IMG/VR virus record: IMGVR_UViG_3300028030_000010
Span: 1 to 64,000 of that record
Length of the DNA stretch: 64,000 nucleotides
Reading direction: 5' to 3' (one strand)
Origin: a virus
A model generated the notes under the pieces. The model worked only from the letters and a program-made list of their open reading frames with translations, did no database searches and was not told where the DNA came from. Of the stretch, positions 1 through 64,000 are shown in pieces; within the stretch, counting starts at the first letter, position 1; each line of letters opens with the position of its first letter. Position numbers and translations under genes: made by a program.

Positions 1-1
1 C

Positions 2-1237
2 ACAATTGATGCTACCGAAGAATCAATAAGCTATTATACTGATAGTATAAAAAATAATATTTACTATTTTGTTAGTATTTTAACAAGCCAAGATATAGGT
101 GGTTTTGATATGGAAATAGTTTTTAAAATTGATTCTAATTTGGAATATATAGGTTCTGAAATTGTTCAATGTGACTTTTCTTATACAAACAATTTTGTTT
201 CTAATAATGTTTTTATGTTAGGAGAATTTAAATACAAAACTCAACAAAATATTCTTTCTTCTATGTATAGATTATGTGATTTTAAATATACAAAAGTTTT
301 ATCTTTGATTAAAGGAATACTTTCTGCATATAGCCACAGTTTTACTCTAAATAAAGGAATTGAATCTATAGGGGGACATATTGATAAGTGGGCAACCACA
401 TGGATGCAATTATTTATTCCTACAGCTGCTGACATATCGGATATATCTATAAAAGTGTTTGAGTTAATACCTTCTTCTACTGAATGGACTTTAGATATCC
501 CTTTAGAATATAGATATGTTAATGATAAGTTGCAAGGTTTTTCAAAACCTATACCTAAAAAAGCAGATCCGAAAATACCTTCTATTTCACTTAAAGAAAT
601 AGAGGCAGACCCATTATACACAACAAAAACAAAAATTCCGAAAGAAGAACTTTGTAAAGAGTTTTACAAAATGTTAGACAATGACGGATTTACATATGAG
701 ATAGAATCAGATGATAAGCTATTAATAGGAAATTATGTTTACAAAATAAAAAAAGATTTTTATGGCGGAGACATTAAAGAAGTAGCATCTTCATTTGTTA
801 AAAACAGATATGCTTCTGATATAGATATCTTCAAAAACACGTTAATAGAAATATTAGAAGCCAAAACACAAGAACCTATAGATGAAAACTTTACTATTGA
901 CAAATTTGAATTAACTGCTAAAGATTTTAATAATCAAATATCAGAGGAAGCACTTGAAGCTATTCAAAACCAAATAGATGCAGCTCAACAAGAAGCACTT
1001 CAAGAACAAGAGAAAAAATCTGTTAGAATGTCGATAGATGAATATATAGCTCAACATCCAGAAATGGAAGCAGAAATAAAACAATATATAGATGACCTTA
1101 ACATGTTGGCAGATGCATACGTTTGGGAAGGCAATCCAGCAAGAACACCTATCGATGGAAAGTTATTTAAAAAAGTAAAGATGTCTCAAATAATGGAGAT
1201 AAAACCTCGAACTATACAAAAGGAAGAAGATGTTTAA
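2..1237 (+). CDS. Hypothetical protein, 5'-truncated (frame is open from position 2, upstream of the ATG at 110)
   Basis: Frame of ORF 110..1237 has no stop back to the window start; acidic/Gln-rich C-terminal part. Confidence 0.7.
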   Translation, partial: TIDATEESISYYTDSIKNNIYYFVSILTSQDIGGFDMEIVFKIDSNLEYIGSEIVQCDFSYTNNFVSNNVFMLGEFKYKTQQNILSSMYRLCDFKYTKVLSLIKGILSAYSHSFTLNKGIESIGGHIDKWATTWMQLFIPTAADISDISIKVFELIPSSTEWTLDIPLEYRYVNDKLQGFSKPIPKKADPKIPSISLKEIEADPLYTTKTKIPKEELCKEFYKMLDNDGFTYEIESDDKLLIGNYVYKIKKDFYGGDIKEVASSFVKNRYASDIDIFKNTLIEILEAKTQEPIDENFTIDKFELTAKDFNNQISEEALEAIQNQIDAAQQEALQEQEKKSVRMSIDEYIAQHPEMEAEIKQYIDDLNMLADAYVWEGNPARTPIDGKLFKKVKMSQIMEIKPRTIQKEEDV

Positions 1238-2027
1238 AAGAGTTGGAAATACTCTCGTTGTAGGAAATTCGTCAGTCCCTTTATTGGATGGGTCACATGA
1301 TATTTTTTTAGACAAAAATACATTGGCTGTTTCATTAGATGTTGAAAATCCTCCAGACAATTTAAAAAAAATAGCAACATATGATTTTAATGAAGAAAAA
1401 AATGAATTAACAATCACAAAAAACACTTTTGATTTTGAAAACAAAAAACCAAAGCTATATCTTTTTGCAAGGAGTATGACTAATAATATTAGAGTTCATA
1501 ACAATGCATTATATAATGAAGGCTCTGATTTTCCTGTCTCAGGATATATAGAAGGAATTCCTATAGATTTTAACTATACTAGCTTTTTTATGTCTACTAT
1601 GGCAATGGCAACTTATCCTTGGATAGGGGGAAGGAGTTGCTTTAAAACATTATTATTTGGTTCTATAAACAGCAATCCACCTAGATATACCGCTAAACCT
1701 ATGACATATTGTGCTGAATTTGACCCTAAATTTTGGATTATATTACAGTTTTCAGTAAGTGCAGTAGGATTGGTGTTAAATCCTGTTTCTTACGAGCTTT
1801 CTTTAGATTCTCAAAATTTGGCCTTTAATAGATGGTCGTTAATGTTTTCTTTTTACAATTTTAGAAGATATTCAGAAATTGTTATAAACAAAGAAAATAT
1901 GTTTAGTATTAATTTTGAAAACAATGATGTGCAAGATTTTTCGCCTGTTACAGAACTAAGTAGCGGCAGTTCTTATTCTATACCAAATTTTAATACTAAG
2001 TTTTCAATGTTTAACTTAACACAATAA
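1230..2027 (+). CDS. Hypothetical protein
   Basis: 265 aa ORF overlapping the upstream stop; no recognised motif. Confidence 0.7.
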   Translation: MFKRVGNTLVVGNSSVPLLDGSHDIFLDKNTLAVSLDVENPPDNLKKIATYDFNEEKNELTITKNTFDFENKKPKLYLFARSMTNNIRVHNNALYNEGSDFPVSGYIEGIPIDFNYTSFFMSTMAMATYPWIGGRSCFKTLLFGSINSNPPRYTAKPMTYCAEFDPKFWIILQFSVSAVGLVLNPVSYELSLDSQNLAFNRWSLMFSFYNFRRYSEIVINKENMFSINFENNDVQDFSPVTELSSGSSYSIPNFNTKFSMFNLTQ

Positions 2028-2036
2028 AGGAGAATA

Positions 2037-3329
2037 ATGGCTACTTTATATATACAAGCAGTTAATCATAAGCTTTACACTAATAATTATTTTTCAAATT
2101 TATCAGATGAAGAAAAAGATAAGATTTACTATAAAGTTTCTGGTACAGAAAAGCCTACACTTAATTATAAACAATTTATAATTGAACAACCAAAGATAAG
2201 ACTTCAATTAACAGATTATTTATTTAATCTAATAAAAGATGAAATGTTTTACGAAAATTACCACAATATCGTATACAAAAAAGTTGAAAACAAGGAGTTT
2301 TATAAAAGAATTAAAAATATAAAGTATCAAAAAATTAGGTTTTATTTTGAAGATAGATGGATAACTTATTATTTTAATGTAAAAAGCAAACACAAAGTTA
2401 CAGAGTCAGATTTTCCAGTTGCTTTAGCCCTTTACGCTGCTTATCCAGCTAAAGGGGTGTTTAACTTTTTGTTGCAACCTTGTACTAAAGAAGGAGGTAA
2501 TGGGTTTGTTAAATGTTGGAGCGATATGTGGAAAATATGTGCTTTTATAGAGGGATTAGAAAGCGAAGAAGATTATTGTGATATGAGTGATACTACATGT
2601 TACGATCCTCCTTATAGATTAAAGTTTGAAAATTATTTTTATACTTTTCCAGGAGAAAATGACTATCTTTTAGAAGCTTACACAATAGATTACGATAAAG
2701 GTATATATAAAGATAAATCTTCTGAGTATTATATTGTAGACAGAGAAGGGGATTATTTTAAAAAGGGGACAACTAAACTATCAGACTTAAAAGAATTGGT
2801 TCTTAAACGTTTCAACGAATCGCCAGAGAGGATAGAATTGTATATGGATAAAAAAGTAAAAAGAAAAATAATTGCTTACAAAACAAGTAACACTTTTAAA
2901 ACATTTGAAGATATGTTTAAATATTTAGGGCGTTCGTGGATTGGGAGACATAATGCTTTTTTCTTACAGTGGAATCAATACATGAAATATTTTAACGAAT
3001 CTAGCGATGGATATTATTGCCCTCCTTCGTCTCCACAATACATAAGTGAAACAGTTTCACAAGAAGAGCCTGTTCTTTCGCCATATGTTGATGTTCGTTT
3101 TTCCCAAAAATCAAGTGACTCTTTAATACAAGAAACAATTGAAGGTTATGTAAAAAAAGAATACAATATATCCATCCTGCAAGATATTAAGATATTAACC
3201 ATGTTTGATTATTTAAAGTTTACAATAAGTACAGACAAATGGTTAGAGCTTCTTGACATTAACGCAAAAACATCTGAGATATTAAAAGAGCACCTAATTA
3301 TAAATCATCAAACATTAGATGGTTATTGA
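2037..3329 (+). CDS. Hypothetical protein (Tyr-rich, possibly structural)
   Basis: 430 aa ORF, AAGGAG RBS. Confidence 0.7.
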   Translation: MATLYIQAVNHKLYTNNYFSNLSDEEKDKIYYKVSGTEKPTLNYKQFIIEQPKIRLQLTDYLFNLIKDEMFYENYHNIVYKKVENKEFYKRIKNIKYQKIRFYFEDRWITYYFNVKSKHKVTESDFPVALALYAAYPAKGVFNFLLQPCTKEGGNGFVKCWSDMWKICAFIEGLESEEDYCDMSDTTCYDPPYRLKFENYFYTFPGENDYLLEAYTIDYDKGIYKDKSSEYYIVDREGDYFKKGTTKLSDLKELVLKRFNESPERIELYMDKKVKRKIIAYKTSNTFKTFEDMFKYLGRSWIGRHNAFFLQWNQYMKYFNESSDGYYCPPSSPQYISETVSQEEPVLSPYVDVRFSQKSSDSLIQETIEGYVKKEYNISILQDIKILTMFDYLKFTISTDKWLELLDINAKTSEILKEHLIINHQTLDGY

Positions 3330-3333
3330 AATT

Positions 3334-3342
3334 TGTTATAAT
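3334..3342 (+). promoter_or_regulatory. Extended -10 promoter TGTTATAAT
   Basis: Intergenic, followed within ~10 nt by AAAAAGGA RBS; same architecture recurs many times in the window. Confidence 0.7.
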
Positions 3343-3357
3343 TAGCTAAAAAAGGAT

Positions 3358-4404
3358 GTGATTATGTTTGACATTACAAATGACATGGATTTAAGTTTCT
3401 TATCTCAAGCATTGCATGATGCCCCAATAAAACCTGTAGAGTTAATAAAACAAGCAAATGTAAATATTGATTATTCTCAATTACCTAATGATATTTTTGC
3501 AGATCCTGTAGAAAAAAAATTTCCTATACATACTCCAGCAGATGCCGCTATTAGTGCACTTTATATTTATAAACAAGCATCAGAGGTAGACGAAGATGTT
3601 AAGCAAAGAGTAGCAAATGCATTAGAAGAATATGGATTAAAAGAGCTGGAGCCCTTATTAGAGGGTGAAAAAGAAATGGTGAAAATTGCAAGTGAAGAAC
3701 ACTTTCTTCTACCATCTAAATTAAAATTCCCAGCTTTAGATCCTGATATGTTACTTAAATCAGCTTCAGCTGCTGAAACATACTTCCATGTAATGCCTTT
3801 AAGCGATAAGGTAGAGCTTGCTACTAATTTGGTTAAAACAGCAGAAGAATTTAATATTGAACCTGAAAAGTTGCCAAAATGGGCTTTTGTGTATGGGCAA
3901 CATGCACCATGTAATTTAGAAAAGTTAGCCCATGAATTAGGTGTTAGATATGCTTATACAAAACATGAAGGCTATCAAGATCTCTTTCAAGAACTTAAAG
4001 GATTATTTAAAACAGCAGGAGAAATTAGTTTTGATGCTGGAACTAATAGAAGTATAGTTGCTAAATTGATAAAATTAGACAAACAAGCAAATATTTCTTA
4101 TGATGAGCTTCCTGATCCTTTTATTATTGTATTTAATGAAATTGACGCTCAACCAGAAGAAATATCAAAAACAGCTTCTGACGAGTTAGTAACAATTGGG
4201 GGAGTTGATTTTTATAAAGACGATTTAGCTGAGTTAATAATGAGCTCAGATGGTCCTGCTATTATTGGTGAAGATTTATATAAGGCAGCTGAAGAACATT
4301 ATAATGTTTTAGATGCAGATGCTGTGATTTCAGAGTTACAATCTTTACCTAAAGAGGCACAAGAATTAATAGCTGAATATTTAGTTCAGTACATAAATGA
4401 GTAA
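3358..4404 (+). CDS. Putative head/internal virion protein with many K-x-A motifs and an internally duplicated F-x-x-P-x3-KFP segment
   Basis: LIKQAN, IYKQAS, MVKIAS, LLKSAS, LVKTAE, LEKLAH, LFKTAG, LDKQAN, ISKTAS, LYKAAE, LPKEAQ; repeats IFADPVEKKFP and HFLLPSKLKFP. Confidence 0.55.
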   Translation: MIMFDITNDMDLSFLSQALHDAPIKPVELIKQANVNIDYSQLPNDIFADPVEKKFPIHTPADAAISALYIYKQASEVDEDVKQRVANALEEYGLKELEPLLEGEKEMVKIASEEHFLLPSKLKFPALDPDMLLKSASAAETYFHVMPLSDKVELATNLVKTAEEFNIEPEKLPKWAFVYGQHAPCNLEKLAHELGVRYAYTKHEGYQDLFQELKGLFKTAGEISFDAGTNRSIVAKLIKLDKQANISYDELPDPFIIVFNEIDAQPEEISKTASDELVTIGGVDFYKDDLAELIMSSDGPAIIGEDLYKAAEEHYNVLDADAVISELQSLPKEAQELIAEYLVQYINE

Positions 4405-4928
4405 TGTCTAATATAAATATTATTTTTCCAAAGGAGAATGTTTTTTCTCCTGTTAACAATGTTGTTGTTTCTCAAAATGTTAACACTGATACAATTTATC
4501 TTCAGGTTGGAGAAAATATTATTACTCTTCAAACTAAAAAAGCAGATTATTTTATACCCGGTTTAGAGTATGCAGACATAAATGATTGTACAGATTTGGT
4601 AAGAAGCAGAAATATTGTAGATATTATATTGTTTGTAAACAAATTTGCTCCAAAAGGGATTATAGATAAGGGGAGTGGTCCTTTCAAATTTTCATATTCT
4701 AAAAAAGAATTGTTTGGGTTTGTCTATTCGTCTGAGTTGTTGGAAATAAACATCAAAATTTCAGGGGATTGTTTATTGATTTTGAATAATAAACTATTCT
4801 ATGAAAACGCTAAAGTTAGCATTCCAAAAAATATTTTCTTACCTATCAGAATGATATTTTGTAACGGAACAATTGAATTTGGTGTTAATCAGAATATTTT
4901 TTACCTTTTAAAGGAGAAAGATGAATAA
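4404..4928 (+). CDS. Hypothetical protein
   Basis: 174 aa ORF, TAATG coupling with the upstream gene. Confidence 0.7.
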   Translation: MSNINIIFPKENVFSPVNNVVVSQNVNTDTIYLQVGENIITLQTKKADYFIPGLEYADINDCTDLVRSRNIVDIILFVNKFAPKGIIDKGSGPFKFSYSKKELFGFVYSSELLEINIKISGDCLLILNNKLFYENAKVSIPKNIFLPIRMIFCNGTIEFGVNQNIFYLLKEKDE

Positions 4929-5667
4929 AGCGTCTAAAGAAATACTGCATTTTGCACATCAAGTAGATGATTTAAAAAATTATATTATGAGTAGAAAACT
5001 TGATGAAGAAACATATAAGATGGTGTTTTCAAATGAAAAAATTCAGGCTTTAATTTTGTATTATGTTTTTTTAAATTTAGCCAGAGAAGATGCTTTTAAA
5101 ATGGAGATAGAAACCATTGATAATTTGATTTCTCCATATTCTGAATATAATGCAGAAAGACTTAAAGCTATGACTTCAATTCTAAAAACTGAACAAGTTT
5201 TTACAAATCCTATAGCTTTTAACGCAATGATTGAATGTTTTAATGGTCATGAAATTACAGTTGGAACATTAGAACCTTACCCAGCATATGAAATAGCTTG
5301 GACTTGCGCTAATGTGTTGGGAATATGGGGAAGCGAAACTTTTGCGTTCAAAGGAAATGCTTTAAGGTATATCAGAGCGTGTCTTGATTGGGAATCTTGG
5401 GAATTGCCTCCAGTGTTTTTATCTTTTCCAGTTATATTAGACATGTATGAAACTAAAAAATTAGAAATGTATGCATCGATTATTAAATATATGCAAAATC
5501 TAACATTAAAAGAAATATCTGAATTAGCAAATGACAAAAATGCTATAAAAACTTTTGAAAAAACTCCTTTTTTACTAAATTATATGGTAAAATGTTCAAT
5601 GGAAAGCCTTGCCTTGGTGAGGCTTATCAATGAAACAAACCAACAATTAAAAACAATTTTTGAATGA
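4921..5667 (+). CDS. Hypothetical protein
   Basis: 248 aa ORF with AAGGAG RBS. Confidence 0.75.
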   Translation: MNKASKEILHFAHQVDDLKNYIMSRKLDEETYKMVFSNEKIQALILYYVFLNLAREDAFKMEIETIDNLISPYSEYNAERLKAMTSILKTEQVFTNPIAFNAMIECFNGHEITVGTLEPYPAYEIAWTCANVLGIWGSETFAFKGNALRYIRACLDWESWELPPVFLSFPVILDMYETKKLEMYASIIKYMQNLTLKEISELANDKNAIKTFEKTPFLLNYMVKCSMESLALVRLINETNQQLKTIFE

Positions 5668-6218
5668 AAGGATTGCAAATGTTTGGTGGAACTCTTTATG
5701 ATCTTTATAAAATGGCTGCAGAAGATAAAAGAGATTATTCTGGGGCAGAAGCTGCTGCAGGAGTAGGTTTAGCTGGTGCCGGAATTTATGGTGGAGTAAA
5801 AGCAAAACAAATGGCAGATAAACAAAAAAGAGCTGAAGGTGCTTTATATTTTGCTAAAAAAAGAAAAGCTGAATCAGAAAACGCTAAAGATATTAATGTT
5901 AAAAAATTAAAACAAGTAAATAATAGAATTAAAGAACTAGAAGATTACAAACCATCTTTATTTAGCGCTTTATTCCGTGATGCAACAGCAAATAAAGTTC
6001 GTGAATTAGAACAGTTAGGTGTAAAAAAATCTGAATTAGAAAAAGTTGTTGCTCATATGGAAGGAAGAGCAGCTTCTAGCGAAGAAAAAGCAAAAGCTCT
6101 TGAAGAGGTAGTTGGCAAAATTAAAAAAGGAAAAGGTGTTGCTGCAGCCGGAGGAGCTTTAGGTCTTCTAGGTGGTGGTGGTTTACTTTATGATGCATAC
6201 CACAAAAAAGACCAATAA
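5664..6218 (+). CDS. Putative internal virion/ejection protein: N-terminal K-x-A motif, two Gly-rich hydrophobic segments flanking a coiled coil
   Basis: LYKMAAE; AAAGVGLAGAGIYGG; AAAGGALGLLGGGGLLY; basic C-terminus. Confidence 0.55.
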   Translation: MKGLQMFGGTLYDLYKMAAEDKRDYSGAEAAAGVGLAGAGIYGGVKAKQMADKQKRAEGALYFAKKRKAESENAKDINVKKLKQVNNRIKELEDYKPSLFSALFRDATANKVRELEQLGVKKSELEKVVAHMEGRAASSEEKAKALEEVVGKIKKGKGVAAAGGALGLLGGGGLLYDAYHKKDQ

Positions 6219-6227
6219 GGAATAGAA

Positions 6228-6784
6228 ATGAGTCTTTTATTTAAAGTAGCTCAAAACCTTCATGAAGATTTCTCTTCTGAAGGTCTCTTGTATAAAATTG
6301 CAAAGAAAAAAAACAAAAAAGAAAAAAAGGGCCTGCTAAAAAGAGAAATATAGATACTCTTATTAGAGATATTGACACAGCGTATGTTTCAAATGCAGAA
6401 AAAGTTAAGGCTAACATGAGCTTTGGTTCAGAAACAAATGCTGTATGGCCTGGAGCGAGCACTACTACTACTACAAAAAGTTCAGCACCTAATTGGAGCG
6501 CAATGGGGCCTGGTTCTGCGTATAATTATGTAATACATGGCACTGAATGGGATGGAAAACTTCCTGGAAGTGAAACTCCTAAAACTTCAACAACTACTTC
6601 TGATGTTCCTAATTGGAGTGCAATGGGACCTGGTGATGAATACAAAGATACAAACAAGTTATTAGAACAACCATCATTCTTCAGTAAACACAAAGGTAAA
6701 CTTGCAGCTGGAGCATTAGGTTTAATTTTAGCTGGTTATGGTTATCATAGATATAGACAGAATAATCAACAACAGCAACAATAG
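6228..6784 (+). CDS. Frameshifted putative virion protein (start 6228, -1 shift in the A-rich tract 6303-6329 joins ORF 6416..6784)
   Basis: AAGGA RBS + ATG at 6228 gives MSLLFKVAQ...LYKIAKKK; the -1 frame is open from 6329 into 6416..6784; PNWSAMGPG x2; C-terminal hydrophobic Gly-rich segment. Confidence 0.6.
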
Positions 6785-6823
6785 TTATCTTCTTCTTTTT
6801 TTTAGATTCCCTTTTTCTTTTTT

Positions 6824-6832
6824 TGTTATAAT
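6824..6832 (+). promoter_or_regulatory. Extended -10 promoter TGTTATAAT upstream of terminase
   Basis: Preceded by T-tracts, followed by AAAAAGG RBS. Confidence 0.7.
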
Positions 6833-6849
6833 TTGTAAAAAAGGTTATT

Positions 6850-8472
6850 ATGTCTAACATAGCACATTTCGGTAGAACCATAACCAGATCGCAATTTGCG
6901 CAAGCTGTTTTGTGGTTAAAAGGCAAAAGATTCAATTTTGAGTTACATCAGCCTTTTAGAGAAATATACGACTGGCCTAAAAAAAATCTATTATTAAAAA
7001 CAGCTAGACAGGTTGGTAAATCTACTATGCTAGCTGCAACCCTTGTAACCGACTCTATGTTAGAGCCAAACAAAAGAACCTTTTATGCTACAACTTCTGA
7101 AAAACAAGCTAGGGAATTTGCTAGAGTTAAATTAAACGAATTTTTAGCTCGTTCACCTCTAGTTAGGAGATATTTATTAAACAAACATTCTTATGATGTA
7201 AAAGATAGTTTGTTTGACAAGAACTTTGCAAATGGTTCAGGAGTAACTATTTCTTATATGAAAGACAATGCTGATAGAACTAGGGGTTATTCTGCAGACA
7301 CTCTTATGTTAGATGAGATTCAAGATATGGACCCAAACGAAATACCTGTTGCATTAGAAATTTTATCAGCATCATTAGATCCTAGAAAATTATTTGCTGG
7401 TACACCTAAAACAATAGATAACCCAATTGAAATAATGTGGCAAAGATCTACTCAGCACGAAATATTTTTTAAATGTGAAAAATGTGGCAGTTGGAATGAT
7501 ATAGGGTATAAAAACATTGGTAAAAAAGGACCTATATGCTCTAAGTGCGGCGGATTATTAAATATGGAAAAATTTGTAATTATTCCTACCGCACCTGAAC
7601 CAGAAAAAGCCTTTTATGTTGGAGTAAGAGTTCCTCAGCCTGCATTAAAACTTCATTATGGTTTTGAAAACAAATGGAAAGATCTACTTCAAAAGTATGA
7701 AGAATATGATGAAGCCAAATTCAACAATGAGGTTCTTGGGATTTCGTTTTCTAAAGGTGCTCGTTTTATTACAGAAGAAGATATATTGGCTTGCTGTAGA
7801 CCAGGTGTGCACATTATAACTAATCCTGATAGGAACATTTTAAGAAGAAATTTTCAAACAATTGTTGCAGGAATAGACTGGAGTGGAGGAGGAATTGATT
7901 ACAATTCAAGAACTGTTTTAACTATATATGGAGAATTAAGAGGAGATGCTTCTTTTAGAGGAAGAGGAAGATTACAATTGCTTTATTATAAAATATACCC
8001 TCAGCAAGATTATATGATAACAATTAGGGATATTAAAAGGCAAATAGCATTATTTGGATGTCAGATTGTTGGAGCAGACGCTGGAGAAGGGGCTTTAAAC
8101 AATTCATATCTTGCAGATGCTTTTGGTCCACAAATGATTATACCTTTTAGATATGGTAAATTTGATAAAATCATTAAAAGAAGTCCTGATGGTTGGACAA
8201 TTTATTTAGACAAAACATCTGTTATAGATGATTTTTTTAAAGCTCTTAAACCAGGAAAAGTAGGTGATATTAATAGAGGAGGGAGGTTTATTTTTCCGTC
8301 TCCCGAAGAAATGAGAGAACCTATATTACATTTATTGTCAGAACACGAGCATATTACCAAAAATGGATACAGAATTTGGCAAAGAGGAACTCATCCAGAT
8401 GACTTCTTGCATGCTTCAGTATTTGCCTACAATGCCTTCAAGATATTAACAGGAGAATTTAAAGTTTACTAA
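6850..8472 (+). CDS. terL: Terminase large subunit
   Basis: Walker A TARQVGKST, Walker B LMLDE, motif III AGTP, CEKC...CSKC zinc-finger linker as in lambda gpA-type terminases, RNase H-like nuclease residues GIDW / DAG / DDFLHA. Confidence 0.93.
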   Translation: MSNIAHFGRTITRSQFAQAVLWLKGKRFNFELHQPFREIYDWPKKNLLLKTARQVGKSTMLAATLVTDSMLEPNKRTFYATTSEKQAREFARVKLNEFLARSPLVRRYLLNKHSYDVKDSLFDKNFANGSGVTISYMKDNADRTRGYSADTLMLDEIQDMDPNEIPVALEILSASLDPRKLFAGTPKTIDNPIEIMWQRSTQHEIFFKCEKCGSWNDIGYKNIGKKGPICSKCGGLLNMEKFVIIPTAPEPEKAFYVGVRVPQPALKLHYGFENKWKDLLQKYEEYDEAKFNNEVLGISFSKGARFITEEDILACCRPGVHIITNPDRNILRRNFQTIVAGIDWSGGGIDYNSRTVLTIYGELRGDASFRGRGRLQLLYYKIYPQQDYMITIRDIKRQIALFGCQIVGADAGEGALNNSYLADAFGPQMIIPFRYGKFDKIIKRSPDGWTIYLDKTSVIDDFFKALKPGKVGDINRGGRFIFPSPEEMREPILHLLSEHEHITKNGYRIWQRGTHPDDFLHASVFAYNAFKILTGEFKVY

Positions 8473-8477
8473 TTATT

Positions 8478-8486
8478 TGATATAAT
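8478..8486 (+). promoter_or_regulatory. Extended -10 promoter TGATATAAT
   Basis: Intergenic, followed by AAAAAAGGA RBS. Confidence 0.7.
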
Positions 8487-8506
8487 TAACCAAAAAAGGA
8501 TTTAGT

Positions 8507-8797
8507 ATGAAACAATACACAGTTGAACACATTGCTTCTCTATTGGAAAAAGCAGCTGCGGAAATTGAGCTTAAAGATGCAAAAATTAAAGAATTAGAAG
8601 AAAAATTAAATCAATTAGAATCTAACCAAATTAATCAAGGCTTTGATTTCATGGAAAAAAATGCCTCTTATAACTCTATAGATGAGGAGTTCGGTAACTT
8701 AGAGGACTGGGGAAGCTTAGGTGAACCTTCTAACGTAAAACTGCCTTCAACTGATGCTAAAAAAGCCTTAGAAGATTTTTTGAGCTCTTTAGCTTAA
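8507..8797 (+). CDS. Small coiled-coil protein, possible scaffolding protein
   Basis: Coiled coil, acidic, K-x-A motifs (LEKAAA, MEKNAS), C-terminal amphipathic helix, located upstream of capsid genes. Confidence 0.45.
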   Translation: MKQYTVEHIASLLEKAAAEIELKDAKIKELEEKLNQLESNQINQGFDFMEKNASYNSIDEEFGNLEDWGSLGEPSNVKLPSTDAKKALEDFLSSLA

Positions 8798-8918
8798 AAC
8801 CTCTTTTTTTCTTCTCTTTTTACCCCCTATATAAAGTGCCCGAATTATCGCATTTTTTTGATAATTTGATTTTTTTATATAAAATATAGCTGTTTAAAAC
8901 TTTAACAAAAGGATAGCT

Positions 8919-9308
8919 ATGAAAAATATCGACATTGTAAGAGGGTATAGAAGCTTCGGGCACGAAGATCTTTACACTAGCGACCCTAATGTTGCAGTTC
9001 AACCTGGTGACATCATCACTATGGATGGACAAAAGGCTACATTAACAGATACTCACATTGAATGTGGTGTAGCTGTAGAAAGCAATGTAAACCCTATGGG
9101 TCAACAAAAACCTTCTGGAAAAATTCCTGTATATGTTAGTAATTTTGTTGTTAGATTCTATCAACCAGCGCCTGATGGTGTAAATCTAAATGATCCTGTG
9201 ACTGTTGTTGATGGTAAAGTTGCACCTTTGGATGACACTCATAAAGTTGTTTGGGGATATGTGACTAGAATTACAGAAACATCTTTTGATGTTAGAGTAA
9301 ATTACTAA
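8919..9308 (+). CDS. Putative capsid decoration/cement protein
   Basis: 129 aa beta-rich protein directly upstream of the major capsid gene; highly-expressed codon usage. Confidence 0.55.
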   Translation: MKNIDIVRGYRSFGHEDLYTSDPNVAVQPGDIITMDGQKATLTDTHIECGVAVESNVNPMGQQKPSGKIPVYVSNFVVRFYQPAPDGVNLNDPVTVVDGKVAPLDDTHKVVWGYVTRITETSFDVRVNY

Positions 9309-9321
9309 AAAAGGATAGACA

Positions 9322-10260
9322 ATGAACATCAGAACTGAAGTTCCAACAATCAAAACTAATGCAGGACTTGTAAAAGCAGCAAGTGATGCTCAATTACTAA
9401 AGCAAGCAATGGATAACTCTACTTACTTCATTAGAGAAAGAGTAAGAGAGTTAGGATTTGCTAGAAAACTTATTGAACCTAAAATGGTAACACCGGCTGA
9501 CTTAGATAGAGTAAGCGGTTCAGAACAACCAGCAATCATCCTAGAAAAAGATATTGAAGCAACAGCGATGACTGTTCCATTCAGAGGACAAGGTGAAGCA
9601 AGATATTGGGAAAAAGAAAACCCAATTGTAGAATTCCAAAAAATTGAAACTGCAAAATTCCACAAATCAAAATTTGAGTTAATGAATTCTAAAACACCTT
9701 ACACAAAAATCTTAGAACAAAGATTTATCCAAGAAGCTCAAAAAGTTGAAGACGAAACTATGATTGAGGCTTTCAACAAAATCATCACAGATGCAAATGC
9801 TAAAGCTCCTGGAACTCAAGAGCAACATGTATCTGGAGGTCTAACAAAAGAAAACATTTCAATCCTTATCAAAATGTTAGCTAGACTAAGAATGATTCCT
9901 ACTGATCCTAAAGAAGGAAAACCTAAATTTCTTATGACTCAAACGTTAAAAGCAGACCTAGTAAATCTAGGAATGATTGAAATCGGTGATAAAAATGTTT
10001 CTAAAAACTGGGAAGAAGGCACTCTTGGTGTTGATAAACTTTTCGGTATCCCAGTTGTTACAACAATTAAAAACGATTTAGTAAAAGACAATGAAATGTA
10101 TATCGTTGCGCCACAAGACTACTTTGGTAGATTCTTTATTCTTCAAGATCACACTTTAGTAATCAAAACTGAAGCTGATATGATTGAAATGTGGACATAT
10201 GCAGCAATGGGGCTTGGACTAATCAATACTAAAGGTGTGTGCAGAATCGTGCTAGATTAA
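9322..10260 (+). CDS. Major capsid protein (HK97-like fold)
   Basis: 312 aa, position in head module, strong codon bias, HK97-like features (QKVEDET backbone helix, KLFGIPVVTT, terminal GLGL..KGV). Confidence 0.8.
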   Translation: MNIRTEVPTIKTNAGLVKAASDAQLLKQAMDNSTYFIRERVRELGFARKLIEPKMVTPADLDRVSGSEQPAIILEKDIEATAMTVPFRGQGEARYWEKENPIVEFQKIETAKFHKSKFELMNSKTPYTKILEQRFIQEAQKVEDETMIEAFNKIITDANAKAPGTQEQHVSGGLTKENISILIKMLARLRMIPTDPKEGKPKFLMTQTLKADLVNLGMIEIGDKNVSKNWEEGTLGVDKLFGIPVVTTIKNDLVKDNEMYIVAPQDYFGRFFILQDHTLVIKTEADMIEMWTYAAMGLGLINTKGVCRIVLD

Positions 10261-10277
10261 TTCTAGCTCTTTTCTTC

Positions 10278-10326
10278 CCTTTTTATAGTCTTATTGGATT
10301 AGTGATCTAATAAAACTGTAAAAAGG
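10278..10326 (+). promoter_or_regulatory. Long RNA hairpin occluding the RBS of the gene after the capsid gene
   Basis: 22 bp stem (three G-U pairs, one mismatch) whose 3' arm contains AAAAAGG. Confidence 0.65.
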
Positions 10327-10332
10327 AAAATC

Positions 10333-11286
10333 ATGATATTCTTCGACCCAAACAGACAAAAAGTAACAGCTATAGCAAAAGAAGCATTGGAGCAAGTAAA
10401 CCAAAGTGGAGAGTCTCCTGATTTGGTTATAGAAAAGTTATGCGATAATTATGGGTTAAATGCTAATTGGAGACAAAGAATTGTTGAAGAATACAACATT
10501 CAAGCGTTTCTGCAAAAACTCCAAGAAGGAACTCAACACGAACACTATCAAGTAGCACAACCTGTGATTGATGAATGTAAGCAATGGCTAGGTATTGAGT
10601 GGTATGAACCTATCCCTGAAAACAATTCAAATGAGGGGATTAAAAAAACAGCTTCTTATGGAGATGCGGGAGTAGTTCCTTTGAATGCATTTGAATATGA
10701 TGTTAATGAAGAATTTAAACCTTTTGATCCGCTATATGTTTCAGGAGATAATTTTGATGATACTATTGAATTAGAAAAAGTGGCTTTTGAAAAACAACAA
10801 ATGCTTCAAGAGATGCAAAAAGAAGAACTGCAAAAAGAAGCTAGTTATTACATTCAGCAAGCAGAAGATAAAATTTTAGGTGAGCTAATTAAGATAGCAA
10901 ATATATCTCCTGGATTTGCTAAATCAATTATTCACGATTTATCAAAAACTGCTAGTAGGGTTTATGCAGAAGATGTTCTCATTGGATGCAAACATAAACC
11001 AGAAGAAATTTTAGAAGCAAGTATATACGATGATGTTGCTCCATATGAATTTGAAAAATTAGCTTCTGTAAAAGGTTTAATAGAAGAGCTATCGTATCTT
11101 ATTCCTTTAAAAAAAGGAGTTGCTGCTGGTAAAGAAAAATTCATCGCTATGGCAAGAAAATTGAAAAGCGACCCTGTTCGTGGTATAATTATACCCGCAG
11201 TAATAATAAAAAATCTTTACAAAGAAATAACAGAATCGCCTAGTAAAGAGATTGGATTGAATATTAAAGCTTTTGCTGACCAATAA
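10333..11286 (+). CDS. Putative head protein with multiple K-x-A motifs
   Basis: IKKTAS, LEKVAF, LQKEAS, LIKIAN, LSKTAS, FEKLAS; follows the capsid gene. Confidence 0.55.
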   Translation: MIFFDPNRQKVTAIAKEALEQVNQSGESPDLVIEKLCDNYGLNANWRQRIVEEYNIQAFLQKLQEGTQHEHYQVAQPVIDECKQWLGIEWYEPIPENNSNEGIKKTASYGDAGVVPLNAFEYDVNEEFKPFDPLYVSGDNFDDTIELEKVAFEKQQMLQEMQKEELQKEASYYIQQAEDKILGELIKIANISPGFAKSIIHDLSKTASRVYAEDVLIGCKHKPEEILEASIYDDVAPYEFEKLASVKGLIEELSYLIPLKKGVAAGKEKFIAMARKLKSDPVRGIIIPAVIIKNLYKEITESPSKEIGLNIKAFADQ

Positions 11287-11297
11287 GAGGAGATGCT

Positions 11298-11450
11298 ATG
11301 GATAAAGAAACAAGAGATTTTTTAATTAAAAAAGCCCAAGAATTAAAAGAAGAGGCTAAAAGATACTTTTTAAAAAAAGTAGCAGCAACTAAAATTGTAG
11401 AGCAATATTTGATTTTGAAAGAATTGGAGAAAAATGAGAAAGATTTTTAA
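11298..11450 (+). CDS. Small unannotated protein (50 aa) with K-x-A motifs
   Basis: GAGGAG RBS; MDKETRDFLIKKAQELKEEAKRYFLKKVAATKIVEQYLILKELEKNEKDF; fills the gap between ORFs. Confidence 0.7.
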   Translation: MDKETRDFLIKKAQELKEEAKRYFLKKVAATKIVEQYLILKELEKNEKDF

Positions 11451-12048
11451 TGCGATAAAAGATAAGTTAAAAAAAGAATATGTGTCGGCTCCACTTAATG
11501 CTAAATCGCTGCTACTTAAAGCTCAGAAAGATTCTTTCTTATTAAGAAAATCAGAGATAGTTAAACTAGGAAAAGATTTGGTTGCAAAGGTAAGTTCACC
11601 TATAAAATGTAAAGAAAAAGACATATTAGTATCTTTCTACGAAAATGACAAGAGATATTTTATTGATGATTTCAAAGTTATAGGACCGAATAAAATAAGA
11701 ATTTCTGACGAATATTATAAATTATGGTCAACAATAGATGTTAAAACTCCGTGGTTAAAAATGCTTAAAGTAAGCTACTTGACTGATGATAGAACAAAAG
11801 CAAGAAAATTAGTTGTTAAAAATGGAAAGTTATTCATAAAAGCTTCAATTGTTGATGGTGATGTAAACTGTTTATACTCTGAAACAAACTCTGATATCAA
11901 TGCAACAATATCTTTTTCAAGAAAGAAAATCATATACAGACAATGTAAACCAACTATTTTAAAAGACATTGAAACAAATGAATGTTATATTTTAGTGATG
12001 GATAATTTTCTAGATTTAAAATTACAAAAGGTAGAGGATGGCTGCTAA
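11434..12048 (+). CDS. Hypothetical basic protein
   Basis: 204 aa ORF. Confidence 0.7.
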   Translation: MRKIFNAIKDKLKKEYVSAPLNAKSLLLKAQKDSFLLRKSEIVKLGKDLVAKVSSPIKCKEKDILVSFYENDKRYFIDDFKVIGPNKIRISDEYYKLWSTIDVKTPWLKMLKVSYLTDDRTKARKLVVKNGKLFIKASIVDGDVNCLYSETNSDINATISFSRKKIIYRQCKPTILKDIETNECYILVMDNFLDLKLQKVEDGC

Positions 12049-13498
12049 TAATTTAATTAATTTAGTAACAGATGTTTTTAATCCTGATGCTGTTAATGCT
12101 CTTAAGGATAATTTAGGTATTGACATATTCAGTGGGGAAGCTCCGTCGTTAGGGGATCTAACTGGCTCTGGATGGCTGTTTATAGCGGCAGTTAACTCTT
12201 TAGTGAGAACTGATTTGGGGTTTGATGCTGCTAAAGTAAAAAACACCCTTAAAGATATTTTAGGATCACAAGATTCTGGAGGAGAAATTTTAAAGTATCA
12301 AACTAATTCTAAAGGAGATAACCTTACTACTCAAGCTTTTGTTTACGCTAGAGATAATGACATACCTGCAGATATAGTTTTGAGTTTGTTAGAATATGTG
12401 TTTACTTCTGCAGAGTTAGAAAATCAATTAAAACATGTAAACTCAAGCGGAATTTCTGCAGCAATGATTATTGCTAGTAGTCAAAAACTTACTGAAGAAT
12501 TTTATGAAAGCGGGGCTTTTACTACTTATTATAAAACATTCTTAGATATTTCCTATGATAAAACCAACAAAAACTTATTACCTATAGGAAGATTACTTGT
12601 TTTAAACACGATATCTGGGGTAGATGCTGCTAAAGATGCGATTAACGCAATAATTGATTCCGTTGTTAGCGGGTCGCCGTCTTCTAAATGGGATTTTTTT
12701 AACAAAATCTTCTTTCCTTTTCCAGATGTGGTGGTTTCTAATGAAAGCAATTCGTTAGTAGATTTTATTTATTCGGTTGGAGCTGATACAGTAAATAATG
12801 CTTTAAGTGATGTGATGCAAACCATTGTTACTAAAACCATTTCAAGCAATGAAAATGATGGTTTAAACATTTTGGTTTCATCGGTAGCTACAGATAATTG
12901 TGTTGGTATAAAATATGGAGAAACTGGATTTAATTTAAACACATACAAAGCACAAATCTCAGACTATGAACCGTTAATAAATTTTCTTTATCATGTAGTT
13001 AAGAAGTTGGGGAATAAAGCAAAAATAGATAGTTTTTATTACAATTATTTATCACCTTTTTTGTTTCCAGTTCCAGCATCTGGAAATATAGAAGGTTATA
13101 CATTGTTGGCGCTAATGTGTGAAACTCTTGAATTTAATTCGAGCGGAGTGGTTGATTCCAATATTTTAGAAGCAGTTAAGTCTTTACTAAAAAAAGCAGC
13201 CAACAAAGTCTCAACCCAAACAGATAAACTTAAAAAATTTTTCTTGCTCAATGCCTATTTAGGAACTCCAAGGGATTTTTCCGGTGGAGCTACTATGAAT
13301 TTATATAGCCCAATCAATGTACTTTTAAATAAAATAAATAATATCCATAAACAATGGTGCACAGAAAATAACAAATCTTTTGATGATTATAAAACAACTT
13401 TTTCAAATATAATAGCAGACTTATTTGGAACTTCTGATGTAATAGATTTTGACACTGCATATAAATATTGGTGTAATGAGTATGAGAAAATGTTTTAA
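12038..13498 (+). CDS. Hypothetical protein (possibly structural)
   Basis: 486 aa ORF. Confidence 0.75.
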   Translation: MAANNLINLVTDVFNPDAVNALKDNLGIDIFSGEAPSLGDLTGSGWLFIAAVNSLVRTDLGFDAAKVKNTLKDILGSQDSGGEILKYQTNSKGDNLTTQAFVYARDNDIPADIVLSLLEYVFTSAELENQLKHVNSSGISAAMIIASSQKLTEEFYESGAFTTYYKTFLDISYDKTNKNLLPIGRLLVLNTISGVDAAKDAINAIIDSVVSGSPSSKWDFFNKIFFPFPDVVVSNESNSLVDFIYSVGADTVNNALSDVMQTIVTKTISSNENDGLNILVSSVATDNCVGIKYGETGFNLNTYKAQISDYEPLINFLYHVVKKLGNKAKIDSFYYNYLSPFLFPVPASGNIEGYTLLALMCETLEFNSSGVVDSNILEAVKSLLKKAANKVSTQTDKLKKFFLLNAYLGTPRDFSGGATMNLYSPINVLLNKINNIHKQWCTENNKSFDDYKTTFSNIIADLFGTSDVIDFDTAYKYWCNEYEKMF

Positions 13499-13791
13499 CT
13501 TTTTTCTAAATACTCTATAATTTTTATCAATTCTCCGCTTGGGGTCCAGTTTTCTTTTTCTCTTAGGATTAAATATTTGTCTTGATTTTGAATTAAAGTT
13601 GTCATAAAATTAGCATATTCATCAGCGGTAGTTTGTTCTGTTATAAAAAAATATTTAGCTTTCCATTTAATGTTTGAGGCTATGTTTTTGTTTTCATTTT
13701 GAAGTTTAGGAATGCCAGTAAAACGTGAGTATATTTTTTCTGCTGATTCATCTATCATTTTTCTTAATTCATTAAAATTTTCTGAAAACAT
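13495..13791 (-). CDS. Hypothetical protein
   Basis: 98 aa ORF, last gene of the HU operon. Confidence 0.7.
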   Translation of the reverse strand: MFSENFNELRKMIDESAEKIYSRFTGIPKLQNENKNIASNIKWKAKYFFITEQTTADEYANFMTTLIQNQDKYLILREKENWTPSGELIKIIEYLEKS

Positions 13792-13794
13792 TTA

Positions 13795-14040
13795 TTACCT
13801 TTGTATGTTTTTATTTCTTATTTTTTTACATAGTTCATAAACTAAATCTTTTTTTTCCAAAAGAGAAGAATCAACGCTTGTAAAACAATCTTCTTGTGAA
13901 TCATTGCAAATCATTTTTAAAGCACAAAACAATTGTTCATCGTTTTTAAAATTCTTTAAAAACATGATTTCTTCTATTGTCAATTCTCCATCTTCAAGGA
14001 GAAAAGCTAATTTTTTCTTAAAGAGCCTTAAATCCAACAT
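13795..14040 (-). CDS. Hypothetical protein
   Basis: 81 aa ORF in a tight operon. Confidence 0.6.
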   Translation of the reverse strand: MLDLRLFKKKLAFLLEDGELTIEEIMFLKNFKNDEQLFCALKMICNDSQEDCFTSVDSSLLEKKDLVYELCKKIRNKNIQR

Positions 14041-14257
14041 CGTTAAAATATTTTGAGTTTGTAGAAAATATTTGAGAAGTTGCTTGTTTTGCTGAACCAG
14101 GTTTTATGTTGCTTAAACTTCCAGCTACAGTCAAAGCAGTCATAGCTTTTCCTATAGGAGTTTTTATAGGGTTTTGAAACCCAGTAAAAGCTGTTGATTT
14201 TAGAAAATTAACACCCTTACCAAGCCCTCTAGTTAATAAAGATAATGCACTACCCAT
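14018..14257 (-). CDS. Small basic Gly/Ala/Ser-rich amphipathic protein
   Basis: 79 aa ORF with GAGGA RBS. Confidence 0.65.
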   Translation of the reverse strand: MGSALSLLTRGLGKGVNFLKSTAFTGFQNPIKTPIGKAMTALTVAGSLSNIKPGSAKQATSQIFSTNSKYFNDVGFKAL

Positions 14258-14259
14258 GT

Positions 14260-14523
14260 TTAATCCTCGTGGTAAGTTACTTTAAATTTCAATTTGTTTC
14301 TATCTGGGATTTTTTCTACTTTATTATTAAGGGACACAAGTTTGCTTTTCATTTTTACAATTTCAAACTTACCTAACTTTCTTAAATAGATTTTATCTCC
14401 TACTTCTTTTAGAGATTTTATTTCTTCAATAAAACTATCCATTACAGATCTTACCTCTTTTTTAGTTAATCCAGTTTTCTCAGACAACATCTCAATTAAA
14501 GTTATATAATTAACTTTCTTCAT
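14260..14523 (-). CDS. HU/IHF family DNA-binding protein
   Basis: LIEMLSEKTGLTKKEV...KIYLRKLGKFEI...IPDRNKLKFK matches the HU/IHF pattern. Confidence 0.9.
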   Translation of the reverse strand: MKKVNYITLIEMLSEKTGLTKKEVRSVMDSFIEEIKSLKEVGDKIYLRKLGKFEIVKMKSKLVSLNNKVEKIPDRNKLKFKVTYHED

Positions 14524-14543
14524 TTATCGCCTTTTTTATGTAT

Positions 14544-14576
14544 ATTTTAACAAAAAAAATAAACTTTTGCTATAAT
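14544..14576. promoter_or_regulatory. Divergent extended -10 promoters (TGTTAAAAT minus 14544-14552; TGCTATAAT plus 14568-14576)
   Basis: Each sits just upstream of an AAAAGG RBS of divergent genes. Confidence 0.65.
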
Positions 14577-14596
14577 TAAGAAAAAAAAGGAATAAA

Positions 14597-15007
14597 ATGG
14601 ATAGAAATGCTATTTTAAATCAAATCGTTGAAAGCGCTTCTAAAGAATTAAATGTGTTAGCTGCTGATGGAGAGTTACAAAAAGTTGCTTCTTCTATTCA
14701 AGAGGAAAATCATAAGCCTCAAATGCCTGATGCAATCAATGAAGAAGAAGGTCTCTTGCACAAAGTTGCAGAAGAACCTCAATTAACTCCAACTGAAGAA
14801 CAAATAGTTGCTCTTCTAAAAAAAGAAGCTCAAGAGTTGACAAAAACTGCTAGTGTAGTAGATGATGAAGAATTAGAGTTATTGTTAGAAAAAACGGCAA
14901 TGGAAGCTGGATTAGAATTAGTTGCTTTGGAAAAAACAGCAGAAGAATTTGGTAAAGCTGCAGCTCATGCTTTCTTAAGAGAATTAGGGATAGAAGCAGA
15001 GGTGTAG
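14597..15007 (+). CDS. Acidic K-x-A repeat protein, putative prohead core/scaffold
   Basis: LQKVAS, LHKVAE, LKKEAQ, LTKTAS, LEKTAM, LEKTAE within 136 aa. Confidence 0.55.
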   Translation: MDRNAILNQIVESASKELNVLAADGELQKVASSIQEENHKPQMPDAINEEEGLLHKVAEEPQLTPTEEQIVALLKKEAQELTKTASVVDDEELELLLEKTAMEAGLELVALEKTAEEFGKAAAHAFLRELGIEAEV

Positions 15008-15010
15008 AAA

Positions 15011-15166
15011 ATGAAACTACAACAAGAATTAAAAAAAATAGCTTCGGAATTAAAAAACAATGAAGCGACACTTGTTTCTAAAGAAATTAGACCAATAGAA
15101 CTTTTAAAAAAAGCTGCGTTTGTAAAAATTAAAACATGGGATAGCTTTTTGCCAAAAAAAAGGTAG
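15011..15166 (+). CDS. Small unannotated protein (51 aa) with K-x-A motifs
   Basis: GAGG RBS; MKLQQELKKIASELKNNEATLVSKEIRPIELLKKAAFVKIKTWDSFLPKKR; fills the gap exactly. Confidence 0.7.
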   Translation: MKLQQELKKIASELKNNEATLVSKEIRPIELLKKAAFVKIKTWDSFLPKKR

Positions 15167-16603
15167 TTGATGATAAAGGTTACCTCTACGTCAATATATA
15201 TTGACGATGGAAGTTATTCTTTTGAAGATGTCTATAGTTCTGTCCAAGAAAGCGCTTATGCTTATAAGGCTAAAAAATCAGGAGATAAAACTTTTTTTTT
15301 TGATTTTGATTTTTATATAGGAAAAGACACTCCTGCAATTTTAATAGATAAAAACAAAAATATAGAAATTAATGGAAGCTTATTTCAAATATATGAAGGT
15401 TCTGAATTTCAATTTGGGGAATTGAACAATAGTGAACCTATGGTTGGAGGTAGCTTTATCATAAACAACCCAGAGTTAGCTTATGGCTTTGGAAATCAAA
15501 CTAAAAATTCAAACGGAGAAACTTTATCCGGAAACTTGAAGTTGTATGGTAGCTATATAGAAATTCCTTGTTTTTGGGGTTTTTTTAATTCTCCCGAAAA
15601 GCAGAAAGTAGAAATTAAAAATTGCATCATAAAAGGATTTGGAAGAATTTCAGGAAAAGATTCTTATGTTGAAAACGTAACCTACCTTAACCCTGAAACT
15701 AAGTATGGCTCTATTTCAACAAAAGGTCAAATTAAGTATATTAAAAATGTAAATATTGTAAATGCAGATTCCGATGCTTATGCTTTATATTTTAACCCTT
15801 CTTTATCTGGTAACGCAACTTTAAATTCTATTTCTATAAAAAATTGCAATAACACCATTTATTGTGAAAAAGCCGACACGTCTACTACATTAACTTTAGT
15901 GGATTTAGCAACTGATAGTTTAAGTGTTTACTTTAAAGATTCAAATGTTAATATTGAAATAAAACACACAGTTAAGTTTTTAACAACTAAAGAAAATGTA
16001 AATGTAAAAATATACAGAAATGGAGAAATGATAGATGAACTTATTGTAGATAAAGCTGCATCTCTACCTTTAACAGAAAAAATTATAAACAACATCAATA
16101 CATCTTTTTTAAATGAATACGAGATAGTAATAAACAATTTACATAAAATCCCTTTAAAATTAAAAGAAAAGGTAACCATTGATATAGACATGTTTGAATT
16201 CCCTGTTGTTGAGAATGAAAATCAAGAAATATATCTTCTCCCTAAAAAGGAATATGAGTTAGAAGATGTGTTGGAATTTTTTGTGTCGTCTTTTTACCCA
16301 ATAGATAGTATCGAATTATGTAAAAGTAATTTTAATAAAATTGCTTCTCCTGTTCAAATAACTCAAATTTCAGAAAATTTATATAGGGTTGTTTTTTTTA
16401 TTGGTGAACTAGGAACAGAGGGAGAAAATGGAGAAAAATGGCAAGACGGTCCTTATTTGATAAAAACAAACATCAAATCAAAACAGTACCTATGCCCAAT
16501 TTATATTGCTAGACCTCAAGAGGAGGAATTTGAAGAAGTTGTAGAGGAAGTAATTCAAGAAGAAAAACCTACTATTTCCAATGGAGCTAAAATTTATTTG
16601 TAA
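15167..16603 (+). CDS. Putative virion-associated beta-rich protein ending in GAKIYL
   Basis: 478 aa; Asn/Gly/Ile-rich beta-strand pattern. Confidence 0.5.
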   Translation: MMIKVTSTSIYIDDGSYSFEDVYSSVQESAYAYKAKKSGDKTFFFDFDFYIGKDTPAILIDKNKNIEINGSLFQIYEGSEFQFGELNNSEPMVGGSFIINNPELAYGFGNQTKNSNGETLSGNLKLYGSYIEIPCFWGFFNSPEKQKVEIKNCIIKGFGRISGKDSYVENVTYLNPETKYGSISTKGQIKYIKNVNIVNADSDAYALYFNPSLSGNATLNSISIKNCNNTIYCEKADTSTTLTLVDLATDSLSVYFKDSNVNIEIKHTVKFLTTKENVNVKIYRNGEMIDELIVDKAASLPLTEKIINNINTSFLNEYEIVINNLHKIPLKLKEKVTIDIDMFEFPVVENENQEIYLLPKKEYELEDVLEFFVSSFYPIDSIELCKSNFNKIASPVQITQISENLYRVVFFIGELGTEGENGEKWQDGPYLIKTNIKSKQYLCPIYIARPQEEEFEEVVEEVIQEEKPTISNGAKIYL

Positions 16604-16674
16604 AATCGATAAATTTTGAACTTTCTAAGCAATAGGTTATAATAGAAACGCAAAAAACAAAAAAAGGATTAAAC

Positions 16675-17328
16675 ATGGCAGCATTATGGACTGTTCCTGG
16701 TATTAACCATTTTGTAATTGGTACAGACAGAGATAAAATGGGGTTAACTGACTGGGTAATTAAAATTGTTGACCTATCTACAGGAAATGTAACTGATGAG
16801 ACTGCAAATGTTGAAGTAAGTGAAATCATTTACAATATTGATTCTCCAGCAACAGGAACTGTTGCAACAGATGTAGCAGCTGGTAGTAAGGTTTTACCTT
16901 TAAAAGAAGGTGACGGTGCGAATTTCTCAGCTGGAATGAAAGTAAAAATTAACACAGTGAATGGAGAAGAGTACAAAGAAATTAGAAAAGTTACAGGCGA
17001 CATTCTAACATTCTTCAAACCTCTAAAATCAGATGTTATTGCAGACACTGATAATGATGGTAAAGCTGACAACACTGTAACACAAGTAGGTAACTCAGGA
17101 GATTATAGAGTTGTAGTTGACACTGAAAAATTAAGCACAAATATTGTAGCTGGCGGTGACTATCAAGTGCAAGTTACAAGTGCAGCTGGAGAAATTGATG
17201 TAACTTCAGAAATCTTCCATGCTACTGATTACGATTATGATAACCTAAAAGGTGATATTGATTACCTAAAACAAGGTATTGATAATCTACTTAATGGAGG
17301 GCTTGGAGGAGCAAAAATTTACCTCTAA
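16675..17328 (+). CDS. Putative virion structural protein ending in GAKIYL
   Basis: 217 aa, own promoter (GGTTATAAT 16635-16643), highly-expressed codon usage, C-terminal short coiled coil. Confidence 0.55.
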   Translation: MAALWTVPGINHFVIGTDRDKMGLTDWVIKIVDLSTGNVTDETANVEVSEIIYNIDSPATGTVATDVAAGSKVLPLKEGDGANFSAGMKVKINTVNGEEYKEIRKVTGDILTFFKPLKSDVIADTDNDGKADNTVTQVGNSGDYRVVVDTEKLSTNIVAGGDYQVQVTSAAGEIDVTSEIFHATDYDYDNLKGDIDYLKQGIDNLLNGGLGGAKIYL

Positions 17329-17345
17329 GTTCTTCTTTCTTTTTT

Positions 17346-17759
17346 TCATTCCACAAGAGCTTGTGTGGTAAAGTGTTTATTGCTCCAATCTATTTGAAAT
17401 TCTTCTGGATATTTTAATCCATCAATGTGTATTGTTAATTGACCTATTAACATAGTTCCTGATTTATCTATATTGCTTACCTCTATTTTTGTAATTCCAT
17501 ATTTATCAGCTATTTTATTTGCATTTTTTTCTAAATAAAAGCTAAATTTAGGAGGATTTATCACTTCTCCTAAATCTTCTATCAAAGTTGTTCCATAGCC
17601 TGGCTTTAAAGGAGGAGAGAATGTTGTTAACAATTCTTGAATAAAGTTTTTAGCTTTTACTTTAGCTCTACTTTCTTCTTTTTTTGTTTGCTGAGAGACA
17701 ACAATAGGATCTGTTGATTTTGCTATTTCCAATTTAGATTGAAAAATTTCATTGATCAT
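17346..17759 (-). CDS. Putative gp25-like baseplate wedge / sheath initiator
   Basis: IQELLTT....PGYGTTL motif and size typical of the gp25/GPW family. Confidence 0.6.
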   Translation of the reverse strand: MINEIFQSKLEIAKSTDPIVVSQQTKKEESRAKVKAKNFIQELLTTFSPPLKPGYGTTLIEDLGEVINPPKFSFYLEKNANKIADKYGITKIEVSNIDKSGTMLIGQLTIHIDGLKYPEEFQIDWSNKHFTTQALVE

Positions 17760-17768
17760 ATTTAACCT

Positions 17769-18410
17769 TTACTCATAAGAATTTATAGCTTCTGCGTATT
17801 GAGATATATGGTTGTCTATTTCTTTCTTGATAGAATAAAATTTTGTTTGTTTAAAACCATATTTTTTAAACAGTTGCTCTTTTGATAGTTGTTTTAAATA
17901 CATGTCTTTAGCTATATTTCTTTTTGTAGGGTCTGGTATGCTATCTATAATTTCTTTAGGTGTAATTGAAATATTTTTTGCTTGAAGATATTCATCTGTT
18001 TCAAATTGAGCTTTTGCAACTCCTCCATATAATTGCAATAAATTTTTAGCTTTATTTTCTGTAATATTCATTTTTTTTGCTAGCCAGGTAGGATTAGGTA
18101 ATCCACCATATGTGTCTTTATAGTCATCTATAATTTTTTTAGCTTTATACATTAAAAGTTGTTGATTTTCTGGCACATAAACTGGTTGATTTTTGTAAAA
18201 TTCTCTACTCAATTGTTGCAGTTGCGAACTTAAGTATGTTTTAAGATTACCGTAACCAGGATTCCAGTTTCTTAAAGCTTTTCTAATTATTGCCTCAGCT
18301 TTTGCTCTTAACACATATTCGTTTTGATTTTGTTTAAATTTATTTACAAAATATTCTAATTGTTCGTTAGCAATTTTATTTTTTTCAGGGTCTGTAGTAA
18401 ACTCAATCAT
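17769..18410 (-). CDS. Sigma70-family RNA polymerase sigma factor (phage-encoded)
   Basis: Region 2-like IIRKALRNWNPGYGNLKTYL, region 3-like PNPTWLAKKMNI, C-terminal HTH-like region 4; likely start MIEFTT at 18410 with AAGGA RBS. Confidence 0.7.
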   Translation of the reverse strand: MIEFTTDPEKNKIANEQLEYFVNKFKQNQNEYVLRAKAEAIIRKALRNWNPGYGNLKTYLSSQLQQLSREFYKNQPVYVPENQQLLMYKAKKIIDDYKDTYGGLPNPTWLAKKMNITENKAKNLLQLYGGVAKAQFETDEYLQAKNISITPKEIIDSIPDPTKRNIAKDMYLKQLSKEQLFKKYGFKQTKFYSIKKEIDNHISQYAEAINSYE

Positions 18411-19017
18411 TACAGTGTCCTTTAAATTGAGGTAAATCATAAATATTATCAATAGGAGAAGTTATTTTTCCTAAATCTATTATTTCATATTCATACGCAG
18501 GAAGCTTTCCACAATCTGTAACTATTGGTGCTCCACCAGCAACATCAACAACATAAACAGGCGGTTCACACAATCTTCCACAATCAAACACATAACCAAC
18601 AAAGCCAGTGATAGAGCCTAAATCATCTAAAGATGTATCTATTTTTGTGTAATGTCTTAATCCAGCATATTCAGTTTTTACTTTAAAAAAATCTATTTCA
18701 ATATTTTCTCCTGTAGCTGTAGAACCTAAATGTATAAACATATAAAAATATGGTAATTCTTCATATGAAGTTAAAGGAAGCAACATTGTTTCTTCTGGCG
18801 TTAAATAAATAGAAATAATTCCTGGCTTACTTAAATCTGGCTCTATTTTTTTTATCAAATACGATTCTTCATCGGGAGTGTTTCTATCTTTTTTAAACAC
18901 CACATAACAATCATCATATTTCGTTAAATCCACAGGTTCTTCTACACCATATTCATTTGTTTTGGAAACAAAAAGTTCTTTGTAGTATGAGTTTGTTATC
19001 CTTATTTTTTCAGCCAT
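18403..19017 (-). CDS. BppU-like baseplate/fibre adaptor with C-terminal D-[LC]-G-x-[IL] repeats
   Basis: VDLT...PGIISIYLTPEET Ig-like pattern; repeats DLGSI, DCGRL, DCGKL, DLGKI; start MAEKIR at 19017 fits the RBS at 19029-19033. Confidence 0.5.
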   Translation of the reverse strand: MAEKIRITNSYYKELFVSKTNEYGVEEPVDLTKYDDCYVVFKKDRNTPDEESYLIKKIEPDLSKPGIISIYLTPEETMLLPLTSYEELPYFYMFIHLGSTATGENIEIDFFKVKTEYAGLRHYTKIDTSLDDLGSITGFVGYVFDCGRLCEPPVYVVDVAGGAPIVTDCGKLPAYEYEIIDLGKITSPIDNIYDLPQFKGHCND

Positions 19018-19026
19018 ATTTTTTAC

Positions 19027-19060
19027 AATCCTTTTTGTTATAATTATAGCAAAAAGGATT
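19027..19060. promoter_or_regulatory. 34-bp near-perfect palindrome carrying two overlapping divergent promoters and both RBSs
   Basis: AATCCTTTTTGTTATAATTATAGCAAAAAGGATT; TGTTATAAT (+) 19036-19044, TGCTATAAT (-) 19043-19051. Confidence 0.75.
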
Positions 19061-19063
19061 AAC

Positions 19064-19633
19064 ATGGGCACTCCGATAGCAAAACAACTATTAATTAGAT
19101 GGGCAGAATCTGAAAGTACATTAGAACAATATAGACCAGCGGTTAGAGAGTTTGTTTACACAATGGATACTGGTGCTGTATTTATGGGAACTCCAGAAGG
19201 GGCTAAAAAATTAGCCTATTGGATAGATGTAGAAAAATATATAGATAATCAAATTAAAGAATACAAACCCAAAGTTGGTAGTGGTGCAGAACTAGCAACT
19301 CAACAATTAGCTGGACAATTAGCATATAACACGGATGTAAAAAGGTTACAATATTTAGAGCCTTTAACAAATATTAGGCAAACATATGTTACAACATCAG
19401 ATTTAATGTTGAAAGACCCAGTAACAATTAAAATTACAAGTGACAACATCGATGAAAACGATAATAATAGTGTGACAATTGTGGATTTTAAAAGACCATT
19501 TAGAATGGTATTTGTAAATGGCAAACTTGTAACACAAAACACTTCTGGTGAAAGATATTACACATACGATAGTTCAACTTATACTTTGAAAATTTATAAA
19601 ATGGAAGATGGTGATTTAATTGCTTATTTCTAA
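19064..19633 (+). CDS. Fibre-associated protein with Mtd/hyaluronidase-type N-terminal domain
   Basis: LLIRW...REFVYTMDTGAVFMG and a second copy GQLAYNTDVKRL resemble the major tropism determinant N-terminal motif. Confidence 0.5.
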   Translation: MGTPIAKQLLIRWAESESTLEQYRPAVREFVYTMDTGAVFMGTPEGAKKLAYWIDVEKYIDNQIKEYKPKVGSGAELATQQLAGQLAYNTDVKRLQYLEPLTNIRQTYVTTSDLMLKDPVTIKITSDNIDENDNNSVTIVDFKRPFRMVFVNGKLVTQNTSGERYYTYDSSTYTLKIYKMEDGDLIAYF

Positions 19634-19680
19634 TTTGATATAATTAAAAAGTTTAAAAAATCAACAAAAAAGGAAAAGAG

Positions 19681-20604
19681 ATGATCACAAAACAACAAGC
19701 TAAAACTTTCAATAGAATGTTAAACTCTCACAAAGTAGTTGGTGGTATGAAAGGTAAAGTTGCGTTAAAAGTGTATGACCCTCAAGGTAATTTAGTAGAC
19801 ATAGCAACTATGTGGGAAGGGTATGATATAGATGATATTATGTTCAACACATCATTAGAAACCGCAAAAAAAATCATGGCTCGTGTAATGGCTGGAGACA
19901 CAAATTACAAATTAGCAAAGGTTGCTTTTGGTAATTGTGGGCATAACTTTGATAATCCAAAACAAAAGGTTGACCCAACTCCATATGATGTAGAACTAAA
20001 AGCTGCTTCATTAATTAGACAATCATTAGAAGACGATTCTATTGATGATTACACATATACTTACAACGATGTTAAACATAGGATAGTTTATTTAGAAAAA
20101 GATATTCTTCCTGAAAACATTTCATTTGGTCCAGATGGAAAAGAATTTGTGGTAGAAGTGCCTATAACATATAATGATTTTAACTTAAGAAATGGAGCTG
20201 ATCAATCTGATGAAACTTTACCATTCGTTGATAGTATTGTTAGCTATGATATAATCATGTCTGATGGCACTTTAGCAAAACACAGAAATGTTAACTCTGA
20301 CGGAACAATTAAAGATGACGGAAATTACACAGAAGTTTTAAAAACAACTGATAGCGATGACAACACTGTTTATAGATTTAAAAACGGGTTAAATAGTAAT
20401 GGAGAAGTAGACACAGAAAATGGTGGCATCAGACCTCAAGAAATTTCAGAAATTTTATTATGTGCAAACATAACTGGTTCTGGAACAGAAGAAGACCCTT
20501 ATGAAAAATTAGCTAGCTCAAGAATTACTTCTGGTCTATTGGTATTCCCTGAGGGCTTTAATTTTGTTTATCAATGGACATTAAGTTGGAACTTGGTAGA
20601 TTAG
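19681..20604 (+). CDS. Putative baseplate/tail-collar fibre attachment protein
   Basis: IMARVMAG..LAKVAFGN N-terminal and ISEILL...SRIT...YQWTLSW C-terminal pattern; promoter TGATATAAT 19636-19644. Confidence 0.5.
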   Translation: MITKQQAKTFNRMLNSHKVVGGMKGKVALKVYDPQGNLVDIATMWEGYDIDDIMFNTSLETAKKIMARVMAGDTNYKLAKVAFGNCGHNFDNPKQKVDPTPYDVELKAASLIRQSLEDDSIDDYTYTYNDVKHRIVYLEKDILPENISFGPDGKEFVVEVPITYNDFNLRNGADQSDETLPFVDSIVSYDIIMSDGTLAKHRNVNSDGTIKDDGNYTEVLKTTDSDDNTVYRFKNGLNSNGEVDTENGGIRPQEISEILLCANITGSGTEEDPYEKLASSRITSGLLVFPEGFNFVYQWTLSWNLVD

Positions 20605-20605
20605 A

Positions 20606-21046
20606 ATGGTTTATTGCAATATAGAAACTATATTGTTTCCTAGTCGTCTAACATATTCAAAGTTAGACGACCTCATTATTAATGGAGATGATGTTGAATT
20701 TCTAAAAAAAATAGAACAAACTATTGATTTGCAAAAAGTTATTGCTGAAAGGTTAAATGTGAAAATAATCACTCCTCCTAAACCGTATTCAATGTTTAAT
20801 TTAGACGAGATCATAATGGCGATCAATTTTAATTTTCTGGAAATTGAAAAAAAAATAAACGATATTGAAGCTAACAACAGAGAAGATTACATAAATTTTG
20901 ATGAATTCAAAAAAATAGATCTATTTTTTAATGAGTATGGAAAAAATATTACTATCAACATAAATTCTGACTCTGTTTCCATAGAAACAAGTTCCAAGAA
21001 GTTTAAATTAAACATTGAAGATGAAACTATGGAAATAGAATCTTAA
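20606..21046 (+). CDS. Hypothetical protein
   Basis: 146 aa ORF in operon. Confidence 0.65.
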   Translation: MVYCNIETILFPSRLTYSKLDDLIINGDDVEFLKKIEQTIDLQKVIAERLNVKIITPPKPYSMFNLDEIIMAINFNFLEIEKKINDIEANNREDYINFDEFKKIDLFFNEYGKNITININSDSVSIETSSKKFKLNIEDETMEIES

Positions 21047-21054
21047 GGATAAAG

Positions 21055-22074
21055 ATGATTGACATCAATCAGTTTTGTGAAAAAATACAGACTACAAACA
21101 TTACAGATGTAGAAAATGAAAATTTATTTTTTGAAACAGTTTTTCAGGAACAAAAAAGAATATTAAACGATATTTATAAAAGCAAGGTTCTTTTAAAAGA
21201 AATTAAAGAGACATGGAAAGAGAATCCTAAATTAAGCTATAATTTTTTAGTTTACGATAAGAACATAAAACTAAAATCTAATAAATTAACTATCGTAATA
21301 GATTCTGAAATAAAAGAAGAAAATAACTTTGTTAATGAACAGTATTTAGAAGATGTGGTTCAAAATTTTTACCAAAATATCGAAAATGTTTCGAGCTTTA
21401 TTGAGCAAGAAGTAGTTTTATCTTCTAACGGCTCTCCGTTAGTTAACTTAAACTATTTTATCGATAATTATTTAACCATCAAAAAACCTGTTATAACAGA
21501 TTGTGTAATTGAACAACAAACAATAGAAGAAATTGGTGATAACAATTTAATAGGATTAATTGATTGTTACACATACATAATTCCAATTAAAACTATTATT
21601 GACCTTACTGACAAAAATATAAAAAACTTAGATAACACGATGTCCTTAACTAAGGACTCTTTTCGTTTTTTACGTCTAAAGATTATTGATTCGCCAGTAA
21701 CATCAATATATTTAACCCAATCATCATTATATCTTAATAATGCAACCACAAAAGAATTATACATAACTAATCAGAATAATTACATTTTAGATGAAATTGT
21801 TGTTTCGGATGAGCTTGAAGAAAAATCAAACTTTTTAAAAACCATTACACTTTTTAAAATTTTTGAGGAAACTAAAGCAAAAAAAAATTGGACTGTTCCT
21901 GAGTTAATTAAAACAGATTCAAATCAAACTGGATTATCAAATAAGATAATAGAAGCTGTAAGAAAAAATGAGACGTTAGATACAAATGAATTAGTTAGTT
22001 ATGAGGAATTAGAATTAGCTATGGAACATATTATATCTGAATTAACAACAATTACAGAGGTGTGCAATGAATAA
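21055..22074 (+). CDS. Hypothetical protein
   Basis: 339 aa ORF, AAGGA RBS. Confidence 0.7.
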   Translation: MIDINQFCEKIQTTNITDVENENLFFETVFQEQKRILNDIYKSKVLLKEIKETWKENPKLSYNFLVYDKNIKLKSNKLTIVIDSEIKEENNFVNEQYLEDVVQNFYQNIENVSSFIEQEVVLSSNGSPLVNLNYFIDNYLTIKKPVITDCVIEQQTIEEIGDNNLIGLIDCYTYIIPIKTIIDLTDKNIKNLDNTMSLTKDSFRFLRLKIIDSPVTSIYLTQSSLYLNNATTKELYITNQNNYILDEIVVSDELEEKSNFLKTITLFKIFEETKAKKNWTVPELIKTDSNQTGLSNKIIEAVRKNETLDTNELVSYEELELAMEHIISELTTITEVCNE

Positions 22075-23101
22075 AAAACTTCAACTTGTTATACAAGAGT
22101 ATGAGAAGCTTAAAAAGCAATTGATTCCTGTAACAAAAGTTACATTAGAAGGCGATAATTTAATTTTTTTTCAAAATCAGCCTTTAAAAGAACTAAAAGA
22201 CAATCAGTCTATAAATTTTGAAAATATAGGAGAAATGGTTGAGTATTTGATAAAGGATATTTTAGAGTATGTGGAAAGTATTAAAAATTTGTCTACTGCA
22301 ATAAATCGAGAAAACGACTTAAATAAGGAATACTTAATAATAAACACTAGCGATTCTACTTTCCTGAAATTAAATCCTATTTCTCCAGACACTTATTATG
22401 CGTACAATTTAATTAATTATAAAGATATAGCTGAATTTAGAACTTTAATTGATCAAGTAATGGTTAAAACAAACTTTATTTTACAAAGAGAAAATGGCAC
22501 TTCTGTAAATATAGAGCCAATCGTAATGTTACTAGATGCATCAAACAAAACAATTAAACGTTTTACCGAAAATTTGCCCTTTAGCATCACTTCTATTTTT
22601 AGCCTGATTTTAATAGGCATTAAAACAAAAGAAAAATTAACAAAAGATGAAAAACTAAAAATTGTTTCTGATTATTCTATAGAGCTTAGATTTAATTCTT
22701 TAAAAAAAGAAATTTACAATGGAAAGTTATATGATTTTGAAGTTATTCAAGTCCCTGAAACTATTAATGAAGAAGTAATATTTGTTTTTAACTTAATTGA
22801 TTTATTTAAAAACATTGTAGATGTTAAAACATTCAAAAATAAAGAATATAGTTTGAGTTCTAACAATCAGACATTTGGAGATGTAGAAAATGATTTTTTG
22901 AAGATTGTAAAAATAAATGAAGAAATTATTCCCGTATCTATCTGGGAAAGAATATTTGTTTATAAAGATTTCAACAGATACAAATTACCCTTTGATATGA
23001 AATTTCAGATTTACAAATCTCCATCTAAAGGAGAATATGTTTATTTTCCGTCTGGAGCAGACTTGGTAAAAAAACTCAAGGAGACAATAGATGAAATTTG
23101 A
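22067..23101 (+). CDS. Hypothetical protein
   Basis: 344 aa ORF, overlapping coupling. Confidence 0.7.
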   Translation: MNKKLQLVIQEYEKLKKQLIPVTKVTLEGDNLIFFQNQPLKELKDNQSINFENIGEMVEYLIKDILEYVESIKNLSTAINRENDLNKEYLIINTSDSTFLKLNPISPDTYYAYNLINYKDIAEFRTLIDQVMVKTNFILQRENGTSVNIEPIVMLLDASNKTIKRFTENLPFSITSIFSLILIGIKTKEKLTKDEKLKIVSDYSIELRFNSLKKEIYNGKLYDFEVIQVPETINEEVIFVFNLIDLFKNIVDVKTFKNKEYSLSSNNQTFGDVENDFLKIVKINEEIIPVSIWERIFVYKDFNRYKLPFDMKFQIYKSPSKGEYVYFPSGADLVKKLKETIDEI

Positions 23102-24341
23102 GATGAAATATATGTTTTATTTAGATGATTTTTGCATGTCTGCTCAATTTGTTGTTGAACAGTTAAATTATTTGGAAAACACTATCAGTTCCTTTCTATC
23201 AAAAAAAAAGCCAATTGTTTATATAGGAAACAAAACTAACAATATTTACATTTATCAGAGTTTATTCAACAGGCACGATAGTTCATTTGAATTTAGTGAA
23301 TTGCGTGTCGAGTTCAATAAAAACTTAAATATTTTAGTTAATTACAACCAAACTGTTTTAGAAGAATCTCTATTTTTAAAAGATTATACTTTTCATTTGT
23401 TTGAATCTTTAGACAAAGTTTTTATTAATAAAAATATAAACACTGCTTCTGTAAACTGGTTTTATACACACGATATCAAAACCAGTGACATTAAAGATAA
23501 TAGTTTCTTTTCTATTGAAATAGCTAATTTATTGTTTTACAAAAACAAAAATGAACTTTTCAAATCTGTCGAGGTAACTAAAGAAATAAATAATTTACCT
23601 ACAAAGAAAAATTTATCGGAACAATTTAATTTGTTAACAAGCAAAACTATTGTGTGTGAAATAAGAGGCTTCCAAGGGGATAATGCGTCTTTACAAGATA
23701 TAGATTTTAAAAGCAAAATTCCAATAGAAATAAACACAGAAGTCATAACATCAAATAATATAATAGAGGATTTGTCAAACATAGAAACAAATAATTCTTT
23801 TTTTATAAGAAGAGATTTAACAAATGTTGAACAATTGAAGATAAAAGACAAAGAAATATTAGAAGATGATGATGTTTTAAACACTAAAGAAATTAACAAT
23901 CTGTTAAAGAATTACAAGGATATAAATGATTATACAATTGATTCGTCTTATTCTGTAAAAAATTCTACAGAAAGTAATCATGCTGCAACAGCTAGCAAAG
24001 TTGTTTCTATTATTAAAACATATTTAGAAGAATTTTACTTTTCGACAATTGAGAAATCAATTGACAATCTACCCACAACTAATGTATTGAAATTGATAAA
24101 ATTTTACGAGGATAAAATTAAAGAAATAAAATCTGAATATCTTTTGTTAGAGGACTATTCTTTAACAGAATTTCATACTCACAATAACTATTGTTTAAAA
24201 ACAAGTAATCCTTTAACTTTTACTCTTCAAAAGAAATGTATAGATGCTAAAATTTCTATTGAAGATAGCAATAAAGTTATGACCAAAAATGTTTTAAAAT
24301 GTTGGCTAAAACAATGTTTAGATGAAAGGGCAAGCCTATGA
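23091..24341 (+). CDS. Hypothetical protein
   Basis: 416 aa ORF. Confidence 0.7.
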   Translation: MKFEMKYMFYLDDFCMSAQFVVEQLNYLENTISSFLSKKKPIVYIGNKTNNIYIYQSLFNRHDSSFEFSELRVEFNKNLNILVNYNQTVLEESLFLKDYTFHLFESLDKVFINKNINTASVNWFYTHDIKTSDIKDNSFFSIEIANLLFYKNKNELFKSVEVTKEINNLPTKKNLSEQFNLLTSKTIVCEIRGFQGDNASLQDIDFKSKIPIEINTEVITSNNIIEDLSNIETNNSFFIRRDLTNVEQLKIKDKEILEDDDVLNTKEINNLLKNYKDINDYTIDSSYSVKNSTESNHAATASKVVSIIKTYLEEFYFSTIEKSIDNLPTTNVLKLIKFYEDKIKEIKSEYLLLEDYSLTEFHTHNNYCLKTSNPLTFTLQKKCIDAKISIEDSNKVMTKNVLKCWLKQCLDERASL

Positions 24342-24757
24342 CATATATAGACTTTCATAACCTAAATCACATAAAACCAATGGCCATTTTTAAAGCCTTA
24401 CTTGATTTGTCAAATTTTAGACAAATTGCTAATACAAAATGCAAAGTGTATAAATACATTGCATTATCCTTTATATTACTATTTAAAAAAGATATCTTTT
24501 TTACAAAGGAAAAAAGTGATGAGGTTAATATAAATCTGCAAGAGTTGTTAAAATCGCTAAAAAGCAATCGCAATATTAGCAGAATAGTTTCTGAAATAAA
24601 AAAAACAAAAGAATGTGTTTTTCTTCCTGAATTAGTTGATCTCGTAGATCAAGACGATTGGTTGTCGTTGTTGCATATTTTAAAATCAGCAAACAAGTTA
24701 GATTGCGTAAAAGATGCATTGGATTATTTAAAAAGCAATTTTAAGGACTACGAATGA
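24338..24757 (+). CDS. Hypothetical protein
   Basis: 139 aa ORF, ATGA coupling. Confidence 0.65.
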   Translation: MTYIDFHNLNHIKPMAIFKALLDLSNFRQIANTKCKVYKYIALSFILLFKKDIFFTKEKSDEVNINLQELLKSLKSNRNISRIVSEIKKTKECVFLPELVDLVDQDDWLSLLHILKSANKLDCVKDALDYLKSNFKDYE

Positions 24758-25194
24758 AAATAGAAATAGTTTCTCTTGATAAATATGTTTTTAATGATTC
24801 TGTAAAACTTTTGCAAAGATTTTATAAAGAATTTAAAGGTGAGCTTATACATAGGATAGAAGCAGAAGAGATTTTAAAAAATCCAAACAACCAAACATAT
24901 GTTTTATTAGTAGAAAATGAAGTAAGAGGATTATATGTTTTTCAACCATTCAATGAAGTGTATATAGTTAAAGCATTTATTTTACACCCATTGGTGAGAA
25001 GAACAAAAACTGGATATAGACTTTGGAAACATATGAAAGAGAAATTAAGCAAAAAACCTGCTATAATAGGAATTATTAGAAACAATAACCTTATTAAATC
25101 TATAATCAAAAAAAGAGGCCATTACATTGGAAGCGGTCTAGACAATGAGGGGCACGCATTAGATTTTTACAACTTATCTTTTAAAGGAATGTAA
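24754..25194 (+). CDS. GNAT-family acetyltransferase
   Basis: Motif A-like FILHPLVRRTKTGYRLW, motif B-like NNNLIKSIIKKRG, 146 aa. Confidence 0.7.
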   Translation: MKIEIVSLDKYVFNDSVKLLQRFYKEFKGELIHRIEAEEILKNPNNQTYVLLVENEVRGLYVFQPFNEVYIVKAFILHPLVRRTKTGYRLWKHMKEKLSKKPAIIGIIRNNNLIKSIIKKRGHYIGSGLDNEGHALDFYNLSFKGM

Positions 25195-26960
25195 TGCAAG
25201 GAACAGCTGGAGTAATTTTATTAAATTCATTAATGCCAAAAGATATCCAATTCGACCCTAAAAAACCAATAACAAAAAAAATATACACTCAAAAACTGTC
25301 GGAGTTTGCTTCAAAATACCCTGAACTCTACAAAGAAAGAATCCATGAAATTACAGCTTTGGCAGAAAAGATGGCATTTTATTTAGGAGCAAATGTTGGT
25401 ACAAAAGACTTAAAAATAGCTGAAAAAGAAGTTGAAAAACATATAAAGGAAATTGAGAAATCATTTAACAAAGCAAAATCTGTAAAAGAAAAAAAGAAAA
25501 TTCTAATGAAAGCTTTTAATGAAGCTCAAGAAACTATAAAAAAGATGGAAGATCCTAACAATGAAATGCTTTTACAAATCAAATCTTCCGCAAGAGGTAA
25601 ACCAGCTCAATTTGCAAGAATGTCTTGGGCACCTTTTTATGCAGTAGACATGGATCAAACCCCAAAGCCTATTTTGATTAAAAACAATTTCGTTAAAGGT
25701 TTAAATCCTCAAGAATATTTTGCTGTTGCAGCACAAGGAAGATTCTCAGCCGTTCAAACAGCAAATGCAACTTCAGAACCTGGAGAGTTTGGAAAAGTAT
25801 TAGTAGCAAACACAGATGACCAGGTCATCACAATGAAAGATTGTGGCACAAAAAATGGAATTTGCATGGATCCTCAAGACCATCATATAGTTGGTAGATT
25901 TGAAGCTGGAACCAATAAACTAATTGATGAAGAGTATTGGAAAAAACTTAAAAATGATAAAAACATTAAATGTGTAAAAGTTAGAAGCCCTATAACATGT
26001 GAAGCACCAAGAGGAATATGTGCGATGTGTTATGGACTAAAGCCTGACGGTAGACTTCCATCTATAGGAGAGGAAGTAGGTATAGTAGCTGCACAAAGCA
26101 TTGGCGAACCTTTAACTCAGATGGTTTTAAGCACTAAACATAGCGTAGGAGCAAAAGAAGAAGATCCTCATAAATTGCAAGGCATGGAAGGTTTTAAAAT
26201 AGTGGTTAATTCTCCTGATAGATTTAAACAAAAAGCCCCAGTAGCACCTAGATCTGGAATCGTTACCAAAATAGAAGCATCACCTCAAGGTGGTTATCTG
26301 ATTTATATAGGTGACGCCAAGAAACCTGTACACGTAGATGCTGGTAAGAAGATTTTGGTTAAAAAGGGGGATTATGTATACAAAGGGCAACAATTATCAG
26401 AAGGAGTCGCATCGGTAAAAGATGTACTACAAACTAGAGGTCTTGGTGCTGCACGTAAACATGAAGCCGATTTATTACATGAAACATTTTTAAATTCTAC
26501 AGGTAGAGACTTGAATAAAAAACATTTTGAAGTTATTGCTAGAGGACATTTATCTTTAGGTAAAGATGAATTAGGAGATATAGCTGATGTAAATGCTGCA
26601 CTAAAAAACTACCCAAGCATAAAAATGAAAAAGATGGTTTCTCCAGAATTAGCTAACGGAAAATATTATTTAGCAGAAAGTGTAGATGTGTTTTTAAAAG
26701 GAACTCCAATTGATGATTTTGTAATAAAAACCTTACAAATGCACAATATACACCAAATATATGTCACAGAACAAAAGCCTCCTGTAAAACCTATTTACAA
26801 AACATTAGTAATGCGCCCTAACTTTAACAGAAATCTATTTGCAAAACTTAACTATAGGTATCTACAAAAAGCTATGTTAGATGAAGTAAAAAGAGGCAAA
26901 GGATTTAAAACAGAAGATATTGTTTCTGGAAGAGAAAAACATACCGCCCATAAATTATAG
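25194..26960 (+). CDS. Phage multi-subunit RNA polymerase, beta-prime C-terminal half
   Basis: SSARGK, NFVKGLNPQEYF, bridge helix QGRFSAVQTANATSEPGEFGKVLV, DCGT, VRSPITC...GICAMCYG zinc site, trigger loop AAQSIGEPLTQMVLSTKH, KHFEVIAR. Confidence 0.93.
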   Translation: MQGTAGVILLNSLMPKDIQFDPKKPITKKIYTQKLSEFASKYPELYKERIHEITALAEKMAFYLGANVGTKDLKIAEKEVEKHIKEIEKSFNKAKSVKEKKKILMKAFNEAQETIKKMEDPNNEMLLQIKSSARGKPAQFARMSWAPFYAVDMDQTPKPILIKNNFVKGLNPQEYFAVAAQGRFSAVQTANATSEPGEFGKVLVANTDDQVITMKDCGTKNGICMDPQDHHIVGRFEAGTNKLIDEEYWKKLKNDKNIKCVKVRSPITCEAPRGICAMCYGLKPDGRLPSIGEEVGIVAAQSIGEPLTQMVLSTKHSVGAKEEDPHKLQGMEGFKIVVNSPDRFKQKAPVAPRSGIVTKIEASPQGGYLIYIGDAKKPVHVDAGKKILVKKGDYVYKGQQLSEGVASVKDVLQTRGLGAARKHEADLLHETFLNSTGRDLNKKHFEVIARGHLSLGKDELGDIADVNAALKNYPSIKMKKMVSPELANGKYYLAESVDVFLKGTPIDDFVIKTLQMHNIHQIYVTEQKPPVKPIYKTLVMRPNFNRNLFAKLNYRYLQKAMLDEVKRGKGFKTEDIVSGREKHTAHKL

Positions 26961-26987
26961 TATAATTCCTAAAAAAAGGATTGAAAA

Positions 26988-27686
26988 ATGGCGGTTTTTT
27001 TCTCTAACATCCCACTCACAAAAGAAACTCCTCAACCAACTATATTAGAATTGTTTGTTGCAAACGATAGTGCTTTCTCTATATTAGATAGAACTAATGA
27101 AGTTTATGAAAACAAATCCAAATTGATTAGAGATTTTGAGTTTGTTAAAAAGCCTTTCAATGAATATCAAATTCATTTGATACCTCCTGTAAAATCTGAT
27201 GGATTGATTTTAGGACTTTTTATAGCAGAAGGGTTTGATTTTGAAATACAAACACAAAAAGAGCCAATTTTTAAAATTGAAAAAAACAAGTTGGAACTTT
27301 CTCTAAAAGAATTTTATGACCCAAATGAAAAAATAAAAAAAGCAACAATTGGCTTGTTCTTTCCTGGTACTGTAATTAGATATAAAATAAATGGAATACC
27401 ATATAAAGATATATTAACTGAAAGAGGATGGACTTCTAAAAGAGAGACTAAATCTGTTAGTGAAGTAGCTAAGAGCTCTAAAAATGAAACCCTAGACGAA
27501 TTAGAAACAAAAGAAGCGATTAAATATGCTGAAGAGTTAATGAAGAAGGGAGAGATTAGTAAAGATTTATTTGAAAGATATAAGATTTTTAGATTAGGGT
27601 ATGATGAAGGCTCAAAAAATGGTAAAATACTTTTTAATGCTTTAACAAAAGATGAAGTTAAACTTTTAAAAGAGAAAGGGTTATAA
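26988..27686 (+). CDS. Hypothetical protein
   Basis: 232 aa; TATAAT at 26961-26966 and AAAAGGA RBS. Confidence 0.7.
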   Translation: MAVFFSNIPLTKETPQPTILELFVANDSAFSILDRTNEVYENKSKLIRDFEFVKKPFNEYQIHLIPPVKSDGLILGLFIAEGFDFEIQTQKEPIFKIEKNKLELSLKEFYDPNEKIKKATIGLFFPGTVIRYKINGIPYKDILTERGWTSKRETKSVSEVAKSSKNETLDELETKEAIKYAEELMKKGEISKDLFERYKIFRLGYDEGSKNGKILFNALTKDEVKLLKEKGL

Positions 27687-29959
27687 TGAAAAGGAAAAAA
27701 TCTGAACAATTCAAAGAAGCGTTAAACCAAACATTTCTATACAAAAAAGCAGATGATGATGTTAATGCTAATATTGCAGAATTGGTTAATGAAGAGGCTT
27801 TTGCTCAGTTGTCAAAAAAATACTCGGATATAATTCCTTATATTATCGGGTTTAAAGAAGTTGAAAAAATAGATGATGGTACTTTATTGTCAAGTGCAGT
27901 AGTAAGCGATGGAGAGAACAGGTTAATTATTCCGATAATATATGCTGGTGGAAAAGTTGATGCCACTTCTTATATTTATAATCCTGATACAGACATAATT
28001 TTTGCCTTAACAAAAAAAGTTATCAACTTTCTTTTTAAAACTAATAAAGATTTAGGTGTAGCAATTGATGGTCAAAATAATAGCACTTTGGATGCTGGTA
28101 ATATTAGAAAGCTATTCATTCCTCCTAAAAATTGGTCTCCAAAGATAGCTAGTAGCAACTTGTTACCATATTTAGTAGAAACTCAACCAATCATTAAAGG
28201 GTTATTGTTAGAAAAAATAGCAACTGATGAAACATTTTCTCAAATATTTAAAATTTTCTACCATGATATGGCTGAAGAGCTAGAAAAAGAAGCACAACAA
28301 TTTAAAGCGTTTATAGAAACTCCTGAAATAGTTGCTTCTTCATTTGAAGAAGTAAGACATAATAACAATGTATTAAACAAAGAAGCAGCTGCTCAGGAAT
28401 ATGCAGAAAATGGAATATACATTCAACATGGAGAAAAATTACCTTCTAAAAGCTTAATTAAAGTTGCCAGTGGAGATGCTCCTATCAAACAAGCATTAAA
28501 TAGTGATGATATAGAAATTGTAGGAAAAAAAAGTGGATGTTTCAAAGTTGTCAACTCTTCTAATTTAACAGTTGATTTTGTGTTAAGTCTCCCTTTATTT
28601 AAGGGAGGGCCTAAAAACTATATTTTAGACTTCTTAGGTTCAGAATATTATAATGATTATTTTGATTTCATAGGAAAAGAAGATGAAAATTGTTTTGCTG
28701 CAAAAACAAACCTAATGGAAGTGTCACCACAAAATCTATTATCGCATTTACCAAATGTAGTAATTGTTTTAATGCAAAATCAAACAAGATTTTTAGGTTT
28801 CATTCCTGTTATTAAGAAAAACCTAACTGAAAACAATATCCAGTTAATTTATAGCAACTCTAATACAATCGTAATAAATGTTTCTTACGGAAGAATAAAA
28901 AGAATAGTTGTTGAAAAAAATTCTGACAAAAATCCTATGGAAGTTGGTAATGTGCTTATAGTAGGAGATAAGAATATAGGTCTATATCTGACAGATAAAG
29001 ACCCAAGAAAATATATGACATACGATGAATATGTTGCAAGAACTAAATACAACACTAATTCAAGCACTGAGATAATTAAAGTTGCATATGACGGTTCTCA
29101 TTATGTTTTCAACAATAGATTATTAACACAAAAAGAATTAGCATCTTTCTTGCTTAAAGAAGGATTTGATAAATACAGCATATATTCACTTTTAAAAGAA
29201 GCTAAATCAAATGGAGAAGCAGAAGCTAAAGCGATTTCTGCAAAAATAGACACATTAGCTCAATTAATTGCAACAACTCTTGGGGAGCTTAAAAAGTTAG
29301 AAGGTAAGGTTGAAGCACTTACTCAAGGAACTCAGTTTGTTGAAAACAATGATTTGTATCAGTATACAGAGCCTATTGCGAGCGAAGACAATTACAATGA
29401 AAGCGAAACAACTCAAGAATCTCCTCAATTAGACGAACAAACAGCAGCAGCTATACAAATGGATGCCATGAATGCACCTCAACAAGATGTTCCAACATTT
29501 TCTATGTATGATGAGGGGAAACAAATAGAAGACATTCCTGAAGAACCAGGTATAGAATATCCTCAAGCTCAAACTGAAGAAGATGCGAGCCAAGAAAATC
29601 AAGGATTAGTAAATGGTATGAATCCTTTGGCTAACCCTGATGTTATTCAAATGTTAGTGTCTTTAAAAGATACTCCAATAATGGATGTAAGCATCTTAAC
29701 ATTGCTTTTAGCTAACAAAAATGTATCGTTAGTTATTCAGGATCAATTAGCAAATATTTTAAATGGTATAAATGGTTTAGGTAAAATAACTTTCAATGTT
29801 CAACTAAATTACACATCTTTAAGTGAGTCAATGGGAGATAACAGATACAAATCTGTGTTAAACAATCTGAAAAGTCTATTTAAAAATATGACAGATTTAT
29901 ATGTTGACTTAGTTCAAAAAAGCGAACAATTTAAAACTCAGGAAGAAGATGAAGAATAA
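27686..29959 (+). CDS. Large putative inner-head protein with K-x-A motifs and an acidic low-complexity linker
   Basis: LYKKAD, PKIAS, LEKIAT, LEKEAQ, LNKEAA, LIKVAS, IIKVAY, LLKEAK. Confidence 0.5.
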   Translation: MKRKKSEQFKEALNQTFLYKKADDDVNANIAELVNEEAFAQLSKKYSDIIPYIIGFKEVEKIDDGTLLSSAVVSDGENRLIIPIIYAGGKVDATSYIYNPDTDIIFALTKKVINFLFKTNKDLGVAIDGQNNSTLDAGNIRKLFIPPKNWSPKIASSNLLPYLVETQPIIKGLLLEKIATDETFSQIFKIFYHDMAEELEKEAQQFKAFIETPEIVASSFEEVRHNNNVLNKEAAAQEYAENGIYIQHGEKLPSKSLIKVASGDAPIKQALNSDDIEIVGKKSGCFKVVNSSNLTVDFVLSLPLFKGGPKNYILDFLGSEYYNDYFDFIGKEDENCFAAKTNLMEVSPQNLLSHLPNVVIVLMQNQTRFLGFIPVIKKNLTENNIQLIYSNSNTIVINVSYGRIKRIVVEKNSDKNPMEVGNVLIVGDKNIGLYLTDKDPRKYMTYDEYVARTKYNTNSSTEIIKVAYDGSHYVFNNRLLTQKELASFLLKEGFDKYSIYSLLKEAKSNGEAEAKAISAKIDTLAQLIATTLGELKKLEGKVEALTQGTQFVENNDLYQYTEPIASEDNYNESETTQESPQLDEQTAAAIQMDAMNAPQQDVPTFSMYDEGKQIEDIPEEPGIEYPQAQTEEDASQENQGLVNGMNPLANPDVIQMLVSLKDTPIMDVSILTLLLANKNVSLVIQDQLANILNGINGLGKITFNVQLNYTSLSESMGDNRYKSVLNNLKSLFKNMTDLYVDLVQKSEQFKTQEEDEE

Positions 29960-30731
29960 CTTCATCTCTTTTTTTGACCCCTATGGAAATATTGTTATTA
30001 AACCTTCTGATAAAGAAGATAAAAAAATATGCACTCTTTTTAGTAAAATATTAAAAGGTGAGCATAAAGCATATTCTAAGTTATCAGATTTACATAAAGA
30101 AGTAATTGATTATAGAATTAATTTTTTTGCAAAAGAAGCAATAGAGAGTTTTCTTTTTTGTGAAGATATTTCTTTATCAGAAATTGCTGAAATCTTGGAA
30201 ACACAGCAAGATGTTATAGAAGAATATGGATATTGGTTTTGCAATGTGGGAAAAATAAAAACATACTTTCAAAAAAAAATATGGATAGAAACACAATTAA
30301 AAGAAATAAAAGAAAAATTAGAGCTTACTGGCTATAGAGATGAAATTCTATTAAATGAACTAAAATCGATTTTATTTAAACGATGGGCTTTGTTGTTAGG
30401 TAAAGAATTTGTGATTTGGAAGTTTGGATTAAAAAAAATAACTGTCTCTCCCTCTAATTTTTTAGAAACAATAGCTAAAGAAGCTTTTTTCCACTACAAA
30501 GAAATATCTTTATCAGAGAAAGATTTAGAGCACAATGAATATGCAAAACTCATAAATAGTTTAGTAAAAACTATAAAAGAAATCAATAGTGTTATGTCAC
30601 AATCGGCTAATAATGATGATATTGTGACTTCAATCAAAGAAGCATTAGAAGTTGTATTAGTTGAAGAAGAACCTAAAAAGCAAATTCCACAATTAGATGG
30701 TGATATTGTTTGCAATTCAAAAATTAATTAA
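29949..30731 (+). CDS. Helical protein with HTH-like segment (possible small terminase or DNA-binding protein)
   Basis: ISLSEIAEILETQQDVIEEY HTH-like pattern. Confidence 0.35.
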   Translation: MKNNFISFFDPYGNIVIKPSDKEDKKICTLFSKILKGEHKAYSKLSDLHKEVIDYRINFFAKEAIESFLFCEDISLSEIAEILETQQDVIEEYGYWFCNVGKIKTYFQKKIWIETQLKEIKEKLELTGYRDEILLNELKSILFKRWALLLGKEFVIWKFGLKKITVSPSNFLETIAKEAFFHYKEISLSEKDLEHNEYAKLINSLVKTIKEINSVMSQSANNDDIVTSIKEALEVVLVEEEPKKQIPQLDGDIVCNSKIN

Positions 30732-30787
30732 TTTTCTTTCAAAAAAATGTTGATTTTTTGTATAATAGCATAAAAAAAGGATGAAAC

Positions 30788-31297
30788 ATGAAACTACACA
30801 ACATTTCAAACGCTTTAATTAACTTTCAAGGTAGACTTATAGAGCCAGGAAGCAAAATTTATGTTAGCGAAGAAATTCTAGTTAAATATCAGCCATTATT
30901 ATATAGATATTATGAAGAAAACAAAGCAGTGATTGAAGATGTAAATGGAAAAAGGTTGTCTCTAGCTGAAGTTAAGAAAATAATCAATGGTTCTATTGTG
31001 CCGGATAAAAAAGTAGAAGAGCCAACTCCAAATTATTTAGATGTTGTTAATGAAGCTAACACAGAAAACGAAACGCCTGCAGAAAACGAAACACCTGCAG
31101 AAAACGAAACACCTGCAGAGAATGAAACGCCTGCAGAGAATGAAACGCCTGCAGAGAATGAAACGCCTGCAGAGAATGAAACACCTGCAGAGAATGAAAC
31201 GCCTGAGGTTAAAACTGAAGAAAACACTGAAGGCAAAGAGTCAGAAGAACCAAAAGTTAAAACAAAAACTACAAAAAGAAGAAATGTTAAAAAATGA
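30788..31297 (+). CDS. Hypothetical protein with ENETPA tandem repeat and basic tail
   Basis: 169 aa; own TATAAT (30761-30766) and RBS. Confidence 0.75.
   Translation: MKLHNISNALINFQGRLIEPGSKIYVSEEILVKYQPLLYRYYEENKAVIEDVNGKRLSLAEVKKIINGSIVPDKKVEEPTPNYLDVVNEANTENETPAENETPAENETPAENETPAENETPAENETPAENETPAENETPEVKTEENTEGKESEEPKVKTKTTKRRNVKK
31064..31204 (+). repeat. 18-bp coding tandem repeat (ENETPA x7 + ENETP)
   Basis: GA[AG]AA[CT]GAAAC[AG]CCTGCA units. Confidence 0.95.
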
Positions 31298-31779
31298 GTT
31301 TAAATTATCCAAAAATAGATATAGATAAAATCAGGGAGTTCTTACAGGACTACCCTGCTTTAAATATCCTAAAAGACAATATTGAACAATTTAAAGATGA
31401 ACTAATAGAGACTACTATTCCTATGGTTGTTCAAGAAGCCATAACGAAAAAACCAGCAATAAAAGGTTATATCAGTAAAATACCTGAAGTTGTTTGGATG
31501 TATGGCATAATTGCAAAATTACTCCAGTCTGAATCTTTTGTTCAATTAAGAAATTCTATATCAGTAGCGGACAACAACACACCTGGAGCTCAGTTGTTTG
31601 GTAAACATGGAGACTACTTACAAGTAAGCAATATGTTTCAACAACAATTTGAAATGATGTTAGATAATTTAGCTAAAAAGTTATGGTATGAAGGGCTATG
31701 GGGAAGCACTAGTTCTAACAGCATAGATGTTGAGCTAGGAGGATTGCTTGTTATTCCTAACGATTGGTGGCTTAGATGA
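31294..31779 (+). CDS. Putative head-tail adaptor (neck) protein
   Basis: IREFLQD...N.L...QFKDELI helical pattern and position upstream of the sheath. Confidence 0.55.
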   Translation: MSLNYPKIDIDKIREFLQDYPALNILKDNIEQFKDELIETTIPMVVQEAITKKPAIKGYISKIPEVVWMYGIIAKLLQSESFVQLRNSISVADNNTPGAQLFGKHGDYLQVSNMFQQQFEMMLDNLAKKLWYEGLWGSTSSNSIDVELGGLLVIPNDWWLR

Positions 31780-32588
31780 TAAAGCTAGTTAAAACAGATG
31801 TTGATTCTGTTGGAATCTTTGTGTACAAAGAACAATTTGAGTTTGATGTTTTTGATGTCTTTAGAAAAGAAGATGATGAGTGGGTAAAAATAGAAACTTT
31901 CAATTTTATTCCTGATGAAGTATTTTATCAAATAAAAGGAAGCAATAAGTTTCATAGAGAACCTGACTCTTATTTGTACAAAACAATTTTTTATAACAAA
32001 AATGAAAAAGTAAAAGAAGCTATACTTCAACCATTTGCATACAATGTTCCTCATTGGCAAAGAGGGATTATTAAAATGAAAAGGTATGAGTTTTTTATAA
32101 AAGCAAAAAAGATAAATGGTAACATGGTGTTAATTTTTAAACAGTTAGATGACAAAATACCCTGTCCTGAATGCTGGGATAGCGATCTTCAATCTAGCAC
32201 AAATTCAAATTGTTCTTTGTGTGGAGGAAGTGGATATATAAAAAAATACAGCAAACCAATATTTACTTGGGGCGGCCCTTATATGAACCAACCATCCGCT
32301 CCTCCTAAAGGAACTATAGATGGACTAGATAAGTTTAATCCTCATTATGGAGCTATAGCTTCAATAACATTATTGCCTGATGTTCCGATAGAAATGTATG
32401 ACCTAATTTATGTTATCAACTCTGGAGAATTAAACATTGTTCACTCGGTTTCTCAAACATACTTTCATAACCAATTAATGAGTCAGAATGTAACATGCGC
32501 TTCTTTACCTTCTGAAACAAGGGAATTTAAAGCAGTAGAAAAGGATATCGCAAAAAAAATAAAGGAAATAAATGGAATTCACCAATAA
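31776..32588 (+). CDS. Putative head-closure/neck protein with zinc finger
   Basis: CPECWD...CSLCGGSGY; position between adaptor and tail terminator. Confidence 0.55.
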   Translation: MIKLVKTDVDSVGIFVYKEQFEFDVFDVFRKEDDEWVKIETFNFIPDEVFYQIKGSNKFHREPDSYLYKTIFYNKNEKVKEAILQPFAYNVPHWQRGIIKMKRYEFFIKAKKINGNMVLIFKQLDDKIPCPECWDSDLQSSTNSNCSLCGGSGYIKKYSKPIFTWGGPYMNQPSAPPKGTIDGLDKFNPHYGAIASITLLPDVPIEMYDLIYVINSGELNIVHSVSQTYFHNQLMSQNVTCASLPSETREFKAVEKDIAKKIKEINGIHQ

Positions 32589-33258
32589 GGATATTTTTGA
32601 AATTACACAATCTGATTTTAATGATAAAAATAATGTGAGTCTCAATGGTCCTATTTTAGATTTAGACAATCAAAACAAAAATTTAACCCTTTCTCCAAAA
32701 GGGATATTAGGCTATTATTTAGCTATTCTTCAAAAGATGTTCGAAGAAAATAATAAAAATGTTATTGTGAAACCATTTTTTCAGGAGGATTTTACTCCTA
32801 ACAATTCTTCTCCAGTAATTTTTATAAACAGAGGCACATTGTCTCCGAGCCTAACAGCAGCACCTGGAGAAGCTTATCAAAACATAGATTTGAATATTCC
32901 ATTCGAAGGAATAAACCCTAACGAAACCAAAAGCGCAAGTTTTCTTTTAAACCAACAAATGCAAATAAGAATATATGCAGCTAATAGAGCTGAATTAGAA
33001 GTTATTGCATATGAAGTATATAAATTAATTTTAGCTACAAGCGATGATGTATTAAGTGAAATTTTTGAGAATATTGTACAGGTTACACCTCCTATAATGA
33101 GCAGTATACAACCCTCTCCTAAAAGCTCTGATTATTATTACATTGAATTAGACTGGCAAATAGTCTTTAAAGAATGCAATATTTTGATTTTCAAAGAAAA
33201 ATTGCTAAAATATAGTCGTTTAGTAGTGCATGACCACGATGCAAAAGAAATTCTATAA
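32572..33258 (+). CDS. Putative tail terminator/completion protein
   Basis: PVIFINRG...IRIYAANRAELEVIA pattern; directly upstream of the sheath. Confidence 0.5.
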   Translation: MEFTNKDIFEITQSDFNDKNNVSLNGPILDLDNQNKNLTLSPKGILGYYLAILQKMFEENNKNVIVKPFFQEDFTPNNSSPVIFINRGTLSPSLTAAPGEAYQNIDLNIPFEGINPNETKSASFLLNQQMQIRIYAANRAELEVIAYEVYKLILATSDDVLSEIFENIVQVTPPIMSSIQPSPKSSDYYYIELDWQIVFKECNILIFKEKLLKYSRLVVHDHDAKEIL

Positions 33259-33269
33259 AAGGAAAGAAG

Positions 33270-35405
33270 ATGTCATTAAGAATAAGACCTTACGTAAGTG
33301 TAGCTGAGTCAATTGCTCAAACAGCTCCTAACTTACTTCAAGTTACAATGCCAACTATTATAGTTGGACCTGCGGTGGATGAAAAAACTGGTTTTGACGC
33401 AGAGTTGGATTTTACTGTTATAAACAACGCTAGAATTTCTGATTTGCTTGCATTAGATTCTACTGGTAAAGTATTTAAAATTGCTGGTATTAGACCTGGT
33501 GCTACTATAGACGTGTCTAGCTTAGAGTTTGGTGCTAAAGAATTAAGTAGCGTTGTTGATTTTGCTGGGAAAGAACTTCATTTTCATGTTAAATCTTCTA
33601 CAGAAAAACACATTCTTGTATTAGAAAGTGGAGATAATTATGTTACAGAGCAAGATCTATTAGATAAAGGTGTTTTAATTGGGGATGATTTAACTATAAA
33701 TCCTCCAACAGAAGATGATGCGCCATTTACATCTAAAATTAGAGACTTTGGTAGAGATGATGATGGAAATCTATTAGTGTATCTATGGGATGAAGTTCCT
33801 TATGATGTGGATGAGACCACTTCATTAACTGCAAGCATTACAAAATATTTTAATAATGTAGCTTTAACTAAATCAGGCTTCACAATAGAAAATGTGGTAG
33901 GTTTTAGTGATAGCGTACTAATTAAAGGACCTGGTAGTTTTTCATTTGATTATTTTGTGTATCAGCCTACAGATGTAACTCCAGACTTTTCAAATATAAA
34001 AGTTTCAATTACTCCTTTAGTATTACCTAACACAAATCAAATAAAAATAACAGCATCAGCAAAAGATGGAAGATTATTTAACTGGTTTGTTGCAAATAGA
34101 ACAGATATTGCAAATCAAATCATTGATGTAAATTATAATAACTATCAAACTATTATAGGTAAAGGAACAATTAAAAACAAATTAGGTAAAGCTCTTGAGC
34201 TAATAGCTAATGAAATTCCAGGATTTAATGTGAAAATTTTTGTAGTAGAAAATGATAGCGATGACGCTTATACAAAAGCTCTAAATATACTTTCAACATC
34301 TACTAAAGCTTATCAAGTTAGTTGCTTAAGTGATTCTGAAAATGTATTAAACGCTTTAATTGGTGCAATCAAAAAAGGTGAACAACCTGAAATTAGTGCA
34401 TACAAAATGGGAATCTTTGCTCCAAGATTGCCTTTAATTTCTAAAAAACTAACACTAACTGATGCAACTATTACTGACAACGGAGATGGTACATTTACTA
34501 TTGAAACTCCTACAGGTGGATTTAGTGTAAGTGGAATTAGAGAAGGTGATGTGATAATTGGTTCTGAAGATTTAAAAATCGCAGATGAAGAATATTACAA
34601 TACAGTAGGAGAACCGTATACTGCTAAAGCAGTTGCAACTGTAACTACAGTAATCACTGATAAAAAACTTATAGTTACTCCTATTATATCTAACGCTAAT
34701 GTTGCTGAGGCTTTAAGCGGTCAAAATATAGTATTTATTTCTATTAACAACAAAGATGTTGTTGCAGATAGAATTAAAAAATTAGCTGAAAGTATTAATA
34801 ATATGCATATGGTGCTTGTTTTTCCTGATAAATTCATTATAGATGAAGAATTAGTTCCTGGTTATTATGTTGCTAGCCTTCTAGCTGCTATAATGGGACA
34901 TTTGCCTCCTCAACAAGGTTTAAGCAATCTATCTGTCAGAACTGTTGATAGAGTAGTTGGGTCTTCTTTCTATTATACTGACACAGAATTAGATGAAATT
35001 GCGGCAAGTGGGGTTACTGTGTTAGCTCAATCAAGTTATGACACTCCTCCATTTATAATTAGACAACTTACAACAAACATGAATTCTCTGGAAGAAATGG
35101 AGATTAATAAAGTTAGATGTTTAGATTATGCTGCTTTATCTATTAAAAATGTTGTAGATGGTTATGTAGGAAAAAGAAACGTTACTCAAAGAAACGTTAG
35201 TGATATAGCAGAGACAATTAAAGCTACTTTAAACAATATTATTAGAACAACAGCAAATGACTTATTAGGAAGCGTGATTACTAGTTATAAAATAAACAAT
35301 ATTGCAATTCCTGAGGATGAGCCTGATGCTATCACAGGAGATATAGAGGTGTATACACCAACATCTCTAAATGCAATTAGATTGTTTGTTAAATCAAAAA
35401 GTTAA
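33270..35405 (+). CDS. Tail sheath protein
   Basis: N-terminal RPYVSV, C-terminal sheath domain (PGYYVAS, ELDEIAASGV, RQLTT, EINKVRCLDY, PTSLNAIRL); promoter TGCTAAAAT 33203-33211. Confidence 0.88.
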   Translation: MSLRIRPYVSVAESIAQTAPNLLQVTMPTIIVGPAVDEKTGFDAELDFTVINNARISDLLALDSTGKVFKIAGIRPGATIDVSSLEFGAKELSSVVDFAGKELHFHVKSSTEKHILVLESGDNYVTEQDLLDKGVLIGDDLTINPPTEDDAPFTSKIRDFGRDDDGNLLVYLWDEVPYDVDETTSLTASITKYFNNVALTKSGFTIENVVGFSDSVLIKGPGSFSFDYFVYQPTDVTPDFSNIKVSITPLVLPNTNQIKITASAKDGRLFNWFVANRTDIANQIIDVNYNNYQTIIGKGTIKNKLGKALELIANEIPGFNVKIFVVENDSDDAYTKALNILSTSTKAYQVSCLSDSENVLNALIGAIKKGEQPEISAYKMGIFAPRLPLISKKLTLTDATITDNGDGTFTIETPTGGFSVSGIREGDVIIGSEDLKIADEEYYNTVGEPYTAKAVATVTTVITDKKLIVTPIISNANVAEALSGQNIVFISINNKDVVADRIKKLAESINNMHMVLVFPDKFIIDEELVPGYYVASLLAAIMGHLPPQQGLSNLSVRTVDRVVGSSFYYTDTELDEIAASGVTVLAQSSYDTPPFIIRQLTTNMNSLEEMEINKVRCLDYAALSIKNVVDGYVGKRNVTQRNVSDIAETIKATLNNIIRTTANDLLGSVITSYKINNIAIPEDEPDAITGDIEVYTPTSLNAIRLFVKSKS

Positions 35406-35415
35406 AGGATAAGCG

Positions 35416-35748
35416 ATGGCAACAATTTCAGTACAACAAAACACAGGTTCTTGTAACGCAGTAATTGTTGGGTTCAATATTTCTTATGGAAATGATGCTC
35501 AACCTATTTATGAAGCTGGTCAAAAAAATATTTCTTGTGTAGTTGAAATTGAAGCAATGGCTCAAGTTTCAATTCAAAAAGCCCTCTTTAAAGAGGGGCA
35601 ATATACTACGGAAGTTAGTGCTATAAATCTTGCAAAAGTACCTAGCTTAACTTTGCAAGATGCAGTGGTTAAATACGGATACAGTGCTTCATCAGGTCAA
35701 GCATATGTTGTTGAAGATTTAACAATCATAGGAAGAAAGAGCAATTAG
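35416..35748 (+). CDS. Tail tube protein
   Basis: Immediately after the sheath; FNISY...QPIYEAG motif; 110 aa. Confidence 0.65.
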   Translation: MATISVQQNTGSCNAVIVGFNISYGNDAQPIYEAGQKNISCVVEIEAMAQVSIQKALFKEGQYTTEVSAINLAKVPSLTLQDAVVKYGYSASSGQAYVVEDLTIIGRKSN

Positions 35749-35751
35749 TTA

Positions 35752-37581
35752 ATGTTAGGATTCTTAAAAAGAAAAATTAAATTTCTTTCTTCCTCTTCTC
35801 ATTCTAATGAAGAATCACCTTTTTCTGCAAAATTAGACATAACAAAAGATAATATTTTTTTAGGTGTTGTTTTGGATGTTGATACAGAAAATGACTATAT
35901 AAGAGTTCATTTATTTCATTTAGATGACGATATATCTATTCCTAATCAACTAGATTTAGGGTTGAAACAAAATGATATGGTTTTAGTTGCTAGGGGCGAT
36001 GGAGTGTTCCATCTTTTAGGGAAAACCAACATTGAGCATAACAAAAGTTTTCAGCATGTGTTTTCTATAAAAGATGGAACTCTTACAAAAAAGCCTGTAG
36101 ATGGAAATGTAAGAAAATTTTATAAAGACATACATTTTGATGATTTTACTCCTGGTGAGATAATTAGGCATATTAAAGTAACTGGATACAGAATAAATGA
36201 AAAATTTATTGATATATTTTCTGGAATAGCTAGATTTACTTTAACATTTAGTCATGCTTTTATGAGAGCTTACAATATAATGTTTAAGCTTGTAGAAAAC
36301 GATTCATATATTCATTTCAAAGAAACTAAAGACAAAAAAGCATATCATTTCTTTTTTTGGTCCAATGAAGATAGTAAGCTAGATAAAAAATATTTTATAG
36401 AAATAAAAGGGGATGTGGAAACTTGTTTGAGTGAGAAAAACATCAAAATTAACAACCCTCCTTTTGATTTTGACAATGTTGTCTACATGAAAATAATTAT
36501 GTCATCAAAACCTTTTGCCAAAAAGAAATCTAAAATAGAACACGAATACATAGACAGAAAAAATAACTTCATTGGAGAAGGGGAAGATAAAATAAATTCG
36601 AATGTATATGACAAAATAAATTCATTCACAAACGCTGAAAATTTATTTGACAAAGAATTAAAGATAACTTTTAATTCTGTTGAGTTTTACCCAGCACTTA
36701 TAGAAATAAATGATATTTATGGACATAGAAAGATATTTTCTATTTCTGAAACTATTGTTGTCATGAATGAAAGCAATCACTATAAAGAAAAAAATTTAAT
36801 TATTACAGACAAAAATACACTAATATGGCAATCCTCTTATGAAGAATACAACAACCCTTATTCTGAGAATTCTTTTAAAATTACTAAAAACTATTCAAAC
36901 GAAGAATATCATAATTTTTATAACAGGCTAAATAAATTCTGGAGAGAGTATCAAGAGAGAAATCTATTTGTAAACATTCAAGCCGAACACTGTTCTAATT
37001 GTGATTTGAGAACAATGAAGATAGAATATAGTCCGATCTATTATTTTAAAGGCAATAATATAAATTACCATTTACAAAATCAATCTGACAATCCACCAAT
37101 ATATTCTATTAACCTAGATTCACCAAATGGAAAAATAAATAATATAATTTCTGTTGACAATGGTTTTATCTTAAATGGAAAAAAGGAAGGTGAAGATTTT
37201 GGTTTCTTATTAAATAAAACTTACTTTTTAAGTAAGGGTATTGAAAATGTTATTTTTAATGAAGCAAAATTCGCATCTTTTAAAGATGCAAATACTTTTG
37301 TTAACAATTTACTTATTAACGAGTCTATTTCTGCTAAAAAGAATTTTATATTATCTAGTGGAAATAGTTTTATAGTAAAAGCAAAAAACATTTATCTAGA
37401 AGGTGAACAAATTGCCAGTAAAGCTGAATATATCACCTCTATTGCATCTAAAAATATCGTTCTGTATGTATCTGACATTATTAGCGCAAGTCAACAAACT
37501 CAAACTTCTGCATTATTCCTAACTCCTAGTTTTATCAGCACAACTCCAAACATTTCTTTACCAGGATACTGCAAATGTTGA
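35752..37581 (+). CDS. Putative baseplate central spike (gp5/gpV-like)
   Basis: N-terminal OB-like GVVLDVD...RVHL, C-terminal beta-repeat region ending in CKC. Confidence 0.4.
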   Translation: MLGFLKRKIKFLSSSSHSNEESPFSAKLDITKDNIFLGVVLDVDTENDYIRVHLFHLDDDISIPNQLDLGLKQNDMVLVARGDGVFHLLGKTNIEHNKSFQHVFSIKDGTLTKKPVDGNVRKFYKDIHFDDFTPGEIIRHIKVTGYRINEKFIDIFSGIARFTLTFSHAFMRAYNIMFKLVENDSYIHFKETKDKKAYHFFFWSNEDSKLDKKYFIEIKGDVETCLSEKNIKINNPPFDFDNVVYMKIIMSSKPFAKKKSKIEHEYIDRKNNFIGEGEDKINSNVYDKINSFTNAENLFDKELKITFNSVEFYPALIEINDIYGHRKIFSISETIVVMNESNHYKEKNLIITDKNTLIWQSSYEEYNNPYSENSFKITKNYSNEEYHNFYNRLNKFWREYQERNLFVNIQAEHCSNCDLRTMKIEYSPIYYFKGNNINYHLQNQSDNPPIYSINLDSPNGKINNIISVDNGFILNGKKEGEDFGFLLNKTYFLSKGIENVIFNEAKFASFKDANTFVNNLLINESISAKKNFILSSGNSFIVKAKNIYLEGEQIASKAEYITSIASKNIVLYVSDIISASQQTQTSALFLTPSFISTTPNISLPGYCKC

Positions 37582-37994
37582 TTAGTTATTATGATTCTAA
37601 TGTAAATTTAGCATATAACCATTATTACACATTTCACGATTTAAAAACAAAGGACAGTTTAACTATATTAAAAGACCTTGAAGAAACATTAAATTTAAGC
37701 GAGAATAAATTTAAAGTTGCCAAAAGTGTATGTGGGGCCACATTGATAGATGGAAAACTTTCATACATTTCATTAAGCGATTTGAAATACAAATATCCAG
37801 ACAAATATAACAATTTAATTGAAGTATACACAAATTTATACAATGTTTCTCTTAGTTCTATAAAATATGGAGACATGATTATTTCATACGATGAAAAATT
37901 TTATGTATCAGGCAATTCTCCAATTGAAAACATACGAAATATTGTGTATAATGTGTTATCAGTTTCTATACTAGAAGATTATAAAAAACTATAA
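37575..37994 (+). CDS. Hypothetical protein
   Basis: 139 aa ORF in the tail operon. Confidence 0.65.
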   Translation: MLISYYDSNVNLAYNHYYTFHDLKTKDSLTILKDLEETLNLSENKFKVAKSVCGATLIDGKLSYISLSDLKYKYPDKYNNLIEVYTNLYNVSLSSIKYGDMIISYDEKFYVSGNSPIENIRNIVYNVLSVSILEDYKKL

Positions 37995-38003
37995 AGGTAA
38001 AAC

Positions 38004-38612
38004 ATGGAAAAAGACATTGTAACAACAGTAAAAGAAGATCTATTTAAGAAAGAATCAGAAACTAAAACTCAACACGTAGATAATGATAAAATTCAAAACC
38101 AAACATTAAAAAACAAACCAAATGATGATTCGGAAAAATCAATTGAACAAATTTTATCAGAGCTTGAAAGAACAAAAGACGATTTGAAACAAGCGTTATT
38201 AGAATTAGCGGAAAACGATACCTATAAAGAAGAATTCAGTCTTTTAAATAAAATTCCTATTATTCTAGAAGTTCAAAAACCAATTACTGCAGATGCCTTT
38301 TATGAAATAATAGCTGAATTATCTGATGTAAGTATAAACAAATTTGAATTTATATATGGAATATACACAGTTGCTGCAACTTTAAAAAAATATAAAAACG
38401 TTGAGCTCAACGAACATTGTAAAAAACAATTGGAAGAAAAACTTAGCAAAATAGATGATTTAGAAAAAGAGAAATTAATTTTAAAATGTAAAGCTGATTT
38501 TATAGAAAAAAATATTCCTTTACCTATTCTTTCTGCTTTAGAAAAAGAAGTTATCAGGTTTAATAGATTTGTTAATCTTTTTTCACGTAAGGAGATTCTG
38601 GATTTTTTATAG
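38004..38612 (+). CDS. Tail assembly chaperone (gpG-like)
   Basis: Upstream of tape measure; ends in slippery T TTT TTA. Confidence 0.7.
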   Translation: MEKDIVTTVKEDLFKKESETKTQHVDNDKIQNQTLKNKPNDDSEKSIEQILSELERTKDDLKQALLELAENDTYKEEFSLLNKIPIILEVQKPITADAFYEIIAELSDVSINKFEFIYGIYTVAATLKKYKNVELNEHCKKQLEEKLSKIDDLEKEKLILKCKADFIEKNIPLPILSALEKEVIRFNRFVNLFSRKEILDFL

Positions 38613-38914
38613 AAGAAGAGTATATAGCTGACTATATACTCTTTTTTGGTAATAAAAAATCTATTTATCCGTTTATTAGAAAACTTATCTTTTTAGCCTA
38701 CCAAGTTAAACAATCTCAGGAAAAGAAAAGGAGATTTTTAGAAACAAGCATACTTTCTACATCTATTTTGCTTACTAAAACAAAAAACAATAATTTTGAT
38801 ATAATATTTGACATGATGAAAGAATATGAAATTACTCTTTTCGGAAAAGATAAAAATGATGAACAAAATTTAGATATTGATGAGATTGTTGAATTTTTAA
38901 ATAGAGGAAAGTAA
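38609..38914 (+). CDS. -1 frameshift extension of the tail assembly chaperone (gpGT-like)
   Basis: -1 frame open for 101 codons from the slippery site to TAA at 38912-38914, abutting the tape-measure ATG. Confidence 0.8.
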   Translation: MEEEYIADYILFFGNKKSIYPFIRKLIFLAYQVKQSQEKKRRFLETSILSTSILLTKTKNNNFDIIFDMMKEYEITLFGKDKNDEQNLDIDEIVEFLNRGK

Positions 38915-41900
38915 ATGTTTGCATATGATTCTAATTTTGATTTAAACAATCCGTTTTATTTATATTTGTTAATGAAAGCTAAAAACAATCAACATATTTT
39001 TAATCATGCGATAGGATACAATCCATTTTTGATGCAAGATGATGATAGTTATGGATTCGACATCATAAACCATGTACCTTATTTGAATAGTCCATTTGTT
39101 GAACACGATTTTGGGTTAAAAGACATTTGGCTTCAAAAATGGGGAGCTTCTAGACAATTAGGGTTAAACAATATTTATGCTAATTTAGCTGCACAACAAC
39201 AATATGAATTAGAAGCTGAAAGCTTAAAAATAGGACTTTTCTCGACAGGTTTACAAGTAGGAAGTTTGGCTTTAGGTGGATGGATTGGAATACCTATTGG
39301 AATGGGAATAGATTATTTAACAGACAAGTATAAAGAAAATATCCACAAAATATATGCTCAAAATCAAAAAGTAAATATATTAACTTCTGGTTTATTAGGA
39401 GAAACAGGGGTTGATACTGGTTTATCTGCAAAAGAAGTCAAAGGTATTTCTAGATATATTAGAAAACTAGCTGTAGATGATGATTTGTTTAGTGCAGACG
39501 ATATTCAAGACATGATGCTTAAATTAACGAAAACAGGATTTTTAAACAATGTTAATTCTTCGCAAGAATTTAAAAAGATAACAAGAATTCTTAAAGATAG
39601 AGTTAAAGACTTAGCTGAATTTTTAGGAGAAACAGACCCTTCAAAATTATTAAACGATTTAGCTAAATATAAGAGTTTAGGATTTAACGCAAAACAATCA
39701 TTTGATATGATTAAATCGATAAAGATAGCATCTGATTTAAGTGGGATTAACAAAGAATTAATAGGACAAATGATTGGATTAGCAACATCTCAAGAAAACC
39801 CTCTATCAATAGATAGAAGATTAGTAGCTAAACAGCTAACCACTCAATTGTATCAAATAAACTATTTATCTAGAGGACCTTTTCAATCACATTATTTAAC
39901 AAACAGAAAAGAATATATGAATGCATATATGACCGCAAACCAAAAAGCAGAAGTTGCTCTAAATACTCAATTTGGATTTGATACAAATAAAGATGTGTAT
40001 TTAGCTATGGTATATGCTCAAAAGCATAAAATTAGCTTGCAAAAAGCATTCGACATAATTCAAAATATGAACACTACACAAAAAAGCGAATTAGTTAATA
40101 AATTTTCTACAGAAATAAAAGACTTTAGTAGAATATTTTTTGATAAAAATGCTTTAGCTACAGTAGTTCAAGAAAACCCTGAAGTAGGTAACTTGCATAT
40201 AAAAAGAACTCCTTTACAGAGATTGATAGATAGGGCTATAGAACAATTAGGTGGAAAAGCAACTGTCGAACAAATAGTTTCATTTTTGTCTCTAAATGGC
40301 TTTAATTCTAGAGAGATCTCGGCTGCAGTCCCTCTTATTGAAAACAGATTAAAGTTTGGCAATTGGAAAATGTTAGATTTACAAACAGAATCAGCTGAAT
40401 TCAAAAAACAAACATTAGACATACTTAACGAAAGGATAAAATATAAACAAAGACATGGATTTATTAACACTGTCGGCAGATGGATAAGAGGTGCAGAAAA
40501 CTGGATCACAGAATTTTTTGGTGGAGGCACTGGAGAAGATTTATTTAGCGAAGAGAAGCTCAGAGAAATGGCATTAAAATATAAAGCATCTGACAATAAT
40601 GAATATAGCCTCTATTTTAGAAGTCAAAACTTTAAAGAATTAACCGGAGCAAAAACATTTAAACAATATTTAAAAAATTTGGTTACCTATGGCAAAAAAT
40701 ACAAACACCCTCAGCTAACAGACGATAAAATAGAAGAAAACTTGGAAGAAGTGTCTGATTTTGCTGACAAAACAGGCTTAGATAAATATTTTGACAAAGA
40801 CTTTATTAGATATTCTTTTAAAAAAGAATGGTTAAAAGAAAATGTTTCTAATCCTTATCAATACTTCAAGCATTTATATAAAGAAAAATATAAAATGTTA
40901 AAATCTGATGATATGTTTAACAGCTTCTTAAATCCTTCAATAGAAGTGTTTACTCAATTAAGGACTCCTACAAAAAAAGTTGCCGAGTTTTTAGAGGAAC
41001 ACCCTGAATATGGTCAGTTTATTTCAAATAAAGGTTTAAGAGGTAGATTCCAAGTTGAATTAATGGCGTCTCTTTATGATAAGAATTTGTTACCTGAACC
41101 GGCTAAAACAGCAAAAATAATGAAAGCAGCTAATTTATATTTTGATTTAGCTAAATCAGGCAAACAAAATCAGTTTGAGGAAGAACTAAAAAAAAGAAAC
41201 ATTGTTCTAAATGAAGAGAGTATTAAAACCATAAAAGAAACATATTCTGCTTATGCAGACAAAACAACTCAAAAATCAAAATTAATAGAAGCAGCAATAA
41301 AAGGAGATGCAGAAGAATTTAAAGCGCAATTATTTAAAAGTTATGCGTTAGATAATACAGATATTGAATCATTAAAAAGAGAATTCAAAGATTTAGGGGT
41401 TGATGAAGATTTTATCAACATTTTAAATAAAAGAGAATTTGGAAATTTATCAAATATTTTTAAATCTAGAAAAGAAAAAGAAGGTTTAAAGGCGGCAGAA
41501 AAATTTTTAGGGGTATTAAATAGTGTAAATATATCTAAAAATGTTAGAAGTAAAATTGAAAAAGCCATAGAAAGTGGCGATAAAGAAGCTCTAGCTAAGG
41601 CAATAGACCTAATCAAAGATAAAAATGTAAAATACAAAGTAGCAAAAGGGGCTTTAGCTTTTACCCAATCAATGAAAGAACAAGATATTGATGAAGACGA
41701 ATGGGGGAAACTATTTAAAATAGCAAAAATAGACACCAGAAAAAAAGCATGGAAAAACATAGAAAACATTACTCACTTATTAGGAATAGATTACGCATCT
41801 AATGAAGAAAAATTAAAAATTATCCAAAAATGGAGTCAATCTCCTATAGAAGCTTTAGAGGAAATTAACAAAATAAGAAAAGCGCATCATCAGTCAAGTT

Positions 41901-42109
41901 TAGATTTGTCAGATTTAGATAGAATTGCTAAAATAACTTCAACTCAAAAACTTTTAGGATTGAAAGATAAATCAACTTTAAGTTTTATGGAAAAAGCGAG
42001 TCAATTAGATACTAAAAATCTTGAAGTAATGCAAGTAACAATACAAAAAGAAATGTTAAAAGAAATGAGTGAATCAAGAAAATTATTGAAAAAAATTGCA
42101 GAATCTTAA
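38915..42109 (+). CDS. Tape measure protein
   Basis: 1064 aa, helical, Gly-rich hydrophobic segment, follows the chaperone frameshift cassette. Confidence 0.75.
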   Translation: MFAYDSNFDLNNPFYLYLLMKAKNNQHIFNHAIGYNPFLMQDDDSYGFDIINHVPYLNSPFVEHDFGLKDIWLQKWGASRQLGLNNIYANLAAQQQYELEAESLKIGLFSTGLQVGSLALGGWIGIPIGMGIDYLTDKYKENIHKIYAQNQKVNILTSGLLGETGVDTGLSAKEVKGISRYIRKLAVDDDLFSADDIQDMMLKLTKTGFLNNVNSSQEFKKITRILKDRVKDLAEFLGETDPSKLLNDLAKYKSLGFNAKQSFDMIKSIKIASDLSGINKELIGQMIGLATSQENPLSIDRRLVAKQLTTQLYQINYLSRGPFQSHYLTNRKEYMNAYMTANQKAEVALNTQFGFDTNKDVYLAMVYAQKHKISLQKAFDIIQNMNTTQKSELVNKFSTEIKDFSRIFFDKNALATVVQENPEVGNLHIKRTPLQRLIDRAIEQLGGKATVEQIVSFLSLNGFNSREISAAVPLIENRLKFGNWKMLDLQTESAEFKKQTLDILNERIKYKQRHGFINTVGRWIRGAENWITEFFGGGTGEDLFSEEKLREMALKYKASDNNEYSLYFRSQNFKELTGAKTFKQYLKNLVTYGKKYKHPQLTDDKIEENLEEVSDFADKTGLDKYFDKDFIRYSFKKEWLKENVSNPYQYFKHLYKEKYKMLKSDDMFNSFLNPSIEVFTQLRTPTKKVAEFLEEHPEYGQFISNKGLRGRFQVELMASLYDKNLLPEPAKTAKIMKAANLYFDLAKSGKQNQFEEELKKRNIVLNEESIKTIKETYSAYADKTTQKSKLIEAAIKGDAEEFKAQLFKSYALDNTDIESLKREFKDLGVDEDFINILNKREFGNLSNIFKSRKEKEGLKAAEKFLGVLNSVNISKNVRSKIEKAIESGDKEALAKAIDLIKDKNVKYKVAKGALAFTQSMKEQDIDEDEWGKLFKIAKIDTRKKAWKNIENITHLLGIDYASNEEKLKIIQKWSQSPIEALEEINKIRKAHHQSSLDLSDLDRIAKITSTQKLLGLKDKSTLSFMEKASQLDTKNLEVMQVTIQKEMLKEMSESRKLLKKIAES

Positions 42110-42119
42110 AGGAATATAA

Positions 42120-42410
42120 ATGGCGAAATGCAAGGTAGTTTTAAGTAGAAACATTACTAAAACATATGAAGTTCCTATAGATAGTCCTATTAATGGCAAT
42201 CAAAAAATACGAAAAGACATTGAGGTTAAAGGTGGCATAATTGAAGCTTCAATATTAGAAACAAACGAGACATATCCTGTTACAGGTATGCTTTTTTCGT
42301 CTGTATTTACAGGTCCTTATATTGTGTCTTCACAAGGAGTTGTAAAAGAGGGTGGAGAATCACCTAACCCTAACTTGTTATCTACAACTACTATTTTAGG
42401 TGTAATGTAA
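42120..42410 (+). CDS. Small baseplate/tail protein
   Basis: 96 aa between tape measure and hub. Confidence 0.45.
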   Translation: MAKCKVVLSRNITKTYEVPIDSPINGNQKIRKDIEVKGGIIEASILETNETYPVTGMLFSSVFTGPYIVSSQGVVKEGGESPNPNLLSTTTILGVM

Positions 42411-44125
42411 TGGGCAACATTAACATACAAAAACTAGACCCAGGTAGACCTATAAATATAGTTACAAGAAGCGAATCAGTTTCAAAGAGAGGAATTCAGG
42501 TTGTATCTCCTATAGATGGACAAAAGAAAATTATAGATTTTGGTTTAGACTTAAAAGAGTTAAATTTAACAGTTTATACAAATCAAATAGAAACTTTTAA
42601 AGAAAAAAACTTTTTACAACTTTTCAGTGATGATTTTATTGGGGAAATAAAAACTGAAAACATTACAATTTCAGAATACTCATCTTTACCATATGCTATT
42701 GTAAATATAAATGCTATAGGAGAAGATTCTAGCAATACTTACCCAAGCAATTATGCGAAAAATATAATAGCTATCACTGGATTAGATAATTTCTACAACA
42801 TAACATATAGCACTACTCATATAGAAAACATAGGAACATCTATATCAATCGCTGTATCAACAAAAGAAGGACAAGTTAATTTACCTATTGCTTTTAATTT
42901 TGGAAGTAAAAATATCAAATGGGGAGATTCTAAATTTAAACTTATAGGAGTAGGGAAAAACCTAACAAGAACAACTTCATCATATACATATTCTTTTACT
43001 GATCCATTAAACATTATTTTACAGAAAACCGTTATTATTAGTAATATATCCCGACAAAATTCTCAATTTATGAACATTGTTCAAAGTAGCGATAAAGTAA
43101 CTTTTTTTTCAAAAGAAAAATTTCAGGAGCTCGTATTAAACACCTTAGTAAAAGGGAAAATAGGTGAATTTTTAAATAACTTAATTTCAGATACTTCTAT
43201 AACTCTAAACTCAAATAGAGAAACTCTATCTCCTATTGTTAGGATTTTACAAAACCATGCTTCTGATTTTTCTGGTAGCTTTGCCAATATGTTTTATCAA
43301 AATATTGCAGAACCTTTATTGAGAGGCGGGATATTTTCAGTTGGAAGCATAATGGCTCAGTTGTTGCCAATCTTTGGCCTTGAACTTTATTACAATGATG
43401 GAATATATTCACTTGAACCTCCTCGTTTCTTATTTAAAGATAGCTACACAAATGCCGGAATTGTTTTAAAAGAAAGTGATGTTATAAGTATTACCGTAGA
43501 ACAACCAAAAATAAACATACCTTCTATAATTATTCCAAGAATAGATTTTGAAAACATGGCTTTAGCTAAATATGCTTCTAAATGTTCAGAAGCATTTGCT
43601 ACTTTAATTTTAAAAGAACTCTCATCAATACAAGAGTTGCCATTATTTAAAATCAAAACATACGACATTCCAAATATATTGGTGCCTCATAGCTTTCAAA
43701 GCAACACTCAAGCACTTTTTGATAGAGTTAATGAAAATTTTAGAGAAGTATGGAAATACTACTCGGCTTTCGCTTTTAAAAGCGCATTTAATGAAATGAA
43801 CATAGGCACCATTGAATTAGTATTTAACCCTCAAATTACAGAGCCTTTTAAATGGTATAATATAGCAGGCAAAGACTATTTTGTTACTTCTATAAATCAT
43901 TCCATAACAAGAAACAATGCTTTAACTACACTAGGGTTTGGGGGGATATATGATGAAAAATTATATAATTTACTAGATGATGTTATTAGCAAAATCGTTA
44001 ATAATAGCAAAAACTGTGGTGATTTATTAAAAGAACAATTAGCTAAAAAAAATGTCTCAACTCCTCTAAATACAAAGAAAAAAGATCCTGAACAAATAAA
44101 ACTTGATGAAGAAGTGGAGCCATGA
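42410..44125 (+). CDS. Putative baseplate hub protein (gp27/gpD-like)
   Basis: C-terminal GTIELVFNPQI...YFVTSINHSI...TTLG pattern; position after tape measure. Confidence 0.55.
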   Translation: MGNINIQKLDPGRPINIVTRSESVSKRGIQVVSPIDGQKKIIDFGLDLKELNLTVYTNQIETFKEKNFLQLFSDDFIGEIKTENITISEYSSLPYAIVNINAIGEDSSNTYPSNYAKNIIAITGLDNFYNITYSTTHIENIGTSISIAVSTKEGQVNLPIAFNFGSKNIKWGDSKFKLIGVGKNLTRTTSSYTYSFTDPLNIILQKTVIISNISRQNSQFMNIVQSSDKVTFFSKEKFQELVLNTLVKGKIGEFLNNLISDTSITLNSNRETLSPIVRILQNHASDFSGSFANMFYQNIAEPLLRGGIFSVGSIMAQLLPIFGLELYYNDGIYSLEPPRFLFKDSYTNAGIVLKESDVISITVEQPKINIPSIIIPRIDFENMALAKYASKCSEAFATLILKELSSIQELPLFKIKTYDIPNILVPHSFQSNTQALFDRVNENFREVWKYYSAFAFKSAFNEMNIGTIELVFNPQITEPFKWYNIAGKDYFVTSINHSITRNNALTTLGFGGIYDEKLYNLLDDVISKIVNNSKNCGDLLKEQLAKKNVSTPLNTKKKDPEQIKLDEEVEP

Positions 44126-44919
44126 TTTTTTTAGATTGCAATAAAACAGTACAAGTTGGGATTGATAAATCTTTTTGGGTAGATGCAAGCAATGAGTCTA
44201 ATATTGATGTGTTTTTATATTATGTAGATATGGAATTTTCTTTATTAGAGGAAATGAAAGTAGATATTCAGTATCTTGAAAATAATTTATGGAAAGGCAC
44301 AATTCCTTCCCCCACTTCCAAAGGGTTTGTAATAGGTAAAGTTATTACGGATGGCAAAAATTCATTTTTTGTTGTAAATTATGATATGTATGGTAGTTTT
44401 ATATACCAATCAGCAGGATTGAAAGAGGGGTTAAAGTTAGAATGGCTTCAATTAGGTGAAAAAGCGCAAGTGATTGATTATGGAAATCTGAAAGAAATAG
44501 GGATGGGGTTTTATGGAGGAACATTAAATAATAAAATTCCTAGTATAGTTTGTATAGATGATATATGTAATGTATTTAGAGTTAAAGAAATAGTGGATTG
44601 TTCTGATGCTCAAACAGAAGAAGAGTTGAAAGAATGTTTAAAACAAAATGAAGAATTATTGCAAAAATATTTGCTTTTAGAAAAAGAATTAGAAAAATGC
44701 AATCAAAATAAAACTATTGTAGCAGGACAACCTATAATACATGGCGCAAATATAGCTAGTTCAACTGAAATAAAACATGTAAATACCCAACAAACAAAAG
44801 AAATTCCTCAACCTTCTCCAAGAGTAGTTACACATATAAAAACTTCCCTTAAAACCTCAATAGAAACTTCAAGCACTACTAATATCTCTAATAGCCAAGT
44901 TAAAACAACTTTGAAATAA
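44122..44919 (+). CDS. Hypothetical protein with coiled coil and Ser/Thr-rich tail
   Basis: 265 aa ORF. Confidence 0.65.
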   Translation: MIFLDCNKTVQVGIDKSFWVDASNESNIDVFLYYVDMEFSLLEEMKVDIQYLENNLWKGTIPSPTSKGFVIGKVITDGKNSFFVVNYDMYGSFIYQSAGLKEGLKLEWLQLGEKAQVIDYGNLKEIGMGFYGGTLNNKIPSIVCIDDICNVFRVKEIVDCSDAQTEEELKECLKQNEELLQKYLLLEKELEKCNQNKTIVAGQPIIHGANIASSTEIKHVNTQQTKEIPQPSPRVVTHIKTSLKTSIETSSTTNISNSQVKTTLK

Positions 44920-44944
44920 AACTTATAATTGTGTTATATATTTA

Positions 44945-45123
44945 AGTAGTTGAGTCGCCAAGGAGGGCTTCTGCCCTAAAAAATAAAAGGTTTTTTATGA
45001 GAATTGTTATTTTTTTATTAAAATTTTTACCCCTCTTTGCAGGGGAGGCGGCTCAACTGCTAATCATAAAGGCGATTAGGATTATAAGCGCAATTAAGCG
45101 CTCTTGATCGCTTTTCTTTTTTT
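44945..45123 (+). ncRNA. Structured RNA (multibranch fold + terminator-like hairpin), possibly the mRNA of a type I toxin
   Basis: 15-bp stem 44945-44959/45047-45061 with two G-U pairs; hairpins 44964-44977 and 45030-45045; stem 45068-45114 followed by a T-tract. Confidence 0.5.
44997..45107 (+). CDS. Small hydrophobic/basic peptide (36 aa), type I toxin-like
   Basis: AAAAGG RBS; MRIVIFLLKFLPLFAGEAAQLLIIKAIRIISAIKRS. Confidence 0.4.
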   Translation: MRIVIFLLKFLPLFAGEAAQLLIIKAIRIISAIKRS

Positions 45124-45169
45124 AGATTATATTTATACATAAGGAGAAAAAGAGGAGGGTGTCAAGAAA

Positions 45170-45832
45170 TTATTGTCCTTCTTGATCTTTTTTATTTTTT
45201 GCGTAAAGATATGCTCCTGCTCCTACAGGAATTCCATAAGCAACACCAGATGCTGCAACGCCTTTTCCTAATTGTTTCCAATCTACATTAAGTTTATCAC
45301 CTTCTTTTTTAAATGCTCCTCTGATGCCTCTTAACATGTAAGCATCTTTTGTCCCTTGCCAACCTTTGCTTAAAATTTCTTTAATTTTATTAGCTGCCTC
45401 AGCTCCTTCTTTTGCAGCTTCTTCTTTTGCTCCAGCTTCTTTTGCTAGTTCAGGATATGCTGATGCGAAAATATAATCAACATCTTGTTGATCAAATCCT
45501 AAAGCTTCTCCAATTCCATAAACTTGTTCTGGTTCTAATGCTCCAGCTGCAAATAAATCAACCGCTGCTGCAACTTTTACAAGTGGTAAAGTGTTTTCAT
45601 CAGTAACCACAGAAGCTAATTTTTGAAGCTCATCCTCAGCCGCTTCTTTCTCTAAATCAGCAGCTCCAAAAAGATTTGCTCCTAAAACAATTTCATCTGG
45701 ATGAATGCCTTGCTCAGCTGCAAACGCAATTACTTCTTCAGGGTTGTATCCTTCATTAATAGCCTCAATTGCTGCTGCAATTTTTTCTAATCTTGAGCTT
45801 TCTTGTGAAGCTAATTTAGTTAAAACGTTCAT
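45170..45832 (-). CDS. K-x-A repeat protein with C-terminal Gly-rich hydrophobic segment (putative internal virion protein)
   Basis: LTKLAS, LEKIAA, LEKEAA, LQKLAS, LVKVAA, LAKEAG; two similar ~65 aa helical repeats; GVAASGVAYGIPVGAGAYLY; promoter TGCTACAAT (-) 45870-45878. Confidence 0.55.
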   Translation of the reverse strand: MNVLTKLASQESSRLEKIAAAIEAINEGYNPEEVIAFAAEQGIHPDEIVLGANLFGAADLEKEAAEDELQKLASVVTDENTLPLVKVAAAVDLFAAGALEPEQVYGIGEALGFDQQDVDYIFASAYPELAKEAGAKEEAAKEGAEAANKIKEILSKGWQGTKDAYMLRGIRGAFKKEGDKLNVDWKQLGKGVAASGVAYGIPVGAGAYLYAKNKKDQEGQ

Positions 45833-45894
45833 GTTCTTTCCTTTTTATAGGTTTTTTGTTTCACAATAAATTGTAGCATATAATTTTTCTTTTA

Positions 45895-46908
45895 TCAAGT
45901 TTTTTCTTTTTTGCTTAATAATTTTTCTAATGCTTTACCCATTCCATAACCAATCAATCCTCCCCATAGAGCCTTACCGGCCATATGCCCTATTAATTGT
46001 TTATCAAAAAGTTTTTTATTAGCACCTCTTATTATATCTATATTGTCACTATCATAGTGATTTTTTAGTTTGCCTGCTATATTAGGTAATAAATAATGTT
46101 TTAGCTTTGTAGTTAATTTTGTTCCTTTAAAATTATGAAGCCTATCAGCTTTTACAGCTTCTTTATACTCATCATCAAGAAGTTGCAGTATCTTGTCACC
46201 ACCCAGTCTACCTATGCCTCTATAAATAATTGGCTCTGTAGCACTTGAAATAGCCATAGTAGCTGCTAATTGGGTAGATGGGTCCATAATGTGTTTTTTC
46301 TTTAATTCATCTTCCAATTCTTCTCCCACTCCTGTTTGAACAGCACCCAAAACTCCACCACTTATTGCACCTCTAATAATTCTTTTAGGCCCTCCTAAAA
46401 GCCCCATTGCAGCTCCAATAACTCCTCCATTTACTCCGCCTAACAAACTATCTTTAAAAACACTTTTCTTTTTTTTCTCTTCGTGTTTTATAGGGTTTAT
46501 TTCTATACCCGCCTCCTCCATTATTTTTTGTTTAGCATCTTCAGAAAGGGCTGCACTTTTTGCTAAAACACTTTCTTCTTTTGCGAATTTGCCATCTAAT
46601 TTTTTATTTATCAAAAATCTTCTGGCTCTTCTCGCTTTCTCCACATTTCTTTTATTGTTTAAATAACCTATTACTCCGCCTATTGTACTTCCTATACCAT
46701 AATATCCTATTACACCCTTAGGAGATAGCCTACCTCCTTTAAAAGATTCGTGAATAGTTTTTGGAATTCCTATAGCTAAAGCACCTTTCCATGCGCCATC
46801 GGCAATTGGCTCTATACTATGTTCAGTGTAAGGATATAAGGCATTTGCTTTTGCTTCTTCTTCTAAAAGATATTCTTTTATTTGCTCATCTCTCGTTTTT
46901 TTTGACAT
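45895..46908 (-). CDS. Glycine-zipper membrane-like protein (putative ejection protein)
   Basis: Several GxxxG segments; LAKSAA motif separating two halves. Confidence 0.5.
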   Translation of the reverse strand: MSKKTRDEQIKEYLLEEEAKANALYPYTEHSIEPIADGAWKGALAIGIPKTIHESFKGGRLSPKGVIGYYGIGSTIGGVIGYLNNKRNVEKARRARRFLINKKLDGKFAKEESVLAKSAALSEDAKQKIMEEAGIEINPIKHEEKKKKSVFKDSLLGGVNGGVIGAAMGLLGGPKRIIRGAISGGVLGAVQTGVGEELEDELKKKHIMDPSTQLAATMAISSATEPIIYRGIGRLGGDKILQLLDDEYKEAVKADRLHNFKGTKLTTKLKHYLLPNIAGKLKNHYDSDNIDIIRGANKKLFDKQLIGHMAGKALWGGLIGYGMGKALEKLLSKKEKT

Positions 46909-46911
46909 TTA

Positions 46912-47352
46912 TTACCTTTTGCTTATGGCATTTCCTGTAGTTAAATAAGACACATTATCGCCGCTTACACCTTTGTTTATGTCTGCAATAATTTTTGCAG
47001 TTGCTAAATCAAAGTTCCCTCCATATTGGTATATTTGATATAAAGCGTCAGCTGCTAGCTCTTGATTTGAAGCGATTTTAGGAGAAAGAGTATATAAAGC
47101 CATTAACCATTGTTTTAGTTTACTTTCACCTACATCTTGTAATTCAGGATGTTTTTTAATCGCATATCTCATTATAGTAGGAATTTTAGCTTTATACATT
47201 TGCGCACCAGCTAAATCAATAGCTTTATCTGCTAACAATACTCCTGTAGTAGCAATACCTATGCTACCAGCTAATCTAGCCGCATCTTTAATCACACTTT
47301 CTTCTTTAGGAGTTCCGCTAGCTTCTTTTACAAGATGTAATAGTCCAGCCAT
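46912..47352 (-). CDS. Putative virion protein with N-terminal K-x-A motif
   Basis: LVKEAS; hydrophobic LAGSIGIATTGVLLA; promoter TGGTATCAT (-) 47374-47382. Confidence 0.5.
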   Translation of the reverse strand: MAGLLHLVKEASGTPKEESVIKDAARLAGSIGIATTGVLLADKAIDLAGAQMYKAKIPTIMRYAIKKHPELQDVGESKLKQWLMALYTLSPKIASNQELAADALYQIYQYGGNFDLATAKIIADINKGVSGDNVSYLTTGNAISKR

Positions 47353-47422
47353 AGTAAATCCTTTTTTTTATTAATGATACCATAAAAAAACAATAAAAAA
47401 AAGAAAGAAAAAAGAAGAAAAA

Positions 47423-48445
47423 TTAAAGAGCTGAAGAATCGCTGCTAGAATCTGAGTTGTTAGAAGTAGTTGTTGTATCTTCTCCGTTAAGAGCTTTTAC
47501 GAAAACATTAACGATTACATCAATTTCTAAATCTTCAGCTTTTAATGTGTTAGCATCAGTATAAGCTTTTGCTTGAGCTAGCACTTGCTCGTCAGCTGCT
47601 TGTCTATCAGAAATTTCTTTTGCAATTTTAGCTTCGTTATCTGATACTCTACTAATTAAACCTTTTTGAAGCTCTCCATTTTCGTCAGTTGTATCGTTTA
47701 ATACATTTTCAATGTCTTCAACTTTTGCTTTTAGATCTTGAACAGTTTGATCTGAAGCAACATCTAAATTATCAATAGCTTCTTTTACTTTTTGGTCAGT
47801 ATAAGTTTTAGCTTGTTCTACAGCTTCAGATACAGCTTCAGTTTTTGCTGTTTCGATAGCTTTAGATAAAGCAGATTCTGCAGCTTTAGCTCTATCAGCT
47901 TCTTGTTTTACAAGATTAGCAACAGAACCTTCAACAGTTTCATCGCCAGTTAAAACATTTACAGTTTGCTCAACTGAACTAATTTTTTCTTCAAGACCAG
48001 CAACTTCTTCATTTACTTTTTTGTTTAAATCAGATACGCTAGTTTTTAAAGAAGCAATGTCTGTTTCGTTAGTAGTTACTCTTGTTTTAAGAGCTTCAAT
48101 CGCATCGCTGATTAATTTGAATTTATTGTCTACATTGCTTTGTAAATCAGTAACAGCTTGTTCATTTTTAGTTAATCTATCAAGAATTTCTTGTACAACA
48201 CCTTCTTCTGAATTTAGAAGATCTTGGATAGCATTAATTTTTTCAGCTAAACTTTCTACACCGTCATTTTCATCAATTTTTGTGATCGCATCAATTTTTG
48301 CTAAAACTTCATTAATTCTAGCTTGAACATCAGCTTCTTTTGCAAAACCTTGAGACTGGATGTATTCTCTTACAGATTTACCTTGCGCTGCAGCTAATTG
48401 TTCTAAAGCTTTTTGTAGTTGCTCTGTAGTTACGTTTTGTGCCAT
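47423..48445 (-). CDS. Long coiled-coil fibre/whisker-like protein
   Basis: Heptad repeats, EADRAKAAE and AK[TA]YTD motifs common in phage fibres; highly-expressed codon usage. Confidence 0.55.
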   Translation of the reverse strand: MAQNVTTEQLQKALEQLAAAQGKSVREYIQSQGFAKEADVQARINEVLAKIDAITKIDENDGVESLAEKINAIQDLLNSEEGVVQEILDRLTKNEQAVTDLQSNVDNKFKLISDAIEALKTRVTTNETDIASLKTSVSDLNKKVNEEVAGLEEKISSVEQTVNVLTGDETVEGSVANLVKQEADRAKAAESALSKAIETAKTEAVSEAVEQAKTYTDQKVKEAIDNLDVASDQTVQDLKAKVEDIENVLNDTTDENGELQKGLISRVSDNEAKIAKEISDRQAADEQVLAQAKAYTDANTLKAEDLEIDVIVNVFVKALNGEDTTTTSNNSDSSSDSSAL

Positions 48446-48531
48446 GATTGCCCCTTTTTTTTGGATTTTTAAAGCCTTGCGGCAATCAAATTATATTATT
48501 TTTTAATAAAAAAACAAAAAAAAACAAAAAA

Positions 48532-49551
48532 TCACTTAATTTTGTTAGCTTTAACTTTTAATTCAAAAATTGTACCTTGATTGTTTGTTTTTATAAGCCT
48601 TATATTCCCTCCAGAAGTTTTTAAGATAGATAAATTAATATATAAACCATTTCCTCTAATATCAAGCACCTTTGTTTTTGTGGAAATGTTAGGAATGAAA
48701 ATTTTCGGTATAAACTCTTTCGGAATACCTGTTCCATTATCAGAAATAAACATATACACATATGGGTCGCTATATCTAATAAATTTAGCTTCTATCAAGG
48801 TTGAATTGGCTTCTAAAGAATTTTTTATATGATTAATTAATATGTTTAAAAAGTCAGCGTTCGATATGCAATTTTTACAGTCTAAGTTGTATTCTTTAAA
48901 CTTAACATCTATGTTCCATTTAAAATCTTTATGGGAAATTGTCATTATTTTAAACGCAGTCTCTATAACATCATAGAGTGTTTTGTTGCCATTTGAATAC
49001 TTAATCGATTTAAAACCTTTCATTTTGTTTAAAATATTGCTTATTTGTTCTATTGATGATTCCACATAAGTAAAATCTTCTCTAATATCATATAATCTTC
49101 TTAAACATGGGTTTTTATCAGGATCTGGACATTCTACTCGTCTCTGTATATCTTTTATCATTAAATCTATAAAATTCATAATTTTATACATTTTGAAAGT
49201 AATAACTTCTAAGGGAGTGCTTAGTTCGTGAGAAATGTTTTCTGTTATATTCATCAATGATTTATTTGCAGAAATGGAACTAAGATTTAAAACATTTAAT
49301 AAATATTTTTTTCTATAATTAATATAATCGATTAACAAATTACTCACAAAAACAATTAGAAAAACAATTACTACTATGTAAAAATATGAATTGGAAGCCG
49401 ACTTCCAGTCATAATGCATAAAAAAATCTAATTTTAAATGTTTGTTTTGTTGTAAAATATCATTAGATACAAGAATTAAAAATACAATTGCAGAAAAAAA
49501 CACTGAAACAAATAATTTTAAAATAGCATCTTTAATTATTTCTTTAATCAT
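48532..49551 (-). CDS. Membrane sensor histidine kinase
   Basis: Two N-terminal TM helices; H-box ENISHELSTPL; N-box LINHIKNSLEA; G1 ISDNGTGIP; F-box IFIP; G2 RGNGLYI. Confidence 0.93.
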   Translation of the reverse strand: MIKEIIKDAILKLFVSVFFSAIVFLILVSNDILQQNKHLKLDFFMHYDWKSASNSYFYIVVIVFLIVFVSNLLIDYINYRKKYLLNVLNLSSISANKSLMNITENISHELSTPLEVITFKMYKIMNFIDLMIKDIQRRVECPDPDKNPCLRRLYDIREDFTYVESSIEQISNILNKMKGFKSIKYSNGNKTLYDVIETAFKIMTISHKDFKWNIDVKFKEYNLDCKNCISNADFLNILINHIKNSLEANSTLIEAKFIRYSDPYVYMFISDNGTGIPKEFIPKIFIPNISTKTKVLDIRGNGLYINLSILKTSGGNIRLIKTNNQGTIFELKVKANKIK

Positions 49552-50264
49552 TGCTCTTCTTTCTTATTGCTTAAAATATTAGAAATAATTTCTATTAACT
49601 GAGAAGGCGGATATTGATTTTTAAAAATTGTATACTTAAAAATATCCTCTCCTGTTATTTCTTTAAAAGATTCAATTATTTTTTTTGAACTATAAACATA
49701 AGGATTTAAGTTGTTTCCTGTGTAGAAGAAAAATTTTAAGTCAGGGTTATGTTTGTATATTTCCTTAAACACCATAATGCCTTCATATTTAACATTTCCT
49801 TTTTCTGGATGAAACATTACTCCGCCATAAGTTATATCTATAACAGCATAATCTATCTTTATTTTTCCAAAGCGTTTTTCTAAAATTTTAAAAATAAATC
49901 CCGCATAACTAGAATATATTTTTAACACATTTATTTTGTTTTCTAACCCATGAATTTCAATTATATCTTCAATAAGAGAAATTAAGCCTATATTATCATC
50001 TATAATAAGTAAAATTGGTTTATCATTTTTAAGCATTTTTTCATACTCTGCTATTATTTTATCTACTTCCTTTTTTATAGAATCTGGAAGTTGTCTAATG
50101 ATGTCATCTTCTGACATTTTTTCAAAAATTTTTTCACAAGAAGCAATTTCTTTTTTGGAAATATTTTTTATATCCTCATCGTAAGTCGAACGACAAATTT
50201 GTTGCAAAGAACTCCACTTGAGTAGTTTTTTTAAAAAGTTTCTTATTTTTTCTAAAACATCCAT
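49548..50264 (-). CDS. Response regulator receiver-domain protein without recognisable output domain
   Basis: Acidic pocket LLIIDDN, phospho-Asp YAVIDITYG, FYTG, conserved Lys IFKN; N-terminal helical extension; ATGA coupling to the kinase. Confidence 0.85.
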   Translation of the reverse strand: MDVLEKIRNFLKKLLKWSSLQQICRSTYDEDIKNISKKEIASCEKIFEKMSEDDIIRQLPDSIKKEVDKIIAEYEKMLKNDKPILLIIDDNIGLISLIEDIIEIHGLENKINVLKIYSSYAGFIFKILEKRFGKIKIDYAVIDITYGGVMFHPEKGNVKYEGIMVFKEIYKHNPDLKFFFYTGNNLNPYVYSSKKIIESFKEITGEDIFKYTIFKNQYPPSQLIEIISNILSNKKEEQ

Positions 50265-50275
50265 TTCAATTCCTT

Positions 50276-50740
50276 TTATTTTAATATTAATCCTAATTTA
50301 GGTAAGATATTTTCAAAAAAATCTTTACATTGATCGGGAAATATTAGATATAGCACAAAAATGCCAAATACAATCCCTAAAGGAATAACTAATTTACTGA
50401 GAATTAATTGTTTTACTGTATTTAAGGCGCTTTTTATTCTTGTTGAAGTAGATATTTTTTTATTATTTACTTCTTCTATCTTATCTAAAGTAGCTATCTT
50501 ATAATGCAGCCACAAATCTATTGCTTCATGAAGTACATTTTTGATGTTCTTATTATCTCTCATCATATAATCATGCATAATAACAACAAATTCTACTAAT
50601 TCTTTCTCTTCTGGATATTTGCTAGTAATATCAACAATTTTTTTATACATTTCACTTAAATCAGGATCTGAATTTTGTAATTCTTTTTTTAAATCATTAA
50701 CCAGTTTTTCAAGTCTATCTCTCATTTCTTTACAAGTCAT
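50276..50740 (-). CDS. Membrane protein with C-terminal TM helix (lysis operon)
   Basis: LVIPLGIVFGIFVLYLIFP; between holin and receiver. Confidence 0.65.
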   Translation of the reverse strand: MTCKEMRDRLEKLVNDLKKELQNSDPDLSEMYKKIVDITSKYPEEKELVEFVVIMHDYMMRDNKNIKNVLHEAIDLWLHYKIATLDKIEEVNNKKISTSTRIKSALNTVKQLILSKLVIPLGIVFGIFVLYLIFPDQCKDFFENILPKLGLILK

Positions 50741-50753
50741 TTGTTATCCTTTA

Positions 50754-51164
50754 CTAAGAAGATTTACCCTTCAATTCTTTTGCTATTTTCTCTGCACTTC
50801 TTCCTACCACATAACCACCTATACCTATTTTAAGCAAATCCCACATTTGATCTGTTAACTCTAATGTAGGCACATGTAAACCAAATGCCTGAGCATATGG
50901 AACTATTATATAATTATTAGCAATGATAGTTACAAAAGTAAGCATTGTAATTGGTCTCCATGTAGAAGTTAGCCAATGTTCACTTTTAGCTTCAGCTTCT
51001 ACAATTTTTGCCTGCATTTGAAAAGTAGTTTTTTCTAATTCGCTTATTTTAGATAATAATTCTAACTTTTTATTGGGGTCATCGATAGCTTTTCCTGTAA
51101 TAGCTTCTCTTATGTCTTTAAATAAATTACCTACATCACTTAAATTAAAATCAACCAATCCCAT
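50754..51164 (-). CDS. Holin (GTA-type 3TM holin family)
   Basis: EAKSEHWLTSTWRP...WDLLKIGIGGYVVGRSAEK signature. Confidence 0.85.
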   Translation of the reverse strand: MGLVDFNLSDVGNLFKDIREAITGKAIDDPNKKLELLSKISELEKTTFQMQAKIVEAEAKSEHWLTSTWRPITMLTFVTIIANNYIIVPYAQAFGLHVPTLELTDQMWDLLKIGIGGYVVGRSAEKIAKELKGKSS

Positions 51165-51178
51165 TTATTGTTCCTTTT

Positions 51179-51194
51179 TGGTAAGATTATATCA
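51179..51194. promoter_or_regulatory. Overlapping divergent promoters for endolysin (TGGTAAGAT +) and holin operon (TGATATAAT -)
   Basis: Short intergenic region with AAAAGGA RBS on both sides. Confidence 0.6.
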
Positions 51195-51214
51195 AAAAAA
51201 CAAAAGGACAAACA

Positions 51215-51784
51215 ATGAATGAAAAATTTTTAAATGCGTATAAAAACTTAATTGGTGCTGAAGGCGGTTATGTGGATAGACCTGAAGATGCAGGAGGAGA
51301 AACTTATAAAGGTATATCTAGAAAGTTTCATCCTGATTGGGAAGGCTGGACAATTATAGATAAATACAAAGATAAACCAGATTTTAAAAGCAAAATAAAA
51401 AAAGATAAAGAATTGGAAAAACTGGTGCAAAAATTTTATTATGAAAATTACTGGGAAAAATTTAATGGCGACAAACTTCCTTATTTAATCGCTGAAGAAC
51501 TGCTAGAACAAAGCGTAGTTTTAGGGACATGGAAAACAGCTGGAAAAAATCTTCAGAAAGCTCTTAACTTATTAAATTTAAACAATAAATTATTCTCAGA
51601 TCTAATTGAAGATGGAATTGTAGGGCCTAAAACATTAGCAGCAGTAAATAAAGTAAATCAAAGAAGATTGTTGACTGTATTAAATGGATTAGAATTTTGT
51701 AGGTTTAAAGAAAGCATGGAAAAAAGACCTATAAATGAAATATTTAGGGGATGGTTTGATAGGGTAAACTTTATTCTAAAATAA
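51215..51784 (+). CDS. Endolysin, glycoside hydrolase family 108 with C-terminal peptidoglycan-binding segment
   Basis: EGGY..PEDAGGETYKGI catalytic motif; DGIVGPKT; FRGWFDR. Confidence 0.92.
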   Translation: MNEKFLNAYKNLIGAEGGYVDRPEDAGGETYKGISRKFHPDWEGWTIIDKYKDKPDFKSKIKKDKELEKLVQKFYYENYWEKFNGDKLPYLIAEELLEQSVVLGTWKTAGKNLQKALNLLNLNNKLFSDLIEDGIVGPKTLAAVNKVNQRRLLTVLNGLEFCRFKESMEKRPINEIFRGWFDRVNFILK

Positions 51785-54700
51785 CAGGGTCGTTATAATT
51801 TAACTTCCCTTCTCTTATTAGTTTTTTTATTTCAGCTATACTGTGAACTTTTATAGGTTTTTTCTTTGATGGAATAGAAGCTTTATACGCCCCTATAACA
51901 GCATCCTGATCTGTTATCATTAGCAAGTCTTTATGAGTAAGCGTTCCTTGATCAGTGAACAATTGCTTAGAAGCAAGCATTTTTTCTTTTACATCTTTTA
52001 TACCTTCAGGAGTTACTGGTACATGCACAGCAATTTGGTCACCATCATAGTCAGCTGCCAAAGCCCTTTCTACCATTGGAGGTAATGATATAGAGTGACC
52101 AGGAACAAATTTTGGATATGCACCAATAAGGTTATGTTTCCATAAAGATGGAGCCCTGTTGTAGACTACAGGTATTTCTTTACCTAATCTGTGTAAAAGC
52201 TTGATTACTTTTTCATCCTTATTTTTGATCATTTCTTTTATTTGCAATTGAGTGTATCCCATTTTAGCCATTTCTCTACTAATGTGAGGCTCATACATTT
52301 TAAGCCCCATTTCTTCTGGTAACTCTATTTCATCTAATTTTAAATCCCCTCTTGAGGGTGTAATTACAGCCCTTCCTGACATAAATTGATTTTTTCTAAG
52401 CAACTGTTCTTGAACAAATGAGTCTTTCGGTCTATTTCCTCCTAAAACATCTAGTATCCCTTTTACTTGCTTATTTGCAATTGCTGGATTGTTACTAGGA
52501 TACAATCCATACATAGCGCCTATAGCATGTTGCAGAGAAAGTTTTAGATCATTTATTGTTTTTTTAGATAATTTGTTTTGTTTTGCTTCTTTTAAAGTGT
52601 TGTTTAAATTAATTATTTCTTGATAATGTAGATTTAGGTCTGAAACTCCATATTTACCGGTATGGTCTTTGATAATTGGCCTATAAACAGGCGGAATTAC
52701 TGGAACTGTTTTTAATACAGCTACATCTTTTAGAGATAAGTTGTTGTTTTTTAGTTTTTCTAAAAACTTAATGATTTTTAAATTTCTATCTTTTAGTTGC
52801 TCATTTGATGTTTTTTTATTTTCATCTTTCAGTTTTTTTATTTCTTTATTTATATCTATAGCAGATAATTTCTTAATTATACTATCTACACCATCTTCAA
52901 CCATCATTTCTTTTAATTTTTTTTCAGGGATACCTAACAAGAAAGCAATTTCATATGAATAAATTGGGTTAATTAATGGTTCGTTTAATTTTATATGAGC
53001 ATACCTATTACCTAATTCTCCGAAAATAGAAGGATCAAAAAGCCCTCCTTTTCTAGGAGAACCATCAGTTGCGTTTATAGTTTCTGCACTTTTAACTTCT
53101 TTAGGCCCCTTTTTGATAATATCCTTATCTGTTGCGGGAACCAGATTGAAGCTATTTGGGTCATCTTCAACATTTACATTTAGTTGACTTAATAGAGCTT
53201 TAAATTTTTCATAGGCAAAATTTTCAGCCGGTTTAGGTAGTGGTTGTCCTTTTCTAAAGGCTTCAAACCAAGCATCATTTTTTTGGCCTTTTATTTTTCT
53301 AGCCTCTCTTAGTAAATCTTTCGCATTATGTGCTAATAACGCATTTATTTCCATATTTGAAAAAGATGAAGCCGAAGTTTTGCCACCTTTTGCTGGTTGT
53401 TCATTAATATTAACCCTATCAGTAGCAGTAGCACTCATTCCAGATTCAGAATCTTTAAAAAGCTTATAAGTGTATGGTTCTCCTACAAAAACTTTTTGAG
53501 GAAAAGGTTTGCCTGTTTCTGGATTGATTAGCGTTTCATATTGTTCAACCCCATGTTTCTTAGCTTCTTCCTCTGCAAATTTTAAATTATCAGTTAAAGA
53601 ATATTGATCTAGCACATAAGATTTGTCAGTTTTTTTTCCTACTTTACCTAGAGTTGCTTCTATTAATTGCCCAGGATTGATCCTTGAAATAACCCCAGCA
53701 GATGTAACTATAATATGTACTGGTTCACCTTTCTCATTTTTTGGCATTTTATCATCAGGTAAAATCAAAGAAATAGAACCTTTGTTACCATATCTCCCTG
53801 ATAACTTGTCACCTATTTGGGCCTTAGATTTTGTTTTTACAAAAACCCTAATATTGTTCCCTGATTTGTTTACAGACACCACTTTACCATCATGATGATG
53901 AGTCCATGTTTCTAATTTCAATTTGTATGGTTTAAATAAAGTTTTTTCTAAAGAAGTTATAGGTTTATCTTTATTTACGACTAATTTAATCACTAAAGGT
54001 TCATTAAATTTAACGGTTGCGCCTTTTTTTATAACTCCGTGCTCATCATACTTTGATAAATCATATTTAGATAAAGTAAGAGGAAATAAAGCCTTAGCCT
54101 TTTTTAAATCTAATACATCATCTCTATCTATATGAATTTCTTCTTTATACATATGAAGAGAAGTTAAGTTTTTGGCTGCAGTTTCAGATACAATGATTGC
54201 ATCATTTCTGTTGCCAGGCATCGACATCCAAGCTGTTCTTAAATGCACTCCATTTGCAAAATAACCATCTTTAGCATAGTTACTTTCTGCTATCACTTCT
54301 CCTTTTTTTACTCTATCTCCTACCTTAACCTTAGGCTCCATAGATATGTATGTTTTTCTAGCTAATGGAAGGTCTTTTATGTATTTAATTTTATGACCAT
54401 CTATTTGAATGTAATCATCAGTTATTTTTTCAACTTTACCAGAAACAGGACTTTTCACAACTTGGTTTGTTTTTTCTGCTATTTTTTTATAAAAATCTTC
54501 ATTTTTATCTTTTGTTCTAACAATTGGAGCTTCTCTATGTTCTAGCGATAAAGCTTGTTGAGCGTGCTTTTGAGCCATTGTAGCTCTCATGCCATCCATT
54601 GAATTAATAAGAGGCAATGTTTTTGTTGATGAAGTGTGTATATCGCTTGAGCTTTCTATCGCATAATCTACATCTTTTAGAGACTTTACTGTATATTCTT

Positions 54701-56084
54701 TTTCTCCATCTCTAATTGGAATTCCTTCTTTTTTAGCTCTCTCTTTTGATGCAGGATAAGCTACTTTTTTGTTCCACAATTCTTTTATTGTTTTTATTTC
54801 TTTTTTTCCTGTTTTTACATTTAAAACTTCTATTGCAGGCTCTCCATTTTCATCAACATATGCATTATTTGTTACTGCCAATGTAATCCCTGTCTTTGCT
54901 CCTTCCGGAGACACAACTGGGTCAATAAAACCTAATTGAGAAGAATGAATTGCTTTATCATCTTCTGTTAAAGCTCTATCTGTTTCTATTCCACCTTCTC
55001 CTAAAGGAGTTAACAATTTTGTTGCCATATGTGTTTGAATAGGGTTGTATTCTTCTGGCATTCTGGATATCTTTGAAACAGTTAAAAAACTTTTTAGTGT
55101 ATCAGTTAAATAATTGTGATTAAATACATCATTTAACGAATTAAGTGCTGGATTGTTTAATTTTTGTTTTATTTTAAAAATTTCTTTTACTGAATTTTTT
55201 GCAAAATATTCAGGCATAAGATGTATAGCGTTTAACACTTTTCTATTAGCTAAGTTGTTTTTCTGTTTTAAATCTACTTCTTCTCCTCTGTAAGCTTTCA
55301 ATATTTGCTTAATGTTTGCGAAAATCAATTCGGGAGTTAATTTGCTTGTCTCAACTCCAAAGTTTCTTTTGTTAACATCTGGGTCCAATTCCATATGATC
55401 AAAAATATACTTTATCTGTTCTGTTAATGGCTTTTGTTTTATATCATTTGGCAAAGAGTATGATTTTTTTATAAATTTTTCTAAATCAGTTGGATTTGTT
55501 TTATTTATATTGATTTCATATAGCTTTTTCCCTAATTTTCTTTTAATTTCTTCATCAGAAACACCTAACGCTTTCAATATGCTAACAACAGACACATTAG
55601 AATTTCCTATGTTAAAATAAATTACACCAGTATCTGGGTTAAGTGTTATTTTGAATTGTCTGTTTCCTATTGGATTAACTATTGTAACAATTTCTCCATT
55701 TTTTCTTTCGAACAAATAAGTACCAGGTTTTAATCTTTGCTGATTAGGTATAGCATACGAATTCCCATCTATTATGAAAGTTTCTTTAGGTGAGAATTTA
55801 GGAACTTTAGCTATCAAAATGTTTTTTTTACATTCTATTTTTTTATTATCCTTTTTTCTAATTAAACAAACATCTCCTCTAATTTCATTAAATAAACTTT
55901 TGCCTTTTAAAATAGCATTCTTAACATCTTCTAAGTCCACTTCTTTTTGTATTCCTTTAACATTGGAAACTTCTATTTTGTAAAAGTTCCCTTCTATGGG
56001 AAAGGTTTTTTCAACTTCCTTAACAACATTATTTAATATGTGTTTATCAATTTTTTCTGGAGAATCATCTATTTTGTAAAACAT
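51771..56084 (-). CDS. Phage multi-subunit RNA polymerase, beta subunit fused to beta-prime N-terminal half
   Basis: beta: FIIDG, SPEGAKTG, RATMAQKHAQQA, GDKLSGRYGNKG, SRINPGQ, QPAKGG, FSNMEINAL; beta-prime: GLFDPSIFG, VIPPVYRP, SGRAVI, NRAPSL, catalytic AADYDGDQIAVHVP. Confidence 0.95.
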   Translation of the reverse strand: MFYKIDDSPEKIDKHILNNVVKEVEKTFPIEGNFYKIEVSNVKGIQKEVDLEDVKNAILKGKSLFNEIRGDVCLIRKKDNKKIECKKNILIAKVPKFSPKETFIIDGNSYAIPNQQRLKPGTYLFERKNGEIVTIVNPIGNRQFKITLNPDTGVIYFNIGNSNVSVVSILKALGVSDEEIKRKLGKKLYEININKTNPTDLEKFIKKSYSLPNDIKQKPLTEQIKYIFDHMELDPDVNKRNFGVETSKLTPELIFANIKQILKAYRGEEVDLKQKNNLANRKVLNAIHLMPEYFAKNSVKEIFKIKQKLNNPALNSLNDVFNHNYLTDTLKSFLTVSKISRMPEEYNPIQTHMATKLLTPLGEGGIETDRALTEDDKAIHSSQLGFIDPVVSPEGAKTGITLAVTNNAYVDENGEPAIEVLNVKTGKKEIKTIKELWNKKVAYPASKERAKKEGIPIRDGEKEYTVKSLKDVDYAIESSSDIHTSSTKTLPLINSMDGMRATMAQKHAQQALSLEHREAPIVRTKDKNEDFYKKIAEKTNQVVKSPVSGKVEKITDDYIQIDGHKIKYIKDLPLARKTYISMEPKVKVGDRVKKGEVIAESNYAKDGYFANGVHLRTAWMSMPGNRNDAIIVSETAAKNLTSLHMYKEEIHIDRDDVLDLKKAKALFPLTLSKYDLSKYDEHGVIKKGATVKFNEPLVIKLVVNKDKPITSLEKTLFKPYKLKLETWTHHHDGKVVSVNKSGNNIRVFVKTKSKAQIGDKLSGRYGNKGSISLILPDDKMPKNEKGEPVHIIVTSAGVISRINPGQLIEATLGKVGKKTDKSYVLDQYSLTDNLKFAEEEAKKHGVEQYETLINPETGKPFPQKVFVGEPYTYKLFKDSESGMSATATDRVNINEQPAKGGKTSASSFSNMEINALLAHNAKDLLREARKIKGQKNDAWFEAFRKGQPLPKPAENFAYEKFKALLSQLNVNVEDDPNSFNLVPATDKDIIKKGPKEVKSAETINATDGSPRKGGLFDPSIFGELGNRYAHIKLNEPLINPIYSYEIAFLLGIPEKKLKEMMVEDGVDSIIKKLSAIDINKEIKKLKDENKKTSNEQLKDRNLKIIKFLEKLKNNNLSLKDVAVLKTVPVIPPVYRPIIKDHTGKYGVSDLNLHYQEIINLNNTLKEAKQNKLSKKTINDLKLSLQHAIGAMYGLYPSNNPAIANKQVKGILDVLGGNRPKDSFVQEQLLRKNQFMSGRAVITPSRGDLKLDEIELPEEMGLKMYEPHISREMAKMGYTQLQIKEMIKNKDEKVIKLLHRLGKEIPVVYNRAPSLWKHNLIGAYPKFVPGHSISLPPMVERALAADYDGDQIAVHVPVTPEGIKDVKEKMLASKQLFTDQGTLTHKDLLMITDQDAVIGAYKASIPSKKKPIKVHSIAEIKKLIREGKLNYNDPVILE

Positions 56085-56306
56085 TTACGCTCCTAAAACA
56101 AATATTTTTCCCATTTCCTCCATTCTTCTTAATAACTCTTGATATTGTTCTTCTGTTAAAGAAGCTTCTATAACTTCATTGTCTGATTTTTTTATTGTTA
56201 AATTCACTCTTGTTTCATCATTTGGATCTTTATGTGCCTCAAACTCAGCATTTTCTAAATTAACAGCTTTATCAAAACCTTCTTTAGTTTTTACTAATAC
56301 CAACAT
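56085..56306 (-). CDS. Small hypothetical protein in the RNAP operon
   Basis: 73 aa, AAGGAG RBS, abuts the RNAP start. Confidence 0.7.
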   Translation of the reverse strand: MLVLVKTKEGFDKAVNLENAEFEAHKDPNDETRVNLTIKKSDNEVIEASLTEEQYQELLRRMEEMGKIFVLGA

Positions 56307-56317
56307 TTTAATCTCCT

Positions 56318-56764
56318 TTATTTTTGTAATTTTAAAAAATAATCTTTTGCATTTTTAATATATCCGTTTAATTTTAGTACATCTATTTTTTTATTTTCTT
56401 CATAAAATGAAGTAACCAACTGGTAACTATTTAACCCTAAATCCATTACAATAAATTTTACAAGTTCACCTAACTTTTCATACATTTTATTGCTTAAATC
56501 AGGGGCATCAAACAGTACTAAAATCCCAACCCCTTTTGGCGAAATAAAAGCATCTCTAATTAGACCATTATTCATAGACAATGGTCTACCTCTTGTAACC
56601 AATTCATTTAAAGACATGTCTATACTAACTTCATCTAATTTACTTAAATCTAAAAGATAATGAAAAGGAACATATTCAAAATTAGCATCTTTCCATTTTT
56701 TTATTTCTTTTTGATAATCTGATAATGTTACCTTCTCTATGTACACAAAGTTAACATGTCTCAT
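56318..56764 (-). CDS. Degenerate amidase_2/T7-lysozyme-like protein
   Basis: PFHYLL...TRGRP...GVGILV...KLGELV resembles GYHFII...GR...SIGICL...L..L, but the Zn-ligand His/Cys residues are not evident. Confidence 0.4.
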   Translation of the reverse strand: MRHVNFVYIEKVTLSDYQKEIKKWKDANFEYVPFHYLLDLSKLDEVSIDMSLNELVTRGRPLSMNNGLIRDAFISPKGVGILVLFDAPDLSNKMYEKLGELVKFIVMDLGLNSYQLVTSFYEENKKIDVLKLNGYIKNAKDYFLKLQK

Positions 56765-57456
56765 TCTTTATTCCCCTCAAACAATTGAGACAATTCATCA
56801 GATACACCAAGTATCATACTTGTAGCTAACTTTTGTATTTTATCTAAATTATGCCTAAAGATACAAACAAATCCTGAAAATTTATCCCCTTTTTCATAAC
56901 TTCCATACAACCTATAAGTTGTATATACATATGATAAGTCGTTTAATAGATCCCACGTTTCTCTATGCGCTTTCCCTATTATCAAAAATATTTCTTCATC
57001 TATTTGAAATATTTTTAATGGTTCTTTCAACATATGAACAAGATGTTTTTCTTCTACATTTTTCACAATATCATCAAATTTGTTAGACAAGTTTTCTATA
57101 TTTTTAAGATTTTCTGTCTTATGTAGAATTTCCAGAATTCTATAAGAAAAGAATAAAATCGGTTTTTTATCCTGGTCATAAATAACATGAACTTCTTTTA
57201 CAGGAGAAACCAAAGATGATGCGATAGCGCATATAGATTTAAAAAAATCATCTAACTCAGGGACTAAATCAAGCTTTACAAAACATCCGGAATGAGATAA
57301 GGGAATTAAATCTTCAGAAAATTCAACTTTTTTTAAAATATCTTCTTCTTTTAAAGAATCAATATCTTGTTGAGGCAACTTTCTTATAACATCTATTAAA
57401 ACTAAAGCGTCTGGATTTAAAATTTTAACCATTAAATTTGTTTGTTTATTTTCCAT
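56761..57456 (-). CDS. Hypothetical protein
   Basis: 231 aa; promoter TGTTATAAT (-) 57480-57488. Confidence 0.7.
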   Translation of the reverse strand: MENKQTNLMVKILNPDALVLIDVIRKLPQQDIDSLKEEDILKKVEFSEDLIPLSHSGCFVKLDLVPELDDFFKSICAIASSLVSPVKEVHVIYDQDKKPILFFSYRILEILHKTENLKNIENLSNKFDDIVKNVEEKHLVHMLKEPLKIFQIDEEIFLIIGKAHRETWDLLNDLSYVYTTYRLYGSYEKGDKFSGFVCIFRHNLDKIQKLATSMILGVSDELSQLFEGNKE

Positions 57457-57490
57457 TCTGCTATCCTTTTTTTTTGAAAATTATAACATA

Positions 57491-59314
57491 TTATTGTTGG
57501 TTTTGCTCCAGAGCTTCTTTACCCGTCATATATATTGTTTTTCTTTCTTTCATTTCTAATAACGATTTAACTGTTGCATATAAGATATAGTTGGTTTTTG
57601 CCATTTCATCCAACATGCTTCTTCTTTGACCTTCATCCATTTGCATCAATTGTTCAACATATTGTTGAGCCTCTTGCAATAATGCTTGTGTGTTTAAGTT
57701 TTGGAATTTAGATTGATTTAATATATCTTTTTCTCTAGCTTTTTCTTCTATGCTTTGTTGAATTTCTTGTTGATAATGTTGCATTTCTAGCTGTTGTTTA
57801 ATTTGTTCTTTTTGTTCTTCTGCAGTTCTTCTTCTTTCAGTATTTGCATCCATATTAAACAATTCGAGTAATGTACCTGTAGAAATAAGCCCTCCGCCTT
57901 GAGCTGCTAATTGAACAATAGTAGCTTTTTCTTGTAAATCATCAATAATCTTGAATGGTAATAATGTTACTTGTATAGGTTTTTTGTTTGCAATATGAGA
58001 AACTTTAGAAATAATAAAATCAATAATCATATTCAAATCATATTGATTTTTTGCCATTTGATTTTCAAGTAGCCTTAATGCTGGTCCTTGAGAAGCATAA
58101 CTTAAACCTCCTTTTATAAATTCAACAGGTACTCCCAGTGCGTTCGCTATGTTAATTTCTTTGTTAGATAGCTCTTGATCTAAGTTTAATATTTTCCCGT
58201 CTCCTAAAATTTGTTGCACACCAACAGGGAAAGGGGTAACTTGCACTGCAGATGGATCAAGCTTCCACTTATTTATCATCTCTTTCAGTTTTTCGGCTAC
58301 ACTTTCGCCACTCATAAATGAATACATTTCTTGTCCATTAGCAGTAGGAAATACCGTTCTTAACGGAACTAAATAATCCATGGCAATTTTTTCATTTGCT
58401 TTATTATAAATTAAATAAGTTAACACAGTCGGGATTGCTGCTACTAATCTAGGAATACCCCATATTGTAGAAACTCCTGCTATAGCACTTCTTTTCCCAT
58501 GATACAAACTATTATTATTGAATCTAAATTTTTTATTAGTTAAAACTGAAATAATCATTTCTTTTGGAGTTGTTTCTAAAAAAAGTTTAGAGTTGTTTTT
58601 AATCCCTTGTTTAATATTATCTTCTATATCATAGTAGTAAACTGCACTTCCAGACACAGGATTATATTCAATGTCTATATTGTTTGGATTCCAAATAATG
58701 ATATTAGCTTTTGATACATCATTAACCGTCATATCTATTACTTCATGTTCAGTTACAGCTTTACATTTAGTGCAAAATGTTTCAACATATAAAACATCGT
58801 GTACTTGATTTCCAGCGTTTAATTTTGTAGTGTAGTCATAATCTTTTTTTTCATTGTTTTGAATTTTTAATTCTTTTTTAGTTTTGAGTTTTATGTTTCC
58901 ATAAGCTTGAATCGGCAACATTTTTTTACATTGTTTACATTTTAGCATTCTATTAAACGGTTTATAGATCGACACAAAAACATTTCCATATGTTTCCAAA
59001 TTATAACTAATTTCTAATAATTTAGGCTTAAGCCCTAAATCTTGCTCTAAAATTTGCTTCCACGAATCTTTTAGGGTTATATTTGTTTCATTAAAATCAT
59101 CGCCAACATGATATTTAAAATTCGTTACAGTGGTTTCTGATATTTTTTTTACACCAGCTGCTGCAACAGGAACATTACTAACTATAAATTCACACCATTT
59201 AAAAATATCCTTTATATTTGACGGCAGGTAACTAGAAAACGATGATAAAATAGGGTTTCTAGCAAATGCATTTCTTAAATCTAAATTTGAATAAATTACT
59301 GATTCATCAGCCAT
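57491..59314 (-). CDS. Portal protein with zinc-ribbon insertion
   Basis: NLETYGNVFV, YH...WGIPRL, IANALGVPVEFI portal motifs; CKQC...CTKC insertion; Gln-rich C-terminal coil. Confidence 0.8.
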   Translation of the reverse strand: MADESVIYSNLDLRNAFARNPILSSFSSYLPSNIKDIFKWCEFIVSNVPVAAAGVKKISETTVTNFKYHVGDDFNETNITLKDSWKQILEQDLGLKPKLLEISYNLETYGNVFVSIYKPFNRMLKCKQCKKMLPIQAYGNIKLKTKKELKIQNNEKKDYDYTTKLNAGNQVHDVLYVETFCTKCKAVTEHEVIDMTVNDVSKANIIIWNPNNIDIEYNPVSGSAVYYYDIEDNIKQGIKNNSKLFLETTPKEMIISVLTNKKFRFNNNSLYHGKRSAIAGVSTIWGIPRLVAAIPTVLTYLIYNKANEKIAMDYLVPLRTVFPTANGQEMYSFMSGESVAEKLKEMINKWKLDPSAVQVTPFPVGVQQILGDGKILNLDQELSNKEINIANALGVPVEFIKGGLSYASQGPALRLLENQMAKNQYDLNMIIDFIISKVSHIANKKPIQVTLLPFKIIDDLQEKATIVQLAAQGGGLISTGTLLELFNMDANTERRRTAEEQKEQIKQQLEMQHYQQEIQQSIEEKAREKDILNQSKFQNLNTQALLQEAQQYVEQLMQMDEGQRRSMLDEMAKTNYILYATVKSLLEMKERKTIYMTGKEALEQNQQ

Positions 59315-59325
59315 ACGATTCCTTT

Positions 59326-62300
59326 CTATTGTTCGTTAAATATAAGTTTTACTCCTGTATTATACAATACATCAGGGGTTATTCGTAATACAACTTGCTT
59401 ATTAGATGCATCTATGTAATAATGGTTATTATATCCCGAATTAGAACTATCAGTTCTGTAAATTTTGAAACCATCTCCTAAAACGGATGCAACAGGATAG
59501 TGTTTGTTTTTTGTTACAGCTTTAGCTTTTACTTCAAAAGGCTCTATTTTGTAATTAGTGATATATACACCTTTATCAAAATAATTTTCAGCACCTATTA
59601 TCAACTCTAAGTCATTAACTCCAATAGGTGAGCCATTAGCATCATACAAATCAAGCTTTGTTCCGTCCGCTTTTCTAATAGCATTTTTTAACTGTTCTAA
59701 TTCTATTTTAAAATCTATAGGATTACCTAATCCAGAAGAACTCACCGTAACAGGTAATTCTTTTGTATCTGGATTTACATAAATTTTATTATAAAAATTA
59801 TGGTTTTGTTTTAATTCATCCACTTCTTCTTTCGTAAATGCATTTGCCAATAACTCTCCCAATGAGTCGTCATATAAGCCATCTATTACCCCATACTTAT
59901 AAATTAAAGTCTTTTTAAATCTAAAACCTGTTTTTATTTTGTTTGCAGTATAAGCAACAATTGCTCCCTCTAAGTCCACAGCTAAACTAATGCTTCCAGG
60001 AATAAAATCTTCACCAGGGTTAGCAGCTTCAATACATACAGGTGAAGCGATAGAACCAGGGCTATCAAGAGGAGCACCGCTTTTACTTACACCTTGTTGA
60101 CCTAAATTAAATTGTGAGCTGTCAATCGAAATGTCTAAATCAACAAAATCAAAATCTAAATTTAACTGTTGAGTAGCCATAGTTAGAGGATTTGGGAAAA
60201 AACTAGTTAAAGGAATACTTACTGAAGGTTGCCCAACAGATGAATTTGGCTTAGAAGTTAATGATTTTGCTAACGCTCCAAATTTCAATTCATATATAAA
60301 GCTGAAATCAAAATTATCTACATTTGTATCGATTTTTTTATTGCTTATGTTATCTAATTTTGTATCCACTTTTATCTTTAATTTATTTACTTTAATGTAA
60401 TATTCTTGTTTATCATCGTTATTATCAACCGAAGCCGTTAAACCTGTAGTGGTATAAAATGCTTTGTTTTCTAGATCAATAAAAGATATATCTGTTTCTT
60501 CATATAAAGTAGCAATATAACCTTTTTCTTTTTTATAAAACACCGGCAAATCATTTATATCTACAGTTATATCTAAGTCAGTTATATCGGGAACTAAGTA
60601 ATAAAATCCTACTACATCTGAAGACAACCCTTCCTGTTGAGTTTTTGAATCAACAGGTTTGTCCCCACTATTTCCTGGAACATAAATAAAAGTCCAAAAA
60701 GCATTATTTTTCAAAAACTCATTATCACATTTAACATTATCTCTGGTACCAATGTTGCTGTTATCGAACAAATCAAAAGCATATCTCATGTCAATACCTT
60801 TGTCAACAAGGGAACCATCGCTAGTAAACACCTTTCTAAAACTAGATATGTCAATTGACTTAGATGCATCAAAGTTTCTATCCATAAAAGTGTATTCTTT
60901 GTCAGAATAATAATCATCTATAGCTGATTGTAATTGACTTATCGCATCATCTAGAATTATGTTTTTTAATATAAATTCATCACTAATGCTGATAGACATA
61001 GAATTGAGGATCTCACTATTCCCGCAATTAGAAAATTTTATTATTGTTTCAGAAAGCAAAACATTGTGTATTTTTTTTATTTCATCCAAAATATTTGAGC
61101 TAGATGTTGCACTACAAGGATTGTGTTCAGTTATAGTAGCTATCATATCATTTGATAAATTTTTAATTTCTACAGCTTCTATAATTTGAGAGATATCTAC
61201 ATAAATAGGCCTATCTTTTATTCCTTTTAAAAGACTTAAAGTTATTATAACAGACGCTAAATCTTTAGAAATCATACAATCATTACACACATAATATCTC
61301 TTTGTTAAAGAACCTAATATTTTTTGATAAATAAATAGAAATTCTTTATTATTAACAGCTCTATTTGAAGAAAATACAGAATATTGTTCTATGTCATTTT
61401 TTAATCCTTTTAATTTCACAGCAATATCTTCAAATAAATTTACAATAGGTTCTATGTTTTGGATGCACTTACCAGCATACACAGGAAAAGACATCATATA
61501 TTCTCTCTTTTCTCTATTACTTACCATAAACATTGGAGAAAATAATGTAAGTTGTGATTCTAAATCCATATAAACAGGGATAATTAAATTGTATTGATAA
61601 TTAGTTTTAAACGTATAATAAAAATTAGGTGAATTCAACAAAAATATTTCTTTAAGGCGAACATATGTTGGAATTGTTAAATAATATTTTGCATTTATTT
61701 TAGTTGGAGCAAACAAAGACGGGGAAAGCAAAATAAATTGATTAATAGATACAGGTTGAGATTTTTTAATGTTTATGATGTTCTGTAAAAAATCTATAGT
61801 TGGATATTCAATCAAATTAACAAGTTTACATATTTTTTCAAAAACCCTACCAAATGAGTCTTTTTTGAAATCTATGATAATTCCAGCAACATTTGCTATT
61901 TGCAAAAATTCCTCTTTCTCGGCAGGAGATAAAATTTTGTGAAAATAATTTTTTGCTAACAAAGCAGCATCTAGCTCTTGATTAGTTACGTTAGTAGTTA
62001 TAAGCTTTTTAAATGCATAATGATTAACTACAGATTTAGTGCTACCATAAAAAGATTCAGAATAACCATATTCTGATTCAATCATTAAATCATTTTTTAA
62101 ATAAGCATTTAGATCACACAATGTTTTGTAAAGTTTTTCAAAATCATCAAAATTTGATAAATCTAAGCTATTTATTTTTAGTATTCTATTTTTTACAATC
62201 GTTTCAACTTCTTTAATCGTGAGCACAGAATTGTCAGTTATTTCACTTTCTCTATTTATTGTAATAGAAGTTGCATTTTTTTCTGTTAAAGAAATAAACT

Positions 62301-63105
62301 CGTTTCCTTTTTTAACCAAAGATGCTTTGTTGATAGGAGAATTTAAAGATGGATTTTTGATTTTCAATTTTACGCTTTCTGTTTTTAACGGCAAATAATC
62401 TTTTAAGCTTAATACAGTAGACACCAATTTTTCTTTATTAAAATCATTTTGATATTCTTCCAACATAAGATCATCAAAAGTTAGCTCTTGCAAATATAAA
62501 GCTTTAATTTCATCTTTTGAGATGCTTAAAACATAACTTTTGTTTTTATTTATAAAAAAGGTTGATAGCTCTTCTATATTTATTAGACCATTTACTGATG
62601 TGTTTATCGTTGTGTTTTTTACATCAAGTTCATCTATAACGACATCACTTCCTTTCTCAAAACCAATCTTGCTTGCTTCTTCTTTTGTCAACAAGTTGGT
62701 ATTAGGGATGCTTGCTTTATCTAAAACAATAGAGAAAAAATGTTTATATTTAATATATTTATTGTCTTCTAACCATTGTTTTATCTCCTGAAAAGATAAA
62801 GGAGTATATTCAGTTGTTTCTGCATTTTGTAGTTTGTTAATATTATCGAAAACAAATTCAACATGTTCGAAATTAAAAATTTCACATATAATAGCGTTAT
62901 TGATTTTTCTTACTTTAAAATAACCAGAAACTCCATTAGAGTTTATGTTTTTTTTATCTAAGGCATCAAAATTTGTATTTATGTTTTCTGATATTTCAAT
63001 ACTTAAATTAAGCAAGAAATTGTTGTTATAAAACAAGTTTTCAAAAGGAGCATTTATAGAATGAAAACTAACAGTATCCTCATACTTTAGAGGAGTTCTT
63101 AACAT
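59326..63105 (-). CDS. Large hypothetical (probably structural) protein
   Basis: Likely start MLRTPL at 63105 (AAAAGGA RBS, TGTTAAAAT at 63126-63134); beta-rich C-terminal half. Confidence 0.65.
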   Translation of the reverse strand: MLRTPLKYEDTVSFHSINAPFENLFYNNNFLLNLSIEISENINTNFDALDKKNINSNGVSGYFKVRKINNAIICEIFNFEHVEFVFDNINKLQNAETTEYTPLSFQEIKQWLEDNKYIKYKHFFSIVLDKASIPNTNLLTKEEASKIGFEKGSDVVIDELDVKNTTINTSVNGLINIEELSTFFINKNKSYVLSISKDEIKALYLQELTFDDLMLEEYQNDFNKEKLVSTVLSLKDYLPLKTESVKLKIKNPSLNSPINKASLVKKGNEFISLTEKNATSITINRESEITDNSVLTIKEVETIVKNRILKINSLDLSNFDDFEKLYKTLCDLNAYLKNDLMIESEYGYSESFYGSTKSVVNHYAFKKLITTNVTNQELDAALLAKNYFHKILSPAEKEEFLQIANVAGIIIDFKKDSFGRVFEKICKLVNLIEYPTIDFLQNIINIKKSQPVSINQFILLSPSLFAPTKINAKYYLTIPTYVRLKEIFLLNSPNFYYTFKTNYQYNLIIPVYMDLESQLTLFSPMFMVSNREKREYMMSFPVYAGKCIQNIEPIVNLFEDIAVKLKGLKNDIEQYSVFSSNRAVNNKEFLFIYQKILGSLTKRYYVCNDCMISKDLASVIITLSLLKGIKDRPIYVDISQIIEAVEIKNLSNDMIATITEHNPCSATSSSNILDEIKKIHNVLLSETIIKFSNCGNSEILNSMSISISDEFILKNIILDDAISQLQSAIDDYYSDKEYTFMDRNFDASKSIDISSFRKVFTSDGSLVDKGIDMRYAFDLFDNSNIGTRDNVKCDNEFLKNNAFWTFIYVPGNSGDKPVDSKTQQEGLSSDVVGFYYLVPDITDLDITVDINDLPVFYKKEKGYIATLYEETDISFIDLENKAFYTTTGLTASVDNNDDKQEYYIKVNKLKIKVDTKLDNISNKKIDTNVDNFDFSFIYELKFGALAKSLTSKPNSSVGQPSVSIPLTSFFPNPLTMATQQLNLDFDFVDLDISIDSSQFNLGQQGVSKSGAPLDSPGSIASPVCIEAANPGEDFIPGSISLAVDLEGAIVAYTANKIKTGFRFKKTLIYKYGVIDGLYDDSLGELLANAFTKEEVDELKQNHNFYNKIYVNPDTKELPVTVSSSGLGNPIDFKIELEQLKNAIRKADGTKLDLYDANGSPIGVNDLELIIGAENYFDKGVYITNYKIEPFEVKAKAVTKNKHYPVASVLGDGFKIYRTDSSNSGYNNHYYIDASNKQVVLRITPDVLYNTGVKLIFNEQ

Positions 63106-63177
63106 AAAGGATCCTTTTTTGTCTAATTTTAACATATTTGAATGTTTTTGATATAATTTACAAAAAAAAGAGAGCGC

Positions 63178-64000
63178 ATGTATACAATAAGTCAAATAAT
63201 AGATTTGTACAAAAGCATTGATCCTTTCGTTATAAAAGAAACAGAAAAAAAAGTAAAAGAAGAATTATTTAATGATATAGAAGAAATTTCATCACTAAAT
63301 GAACAAGAAATAGATTTTATAATTAGACCTGTAGTAGCTTCTCTTTTAATGTCAGAAATAACAAAAAACAATATTCAAAGCATTAGTTCTATTAATGGAA
63401 TAATAGAGAGCAAACTGTCAGATAATGACAAATATTTGGCTCTAAAAAAATATGCTATTAACTTAGGGTTGACTCCCGTATCAAGAACATGGCAATCTTT
63501 GCTTAAAGAAATTGTTTACTTTATAAAAAACAATTGGAGCTCATTAAAAACGCCTATAATAAACGAAATATTTAATGCCAGTGAAGTCCCAATTTATAAA
63601 ATATATATCGCAGATTCAAACTCTAATGAAATGATTAGAAACAAATTACCTTTAACGAGATTTCCAAGTAATCTTTTAAATAATTTCACAAAAGGGTCTA
63701 ACAATAGAAGTTCTCTTTTAAATAATGCATATTCTAGAAAGGATGTAGAAGAGTTTTTGTTAGCAAAAAATGCTACCACTGTGTCTTTACCAAATTTTAT
63801 AGATGTTTATATGTTATTTGATGTGGTTAATAAAACAATCAAAGTAAAAAAAACAAACAATTTTTACCTTTTGCCAGAAGATATGTATATAAACGTAAAA
63901 CACAAACAAAAACAAATTGGAATACAAAATCAAGATAATGATTTTTTTTATGGCATTACAAATAGACCTGTCAATATTTATGTAGTTGACGGAGAAGAAG
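63178..64000 (+). CDS. Unannotated ORF running off the window end (hypothetical, possibly baseplate wedge)
   Basis: ATG 63178, open to 64000 (MYTISQIIDLYKSIDPF...); promoter TGATATAAT 63149-63157. Confidence 0.7.
   Translation, partial: MYTISQIIDLYKSIDPFVIKETEKKVKEELFNDIEEISSLNEQEIDFIIRPVVASLLMSEITKNNIQSISSINGIIESKLSDNDKYLALKKYAINLGLTPVSRTWQSLLKEIVYFIKNNWSSLKTPIINEIFNASEVPIYKIYIADSNSNEMIRNKLPLTRFPSNLLNNFTKGSNNRSSLLNNAYSRKDVEEFLLAKNATTVSLPNFIDVYMLFDVVNKTIKVKKTNNFYLLPEDMYINVKHKQKQIGIQNQDNDFFYGITNRPVNIYVVDGEE

Follow-up and report, generated by a model that had tools for sequence, protein, structure and literature searches.

A Lys-x-Ala motif shared by dissimilar phage head proteins as the probable recognition and cleavage site of a phage-encoded prohead protease

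Introduction

The stretch of DNA analysed here (the window; 64,000 nucleotides, corresponding to positions 1-64000 of a 76-kb viral contig) raises the question of why one short peptide motif, Leu, Ile, Met or Phe followed by x-Lys-x-Ala, recurs in mutually dissimilar proteins, including the N-terminus of the major capsid protein. The original prediction was that Lys-x-Ala serves as a maturation-cleavage and/or packaging signal. We found no published description of a Lys-x-Ala cutting rule for any studied phage.

Enrichment and distribution of the motif

Across the contig's 83 ORFs, we counted the motif in a strict form, [LIMF]xKxA[SAE], and in a relaxed form, [LIMFV]xKxA. The strict motif occurs 39 times, as compared to 6.2±2.5 times in within-protein shuffles (z 12.9), confirming that it is enriched over shuffled controls, and when all gapped tripeptides are scanned without prior choice, L.K.A proves to be the most over-represented in the proteome (57 vs. 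11.7, z 13.2). Closely related patterns show no enrichment in the same contig: eight variants (reversed, K/A-swapped, K>R, K>E, A>G, A>S, and two shifted) all have z<2.3. Ser follows the motif Ala in only ~25-30% of sites. No protein of the contig shows a concentration of the Glu-ending codes [LI]xE or [SAG]xE (z -0.7 for [SAG]xE).

Matches are concentrated in ~7 dense proteins and three tiny ORFs; others lie at the N-terminal ends of several small proteins and of the capsid protein. With the relaxed form, all earlier per-protein counts were reproduced to within ~1, and the motif is, as had been noted, rare among tail genes, with a single IKKLAE in the sheath protein. The motif-bearing proteins of the window are as follows.

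3364..4404 (3358-4404 in the original prediction), + strand: motif-dense 346-aa protein; 12 relaxed and 6 strict sites, ~25-40 aa apart
5664..6218, + strand: 184-aa protein; single LYKMAA at residue 14 (P 0.17, not significant)
6228..6353, + strand: 41-aa ORF; LFKVAQ and LYKIAK (P 0.005)
8507..8797, + strand: 96-aa coiled-coil-like protein; LEKAAA at residue 13 and MEKNAS at residue 49 (P 0.0005)
9322..10260, + strand: major capsid protein; 31% identity to gp226 of Salmonella phage Arash
10333..11286, + strand: motif-dense 317-aa protein; 7 relaxed and 4 strict sites (P<0.0003)
11298..11450, + strand: 50-aa ORF; two sites, LIKKAQ and LKKVAA (P 0.024)
14597..15007, + strand: 136-aa protein; 7 relaxed and 5 strict sites, period ~27 aa (P<0.0003)
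15011..15166, + strand: 51-aa ORF; 3 relaxed sites, including LKKIAS and LLKKAA (P 0.0007)
27686..29959, + strand: 757-aa homologue of Arash virion protein gp218; 7 relaxed and 2 strict sites
45170..45832, - strand: modular 220-aa protein; 6 relaxed and 5 strict sites
45895..46908, - strand: 337-aa protein; single mid-protein LAKSAA at residue 115 (P 0.19)
46912..47352, - strand: 146-aa protein; sites at residues 7 (LVKEAS) and 20 (VIKDAA)

Per-protein tests give P<0.001 for 3358-4404, 10333-11286, 14597-15007, 15011-15166, 27686-29959, and 45170-45832, and mild enrichment (6 vs. 2.35, P 0.03) for the 1064-aa protein at 38915-42109, earlier called the tape measure. Single-site proteins are each not significant alone, and conservation adds support only for the capsid protein and the protease described below.

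The 346-aa protein has 12 relaxed motifs where 0.84 are expected from shuffles (P<0.0003), and, across 11 homologues, its L/K/A columns are 86% conserved, as compared to 63-64% for other columns; it is probably a core- or scaffold-like substrate. It also weakly resembles DUF6582. In the gp218 homologue, 7 motifs, as compared to 1.25 expected (P 0.0003), are grouped at residues 150-270, between two conserved ends, and Arash gp218 has motif sites at residues 151 and 181. The 45170..45832 protein comprises two ~60-aa helical modules, each bounded by LxKxA, after which come LAKEAG, a run of basic residues, and a Gly-zipper tail; in 31 representatives of its family, the motif occupies conserved positions at a density of 2.5 per 100 aa, and the modules vary in number. 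The 8507..8797 gene, upstream of the capsid gene, is a candidate for a scaffold gene; the 5664..6218 protein, which has a C-terminal Gly-zipper and basic tail, is a candidate for propeptide removal at LYKMAA; and the 46912..47352 protein is a candidate for carrying a short N-terminal tag or propeptide. It is uncertain whether the 45895..46908 protein is part of the motif system. Two of the tiny ORFs have ribosome-binding signals of their own: a Shine-Dalgarno-like AAGGA for 6228..6353 and a GAGG Shine-Dalgarno sequence ahead of the ATG for 15011..15166.

The capsid protein and the candidate prohead protease

The 312-aa capsid protein carries LVKAAS at residues 16-21 and LLKQAM at residues 25-30 (DNA 9367-9411), and its alignment to Arash gp226, a capsid protein found in virions (PMC10585845), begins at residue 22. 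About 99 homologues, with identities as low as 32%, retain the N-terminal K-x-A at the same position; the capsid protein of Bacillus phage G has no K-x-A at the equivalent position. We predict that the capsid protein carries a short N-terminal propeptide.

The original prediction recognised no protease in the window, correctly; a candidate prohead protease gene lies on the same contig, 5.6 kb past the window's end.

contig 69630-70286 (outside the window), + strand: prohead protease gene, 218 aa

The gene lies ~60 kb from the capsid gene; Arash and Vibrio phage D69 have both genes in one module. An ORF at 63178-64000 (+ strand), running to 64443, is, as far as known, not part of the motif system.

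The protease matches phrog_18299 ("head maturation protease"; E 1e-9) and phrog_2774 (E 1e-12), has no Pfam match at E<=1 and no PDB sequence match, and is 39% identical to Arash gp222. Its AlphaFold model (pLDDT 83.8) has an assemblin / T4 gp21-type fold: with VIA-align, the model matches T4 gp21 (5jbl) with Z 9.9 (128 aa aligned, 3.0 Å), varicella-zoster virus (VZV) protease with Z 9.5, and human cytomegalovirus (HCMV) protease with Z 6.8, the next unrelated match having a score of 5.5; with Foldseek, the match to 5jbl has a probability of 0.99 but an E value of 0.016. Across 22 homologues, H94 (NHDNKD) and S145 (VSMG) are invariant, providing a conserved catalytic His followed by a catalytic Ser in register with the solved member; hhalign places H94 on T4 gp21 H85 and S145 next to S140, in an alignment that is itself not significant (E 0.21).

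Motif sites flank the catalytic domain of the protease. FLVKTAA precedes the domain, with L27-x-K29-x-A31 invariant in homologues, and LTKSAS directly follows it in most homologues. The same motif sites flank the catalytic domain in Arash gp222, in the D69 protease, and in phage G gp19, where they are LVKTAA on one side and LEKVAS/LLKIAS on the other.

The motif in related phages and in T4

Arash, D69, and phage G each encode a homologue of the contig protease, and in each the motif is enriched: 43 vs. 11.5 in Arash (GC 53%; z 9.3), 28 vs. 3.2 in the D69 head module (z 14.4), and 11 vs. 2.0 in the first 34 kb of phage G (z 5.9). The motif co-occurs with the protease subfamily in four very different phages, and is common to genomes of GC 30% and 53%. 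Mycobacteriophage I3 (cluster C) has a homologous protease domain, as part of a fusion with a 1408-aa protein, and shows no enrichment of the motif (z 2).

Published mass spectrometry places the motif-bearing proteins of Arash in the virion: all eight Arash proteins with at least two strict motifs are virion proteins (PMC10585845 Table 2), as are the motif-dense gp220, gp223, gp225, and gp242 (PMC10585845). In the trypsin proteome of Arash, coverage is often 100%, without sign of missing propeptides (PMC10585845).

As a control, we applied the same analysis to T4, for which the L/I-x-E code and its substrates are known. The T4 code gives the same kind of shuffle signature, with [LI]xE enriched in gp22 (16 vs. 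5.8), gp21, gp68, gp23, and inh and not enriched in T4 tail proteins. For K-x-A, T4 shows no enrichment (3 vs. 2.0).

Interpretation of the motif

We consider it likely, with a probability of roughly 0.78, that the phage's own prohead serine protease recognises and cuts its substrates at L/I/M/F-x-Lys-x-Ala, a motif whose Ala often has Ser, Ala, or Glu after it. Comparative evidence supports the original reading of Lys-x-Ala in this respect: an on-contig protease with a gp21/assemblin fold and with the motif on both sides of its catalytic domain, co-occurrence of motif and protease subfamily in four very different phages, constraint on L/K/A in orthologues, motif-bounded modules of variable copy number, the Arash virion mass spectrometry, and the matching statistical signature of the T4 code. 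Counting against cleavage are the helical location of motifs in the 45170..45832 protein, the absence of enrichment in I3, the phage G capsid protein without K-x-A, the Arash coverage figures, the lack of Pfam and PDB sequence matches for the protease, its non-significant profile alignment to T4 gp21, and the ~60-kb distance of its gene from the capsid gene. As to the position of the cut, we somewhat favour a cut after the motif Ala, as in herpesvirus V/L-x-Ala↓Ser; a cut after the motif Lys, as in T4 L-x-Glu↓ with Lys replacing Glu, is a real but lesser prospect; and it is improbable that the motif is not a cleavage site.

According to this hypothesis, the protease and the motif-bearing proteins would be built into the prohead, where the protease would release itself by cutting the motifs on either side of its catalytic domain, self-processing of this kind being found in T4 gp21, phiKZ gp175, and herpesvirus assemblin. 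The protease would then remove a ~29-residue propeptide from the capsid protein, would trim short N-terminal leaders from small internal proteins, and would cut motif-dense proteins (3364-4404, 10333-11286, 14597-15007, 45170-45832, and part of 27686-29959) into fragments or modules, at intervals of 10-40 residues. The scheme parallels the action of T4 gp21 on gp22, gp67, gp68, gp23, and the internal proteins.

The leading alternative, which we consider unlikely, is that the motif is a short binding signal, for capsid targeting or scaffold docking, that binds shell, core, or protease and loads proteins into the prohead, where they are left uncut or are cut incidentally. Such a signal would fit motifs at the extreme N-terminus, where cutting would free only 3-8 residues (MPKSAS in Arash RNAP beta, MPKKAS and MFKSAS in D69, and residues 3-8 in the 45170-45832 family), motifs within confidently modelled helices, and the continued detection of Arash motif-dense proteins in virions, and has a precedent in the T4 capsid-targeting sequence, a short N-terminal tag (PMC5694885). 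The T4 tag itself ends in a cleavage motif, and therefore binding and cleavage roles are not exclusive. A pure binding tag, however, leaves unexplained the motifs on both sides of the protease catalytic domain in four lineages, the motif in the capsid protein's own N-terminus, and the presence of 6-12 copies per protein at 10-40-residue spacing.

A further alternative is that the motif is the structural signature of a duplicated helical module (the beginning of a helix, its Leu and Ala in the core and its Lys at the surface) and has no signalling or cleavage role. The motif does repeat with the ~60-aa modules of the 45170-45832 family and with the 27-aa period of 14597-15007, and the model of the 45170-45832 protein (pLDDT>90 for both modules) places the motifs at the starts of confident helices within folded modules, not in obvious linkers. 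However, the motif occurs in mutually dissimilar proteins (HK97-type capsid protein, protease flanks, gp218 homologue, and tiny ORFs) and is kept across the difference in GC content, whereas reversed and shifted variants, also expected from an amphipathic helix, are not enriched, and unrelated T4 head proteins show no motif enrichment, making this explanation very improbable. Least probable of all is that the Lys, which is strict, the Arg version never being enriched, serves as acceptor for a post-translational modification or cross-link in the head, with L-x-K-x-A as the modifying enzyme's site: short consensus sites around acceptor Lys residues are known in other systems, but the head modules showed no candidate for such an enzyme, and the site positions (propeptide-like N-termini and protease flanks) are typical of processing sites.

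Comparison with known systems

Cleavage by the phage's own protease at L-x-K-x-A would resemble the T4 cleavage programme (PMC5694885), in which an L/I-x-Glu code acts in gp22, gp67, gp68, gp23, gp24, IPI-III, and Alt. The two systems have in common the protease fold, with His and Ser in the same order, and the use of a single short motif to mark the protease itself, the capsid propeptide, scaffold/core proteins (at many sites), and the short leaders with which internal proteins begin. They differ in that the contig motif has Lys and Ala and no Glu, in that the contig protease has no significant sequence similarity to gp21 and contains a Cys-x2-Cys...Cys-x-His insert, and in that the predicted capsid propeptide has ~29 aa, as compared to 65 aa in T4.

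Phages phiKZ and SPN3US, with proteases gp175 and gp245 (MEROPS S80) and an S/A/G-x-Glu code, are large myoviruses whose heads contain a packaged multisubunit RNA polymerase together with many internal proteins. These proteins are cut at a short motif, several copies of which lie in propeptides, and the protease undergoes C-terminal self-cleavage (PMC5694885, PMC10052503). Arash and this contig likewise both encode RNAP beta and beta'. The differences are the motif, the protease, which belongs to a separate subfamily, the genome size (~180 kb here), and the capsid protein of only 312 aa.

Herpesvirus assemblins (VZV 1vzv, HCMV 8j3s) share the fold of the contig protease, and cleave at a release/maturation consensus, (V/L/I)-x-Ala↓Ser. 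A cut after the motif Ala would give P1 Ala and frequent P1' Ser, as in the herpesvirus rule, and the motif site directly after the catalytic domain corresponds to the herpesvirus release site; the contig motif differs in having an invariant Lys two residues before the Ala, and a hydrophobic residue four, not two, residues before it.

Direct homologues of the contig protease, with 26-35% identity, include phage G gp19, Rhodococcus phage E3 gp77, Gordonia phage Stormageddon gp13, and the cluster C mycobacteriophage proteases, which are annotated as head or capsid maturation proteases and for which we found no published cleavage motif. The contig code falls outside the Glu-type codes, because its motif is L-x-K-x-A, and [LI]xE and [SAG]xE are not concentrated. 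It nevertheless appears to work like the Glu-type prohead-protease codes: a short motif is enriched in head and core proteins and not in tail proteins, is present near the capsid N-terminus, and flanks the protease.

Results

Gene content of the phage

The source contig comprises 76,440 bp, with a GC content of ~30%, and the window is its first 64 kb. The phage is a large, contractile-tailed phage. PHROG annotation recognised no tail gene beyond the sheath. The only matches of the capsid protein in the phage collection are gp226 of Salmonella phage Arash and proteins of three Vibrio phages (D69, D181 and D148), at 31% identity. Additional genes were identified by BLAST against the whole Arash genome (180,819 bp, GC 53%).

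Genes identified in the window
6850-8472, large terminase (phrog_675)
9322-10260, capsid protein (match to Arash gp226)
25194-26960 (+), RNA polymerase beta' (homologue of Arash gp216, 29% identity)
27686-29959, homologue of gp218, a virion protein in Arash (BLAST against Arash)
29949-30731, gp219 homologue (BLAST against Arash)
33270-35405, tail sheath (PHROG annotation)
51771-56084 (-), RNA polymerase beta (homologue of Arash gp206, 29% identity)
57491-59314 (-), portal (BLAST against Arash)

Arash has been described as an orphan myovirus, with 116 virion proteins detected by mass spectrometry, in a paper that names no protease (PMC10585845). The beta and beta' subunits of its RNA polymerase are both abundant in virions. 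In the window, the genes for beta' and beta lie on opposite strands, 25 kb apart.

A Lys-x-Ala motif is enriched in a subset of contig proteins

The original prediction held that a short motif, [LIMF]xKxA[SAE] (hereafter the strict motif), recurs in otherwise dissimilar head proteins and is scarce in sheath and tail genes. The results bear this out. Across the 83 contig ORFs, the strict motif occurs 39 times vs. 6.2±2.5 times in within-protein shuffles (z 12.9), and the predicted per-protein counts were reproduced. Eight variant motifs, that is, the reversed motif, the K/A swap, the substitutions K>R, K>E, A>G and A>S, and two shifted spacings, all gave z <2.3. Since both the shuffles and the variant motifs are flat, the signal is not explained by composition or by helix periodicity, and this explanation is ruled out. 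A scan of all gapped tripeptides, which is independent of the predicted motif, ranks L.K.A first (57 vs. 11.7, z 13.2), with K.AS, E..K.A and K.A.E also within the top nine. Glu-ending codes of the T4 or phiKZ type can be rejected for this contig: [LI]xE reaches P<0.01 in just one of the 83 proteins and [SAG]xE in none, and neither is concentrated in any contig protein.

The motif is concentrated in 3358-4404, 8507-8797, 10333-11286, 14597-15007, 27686-29959, 45170-45832(-) and three tiny ORFs; no sheath or baseplate-region gene has more than one copy. The single N-terminal sites of 5664-6218 and 46912-47352 are, taken alone, not significant. The tiny ORFs encode 41-51 aa, with two to three motifs each:

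6228-6353 (+), tiny ORF
11298-11450 (+), tiny ORF
15011-15166 (+), tiny ORF

Each begins 3-12 nt past the end of a motif-bearing gene. Read-through extension of the upstream genes is ruled out: each tiny ORF has its own ATG, both of the two (of three) that were checked have a Shine-Dalgarno-like sequence of their own, and the window contains no tRNA genes. The three tiny ORFs are likely to encode genuine small head proteins of a size that annotation would overlook.

The L, K and A positions are conserved

In the capsid protein, LLKQAM (residues 25-30) aligns to LVKEAG (25-30) of Arash. Among ~99 full-length homologues, with identities as low as 32%, virtually every sequence has K-x-A at the corresponding place. 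The preceding residues are variable, with G-R-V-K-E-A in the most distant clades. Conservation in the 3364-4404 family (11 sequences) is 86% in the L/K/A columns of the sites vs. 63-64% at x positions and in the remainder of the protein, and several L-K-A triplets are invariant. In the 45170-45832 family (31 representatives clustered at 50% identity), motifs occur at 2.5 per 100 residues at conserved positions, and the alignment resolves into ~60-residue helical modules, variable in copy number and each bounded by L-x-K-x-A; after the modules come L-x-K-E-A-G, then a basic stretch, then a Gly-zipper tail. The alignments indicate that selection acts on the L, K and A positions of the motif.

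Two further features of window proteins were observed. The 3364-4404 protein contains two conserved K-F-P boxes (FADP..KKFPIHTP and LLPSK.KFPA), with a weak likeness to DUF6582, and its structure neighbours (Atlas) include DUF6582 and DUF2213 proteins. The otherwise dissimilar small proteins 5664-6218(+), 6416-6784(+) and 45170-45832(-) end alike, in a Gly-zipper hydrophobic stretch and then a Tyr-x3-Lys/Arg-rich segment. Such a tail could be a second shared signal, for example for anchoring internal head proteins to membrane or DNA.

The same code is present in very distant phages

Arash has 43 strict motifs genome-wide vs. 11.5±3.4 in shuffles (z 9.3), concentrated next to the capsid gene in gp220 (8), gp223 (7), gp225 (5) and gp242 (4), and every one of the eight Arash proteins with at least two strict motifs is among the published virion proteins (PMC10585845). 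A 40-kb head region of Vibrio phage D69 gives 28 vs. 3.2 (z 14.4) and repeats the pattern gene by gene, and the first 34 kb of Bacillus phage G give 11 vs. 2.0 (z 5.9). In the beta subunits of the virion RNA polymerases of Arash (gp206, L001) and D69 (L008:8688-13271), the motif stands at the extreme N-terminus (M-P-K-S/K-A-S); the window orthologue (51771-56084, -) starts MFYKIDD, without the motif.

In T4, the negative control, the K-x-A motif is not enriched (3 vs. 2.0). When the shuffle test was calibrated on T4, L/I-x-E was enriched in the known gp21 substrates gp22 (16 vs. 5.8), gp68 and gp23, as well as in gp21 itself (7 vs. 2.5) and inh, with no enrichment in tail or baseplate proteins. 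The K-x-A pattern of the contig is of the same kind as the L/I-x-E pattern of T4, and is stronger because L-x-K-x-A is the more specific motif.

A candidate prohead protease lies just outside the window

Seven in-window protease candidates (1230-2027, 4404-4928, 4921-5667, 8919-9308, 11434-12048, 16675-17328 and 29949-30731) have no protease match in Pfam or PHROGs; the last of these, the Arash gp219 homologue, was abandoned after contig 69630-70286 matched. This gene, just outside the window, is a candidate for the prohead protease that the original prediction proposed to look for elsewhere in the genome. It lies in the ORF for the best-conserved head protein common with Arash (contig 69603-70286, 39% identity to the N-terminal part of gp222), the likely start being Met10 of that ORF, which gives a protein of 218 aa. 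The protein matches phrog_18299, 'head maturation protease' (E 1e-9), with no match among Pfam and PDB sequences. The protein was modelled with AlphaFold on an input of 22 homologues (pLDDT 83.8), and the model was compared with 48,161 PDB representatives; the best matches were T4 gp21 (Z 9.9, 128 residues, 3.0 Å) and VZV protease (Z 9.5), with HCMV protease (6.8) and the next unrelated fold (5.5) further down. The Foldseek ranking is concordant, with weak E-values. His94 (NHDNKD) and Ser145 (VSMG) are invariant in homologues; in an hhalign profile alignment, not significant in itself, His94 falls on T4 gp21 His85 and Ser145 next to Ser140.

The protease itself carries the motif on both sides of its catalytic domain: L27-x-K29-x-A31 is invariant immediately N-terminal of the domain, and M-L-T-K-S-A-S follows immediately after it in most homologues. 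The bracketing sites are LTKQAA (residue 28) and LEKVAN (216) in Arash gp222, which has more sites in a C-terminal extension; LEKSAA (25) and LQKVAS (212) in the D69 protease; and LVKTAA (41) and LEKVAS (246) in phage G gp19. In self-processing proteases of the superfamily, sites flank the catalytic domain on both sides (PMC5694885).

Other homologues occur in Rhodococcus phage E3 ('prohead protease'), Gordonia phage Stormageddon ('capsid maturation protease') and cluster C mycobacteriophages. In mycobacteriophage I3, gp103 (L009:11914-16140, 1408 aa) has the protease domain at its N-terminus, followed by a Gly/Ser-rich linker. K-x-A is not enriched in I3, and this branch therefore probably uses another rule.

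An invariant Cys-x2-Cys ... Cys-x-His insert, zinc ribbon-like, follows the catalytic Ser at residues 155-172 of the contig protease and is common to Arash gp222, the D69 protease, phage G gp19 and the I3 gp103 N-terminus. T4 gp21, in contrast, lacks it. The insert complicates assignment of the third catalytic residue.

Discussion

The evidence is comparative throughout, and its best reading is that the contig protease cleaves at L-x-K-x-A. Motif-dense proteins would then be core/scaffold-like substrates, or polyprotein-like cargo cut in pieces, and sites that occur singly near an N-terminus would correspond to propeptides or short leaders, comparable to T4 capsid-targeting sequences. Two bonds may be considered. 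Cleavage after Ala would place Ala at P1 and a frequent Ser (~25-30% of sites) at P1', as in the herpesvirus rule, and the strict Ala, which fits a shallow S1 pocket, is consistent with this option. Cleavage after Lys would give a hydrophobic P3 and a charged P1, that is, the T4 register with the charge reversed; the HK97 capsid protein is cut after Lys103. Being invisible to ordinary tryptic proteomics, a cut after Lys, if real, could explain why the code has gone unnoticed. The natural C-termini of protease homologues (…LTKS stop vs. …LTKSAS…) are compatible with either bond, and protein starts of the form M-x-K-x-A-S likewise favour neither.

A less probable alternative is that the motif is a docking signal: motifs lie at the starts of confident helices in the predicted model of 45170-45832, and some proteins begin M-x-K-x-A-S, for example the Arash and D69 RNA polymerase beta subunits. 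By analogy with T4, in which the targeting sequence terminates in the cleavage motif, targeting and cleavage would be compatible rather than exclusive roles. A fuller scheme, which we consider unlikely as a whole, would make the motif a portable two-in-one tag: the protease would cut Ala|Ser like herpesvirus assemblin; an N-terminal M-x-K-x-A-S would suffice to bring an enzyme, for example the Arash or D69 virion RNA polymerase beta, into the prohead, after which the tag would be trimmed off; and the motif-bounded modular proteins would be polyprotein-like cargo released as separate small proteins for ejection.

In the searchable literature we found no description of a K-x-A code and no account of how head proteins are processed in phage G or the cluster C phages; phage G papers call gp19 a maturation protease and give no motif. 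The code is directly testable, as Arash, the Vibrio D69 group and phage G are cultured. If it holds, head-internal processed proteins would be recognisable from sequence alone in a large, mostly uncultured clade of ~180-kb phages that encode their own RNA polymerase and whose structural genes are nearly all annotated 'hypothetical'.

K-x-A is probably a new specificity in a system whose kind is already known, and the code is widespread. To our knowledge, all phage prohead proteases with a mapped multi-substrate code (T4, phiKZ, 201phi2-1 and SPN3US) cut after Glu. The Lys-x-Ala rule, if true, would be a second specificity class in the same fold, possibly near the Ala|Ser rule of the herpesviruses.

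What the first reader, a model, noticed from the sequence alone, without database searches (positions are those of the whole stretch)
25194..56084. Two-chain RNA polymerase: beta fused to beta-prime(N), beta-prime(C) 25 kb away, with altered core motifs
Seen: 51771..56084 carries compact beta motifs followed directly by beta-prime regions up to the catalytic loop (AADYDGD instead of NADFDGD), so both double-psi barrels are in one chain; the N-terminal beta-prime Cys zinc domain is absent (IFGELGNRYAHI); beta ED becomes ND and GRHGNKG becomes GRYGNKG. 25194..26960 starts at a TTVGR-like segment (TAGVILLN) and holds the bridge helix, second Zn site and trigger loop. Known: Helicobacter/Wolbachia fuse full rpoB-rpoC, cyanobacteria split beta-prime near this region, phiKZ-like phages split both subunits, and a lineage of tailed phages with cellular-like beta/beta-prime has been described. 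Inference: a distinct, minimised, possibly alpha-independent virion RNAP.
Basis: partly seen in the sequence, partly recalled or inferred. Interest (0 to 1): 0.75.

Follow-up and report, generated by a model that had tools for sequence, protein, structure and literature searches.

The report
Two-chain phage RNA polymerase with sigma
An uncultured hydrothermal-vent phage carries a slimmed-down bacterial-type RNA polymerase built from two chains (beta joined to the first half of beta', and the second half of beta' encoded 25 kb away) plus its own sigma-like factor; hundreds of phage lineages, including cultured Salmonella phage Arash, share this layout, and I found no paper that describes it.

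Summary
ORF 51771-56084 (-), 1437 aa, is a complete compact beta (residues 1-977) running straight into beta' up to about E. coli residue 551. ORF 25194-26960 (+), 588 aa, resumes at about residue 571 and carries the bridge helix, second Zn site, trigger loop and C-terminal region.

It is not unique. A complete 161-kb relative, Salmonella phage Arash (gp206 + gp216) and Vibrio phages D69/D148/D181 have the same two chains. A junction-spanning query finds at least 150 fused cluster representatives.

Trees rooted on cellular sequences put nearly all two-chain forms in one clade, nested among single-chain beta-beta' fusions of about 2050 aa. The split is therefore a secondary fission.

The first zinc site is missing in every phage-type member sampled. 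E813N (NRND) marks a well-supported subclade, and the Asp triad is invariant.

No alpha, omega or second polymerase was detected in the complete relative. Virion packaging is suggested by Arash proteomics and by conserved placement among particle genes, but it is not shown.

This scan has met the same layout on other genomes.

The parts
53154..56084 (-). Beta module of the fused chain (residues 1-977 of P0001): Rpb2_3 and Rpb2_6 domains, GRYGNKG (K760/K768 = Ec K1065/K1073), NRND (N627/D628 = Ec E813/D814)
   Evidence: Pfam; translation; alignment to E. coli rpoB, whose last residue 1342 aligns to residue 977
51771..53153 (-). Beta' N-terminal module of the same chain (residues 978-1437 plus stop): no Zn1 cysteines, clamp helices at about 1137-1201, catalytic loop AADYDGD at 52038-52058; ends at about Ec beta' residue 551
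   Evidence: Pfam Rpb1_1 and Rpb1_2; translation; alignment to E. coli rpoC
25194..26960 (+). Beta' C-terminal chain (P0002, 588 aa): starts at the TTVGR-equivalent (about Ec 571) and carries the bridge helix, second Zn site (C217, C269, C276, C279), a trigger loop without SI3, and the C-terminal region
   Evidence: Pfam Rpb1_5; bacterial beta' chains in the PDB at E 1e-38; E. coli mapping; about 70 stand-alone homologs of 570-615 aa
17769..18410 (-). Sigma-70-family-like factor (P0122, 213 aa; the open frame reaches 18452)
   Evidence: Ortholog (64% id) of the G001 ORF hit by Arash sigma gp10. The profile hits the same G002 locus as gp10. For an AF2 model with pLDDT 78.8, all of the 50 best Foldseek PDB matches listed are sigma factors. 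Predicted contact with the clamp helices scored 0.66 against a best control of 0.00
57491..59314 (-). Portal protein homolog, co-directional with and upstream of the fused polymerase gene
   Evidence: 27% identity over 93% of the query to Arash gp204 portal, E 1e-56; the same portal-then-polymerase order is found in Arash and Vibrio phage D69
9322..10260 (+). Major capsid protein homolog (context)
   Evidence: tblastn to Arash gp226, 31% identity, E 4e-44
6850..8472 (+). Terminase large subunit (context)
   Evidence: phrog_675 at E 4.5e-51; Arash gp1 at E 3e-60
27686..30731 (+). Two ORFs downstream of beta'C that weakly resemble Arash gp218 (particle protein) and gp219, which also lie downstream of Arash beta'C
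   Evidence: tblastn E 3e-5 and 1e-4; Arash annotation

Best explanation
These two genes encode the catalytic core of a phage-owned, bacterial-type RNA polymerase made of two chains. Chain 1 is beta fused to beta' up to just past the Mg-binding loop. Chain 2 is the rest of beta'. The covalent beta-beta' link probably replaces the tethering normally supplied by the alpha dimer and omega, neither of which was detected; this step is inferred. Promoter recognition is probably provided by a phage sigma-like protein encoded 7 kb from chain 2, which is predicted to dock on the clamp helices of chain 1; this is inferred, with model support. The enzyme belongs to a very large clade of roughly 160-190 kb tailed phages (Arash-like). 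In that clade the ancestral form is a single beta-beta' chain lacking the first zinc site, and the two-chain form arose once by fission near Ec beta' 551-571, after which the second gene drifted away. The genes sit among particle genes, and the Arash orthologs are abundant in purified particles. The polymerase and its sigma are therefore probably made late, packaged and injected to start transcription independently of the host enzyme. That last step is the least certain.
For: Shown: domain content and motifs. The three catalytic Asp, both beta Lys and R764 are among 61 invariant columns in an alignment of 33 two-chain clade members. All four second-Zn cysteines are kept in this protein. The same two chains occur in a complete relative with terminal repeats at 71-77% identity, in Arash and in Vibrio phages. 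About 70 stand-alone beta'C proteins exist, several on the same contigs as fused partners, judged by matching contig lengths. All 150 best representatives at 50% clustering span the beta/beta' junction in one stretch. In the trees, 55 of 57 two-chain forms make one clade (support 0.84, single-chain sister 0.99). With a beta-only alignment rooted on unfused cellular beta, support is 0.95. There is one polymerase per genome, and no alpha, omega or T7-type match. The complex model scored 0.66 (runs 0.69/0.66/0.65) against a best control of 0.00; that mark was reached by 58 of 80 solved complexes and 2 of 110 mismatched pairs, the runs agree in at least 60% of contacts, and partner pLDDT is at least 71. 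Virion evidence: Arash gp206 has the highest spectral count, and gp216 and sigma gp10 are also found in sucrose-gradient particles. The portal-then-polymerase order and the beta'C-then-gp218-like order are conserved.
Against: There is no biochemical or expression data for this phage. The Arash preparation yielded 116 of 272 proteins, including reductases and ligases, and its authors say carry-over is possible. The Pfam Sigma70_r2 search missed the sigma-like gene, so an equally divergent alpha or omega could also have been missed, and host alpha could be borrowed. The sigma-clamp model may reflect memory of solved holoenzymes. N458A, E813N and trigger-loop R933S touch residues important in E. 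coli, so activity could be altered. The trees are FastTree only, and the key node has support 0.84. No conserved promoter motif was found.
Confidence: 0.7

Rival explanations
1. It is a functional two-chain polymerase but is not packaged. It is made after infection from host-transcribed genes and serves only middle or late transcription, like a phiKZ non-virion enzyme or T7 RNA polymerase.
For: The Arash particle proteome is very inclusive, so polymerase peptides could be carry-over. No direct data exist for this phage. One sigma-70-like promoter match with an extended -10 lies at 63129-63157.
Against: The polymerase genes lie inside co-directional, tightly packed particle-gene arrays beside the portal, which is not the typical place for an early gene. 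Arash gp206 has more spectra than the major capsid protein. Sigma-70-type promoter matches are fewer than in shuffles (58 against 74).
Confidence: 0.22
2. The sigma-like protein redirects the host polymerase (as T4 gp55 or SPO1 gp28 do), and the phage enzyme uses some other specificity factor or none.
For: Phage-encoded sigmas that reprogram host core enzyme are common (established knowledge; PMC7824862). The complex model cannot tell phage clamp helices from host ones.
Against: The sigma-like gene co-occurs with the phage polymerase in all four genomes examined (window, G001, G002, Arash). It is found in Arash particles together with the polymerase. The model docks it on the phage clamp helices with controls at 0.00.
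Confidence: 0.2
3. The enzyme is catalytically altered or repurposed. Because of N458A, E813N, H1070Y and R933S it may have relaxed sugar selectivity, priming activity or activity on another template, rather than being an ordinary transcriptase.
For: The substituted positions contact the substrate or metal in E. coli (established knowledge). NRND is fixed in a 28-member subclade (support 1.0), and the first residue of the catalytic loop varies (N/A/G/S/T), mostly alongside F-to-Y.
Against: The Asp triad, both Lys, the bridge helix, trigger-loop His and second Zn site are kept. The closest relative (72% id) has NADYDGD, so N-to-A is a recent neutral-looking change. A sigma partner fits ordinary transcription.
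Confidence: 0.1
4. It is an artefact: a mis-assembled or cellular contaminant contig, or a broken gene.
For: The contig is a fragment, with about 47% estimated completeness.
Against: A complete relative with terminal repeats has the same genes, spacing and orientation. Terminase, capsid and portal genes are on the contig. Both frames are open, and dozens of orthologs have the same lengths.
Confidence: 0.01

Closest known systems
Salmonella phage Arash gp206 + gp216 with sigma gp10 (OQ632216; PMC10585845), and Vibrio phages D69/D148/D181
   Same: Same beta-beta'N fusion and separate beta'C chain (29-36% identity). Same portal-then-polymerase order. A sigma-like gene is present. Terminase, capsid, portal and a particle protein are shared.
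   Different: The second gene is 1-5 kb downstream on the same strand in those phages, whereas here it is 25 kb away on the other strand. Those phages infect Gammaproteobacteria; this one comes from a hydrothermal-vent sample with 30% G+C. Their records and the Arash paper call the genes plain beta and beta' or hypothetical, and do not mention the fusion.
Single-chain beta-beta' polymerases of related uncultured phages (about 2000-2150 aa, e.g. G002 = IMGVR_UViG_3300034684_000299)
   Same: Same family (about 30% identity), same beta/beta' junction, same loss of the first Zn site, and a sigma-like gene present.
   Different: Beta' is not split, and they mostly keep NADFDGD, ED and GRHGNKG. They are basal to the two-chain clade in the trees.
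phiKZ/AR9-type jumbo-phage multisubunit polymerases (PMC7598289, PMC7824862)
   Same: Phage-encoded two-barrel enzymes without alpha or omega. Beta' is cut into N and C parts, and a virion-packaged form exists.
   Different: There beta is also split (4-5 polypeptides), two paralogous sets exist, no sigma is encoded, and the sequences are far more divergent (21-24% identity here). Here beta is whole and fused, there is one set, and a sigma-like gene is present.
mReC phages of Weinheimer & Aylward 2020 (PMC7481178)
   Same: Uncultured tailed phages with cellular-like beta and beta'.
   Different: Every mReC row I read in their table lists beta and beta' as separate proteins, each of 800 aa or more, with NADxDGD required. 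The paper mentions a beta/beta' fusion only for crAssphage. This protein is fused, its beta' is cut, and it reads AADYDGD.
Helicobacter/Wolbachia rpoB-rpoC fusions and the cyanobacterial/plastid rpoC1-rpoC2 split (established knowledge)
   Same: The beta C-terminus is joined to the beta' N-terminus, and beta' is cut between the catalytic loop and the bridge helix.
   Different: The cellular enzymes keep alpha, omega and the first Zn site, and show either the fusion or the split, not both. The exact cyanobacterial cut site was not compared here.

Membership tests
Bacterial-type multisubunit RNA polymerase core (beta/beta') | Beta' double-psi barrel with the DxDGD aspartate triad | tested here: met
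   AADYDGD at 1343-1349. D1345, D1347 and D1349 are invariant in 33 relatives, and the triad is kept in all 108 catalytic-loop-bearing family proteins tabulated.
Bacterial-type multisubunit RNA polymerase core (beta/beta') | Beta double-psi barrel with the two active-site lysines | tested here: met
   K760 and K768 align to Ec K1065 and K1073 and are invariant. Rpb2_6 matches at E 1e-38.
Bacterial-type multisubunit RNA polymerase core (beta/beta') | Bridge helix, trigger loop and second Zn site in beta' | tested here: met
   Rpb1_5 matches. Ec 769-805 aligns to P0002 172-208. C217, C269, C276 and C279 are kept, as is H936; M932L and R933S are changed.
Bacterial-type multisubunit RNA polymerase core (beta/beta') | N-terminal beta' zinc-binding domain (Ec C70, C72, C85, C88) | tested here: not met
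   Ec 64-96 has no counterpart. It is absent in all phage-type family members and present only in three cellular-type fusions.
Bacterial-type multisubunit RNA polymerase core (beta/beta') | Alpha dimer and omega encoded alongside | tested here: not met
   PF01000, PF01193 and PF01192 give no match at E<=1 in the contig, in a 100%-complete relative or in a 91%-complete relative, while the controls ring in 14 of 14 genomes. Very divergent forms or use of host alpha are not excluded.
Arash-like phage polymerase (fused beta-beta'N + beta'C + sigma) | Beta fused in frame to beta'N, ending after the catalytic loop | tested here: met
   85-90% coverage alignments to Arash gp206 and the Vibrio D69 ORF. 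It clusters within the two-chain clade.
Arash-like phage polymerase (fused beta-beta'N + beta'C + sigma) | Separate beta'C gene of about 580-610 aa | tested here: met
   96% coverage of Arash gp216, E 1e-62; stand-alone homologs exist.
Arash-like phage polymerase (fused beta-beta'N + beta'C + sigma) | Phage sigma-like gene | tested here: met
   Window 17769-18410. There is a transitive sequence link to Arash gp10 through G001 and G002, and the predicted fold matches sigma factors.
Arash-like phage polymerase (fused beta-beta'N + beta'C + sigma) | Fused gene lies downstream of the portal gene | tested here: met
phiKZ/AR9-type jumbo-phage polymerases | Beta split into N and C polypeptides | tested here: not met
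   Beta is one continuous module of 977 residues.
phiKZ/AR9-type jumbo-phage polymerases | Two paralogous sets (virion and non-virion) | tested here: not met
   There is a single Rpb2_6 and a single Rpb1_2 locus in the complete relative.
mReC phage polymerases (PMC7481178) | Separate beta and beta' proteins, each of at least 800 aa, with beta' carrying NADxDGD | tested here: not met
   Here beta is fused, beta' is cut, and the motif is AADYDGD.
Cyanobacterial/plastid-type beta' split | Cut at the same beta' position | not tested
   The cut here maps to Ec 551-571. No cyanobacterial sequence was aligned.
crAss-like / YonO single-chain two-barrel polymerases | Extreme divergence, with no match to cellular beta/beta' profiles | tested here: not met
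   Pfam and PDB matches to bacterial beta and beta' are strong.

The most novel reading that the evidence does not exclude
The Arash-like clade carries a self-sufficient minimal bacterial-type transcription machine: one or two catalytic chains plus a sigma, with no alpha, omega or first zinc site. It is packaged in the particle and injected, so that the whole infection runs without the host polymerase and is insensitive to rifampicin. The rifampicin pocket differs at Q513R, D516E, H526A, R529L and S531T. The family also records a natural series from one chain to two chains to three chains.
Probability: 0.35. Interest if true: 0.75.

Novelty: new variant of a known kind. Interest (0 to 1): 0.55.

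Why it matters
Bacterial RNA polymerase normally needs an alpha dimer, and usually omega, to assemble, and sigma to start. A natural enzyme that appears to keep sigma dependence while dispensing with alpha, omega and the first zinc site would be the smallest sigma-using cellular-type polymerase known to me. It would consist of only one or two chains, about 2025 residues in total. That makes it a convenient object for studying assembly, clamp and sigma mechanics and antibiotic binding, and a possible orthogonal transcription tool. It also adds a third, very widespread style of phage-encoded multisubunit polymerase beside the phiKZ type and the crAss type. Its fused, split and re-split forms bear on how the large subunits were joined or divided during evolution. 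Cultured members (Arash and the Vibrio phages) make all of this testable.

Tried and rejected
PHROGs and Pfam on 35 further ORFs of the window gave almost nothing: terminase and one HATPase_c domain.

The 1289-aa ORF next to the portal has no match in phage records.

Pfam Sigma70_r2 found no sigma in six-frame searches of three genomes, although a sigma-like gene is there. This shows the limits of that test.

A profile of the sigma-like family against PDB sequences gave only a marginal SigA hit, at E 0.04.

The search for a T7-type polymerase was uninformative, because its controls did not ring.

I looked for a phage promoter motif. No k-mer of 9-12 bases was over-represented, and sigma-70-type and terminator scans were at or below shuffle level.

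No tRNA genes were found.

Sequencing runs: one DNA holder, probably the source sample, and no RNA holder listed.

Literature searches for a described beta-beta' fusion in phages found only crAss-type, P23-45 tape-measure-fused and AR9 HD-domain cases.

The mReC supplement does not list the related contig ids.

A heterodimer model of beta'N with beta'C was not run.

Full report
WHAT IS THERE

The window is the first 64 kb of a 76,440-bp IMG/VR virus contig with an estimated completeness of about 47%. Its G+C content is about 30%. The DNA occurs in a hydrothermal-vent metagenome, which is probably the source sample.

ORF 51771-56084 on the minus strand (1437 aa, P0001) and ORF 25194-26960 on the plus strand (588 aa, P0002) are both open.

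- On P0001, Pfam finds Rpb2 domains 3 and 6 followed by Rpb1 domains 1 and 2.
- On P0002, Pfam finds Rpb1 domain 5.
- PHROGs gives its best matches to two families of unknown function whose profiles are 1191 and 1216 positions long.
- The phiKZ-type families match much more weakly.

I aligned both proteins to E. coli rpoB and rpoC, using family members as bridges. The results:

- **Beta module.** It is residues 1-977 and reaches the last residue of E. coli beta. It lacks Ec 2-34, 227-344, 938-1049 and 1126-1179; the second and third of these correspond to the lineage-specific insertions SI1 and SI2 (my recollection of E. coli numbering).
- **Fusion.** Beta' follows directly after beta.
- **Missing beta' segments.** Ec 64-96 (the first zinc site), Ec 140-177, the SI3 insertion (Ec 946-1132) and the C-terminal tail (Ec 1357-1407).
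- **The cut.** Chain 1 ends at about Ec 551 and chain 2 starts at about Ec 571.
- **Kept.** The Asp triad, both active-site lysines, the four cysteines of the second zinc site and trigger-loop His936.
- **Changed.** N458A, E813N, H1070Y, M932L and R933S.
- **Rifampicin pocket.** Q513R, D516E, H526A, R529L, S531T and I572T. This suggests insensitivity to rifampicin, but that is an inference.

IT IS NOT A ONE-OFF

- A complete 161,461-bp relative with direct terminal repeats (G001, IMGVR_UViG_3300026382_000002) has both chains at 71-77% identity, with the same spacing and relative orientation.
- Cultured Salmonella phage Arash has a 1525-aa fused protein (gp206). Its separate beta'C (gp216) starts about 4.8 kb downstream of the end of gp206.
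- Vibrio phages D69, D148 and D181 have the same pair. In two of them the fused gene is interrupted by a homing endonuclease.
- Among the 117 best database relatives of at least 1000 aa, 58 are beta + beta'N, 50 are complete single-chain beta-beta' fusions of about 2000-2150 aa (longer when they carry inteins), and 9 are beta alone.
- About 70 stand-alone beta'C proteins of 570-615 aa exist. Several come from contigs of the same length as contigs that carry fused partners.
- A 251-residue query spanning the beta/beta' junction was run against 1.84 billion representatives clustered at 50% identity. It gave 1043 hits at E<=0.001, and all 150 listed hits cross the junction in one stretch.

DIRECTION OF CHANGE

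I built a FastTree tree of 107 proteins (1394 columns), rooted on three cellular-type fusions that still carry the first zinc site. In this tree 55 of 57 two-chain proteins form one clade (support 0.84). A single-chain sister joins them at 0.99, and the single-chain forms are basal.

A beta-only tree rooted on unfused cellular beta sequences gives the same clade at 0.95. Four beta-only proteins nest inside it, which points to a further fission in one sub-lineage.

The motif changes follow this tree:

- The first zinc site is lost in every phage-type member.
- NRND in place of the ED motif is fixed in a 28-member subclade (support 1.0).
- The first residue of the catalytic loop is free to vary (N/A/G/S/T).
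- The closest relative, at 72% identity, reads NADYDGD.

These are therefore lineage traits under selection, not damage.

PARTNERS

In the contig, the complete relative and a 91%-complete single-chain relative I found no alpha (PF01000, PF01193) and no omega (PF01192). There is no second beta or beta' catalytic domain either. Controls rang in 14 of 14 genomes.

A note from this scan on another genome said that such phages carry their own sigma, so I tested that here.

- Arash gp10 matches Pfam Sigma70_r3.
- It hits an ORF in G001 (E 8e-5) and one in G002.
- The window ortholog of the G001 ORF is 17769-18410 on the minus strand (64% identity).
- A profile of this ORF and eight relatives hits the same G002 locus as gp10 (E 5.5e-10).
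- Its AlphaFold model has mean pLDDT 78.8.
- All of the 50 best Foldseek PDB matches listed are sigma-70-family chains, with E down to 1.6e-5. TM-scores are low, consistent with the domains being splayed.

A complex model of this protein with residues 1000-1437 of chain 1 scored 0.66 (runs 0.69, 0.66 and 0.65) against a best control of 0.00.

- That mark was reached by 58 of 80 solved complexes and by 2 of 110 mismatched pairs.
- The runs agree in at least 60% of contacts, and partner pLDDT is at least 71.
- The interface is residues 1137-1201 of chain 1, which align to the E. coli clamp helices (the sigma region 2 docking site, by established knowledge), against sigma residues 26-43.

Sigma-core complexes are solved, so this shows likeness rather than proof of binding.

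IS IT A VIRION ENZYME?

The Arash paper reports gp206 as the most-detected protein in sucrose-gradient particles (3516 spectra). gp216 (1210) and sigma gp10 (467) were also found. However, 116 of 272 proteins were detected, and the authors allow for carry-over.

The genomic context fits late expression and packaging:

- The fused gene follows the portal homolog in a tight co-directional array, here and in Arash and D69.
- Beta'C is followed by weak homologs of Arash gp218 and gp219, as in Arash.
- Terminase, major capsid and another particle protein are shared with Arash.

With only one polymerase per genome, an injected enzyme would allow host-independent transcription. I rate packaging as probable, not shown.

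COMPARISON WITH THE LITERATURE

- phiKZ/AR9-type enzymes lack alpha and omega, but they split beta as well, come in two sets and have no sigma (PMC7598289, PMC7824862).
- The mReC phages are defined by separate beta and beta' proteins, and the rows of their table that I read list them that way (PMC7481178).
- The Arash paper does not mention the fusion.
- Several full-text searches found no description of this architecture.
- Other agents of this scan reached the same view on other genomes.

VERDICT

The thing is real and functional-looking. It is a member of a very large clade whose polymerase architecture appears undescribed, and it is not peculiar to this contig.

Noticed in passing
window 48532-49551 (-): A 339-aa ORF with a C-terminal HATPase_c domain (histidine kinase/GyrB/Hsp90-type ATPase, E 1e-8), in a phage that otherwise has almost no Pfam matches.
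   Followed up: no
window 59326-63195 (-): A 1289-aa ORF immediately upstream of the portal gene, with no Pfam, PHROG or phage-record match. It is a candidate large particle or injected protein.
   Followed up: partly
relatives P0070, P0074, P0078, P0081, P0086-P0088, P0090; Vibrio phages D148/D181 (OZ196545, OZ196140): Polymerase genes of this family are frequent targets of inteins (PF14528, PF14890) and homing endonucleases. This may have driven the fissions and the relocation of beta'C.
   Followed up: no
relatives P0103, P0106-P0108 (beta only, about 1062-1080 aa): Beta-only proteins nest inside the two-chain clade next to P0073 (support 1.0). This suggests a second fission that gave a three-chain enzyme in one sub-lineage.
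   Followed up: partly
G002 = IMGVR_UViG_3300034684_000299, about 37.7-45.4 kb: The polymerase matches lie within a single uninterrupted open frame of 2613 aa, longer than the usual 2000-2150 aa single-chain form. The extra part was not examined.
   Followed up: no
window, whole: Nearly all genes are beyond PHROGs and Pfam detection, and there are no tRNA genes. Only terminase, capsid, portal, polymerase and a few particle proteins link it to Arash, at 24-31% identity. It is a very deep-branching lineage from a hydrothermal-vent sample, and the host is unknown.
   Followed up: partly
window 26988-27686 (+): The ORF directly after beta'C has only a weak MCM_C winged-helix match (E 0.013). Arash has a DNA helicase (gp217) at the equivalent place.
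   Followed up: no

What the first reader, a model, noticed from the sequence alone, without database searches (positions are those of the whole stretch)
48532..51784. Complete two-component system embedded in the lysis cassette (holin - membrane protein - receiver - histidine kinase)
Seen: one tightly packed minus-strand operon from promoter 51186-51194: 3TM holin, a TM protein, a receiver with all catalytic residues but no DNA-binding output, and a 2-TM histidine kinase with intact H/N/G1/F/G2 boxes, divergent from the GH108 endolysin. The kinase has only a short loop between its TMs and Cys pairs (ECPDPDKNPC in the DHp region, CKNC). Known: complete phage-encoded kinase-regulator pairs are uncommon; intramembrane-sensing kinases detect envelope state; output-less receivers act by protein-protein interaction. 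Inference: a phosphorelay that senses envelope, redox or superinfection state and tunes lysis timing post-translationally (a lysis-inhibition analogue), or cross-talks with host regulators.
Basis: partly seen in the sequence, partly recalled or inferred. Interest (0 to 1): 0.8.

Follow-up and report, generated by a model that had tools for sequence, protein, structure and literature searches.

The report
Phage two-component relay beside lysis genes
An uncultured large phage, probably from a deep-sea vent sample, carries its own intact sensor kinase, a very divergent phosphate-receiving switch protein and a membrane-anchored partner in one operon with its hole-forming lysis gene; this virus-only trio recurs beside different lysis genes in many other large phages, so it may set the time of host bursting, but nothing has been tested at the bench.

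Summary
Five genes are involved.
- PF11351 holin: 50754-51164 (-).
- Tail-anchored helical membrane protein, here called TM154: 50276-50740 (-).
- Stand-alone receiver: 49548-50264 (-).
- 2-TM histidine kinase: 48532-49551 (-).
- GH108 endolysin, transcribed divergently: 51215-51784 (+).

The four minus-strand genes are tightly packed. Pfam does not detect the receiver. Its AlphaFold model matches only receiver domains (Z 9-11), and its DD/D/T/K residues are kept in 148-149 of 149 distant relatives. The kinase has invariant H, N, G1 and G2 boxes.

New results:
- The TM154-receiver-kinase trio is conserved on 25 IMG/VR viral contigs, up to 272 kb.
- It is absent from 50,697 GenBank phage records.
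- Among 185,579 cellular species genomes it appears only on two contigs of 1.4-2 kb.
- Many relatives also carry a small secreted protein and a porin-like outer-membrane barrel. The window's lineage lacks both, and its kinase lacks the periplasmic domain.

An endolysin of one of three different families lies within 2.4 kb of the cassette in five lineages, but 17-115 kb away in four genomes. The lysis-timing reading is therefore partly supported and unproven.

This scan has found the same family before on other DNA (e1-5857379, e1-5857377, e1-3280473). I found no published description.

The parts
51186..51197 (-). Promoter-like motif TTTTGATATAAT (T-run plus extended -10), about 20 nt upstream of the holin start
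   Evidence: TTTTGNTATAAT occurs 7 times in the window against 0.5 expected, and in none of 100 shuffles as often. Other copies lie upstream of the large terminase (6850) and other large plus-strand genes (14597, 19064, 38915, 63178). Function is inferred.
50754..51164 (-). Holin, first gene of the operon
   Evidence: PF11351 GTA_holin_3TM at 47.4 bits (cut-off 24.8); phrog_3427 holin at E 7e-29.
50276..50740 (-). TM154: about 105-residue cytoplasmic helical domain, one C-terminal TM (117-135), short tail. It is the conserved third member of the cassette.
   Evidence: An iterated HMM finds homologues directly upstream of the receiver in 19 of 24 records. Four more records have a positional analogue of the same build. 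No Pfam, PHROG function, NCBIfam, PADLOC or ESM Atlas match.
49548..50264 (-). Stand-alone divergent receiver. Residues 1-80 form a helical extension that begins with an amphipathic Lys-rich segment. Residues 81-237 form the receiver fold, with a beta-hairpin inserted after the phospho-accepting Asp143.
   Evidence: AF2 pLDDT 86. Only receivers match in PDB. D89/D90/D143/T182/K215 are kept in 148-149 of 149 representatives. N-terminal hydrophobic moment is 0.59 against 0.35 for an internal control segment.
48532..49551 (-). Class-I (HisKA-type) sensor histidine kinase: 2 TM, 27-residue outer loop, no sensor domain. H108; N box at 240; G1 at 271; F at 284; G2 at 300.
   Evidence: There are 123 relatives in the protein search. 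The family signature KYSNGNK is invariant.
51215..51784 (+). Endolysin, transcribed divergently from the operon
   Evidence: Glyco_hydro_108 at 67.5 bits plus PG_binding_3 at 28.9 bits; phrog_315 endolysin. DNA similarity to crAssphage lysozyme genes.

Best explanation
The locus is the reduced, three-gene form of a virus-restricted two-component module. In this phage it is co-transcribed with the holin.

Shown:
- An intact HisKA/HATPase_c kinase, an intact receiver with no output domain, and a tail-anchored membrane protein form a cassette conserved across many large phages.
- The cassette is repeatedly found next to lysis genes of unrelated families.

Inferred mechanism:
- The kinase has only a short loop between its two membrane helices. 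It would read a membrane or envelope state, perhaps through TM154 or the holin within the bilayer.
- It autophosphorylates on His108 and transfers the phosphate to Asp143 of the receiver.
- The receiver is held at the inner face of the membrane by its amphipathic N-terminus.
- Phosphorylation changes its binding to the cytoplasmic domain of TM154 and/or to the holin. This delays or advances hole formation, so lysis timing would be set post-translationally.

Relatives with the full cassette add a kinase periplasmic domain, a small secreted protein and a porin-like outer-membrane barrel. They would take their signal from the periplasm or from outside the cell.

I put about 0.85 on 'functional phage-specific phosphorelay with a protein-level output at the membrane'. 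I put about 0.4 on 'the output is lysis timing'.
For: - Catalytic motifs of the kinase and the receiver are invariant over deep divergence.
- The receiver fold is confirmed.
- The receiver lies upstream of the kinase in 23 of 25 loci, and TM154 lies upstream of the receiver in 19-23 of 24.
- The kinase family is absent from GenBank phage records. In cellular genomes it appears only on two tiny MAG contigs.
- None of the 150 best of 294 receiver relatives is fused to an output domain.
- An endolysin lies within 2.4 kb of the cassette in G000/G001 (GH108), G018, G020 and G025 (M15_4) and G022 (M15_3, 24 nt away).
- L018 repeats the window's order (endolysin, small TM protein, TM154, receiver, kinase) with non-homologous lysis genes.
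- Lysis-adjacent cassettes fall in three major clades of the kinase tree.
- Under uniform gene placement the combined probability is about 4e-6.
- The window operon shares a promoter motif with the terminase and other large plus-strand genes.
Against: - In G012, G004, G017 and G024 the identified endolysin is 17, 83, 95 and 115 kb from the cassette.
- In L003, L005, L007 and L010 the nearest neighbour is a ClpX-like ATPase.
- The proximity statistic ignores the modular layout of phage genomes, and late and membrane genes cluster anyway.
- Most loci come from incomplete contigs, and only four endolysin families were searched for.
- There is no expression, phosphotransfer or interaction data.
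- The signal is unknown.
- TM154 has no recognisable relation to any holin or antiholin family.
Confidence: 0.42

Rival explanations
1. The module senses envelope or host state, but its output is not lysis. The receiver would regulate another late process through protein-protein contacts. Candidates are the phage RNA polymerase or sigma factor, adaptor-type control of ClpX proteolysis as with CpdR or RssB, or superinfection exclusion. Its closeness to lysis genes would reflect only a shared late or membrane gene module.
For: - RNAP beta genes lie within 5 kb of the cassette in G000/G001, G015 and G019, and 11-12 kb away in G014/G016.
- A ClpX-like AAA+ gene is divergently adjacent in four loci.
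- PhoH-PIN lies between the endolysin and the cassette in L020.
- A fibritin-like coiled-coil gene follows the kinase in several loci.
- The endolysin is far away in four genomes.
Against: - Six complete or near-complete genomes with the cassette show no RNAP beta, so the polymerase cannot be the general target.
- ClpX adjacency is confined to one subclade of the kinase tree.
- The two conserved partners are membrane proteins.
- The receiver has a membrane-type amphipathic N-terminus.
Confidence: 0.3
2. The module acts on host signalling. The phage kinase phosphorylates or dephosphorylates host response regulators, or the receiver drains phosphate from host kinases. Either would reprogramme the host envelope-stress response during infection.
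For: - The H-E-x-x-T phosphatase motif is present at the H box (HELST). That this motif marks phosphatase activity is from my own knowledge.
- Stand-alone receivers can act as phosphate sinks (established for CheY-type sinks; from my own knowledge).
- The host is unknown, so this cannot be excluded.
Against: - The kinase and receiver stay strictly paired, and co-diverge with a third phage-only protein over very deep divergence. This points to a self-contained circuit.
- No close cellular homologue exists that could supply cognate specificity.
Confidence: 0.12
3. The genes are a recently captured host two-component system, or a decaying remnant with no role for the phage.
For: - The window kinase has lost the periplasmic domain found in most relatives.
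- The accessory secreted protein and the porin-like barrel are missing.
Against: - The family is essentially virus-only.
- All catalytic residues are invariant.
- All reading frames are intact and tightly coupled.
- The nearest relative, a complete 161-kb genome, keeps the same reduced arrangement.
Confidence: 0.03

Closest known systems
Classical HisKA-type two-component systems with stand-alone receivers (HK853-RR468, KinA/B-Spo0F, CheA-CheY, DivJ/PleC-DivK, CpdR)
   Same: - DHp with the phospho-accepting His, and an HATPase_c domain with N, G1, F and G2 boxes.
- (beta-alpha)5 receiver with the DD/D/T/K residues.
- Adjacent, translationally coupled genes.
- Output by protein-protein contact rather than DNA binding.
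   Different: - Encoded only by viruses.
- The receiver is too divergent for PF00072. It has an 80-residue N-terminal extension and a beta-hairpin inserted after the phospho-Asp.
- There is an obligatory third partner, a tail-anchored membrane protein.
- The kinase carries its own invariant KYSNGNK signature and fits no NCBIfam kinase family.
Intramembrane-sensing kinases with accessory membrane proteins (LiaF-LiaS-LiaR, BceAB-BceS); comparison from my own knowledge
   Same: - Two TM helices with a loop under 30 residues.
- No cytoplasmic sensor domain.
- The gene for a small membrane protein lies in the same operon.
   Different: - No sequence relation to LiaF. BceS matches only over the ATPase domain (E 4e-5).
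- The regulator has no DNA-binding domain.
- Most relatives of the window kinase do have a periplasmic domain.
Lysis inhibition of phage T4 (holin T, antiholins RI and RIII; PMC8385771) and of ICP1 (TeaA/ArrA; PMC7182436)
   Same: - A phage-encoded sensing device placed with the holin that could postpone lysis.
- In relatives, a small signal-peptide protein of 82-137 aa lies beside the kinase. Its size and location recall RI.
   Different: - No homology to T, RI, RIII, TeaA or ArrA was detected.
- Known lysis inhibition works by direct antiholin-holin binding and involves no phosphorylation.
RcGTA lysis locus rcc00555/rcc00556 under the CckA-ChpT-CtrA phosphorelay (PMC5026251 and Westbye 2013 cited there)
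   Same: - A His-Asp phosphorelay modulates lysis and release.
- The window holin falls in Pfam's GTA_holin_3TM family (PF11351), which is named for gene-transfer agents.
- That rcc00555 is a GH108-type enzyme is from my own memory and was not checked.
   Different: - There the relay is host-encoded, essential for the cell cycle, and acts through the DNA-binding regulator CtrA.
- Here the relay is phage-encoded and has no DNA-binding output.

Membership tests
Two-component system: class-I histidine kinase | DHp helix with the phospho-accepting His in an H box | tested here: met
   H108 in SHELSTPL is invariant in 20 relatives. The family profile aligns with HK853 over DHp and CA. Pfam HisKA alone scores 15.9 bits, below its 26.9-bit cut-off.
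Two-component system: class-I histidine kinase | HATPase_c domain with N, G1, F and G2 boxes | tested here: met
   PF02518 scores 35.9 bits against a 26.4-bit cut-off. N240/N244, D271-G275 and G300/G302 are invariant.
Two-component system: receiver domain | (beta-alpha)5 fold with the acidic pair, phospho-Asp, Thr/Ser and Lys | tested here: met
   AF2 pLDDT 86. Foldseek prob 1.0 and VIA Z 9.1-11.2, to receivers only. The five residues are kept in 148-149 of 149 representatives.
Two-component system: receiver domain | Match to Pfam Response_reg (PF00072) above the gathering score | tested here: not met
   No hit at E<0.1 for the window protein. Two relatives reach only 15-18 bits. Membership therefore rests on fold and catalytic residues, not on the sequence model.
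Two-component system | His-to-Asp phosphotransfer between the pair | not testable with these tools
   Needs purified proteins. Conserved adjacency in 23 of 25 loci is indirect support only.
Intramembrane-sensing histidine kinases | Two TM helices, an outer loop under about 30 residues, and no other input domain | tested here: met
   TM helices at 10-28 and 56-74, a 27-residue loop, and 33 residues from TM2 to H108. This holds for the window and its nearest relatives only. Most family members have an outer domain of about 120 residues.
Intramembrane-sensing histidine kinases | Signal supplied by an accessory membrane protein | not testable with these tools
   TM154 is a candidate on the basis of conserved synteny only.
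T4/ICP1-type lysis inhibition (holin plus antiholin) | Homology of a component to a known antiholin or to holin T/TeaA | tested here: not met
   TM154, the receiver and the kinase have no lysis-category PHROG or Pfam hit. The holin belongs to a different family, PF11351.
Holin/GH108 lysis cassette of the kind NCBIfam calls 'holin-associated N-acetylmuramidase' | PF11351 holin next to a GH108 plus PG_binding_3 muramidase | tested here: met
   NCBIfam NF040573 matches at only 36 bits against a 240-bit cut-off, so it is the same kind but not an equivalog.

The most novel reading that the evidence does not exclude
The family is a phage-invented, envelope-spanning signalling device. Its parts are a porin-like outer-membrane barrel, an RI-sized secreted protein, an inner-membrane kinase, a membrane-tethered receiver and a tail-anchored partner. 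It would gate the holin by phosphorylation. That would be a phosphorylation-based form of lysis inhibition, or of phage-to-phage sensing of superinfection or infection density. The window would hold a streamlined version in which the kinase reads the membrane or the holin directly.
Probability: 0.2. Interest if true: 0.85.

Novelty: new variant of a known kind. Interest (0 to 1): 0.64.

Why it matters
Lysis timing decides burst size and phage fitness. The only well-understood sensing mechanism is antiholin-based lysis inhibition in T-even phages and ICP1.

A conserved, virus-only His-Asp relay that repeatedly sits in lysis cassettes would be a second way for phages to couple the lysis clock to a sensed signal, and a chemically different one.

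It would also be a clear case of a two-component lineage that evolves inside viruses rather than being borrowed from hosts.

The parts are small, so the hypothesis can be tested directly in vitro and in a heterologous host.

Tried and rejected
Gene context came from the search for related loci instead.
- A single-protein scan of viral contigs found nothing. The alignment-based scan found 25 loci.
- tblastn of the window kinase and of a typical family member (P0043) against 50,697 GenBank phage records gave no match.
- The receiver profile against PDB sequences gave no hit. Only the fold comparison worked.
- ESM Atlas for TM154 gave no usable hit.
- PADLOC gave none for any component. NCBIfam gave only generic kinase matches far below cut-off.
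- The idea that GH108 and PF11351 are conserved neighbours was rejected. They are adjacent only in the window and in L001.
- The idea that the phage RNA polymerase is the general target was rejected. Six complete or near-complete carriers show none.
- The Cys pairs as a conserved redox sensor were rejected as a family feature.
- The secreted protein and the porin-like barrel were looked for in G000, G001, G004, G012 and G016 and not found.
- Sequencing runs: no RNA holder listed.
- Literature searches for phage-encoded two-component systems or kinases found no description of this family.
- The listing of cluster members gave no useful names apart from one MAG label, 'Bacteroidales'.
Full report
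**Setting**

The window is the first 64 kb of a single 76,440-bp viral contig. CheckV rates the contig 47% complete.
- It has about 30% G+C.
- It encodes a large terminase and a tail sheath, so it is a contractile-tailed phage.
- It also encodes a fused RNA polymerase beta/beta' chain at 51771-56084.
- The one sequencing run that holds the stretch completely may be the source of the assembly. It is labelled hydrothermal vent metagenome.
- The nearest relative is a complete 161-kb genome with direct terminal repeats (G001, locus L001).

**Check of the observation**

On the minus strand they run in this order:
- holin, 51164 to 50754;
- the membrane protein I call TM154, 50740 to 50276;
- the receiver, 50264 to 49548;
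- the kinase, 49551 to 48532.

The gaps are 13 nt and 11 nt, and the last two genes overlap by 4 nt. The GH108 endolysin (51215-51784) is divergent.

Pfam and PHROGs confirm the holin (PF11351, phrog_3427). They also confirm the endolysin (GH108 plus PG_binding_3) and the kinase ATPase domain (PF02518, 35.9 bits).

The kinase H box scores below the HisKA cut-off.
- In an alignment of 20 relatives at 29-53% identity, H108, the N-box asparagines, DxGxG and GxG are invariant.
- The family profile matches solved kinases, with HK853 aligned over both DHp and CA.
- Hydropathy gives two TM helices (10-28 and 56-74) and a 27-residue loop. His108 follows TM2 by 33 residues, so there is no input domain.
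- The two Cys pairs exist but are confined to the closest relatives.

The receiver is the weakest point by sequence and the strongest after modelling.
- Pfam finds nothing at E<0.1. A profile of 17 homologues finds nothing in PDB sequences.
- The AlphaFold model (pLDDT 86) has a five-stranded alpha/beta core at residues 81-237.
- Foldseek (prob 1.0) and VIA-align (Z 9.1-11.2, rmsd about 3 A over 117-130 residues) return only receiver domains: Rcp1, ComE, CheY, Spo0F, RR468, RcsB and RssB.
- Asp89, Asp90, Asp143, Thr182 and Lys215 are invariant in 40 homologues. They are kept in 148-149 of 149 representatives clustered at 50% identity.
- A beta-hairpin (149-159) is inserted right after the phospho-accepting Asp.
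- Residues 40-80 are confidently modelled helices packed on the domain.
- Across the family the first dozen residues form a Lys-rich amphipathic segment (for example M-F-x-W-F-K-K). Its hydrophobic moment is 0.59 against 0.35 for an internal control. I read this as a membrane-binding helix. That is an inference.
- The exhaustive profile search found 294 relatives. The 150 best are all at most 292 residues long and none is fused to another domain.

The motif occurs seven times in the window against 0.5 expected. It lies upstream of the terminase and other large plus-strand genes. Generic sigma-70 scoring in the region is at chance. I infer that the operon belongs to the same expression class as the terminase gene. 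The T-run plus extended -10 resembles promoters of Campylobacterota. That comparison is from my own knowledge and is a lead on the host, not a result.

**What the unit is**

The kinase has 123 relatives in the protein database, most of them 400-470 residues long.
- An alignment-based scan of IMG/VR found 25 loci on contigs of 10-272 kb. Four of them have terminal repeats.
- The receiver lies upstream of the kinase in 23 of the 25 loci. In two of these (L004, L018) an ORF of about 200 aa with two TM segments sits between them. One of the remaining loci is cut at the contig end.
- An iterated HMM finds TM154 homologues directly upstream of the receiver in 19 of 24 records. Four more have a positional analogue of the same build: about 100-150 cytoplasmic helical residues, one C-terminal TM and a short tail.
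- The conserved unit is therefore a trio.

The kinase family is essentially viral.
- Two kinase queries found nothing in 50,697 GenBank phage records.
- The signature scan of 185,579 species genomes returned only two contigs, of 1.4 and 2.0 kb, in MAGs. I take these to be mis-binned phage fragments.
- NCBIfam gives only generic kinase matches far below every cut-off.

**A larger ancestral cassette**

In 11 loci the kinase is followed by an 82-137-residue protein. This protein has a signal peptide and a conserved K-S-x-K-G-W-x-R-V domain.

In 9 loci a further 363-420-residue protein follows (8 clustered by BLAST, plus L025 by HMM).
- It has a signal peptide and ends in an aromatic-x-Phe motif.
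- Its model has 16 long strands (pLDDT 63.5 overall, 70-84 in the strands).
- It matches only porins (Foldseek E 4e-12 and below).

The hosts are therefore diderm. Both genes are scattered over the kinase tree, which suggests they are ancestral and were lost repeatedly. They are absent from G000, G001 and three other complete genomes. The window lineage has also lost the kinase's outer domain of about 120 residues with its conserved Cys pair. The window therefore shows a streamlined form.

**Is the link to lysis real?**

The same holin and GH108 families are adjacent only in the window and L001. G012 has GH108 about 17 kb away, and G017 has the holin about 95 kb away. Other endolysin families change the picture.

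| Record | Endolysin family | Position relative to the cassette |
|---|---|---|
| L018 | Peptidase_M15_4 (phrog_465) | 0.35 kb from the cassette |
| L020 | Peptidase_M15_4 (phrog_465) | 1.5 kb from the cassette |
| L025 | Peptidase_M15_4 (phrog_465) | 2.3 kb from the kinase end; 1.0 kb from the barrel gene |
| L009 | Peptidase_M15_4 (phrog_465) | 6 kb from the cassette |
| L022 | Peptidase_M15_3 | ends 24 nt before the TM154-like gene |
| G004 | Peptidase_M15_4 (phrog_465) | 83 kb away |
| G024 | Peptidase_M15_4 (phrog_465) | 115 kb away |
| G017 | Peptidase_M15_3 | 95 kb away |

- L018 repeats the window's order with unrelated genes: endolysin, an 84-residue TM protein, TM154, the receiver, then the kinase.
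- In L025 the five-gene cassette is followed by three small TM proteins and then the endolysin.
- Lysis-adjacent cassettes occur in three major clades of the kinase tree.
- Under uniform placement the combined probability of the observed distances is about 4e-6. This overstates significance, because late and membrane genes cluster in phage genomes.
- In G017 the distant lysis cluster (RNAP beta, holin, nuclease, M15 endolysin) holds an extra canonical single-domain receiver, at 87 bits.

My verdict is that the association with lysis genes is recurrent and probably meaningful, but it is not universal.

**Rivals from synteny**

RNA polymerase genes are near the cassette in several RNAP-bearing lineages. 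Six complete or near-complete carriers show no RNAP beta at all. A ClpX-like ATPase is divergently adjacent in one subclade. Neither can be the general partner. The only universal partners are the two membrane proteins.

**Mechanism**

Shown: an intact kinase, an intact receiver with no output domain, a conserved tail-anchored partner, and co-location with the holin.

Inferred:
- The kinase reads a membrane or envelope state. In full-cassette relatives it would read a periplasmic or external cue through the secreted protein and the barrel.
- It phosphorylates Asp143 of the membrane-proximal receiver.
- The receiver then changes its grip on TM154 or the holin, which shifts the time of hole formation.

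I put about 0.85 on a functional phage-specific relay with a membrane-level protein output. I put about 0.4 on lysis timing as that output.

**Comparison with what is known**

- The chemistry is classical two-component signalling.
- The short-loop kinase with an operon-encoded membrane protein resembles LiaFS- or BceS-type intramembrane sensing (my own knowledge). It shows no homology to those systems beyond the ATPase domain.
- In function the closest ideas are lysis inhibition in T4 (PMC8385771) and ICP1 (PMC7182436), which use antiholins and no phosphorylation. The other is control of the RcGTA holin/endolysin locus by the host CckA relay (PMC5026251), which is transcriptional and host-encoded.
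- Five full-text searches found no description of this family.
- Earlier notes of this scan describe the same family on other vent and T4-like phage DNA, and similar receiver-plus-membrane-partner themes in other phages. I treated these as leads. They agree with what I found independently.

**Verdict**

The family is undescribed in the literature I could search. It is a new, virus-restricted variant of a known kind of system.

Noticed in passing
window 6821-6832, 14565-14576, 19033-19054, 38794-38805, 51186-51197, 63146-63157: TTTTGNTATAAT (T-run plus extended -10) occurs 7 times against 0.5 expected. It lies upstream of the terminase, other large plus-strand genes and the holin. It is probably the promoter class for these genes. 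The form recalls Campylobacterota promoters (from my own knowledge), which is a possible host clue.
   Followed up: partly
L003:10764-11060 and L003:11060-12310 (also in L002, L005, L009-L011, L017, L019, L025; the small protein also in L008 and L021): Downstream of the kinase, many relatives carry a small signal-peptide protein with a KSxKGWxRV motif. Many also carry a 16-strand porin-like outer-membrane barrel that ends in aromatic-x-Phe. Neither is present in the window genome.
   Followed up: yes
L020:8174-8581 and the next ORF; L020:4200-5570: This relative has one canonical PF00072 receiver (38 bits) and a second weaker one directly after the kinase. A PIN-PhoH protein lies between the endolysin and the cassette.
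   Followed up: partly
L028:4665-5078, 6867-7322, 8023-8550 (G017, 51-62 kb): Far from its kinase cassette, G017 has a cluster of RNAP beta, a canonical stand-alone receiver (87 bits), a PF11351 holin, a non-specific nuclease and an M15_3 endolysin.
   Followed up: partly
L003:6906-8081 (also L005, L007, L010): A ClpX-like AAA+ ATPase with a ClpX zinc finger is divergently adjacent to the cassette in one subclade.
   Followed up: partly
L004:9008-9604, L018:8981-9592: A protein of about 200 residues with two TM segments and no family match is inserted between the receiver and the kinase in two loci.
   Followed up: no
L026, L027: The only 'cellular' hits of the kinase family are 1.4-2.0-kb contigs in MAGs labelled Gracilibacteria and Woesearchaeota. 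They are most likely phage fragments binned by mistake.
   Followed up: no
window 47423-48445 (-): A 340-residue coiled-coil protein with a weak fibritin-like match follows the kinase. It has its own TATAAT-containing upstream region. Homologues lie just downstream of the kinase in L001, L014, L016 and L018.
   Followed up: partly
receiver family N-termini (P0130-P0144): About a quarter of receiver relatives have a four-Cys motif (CxxC...C...C) between the amphipathic start and the receiver fold. The window protein lacks it.
   Followed up: partly
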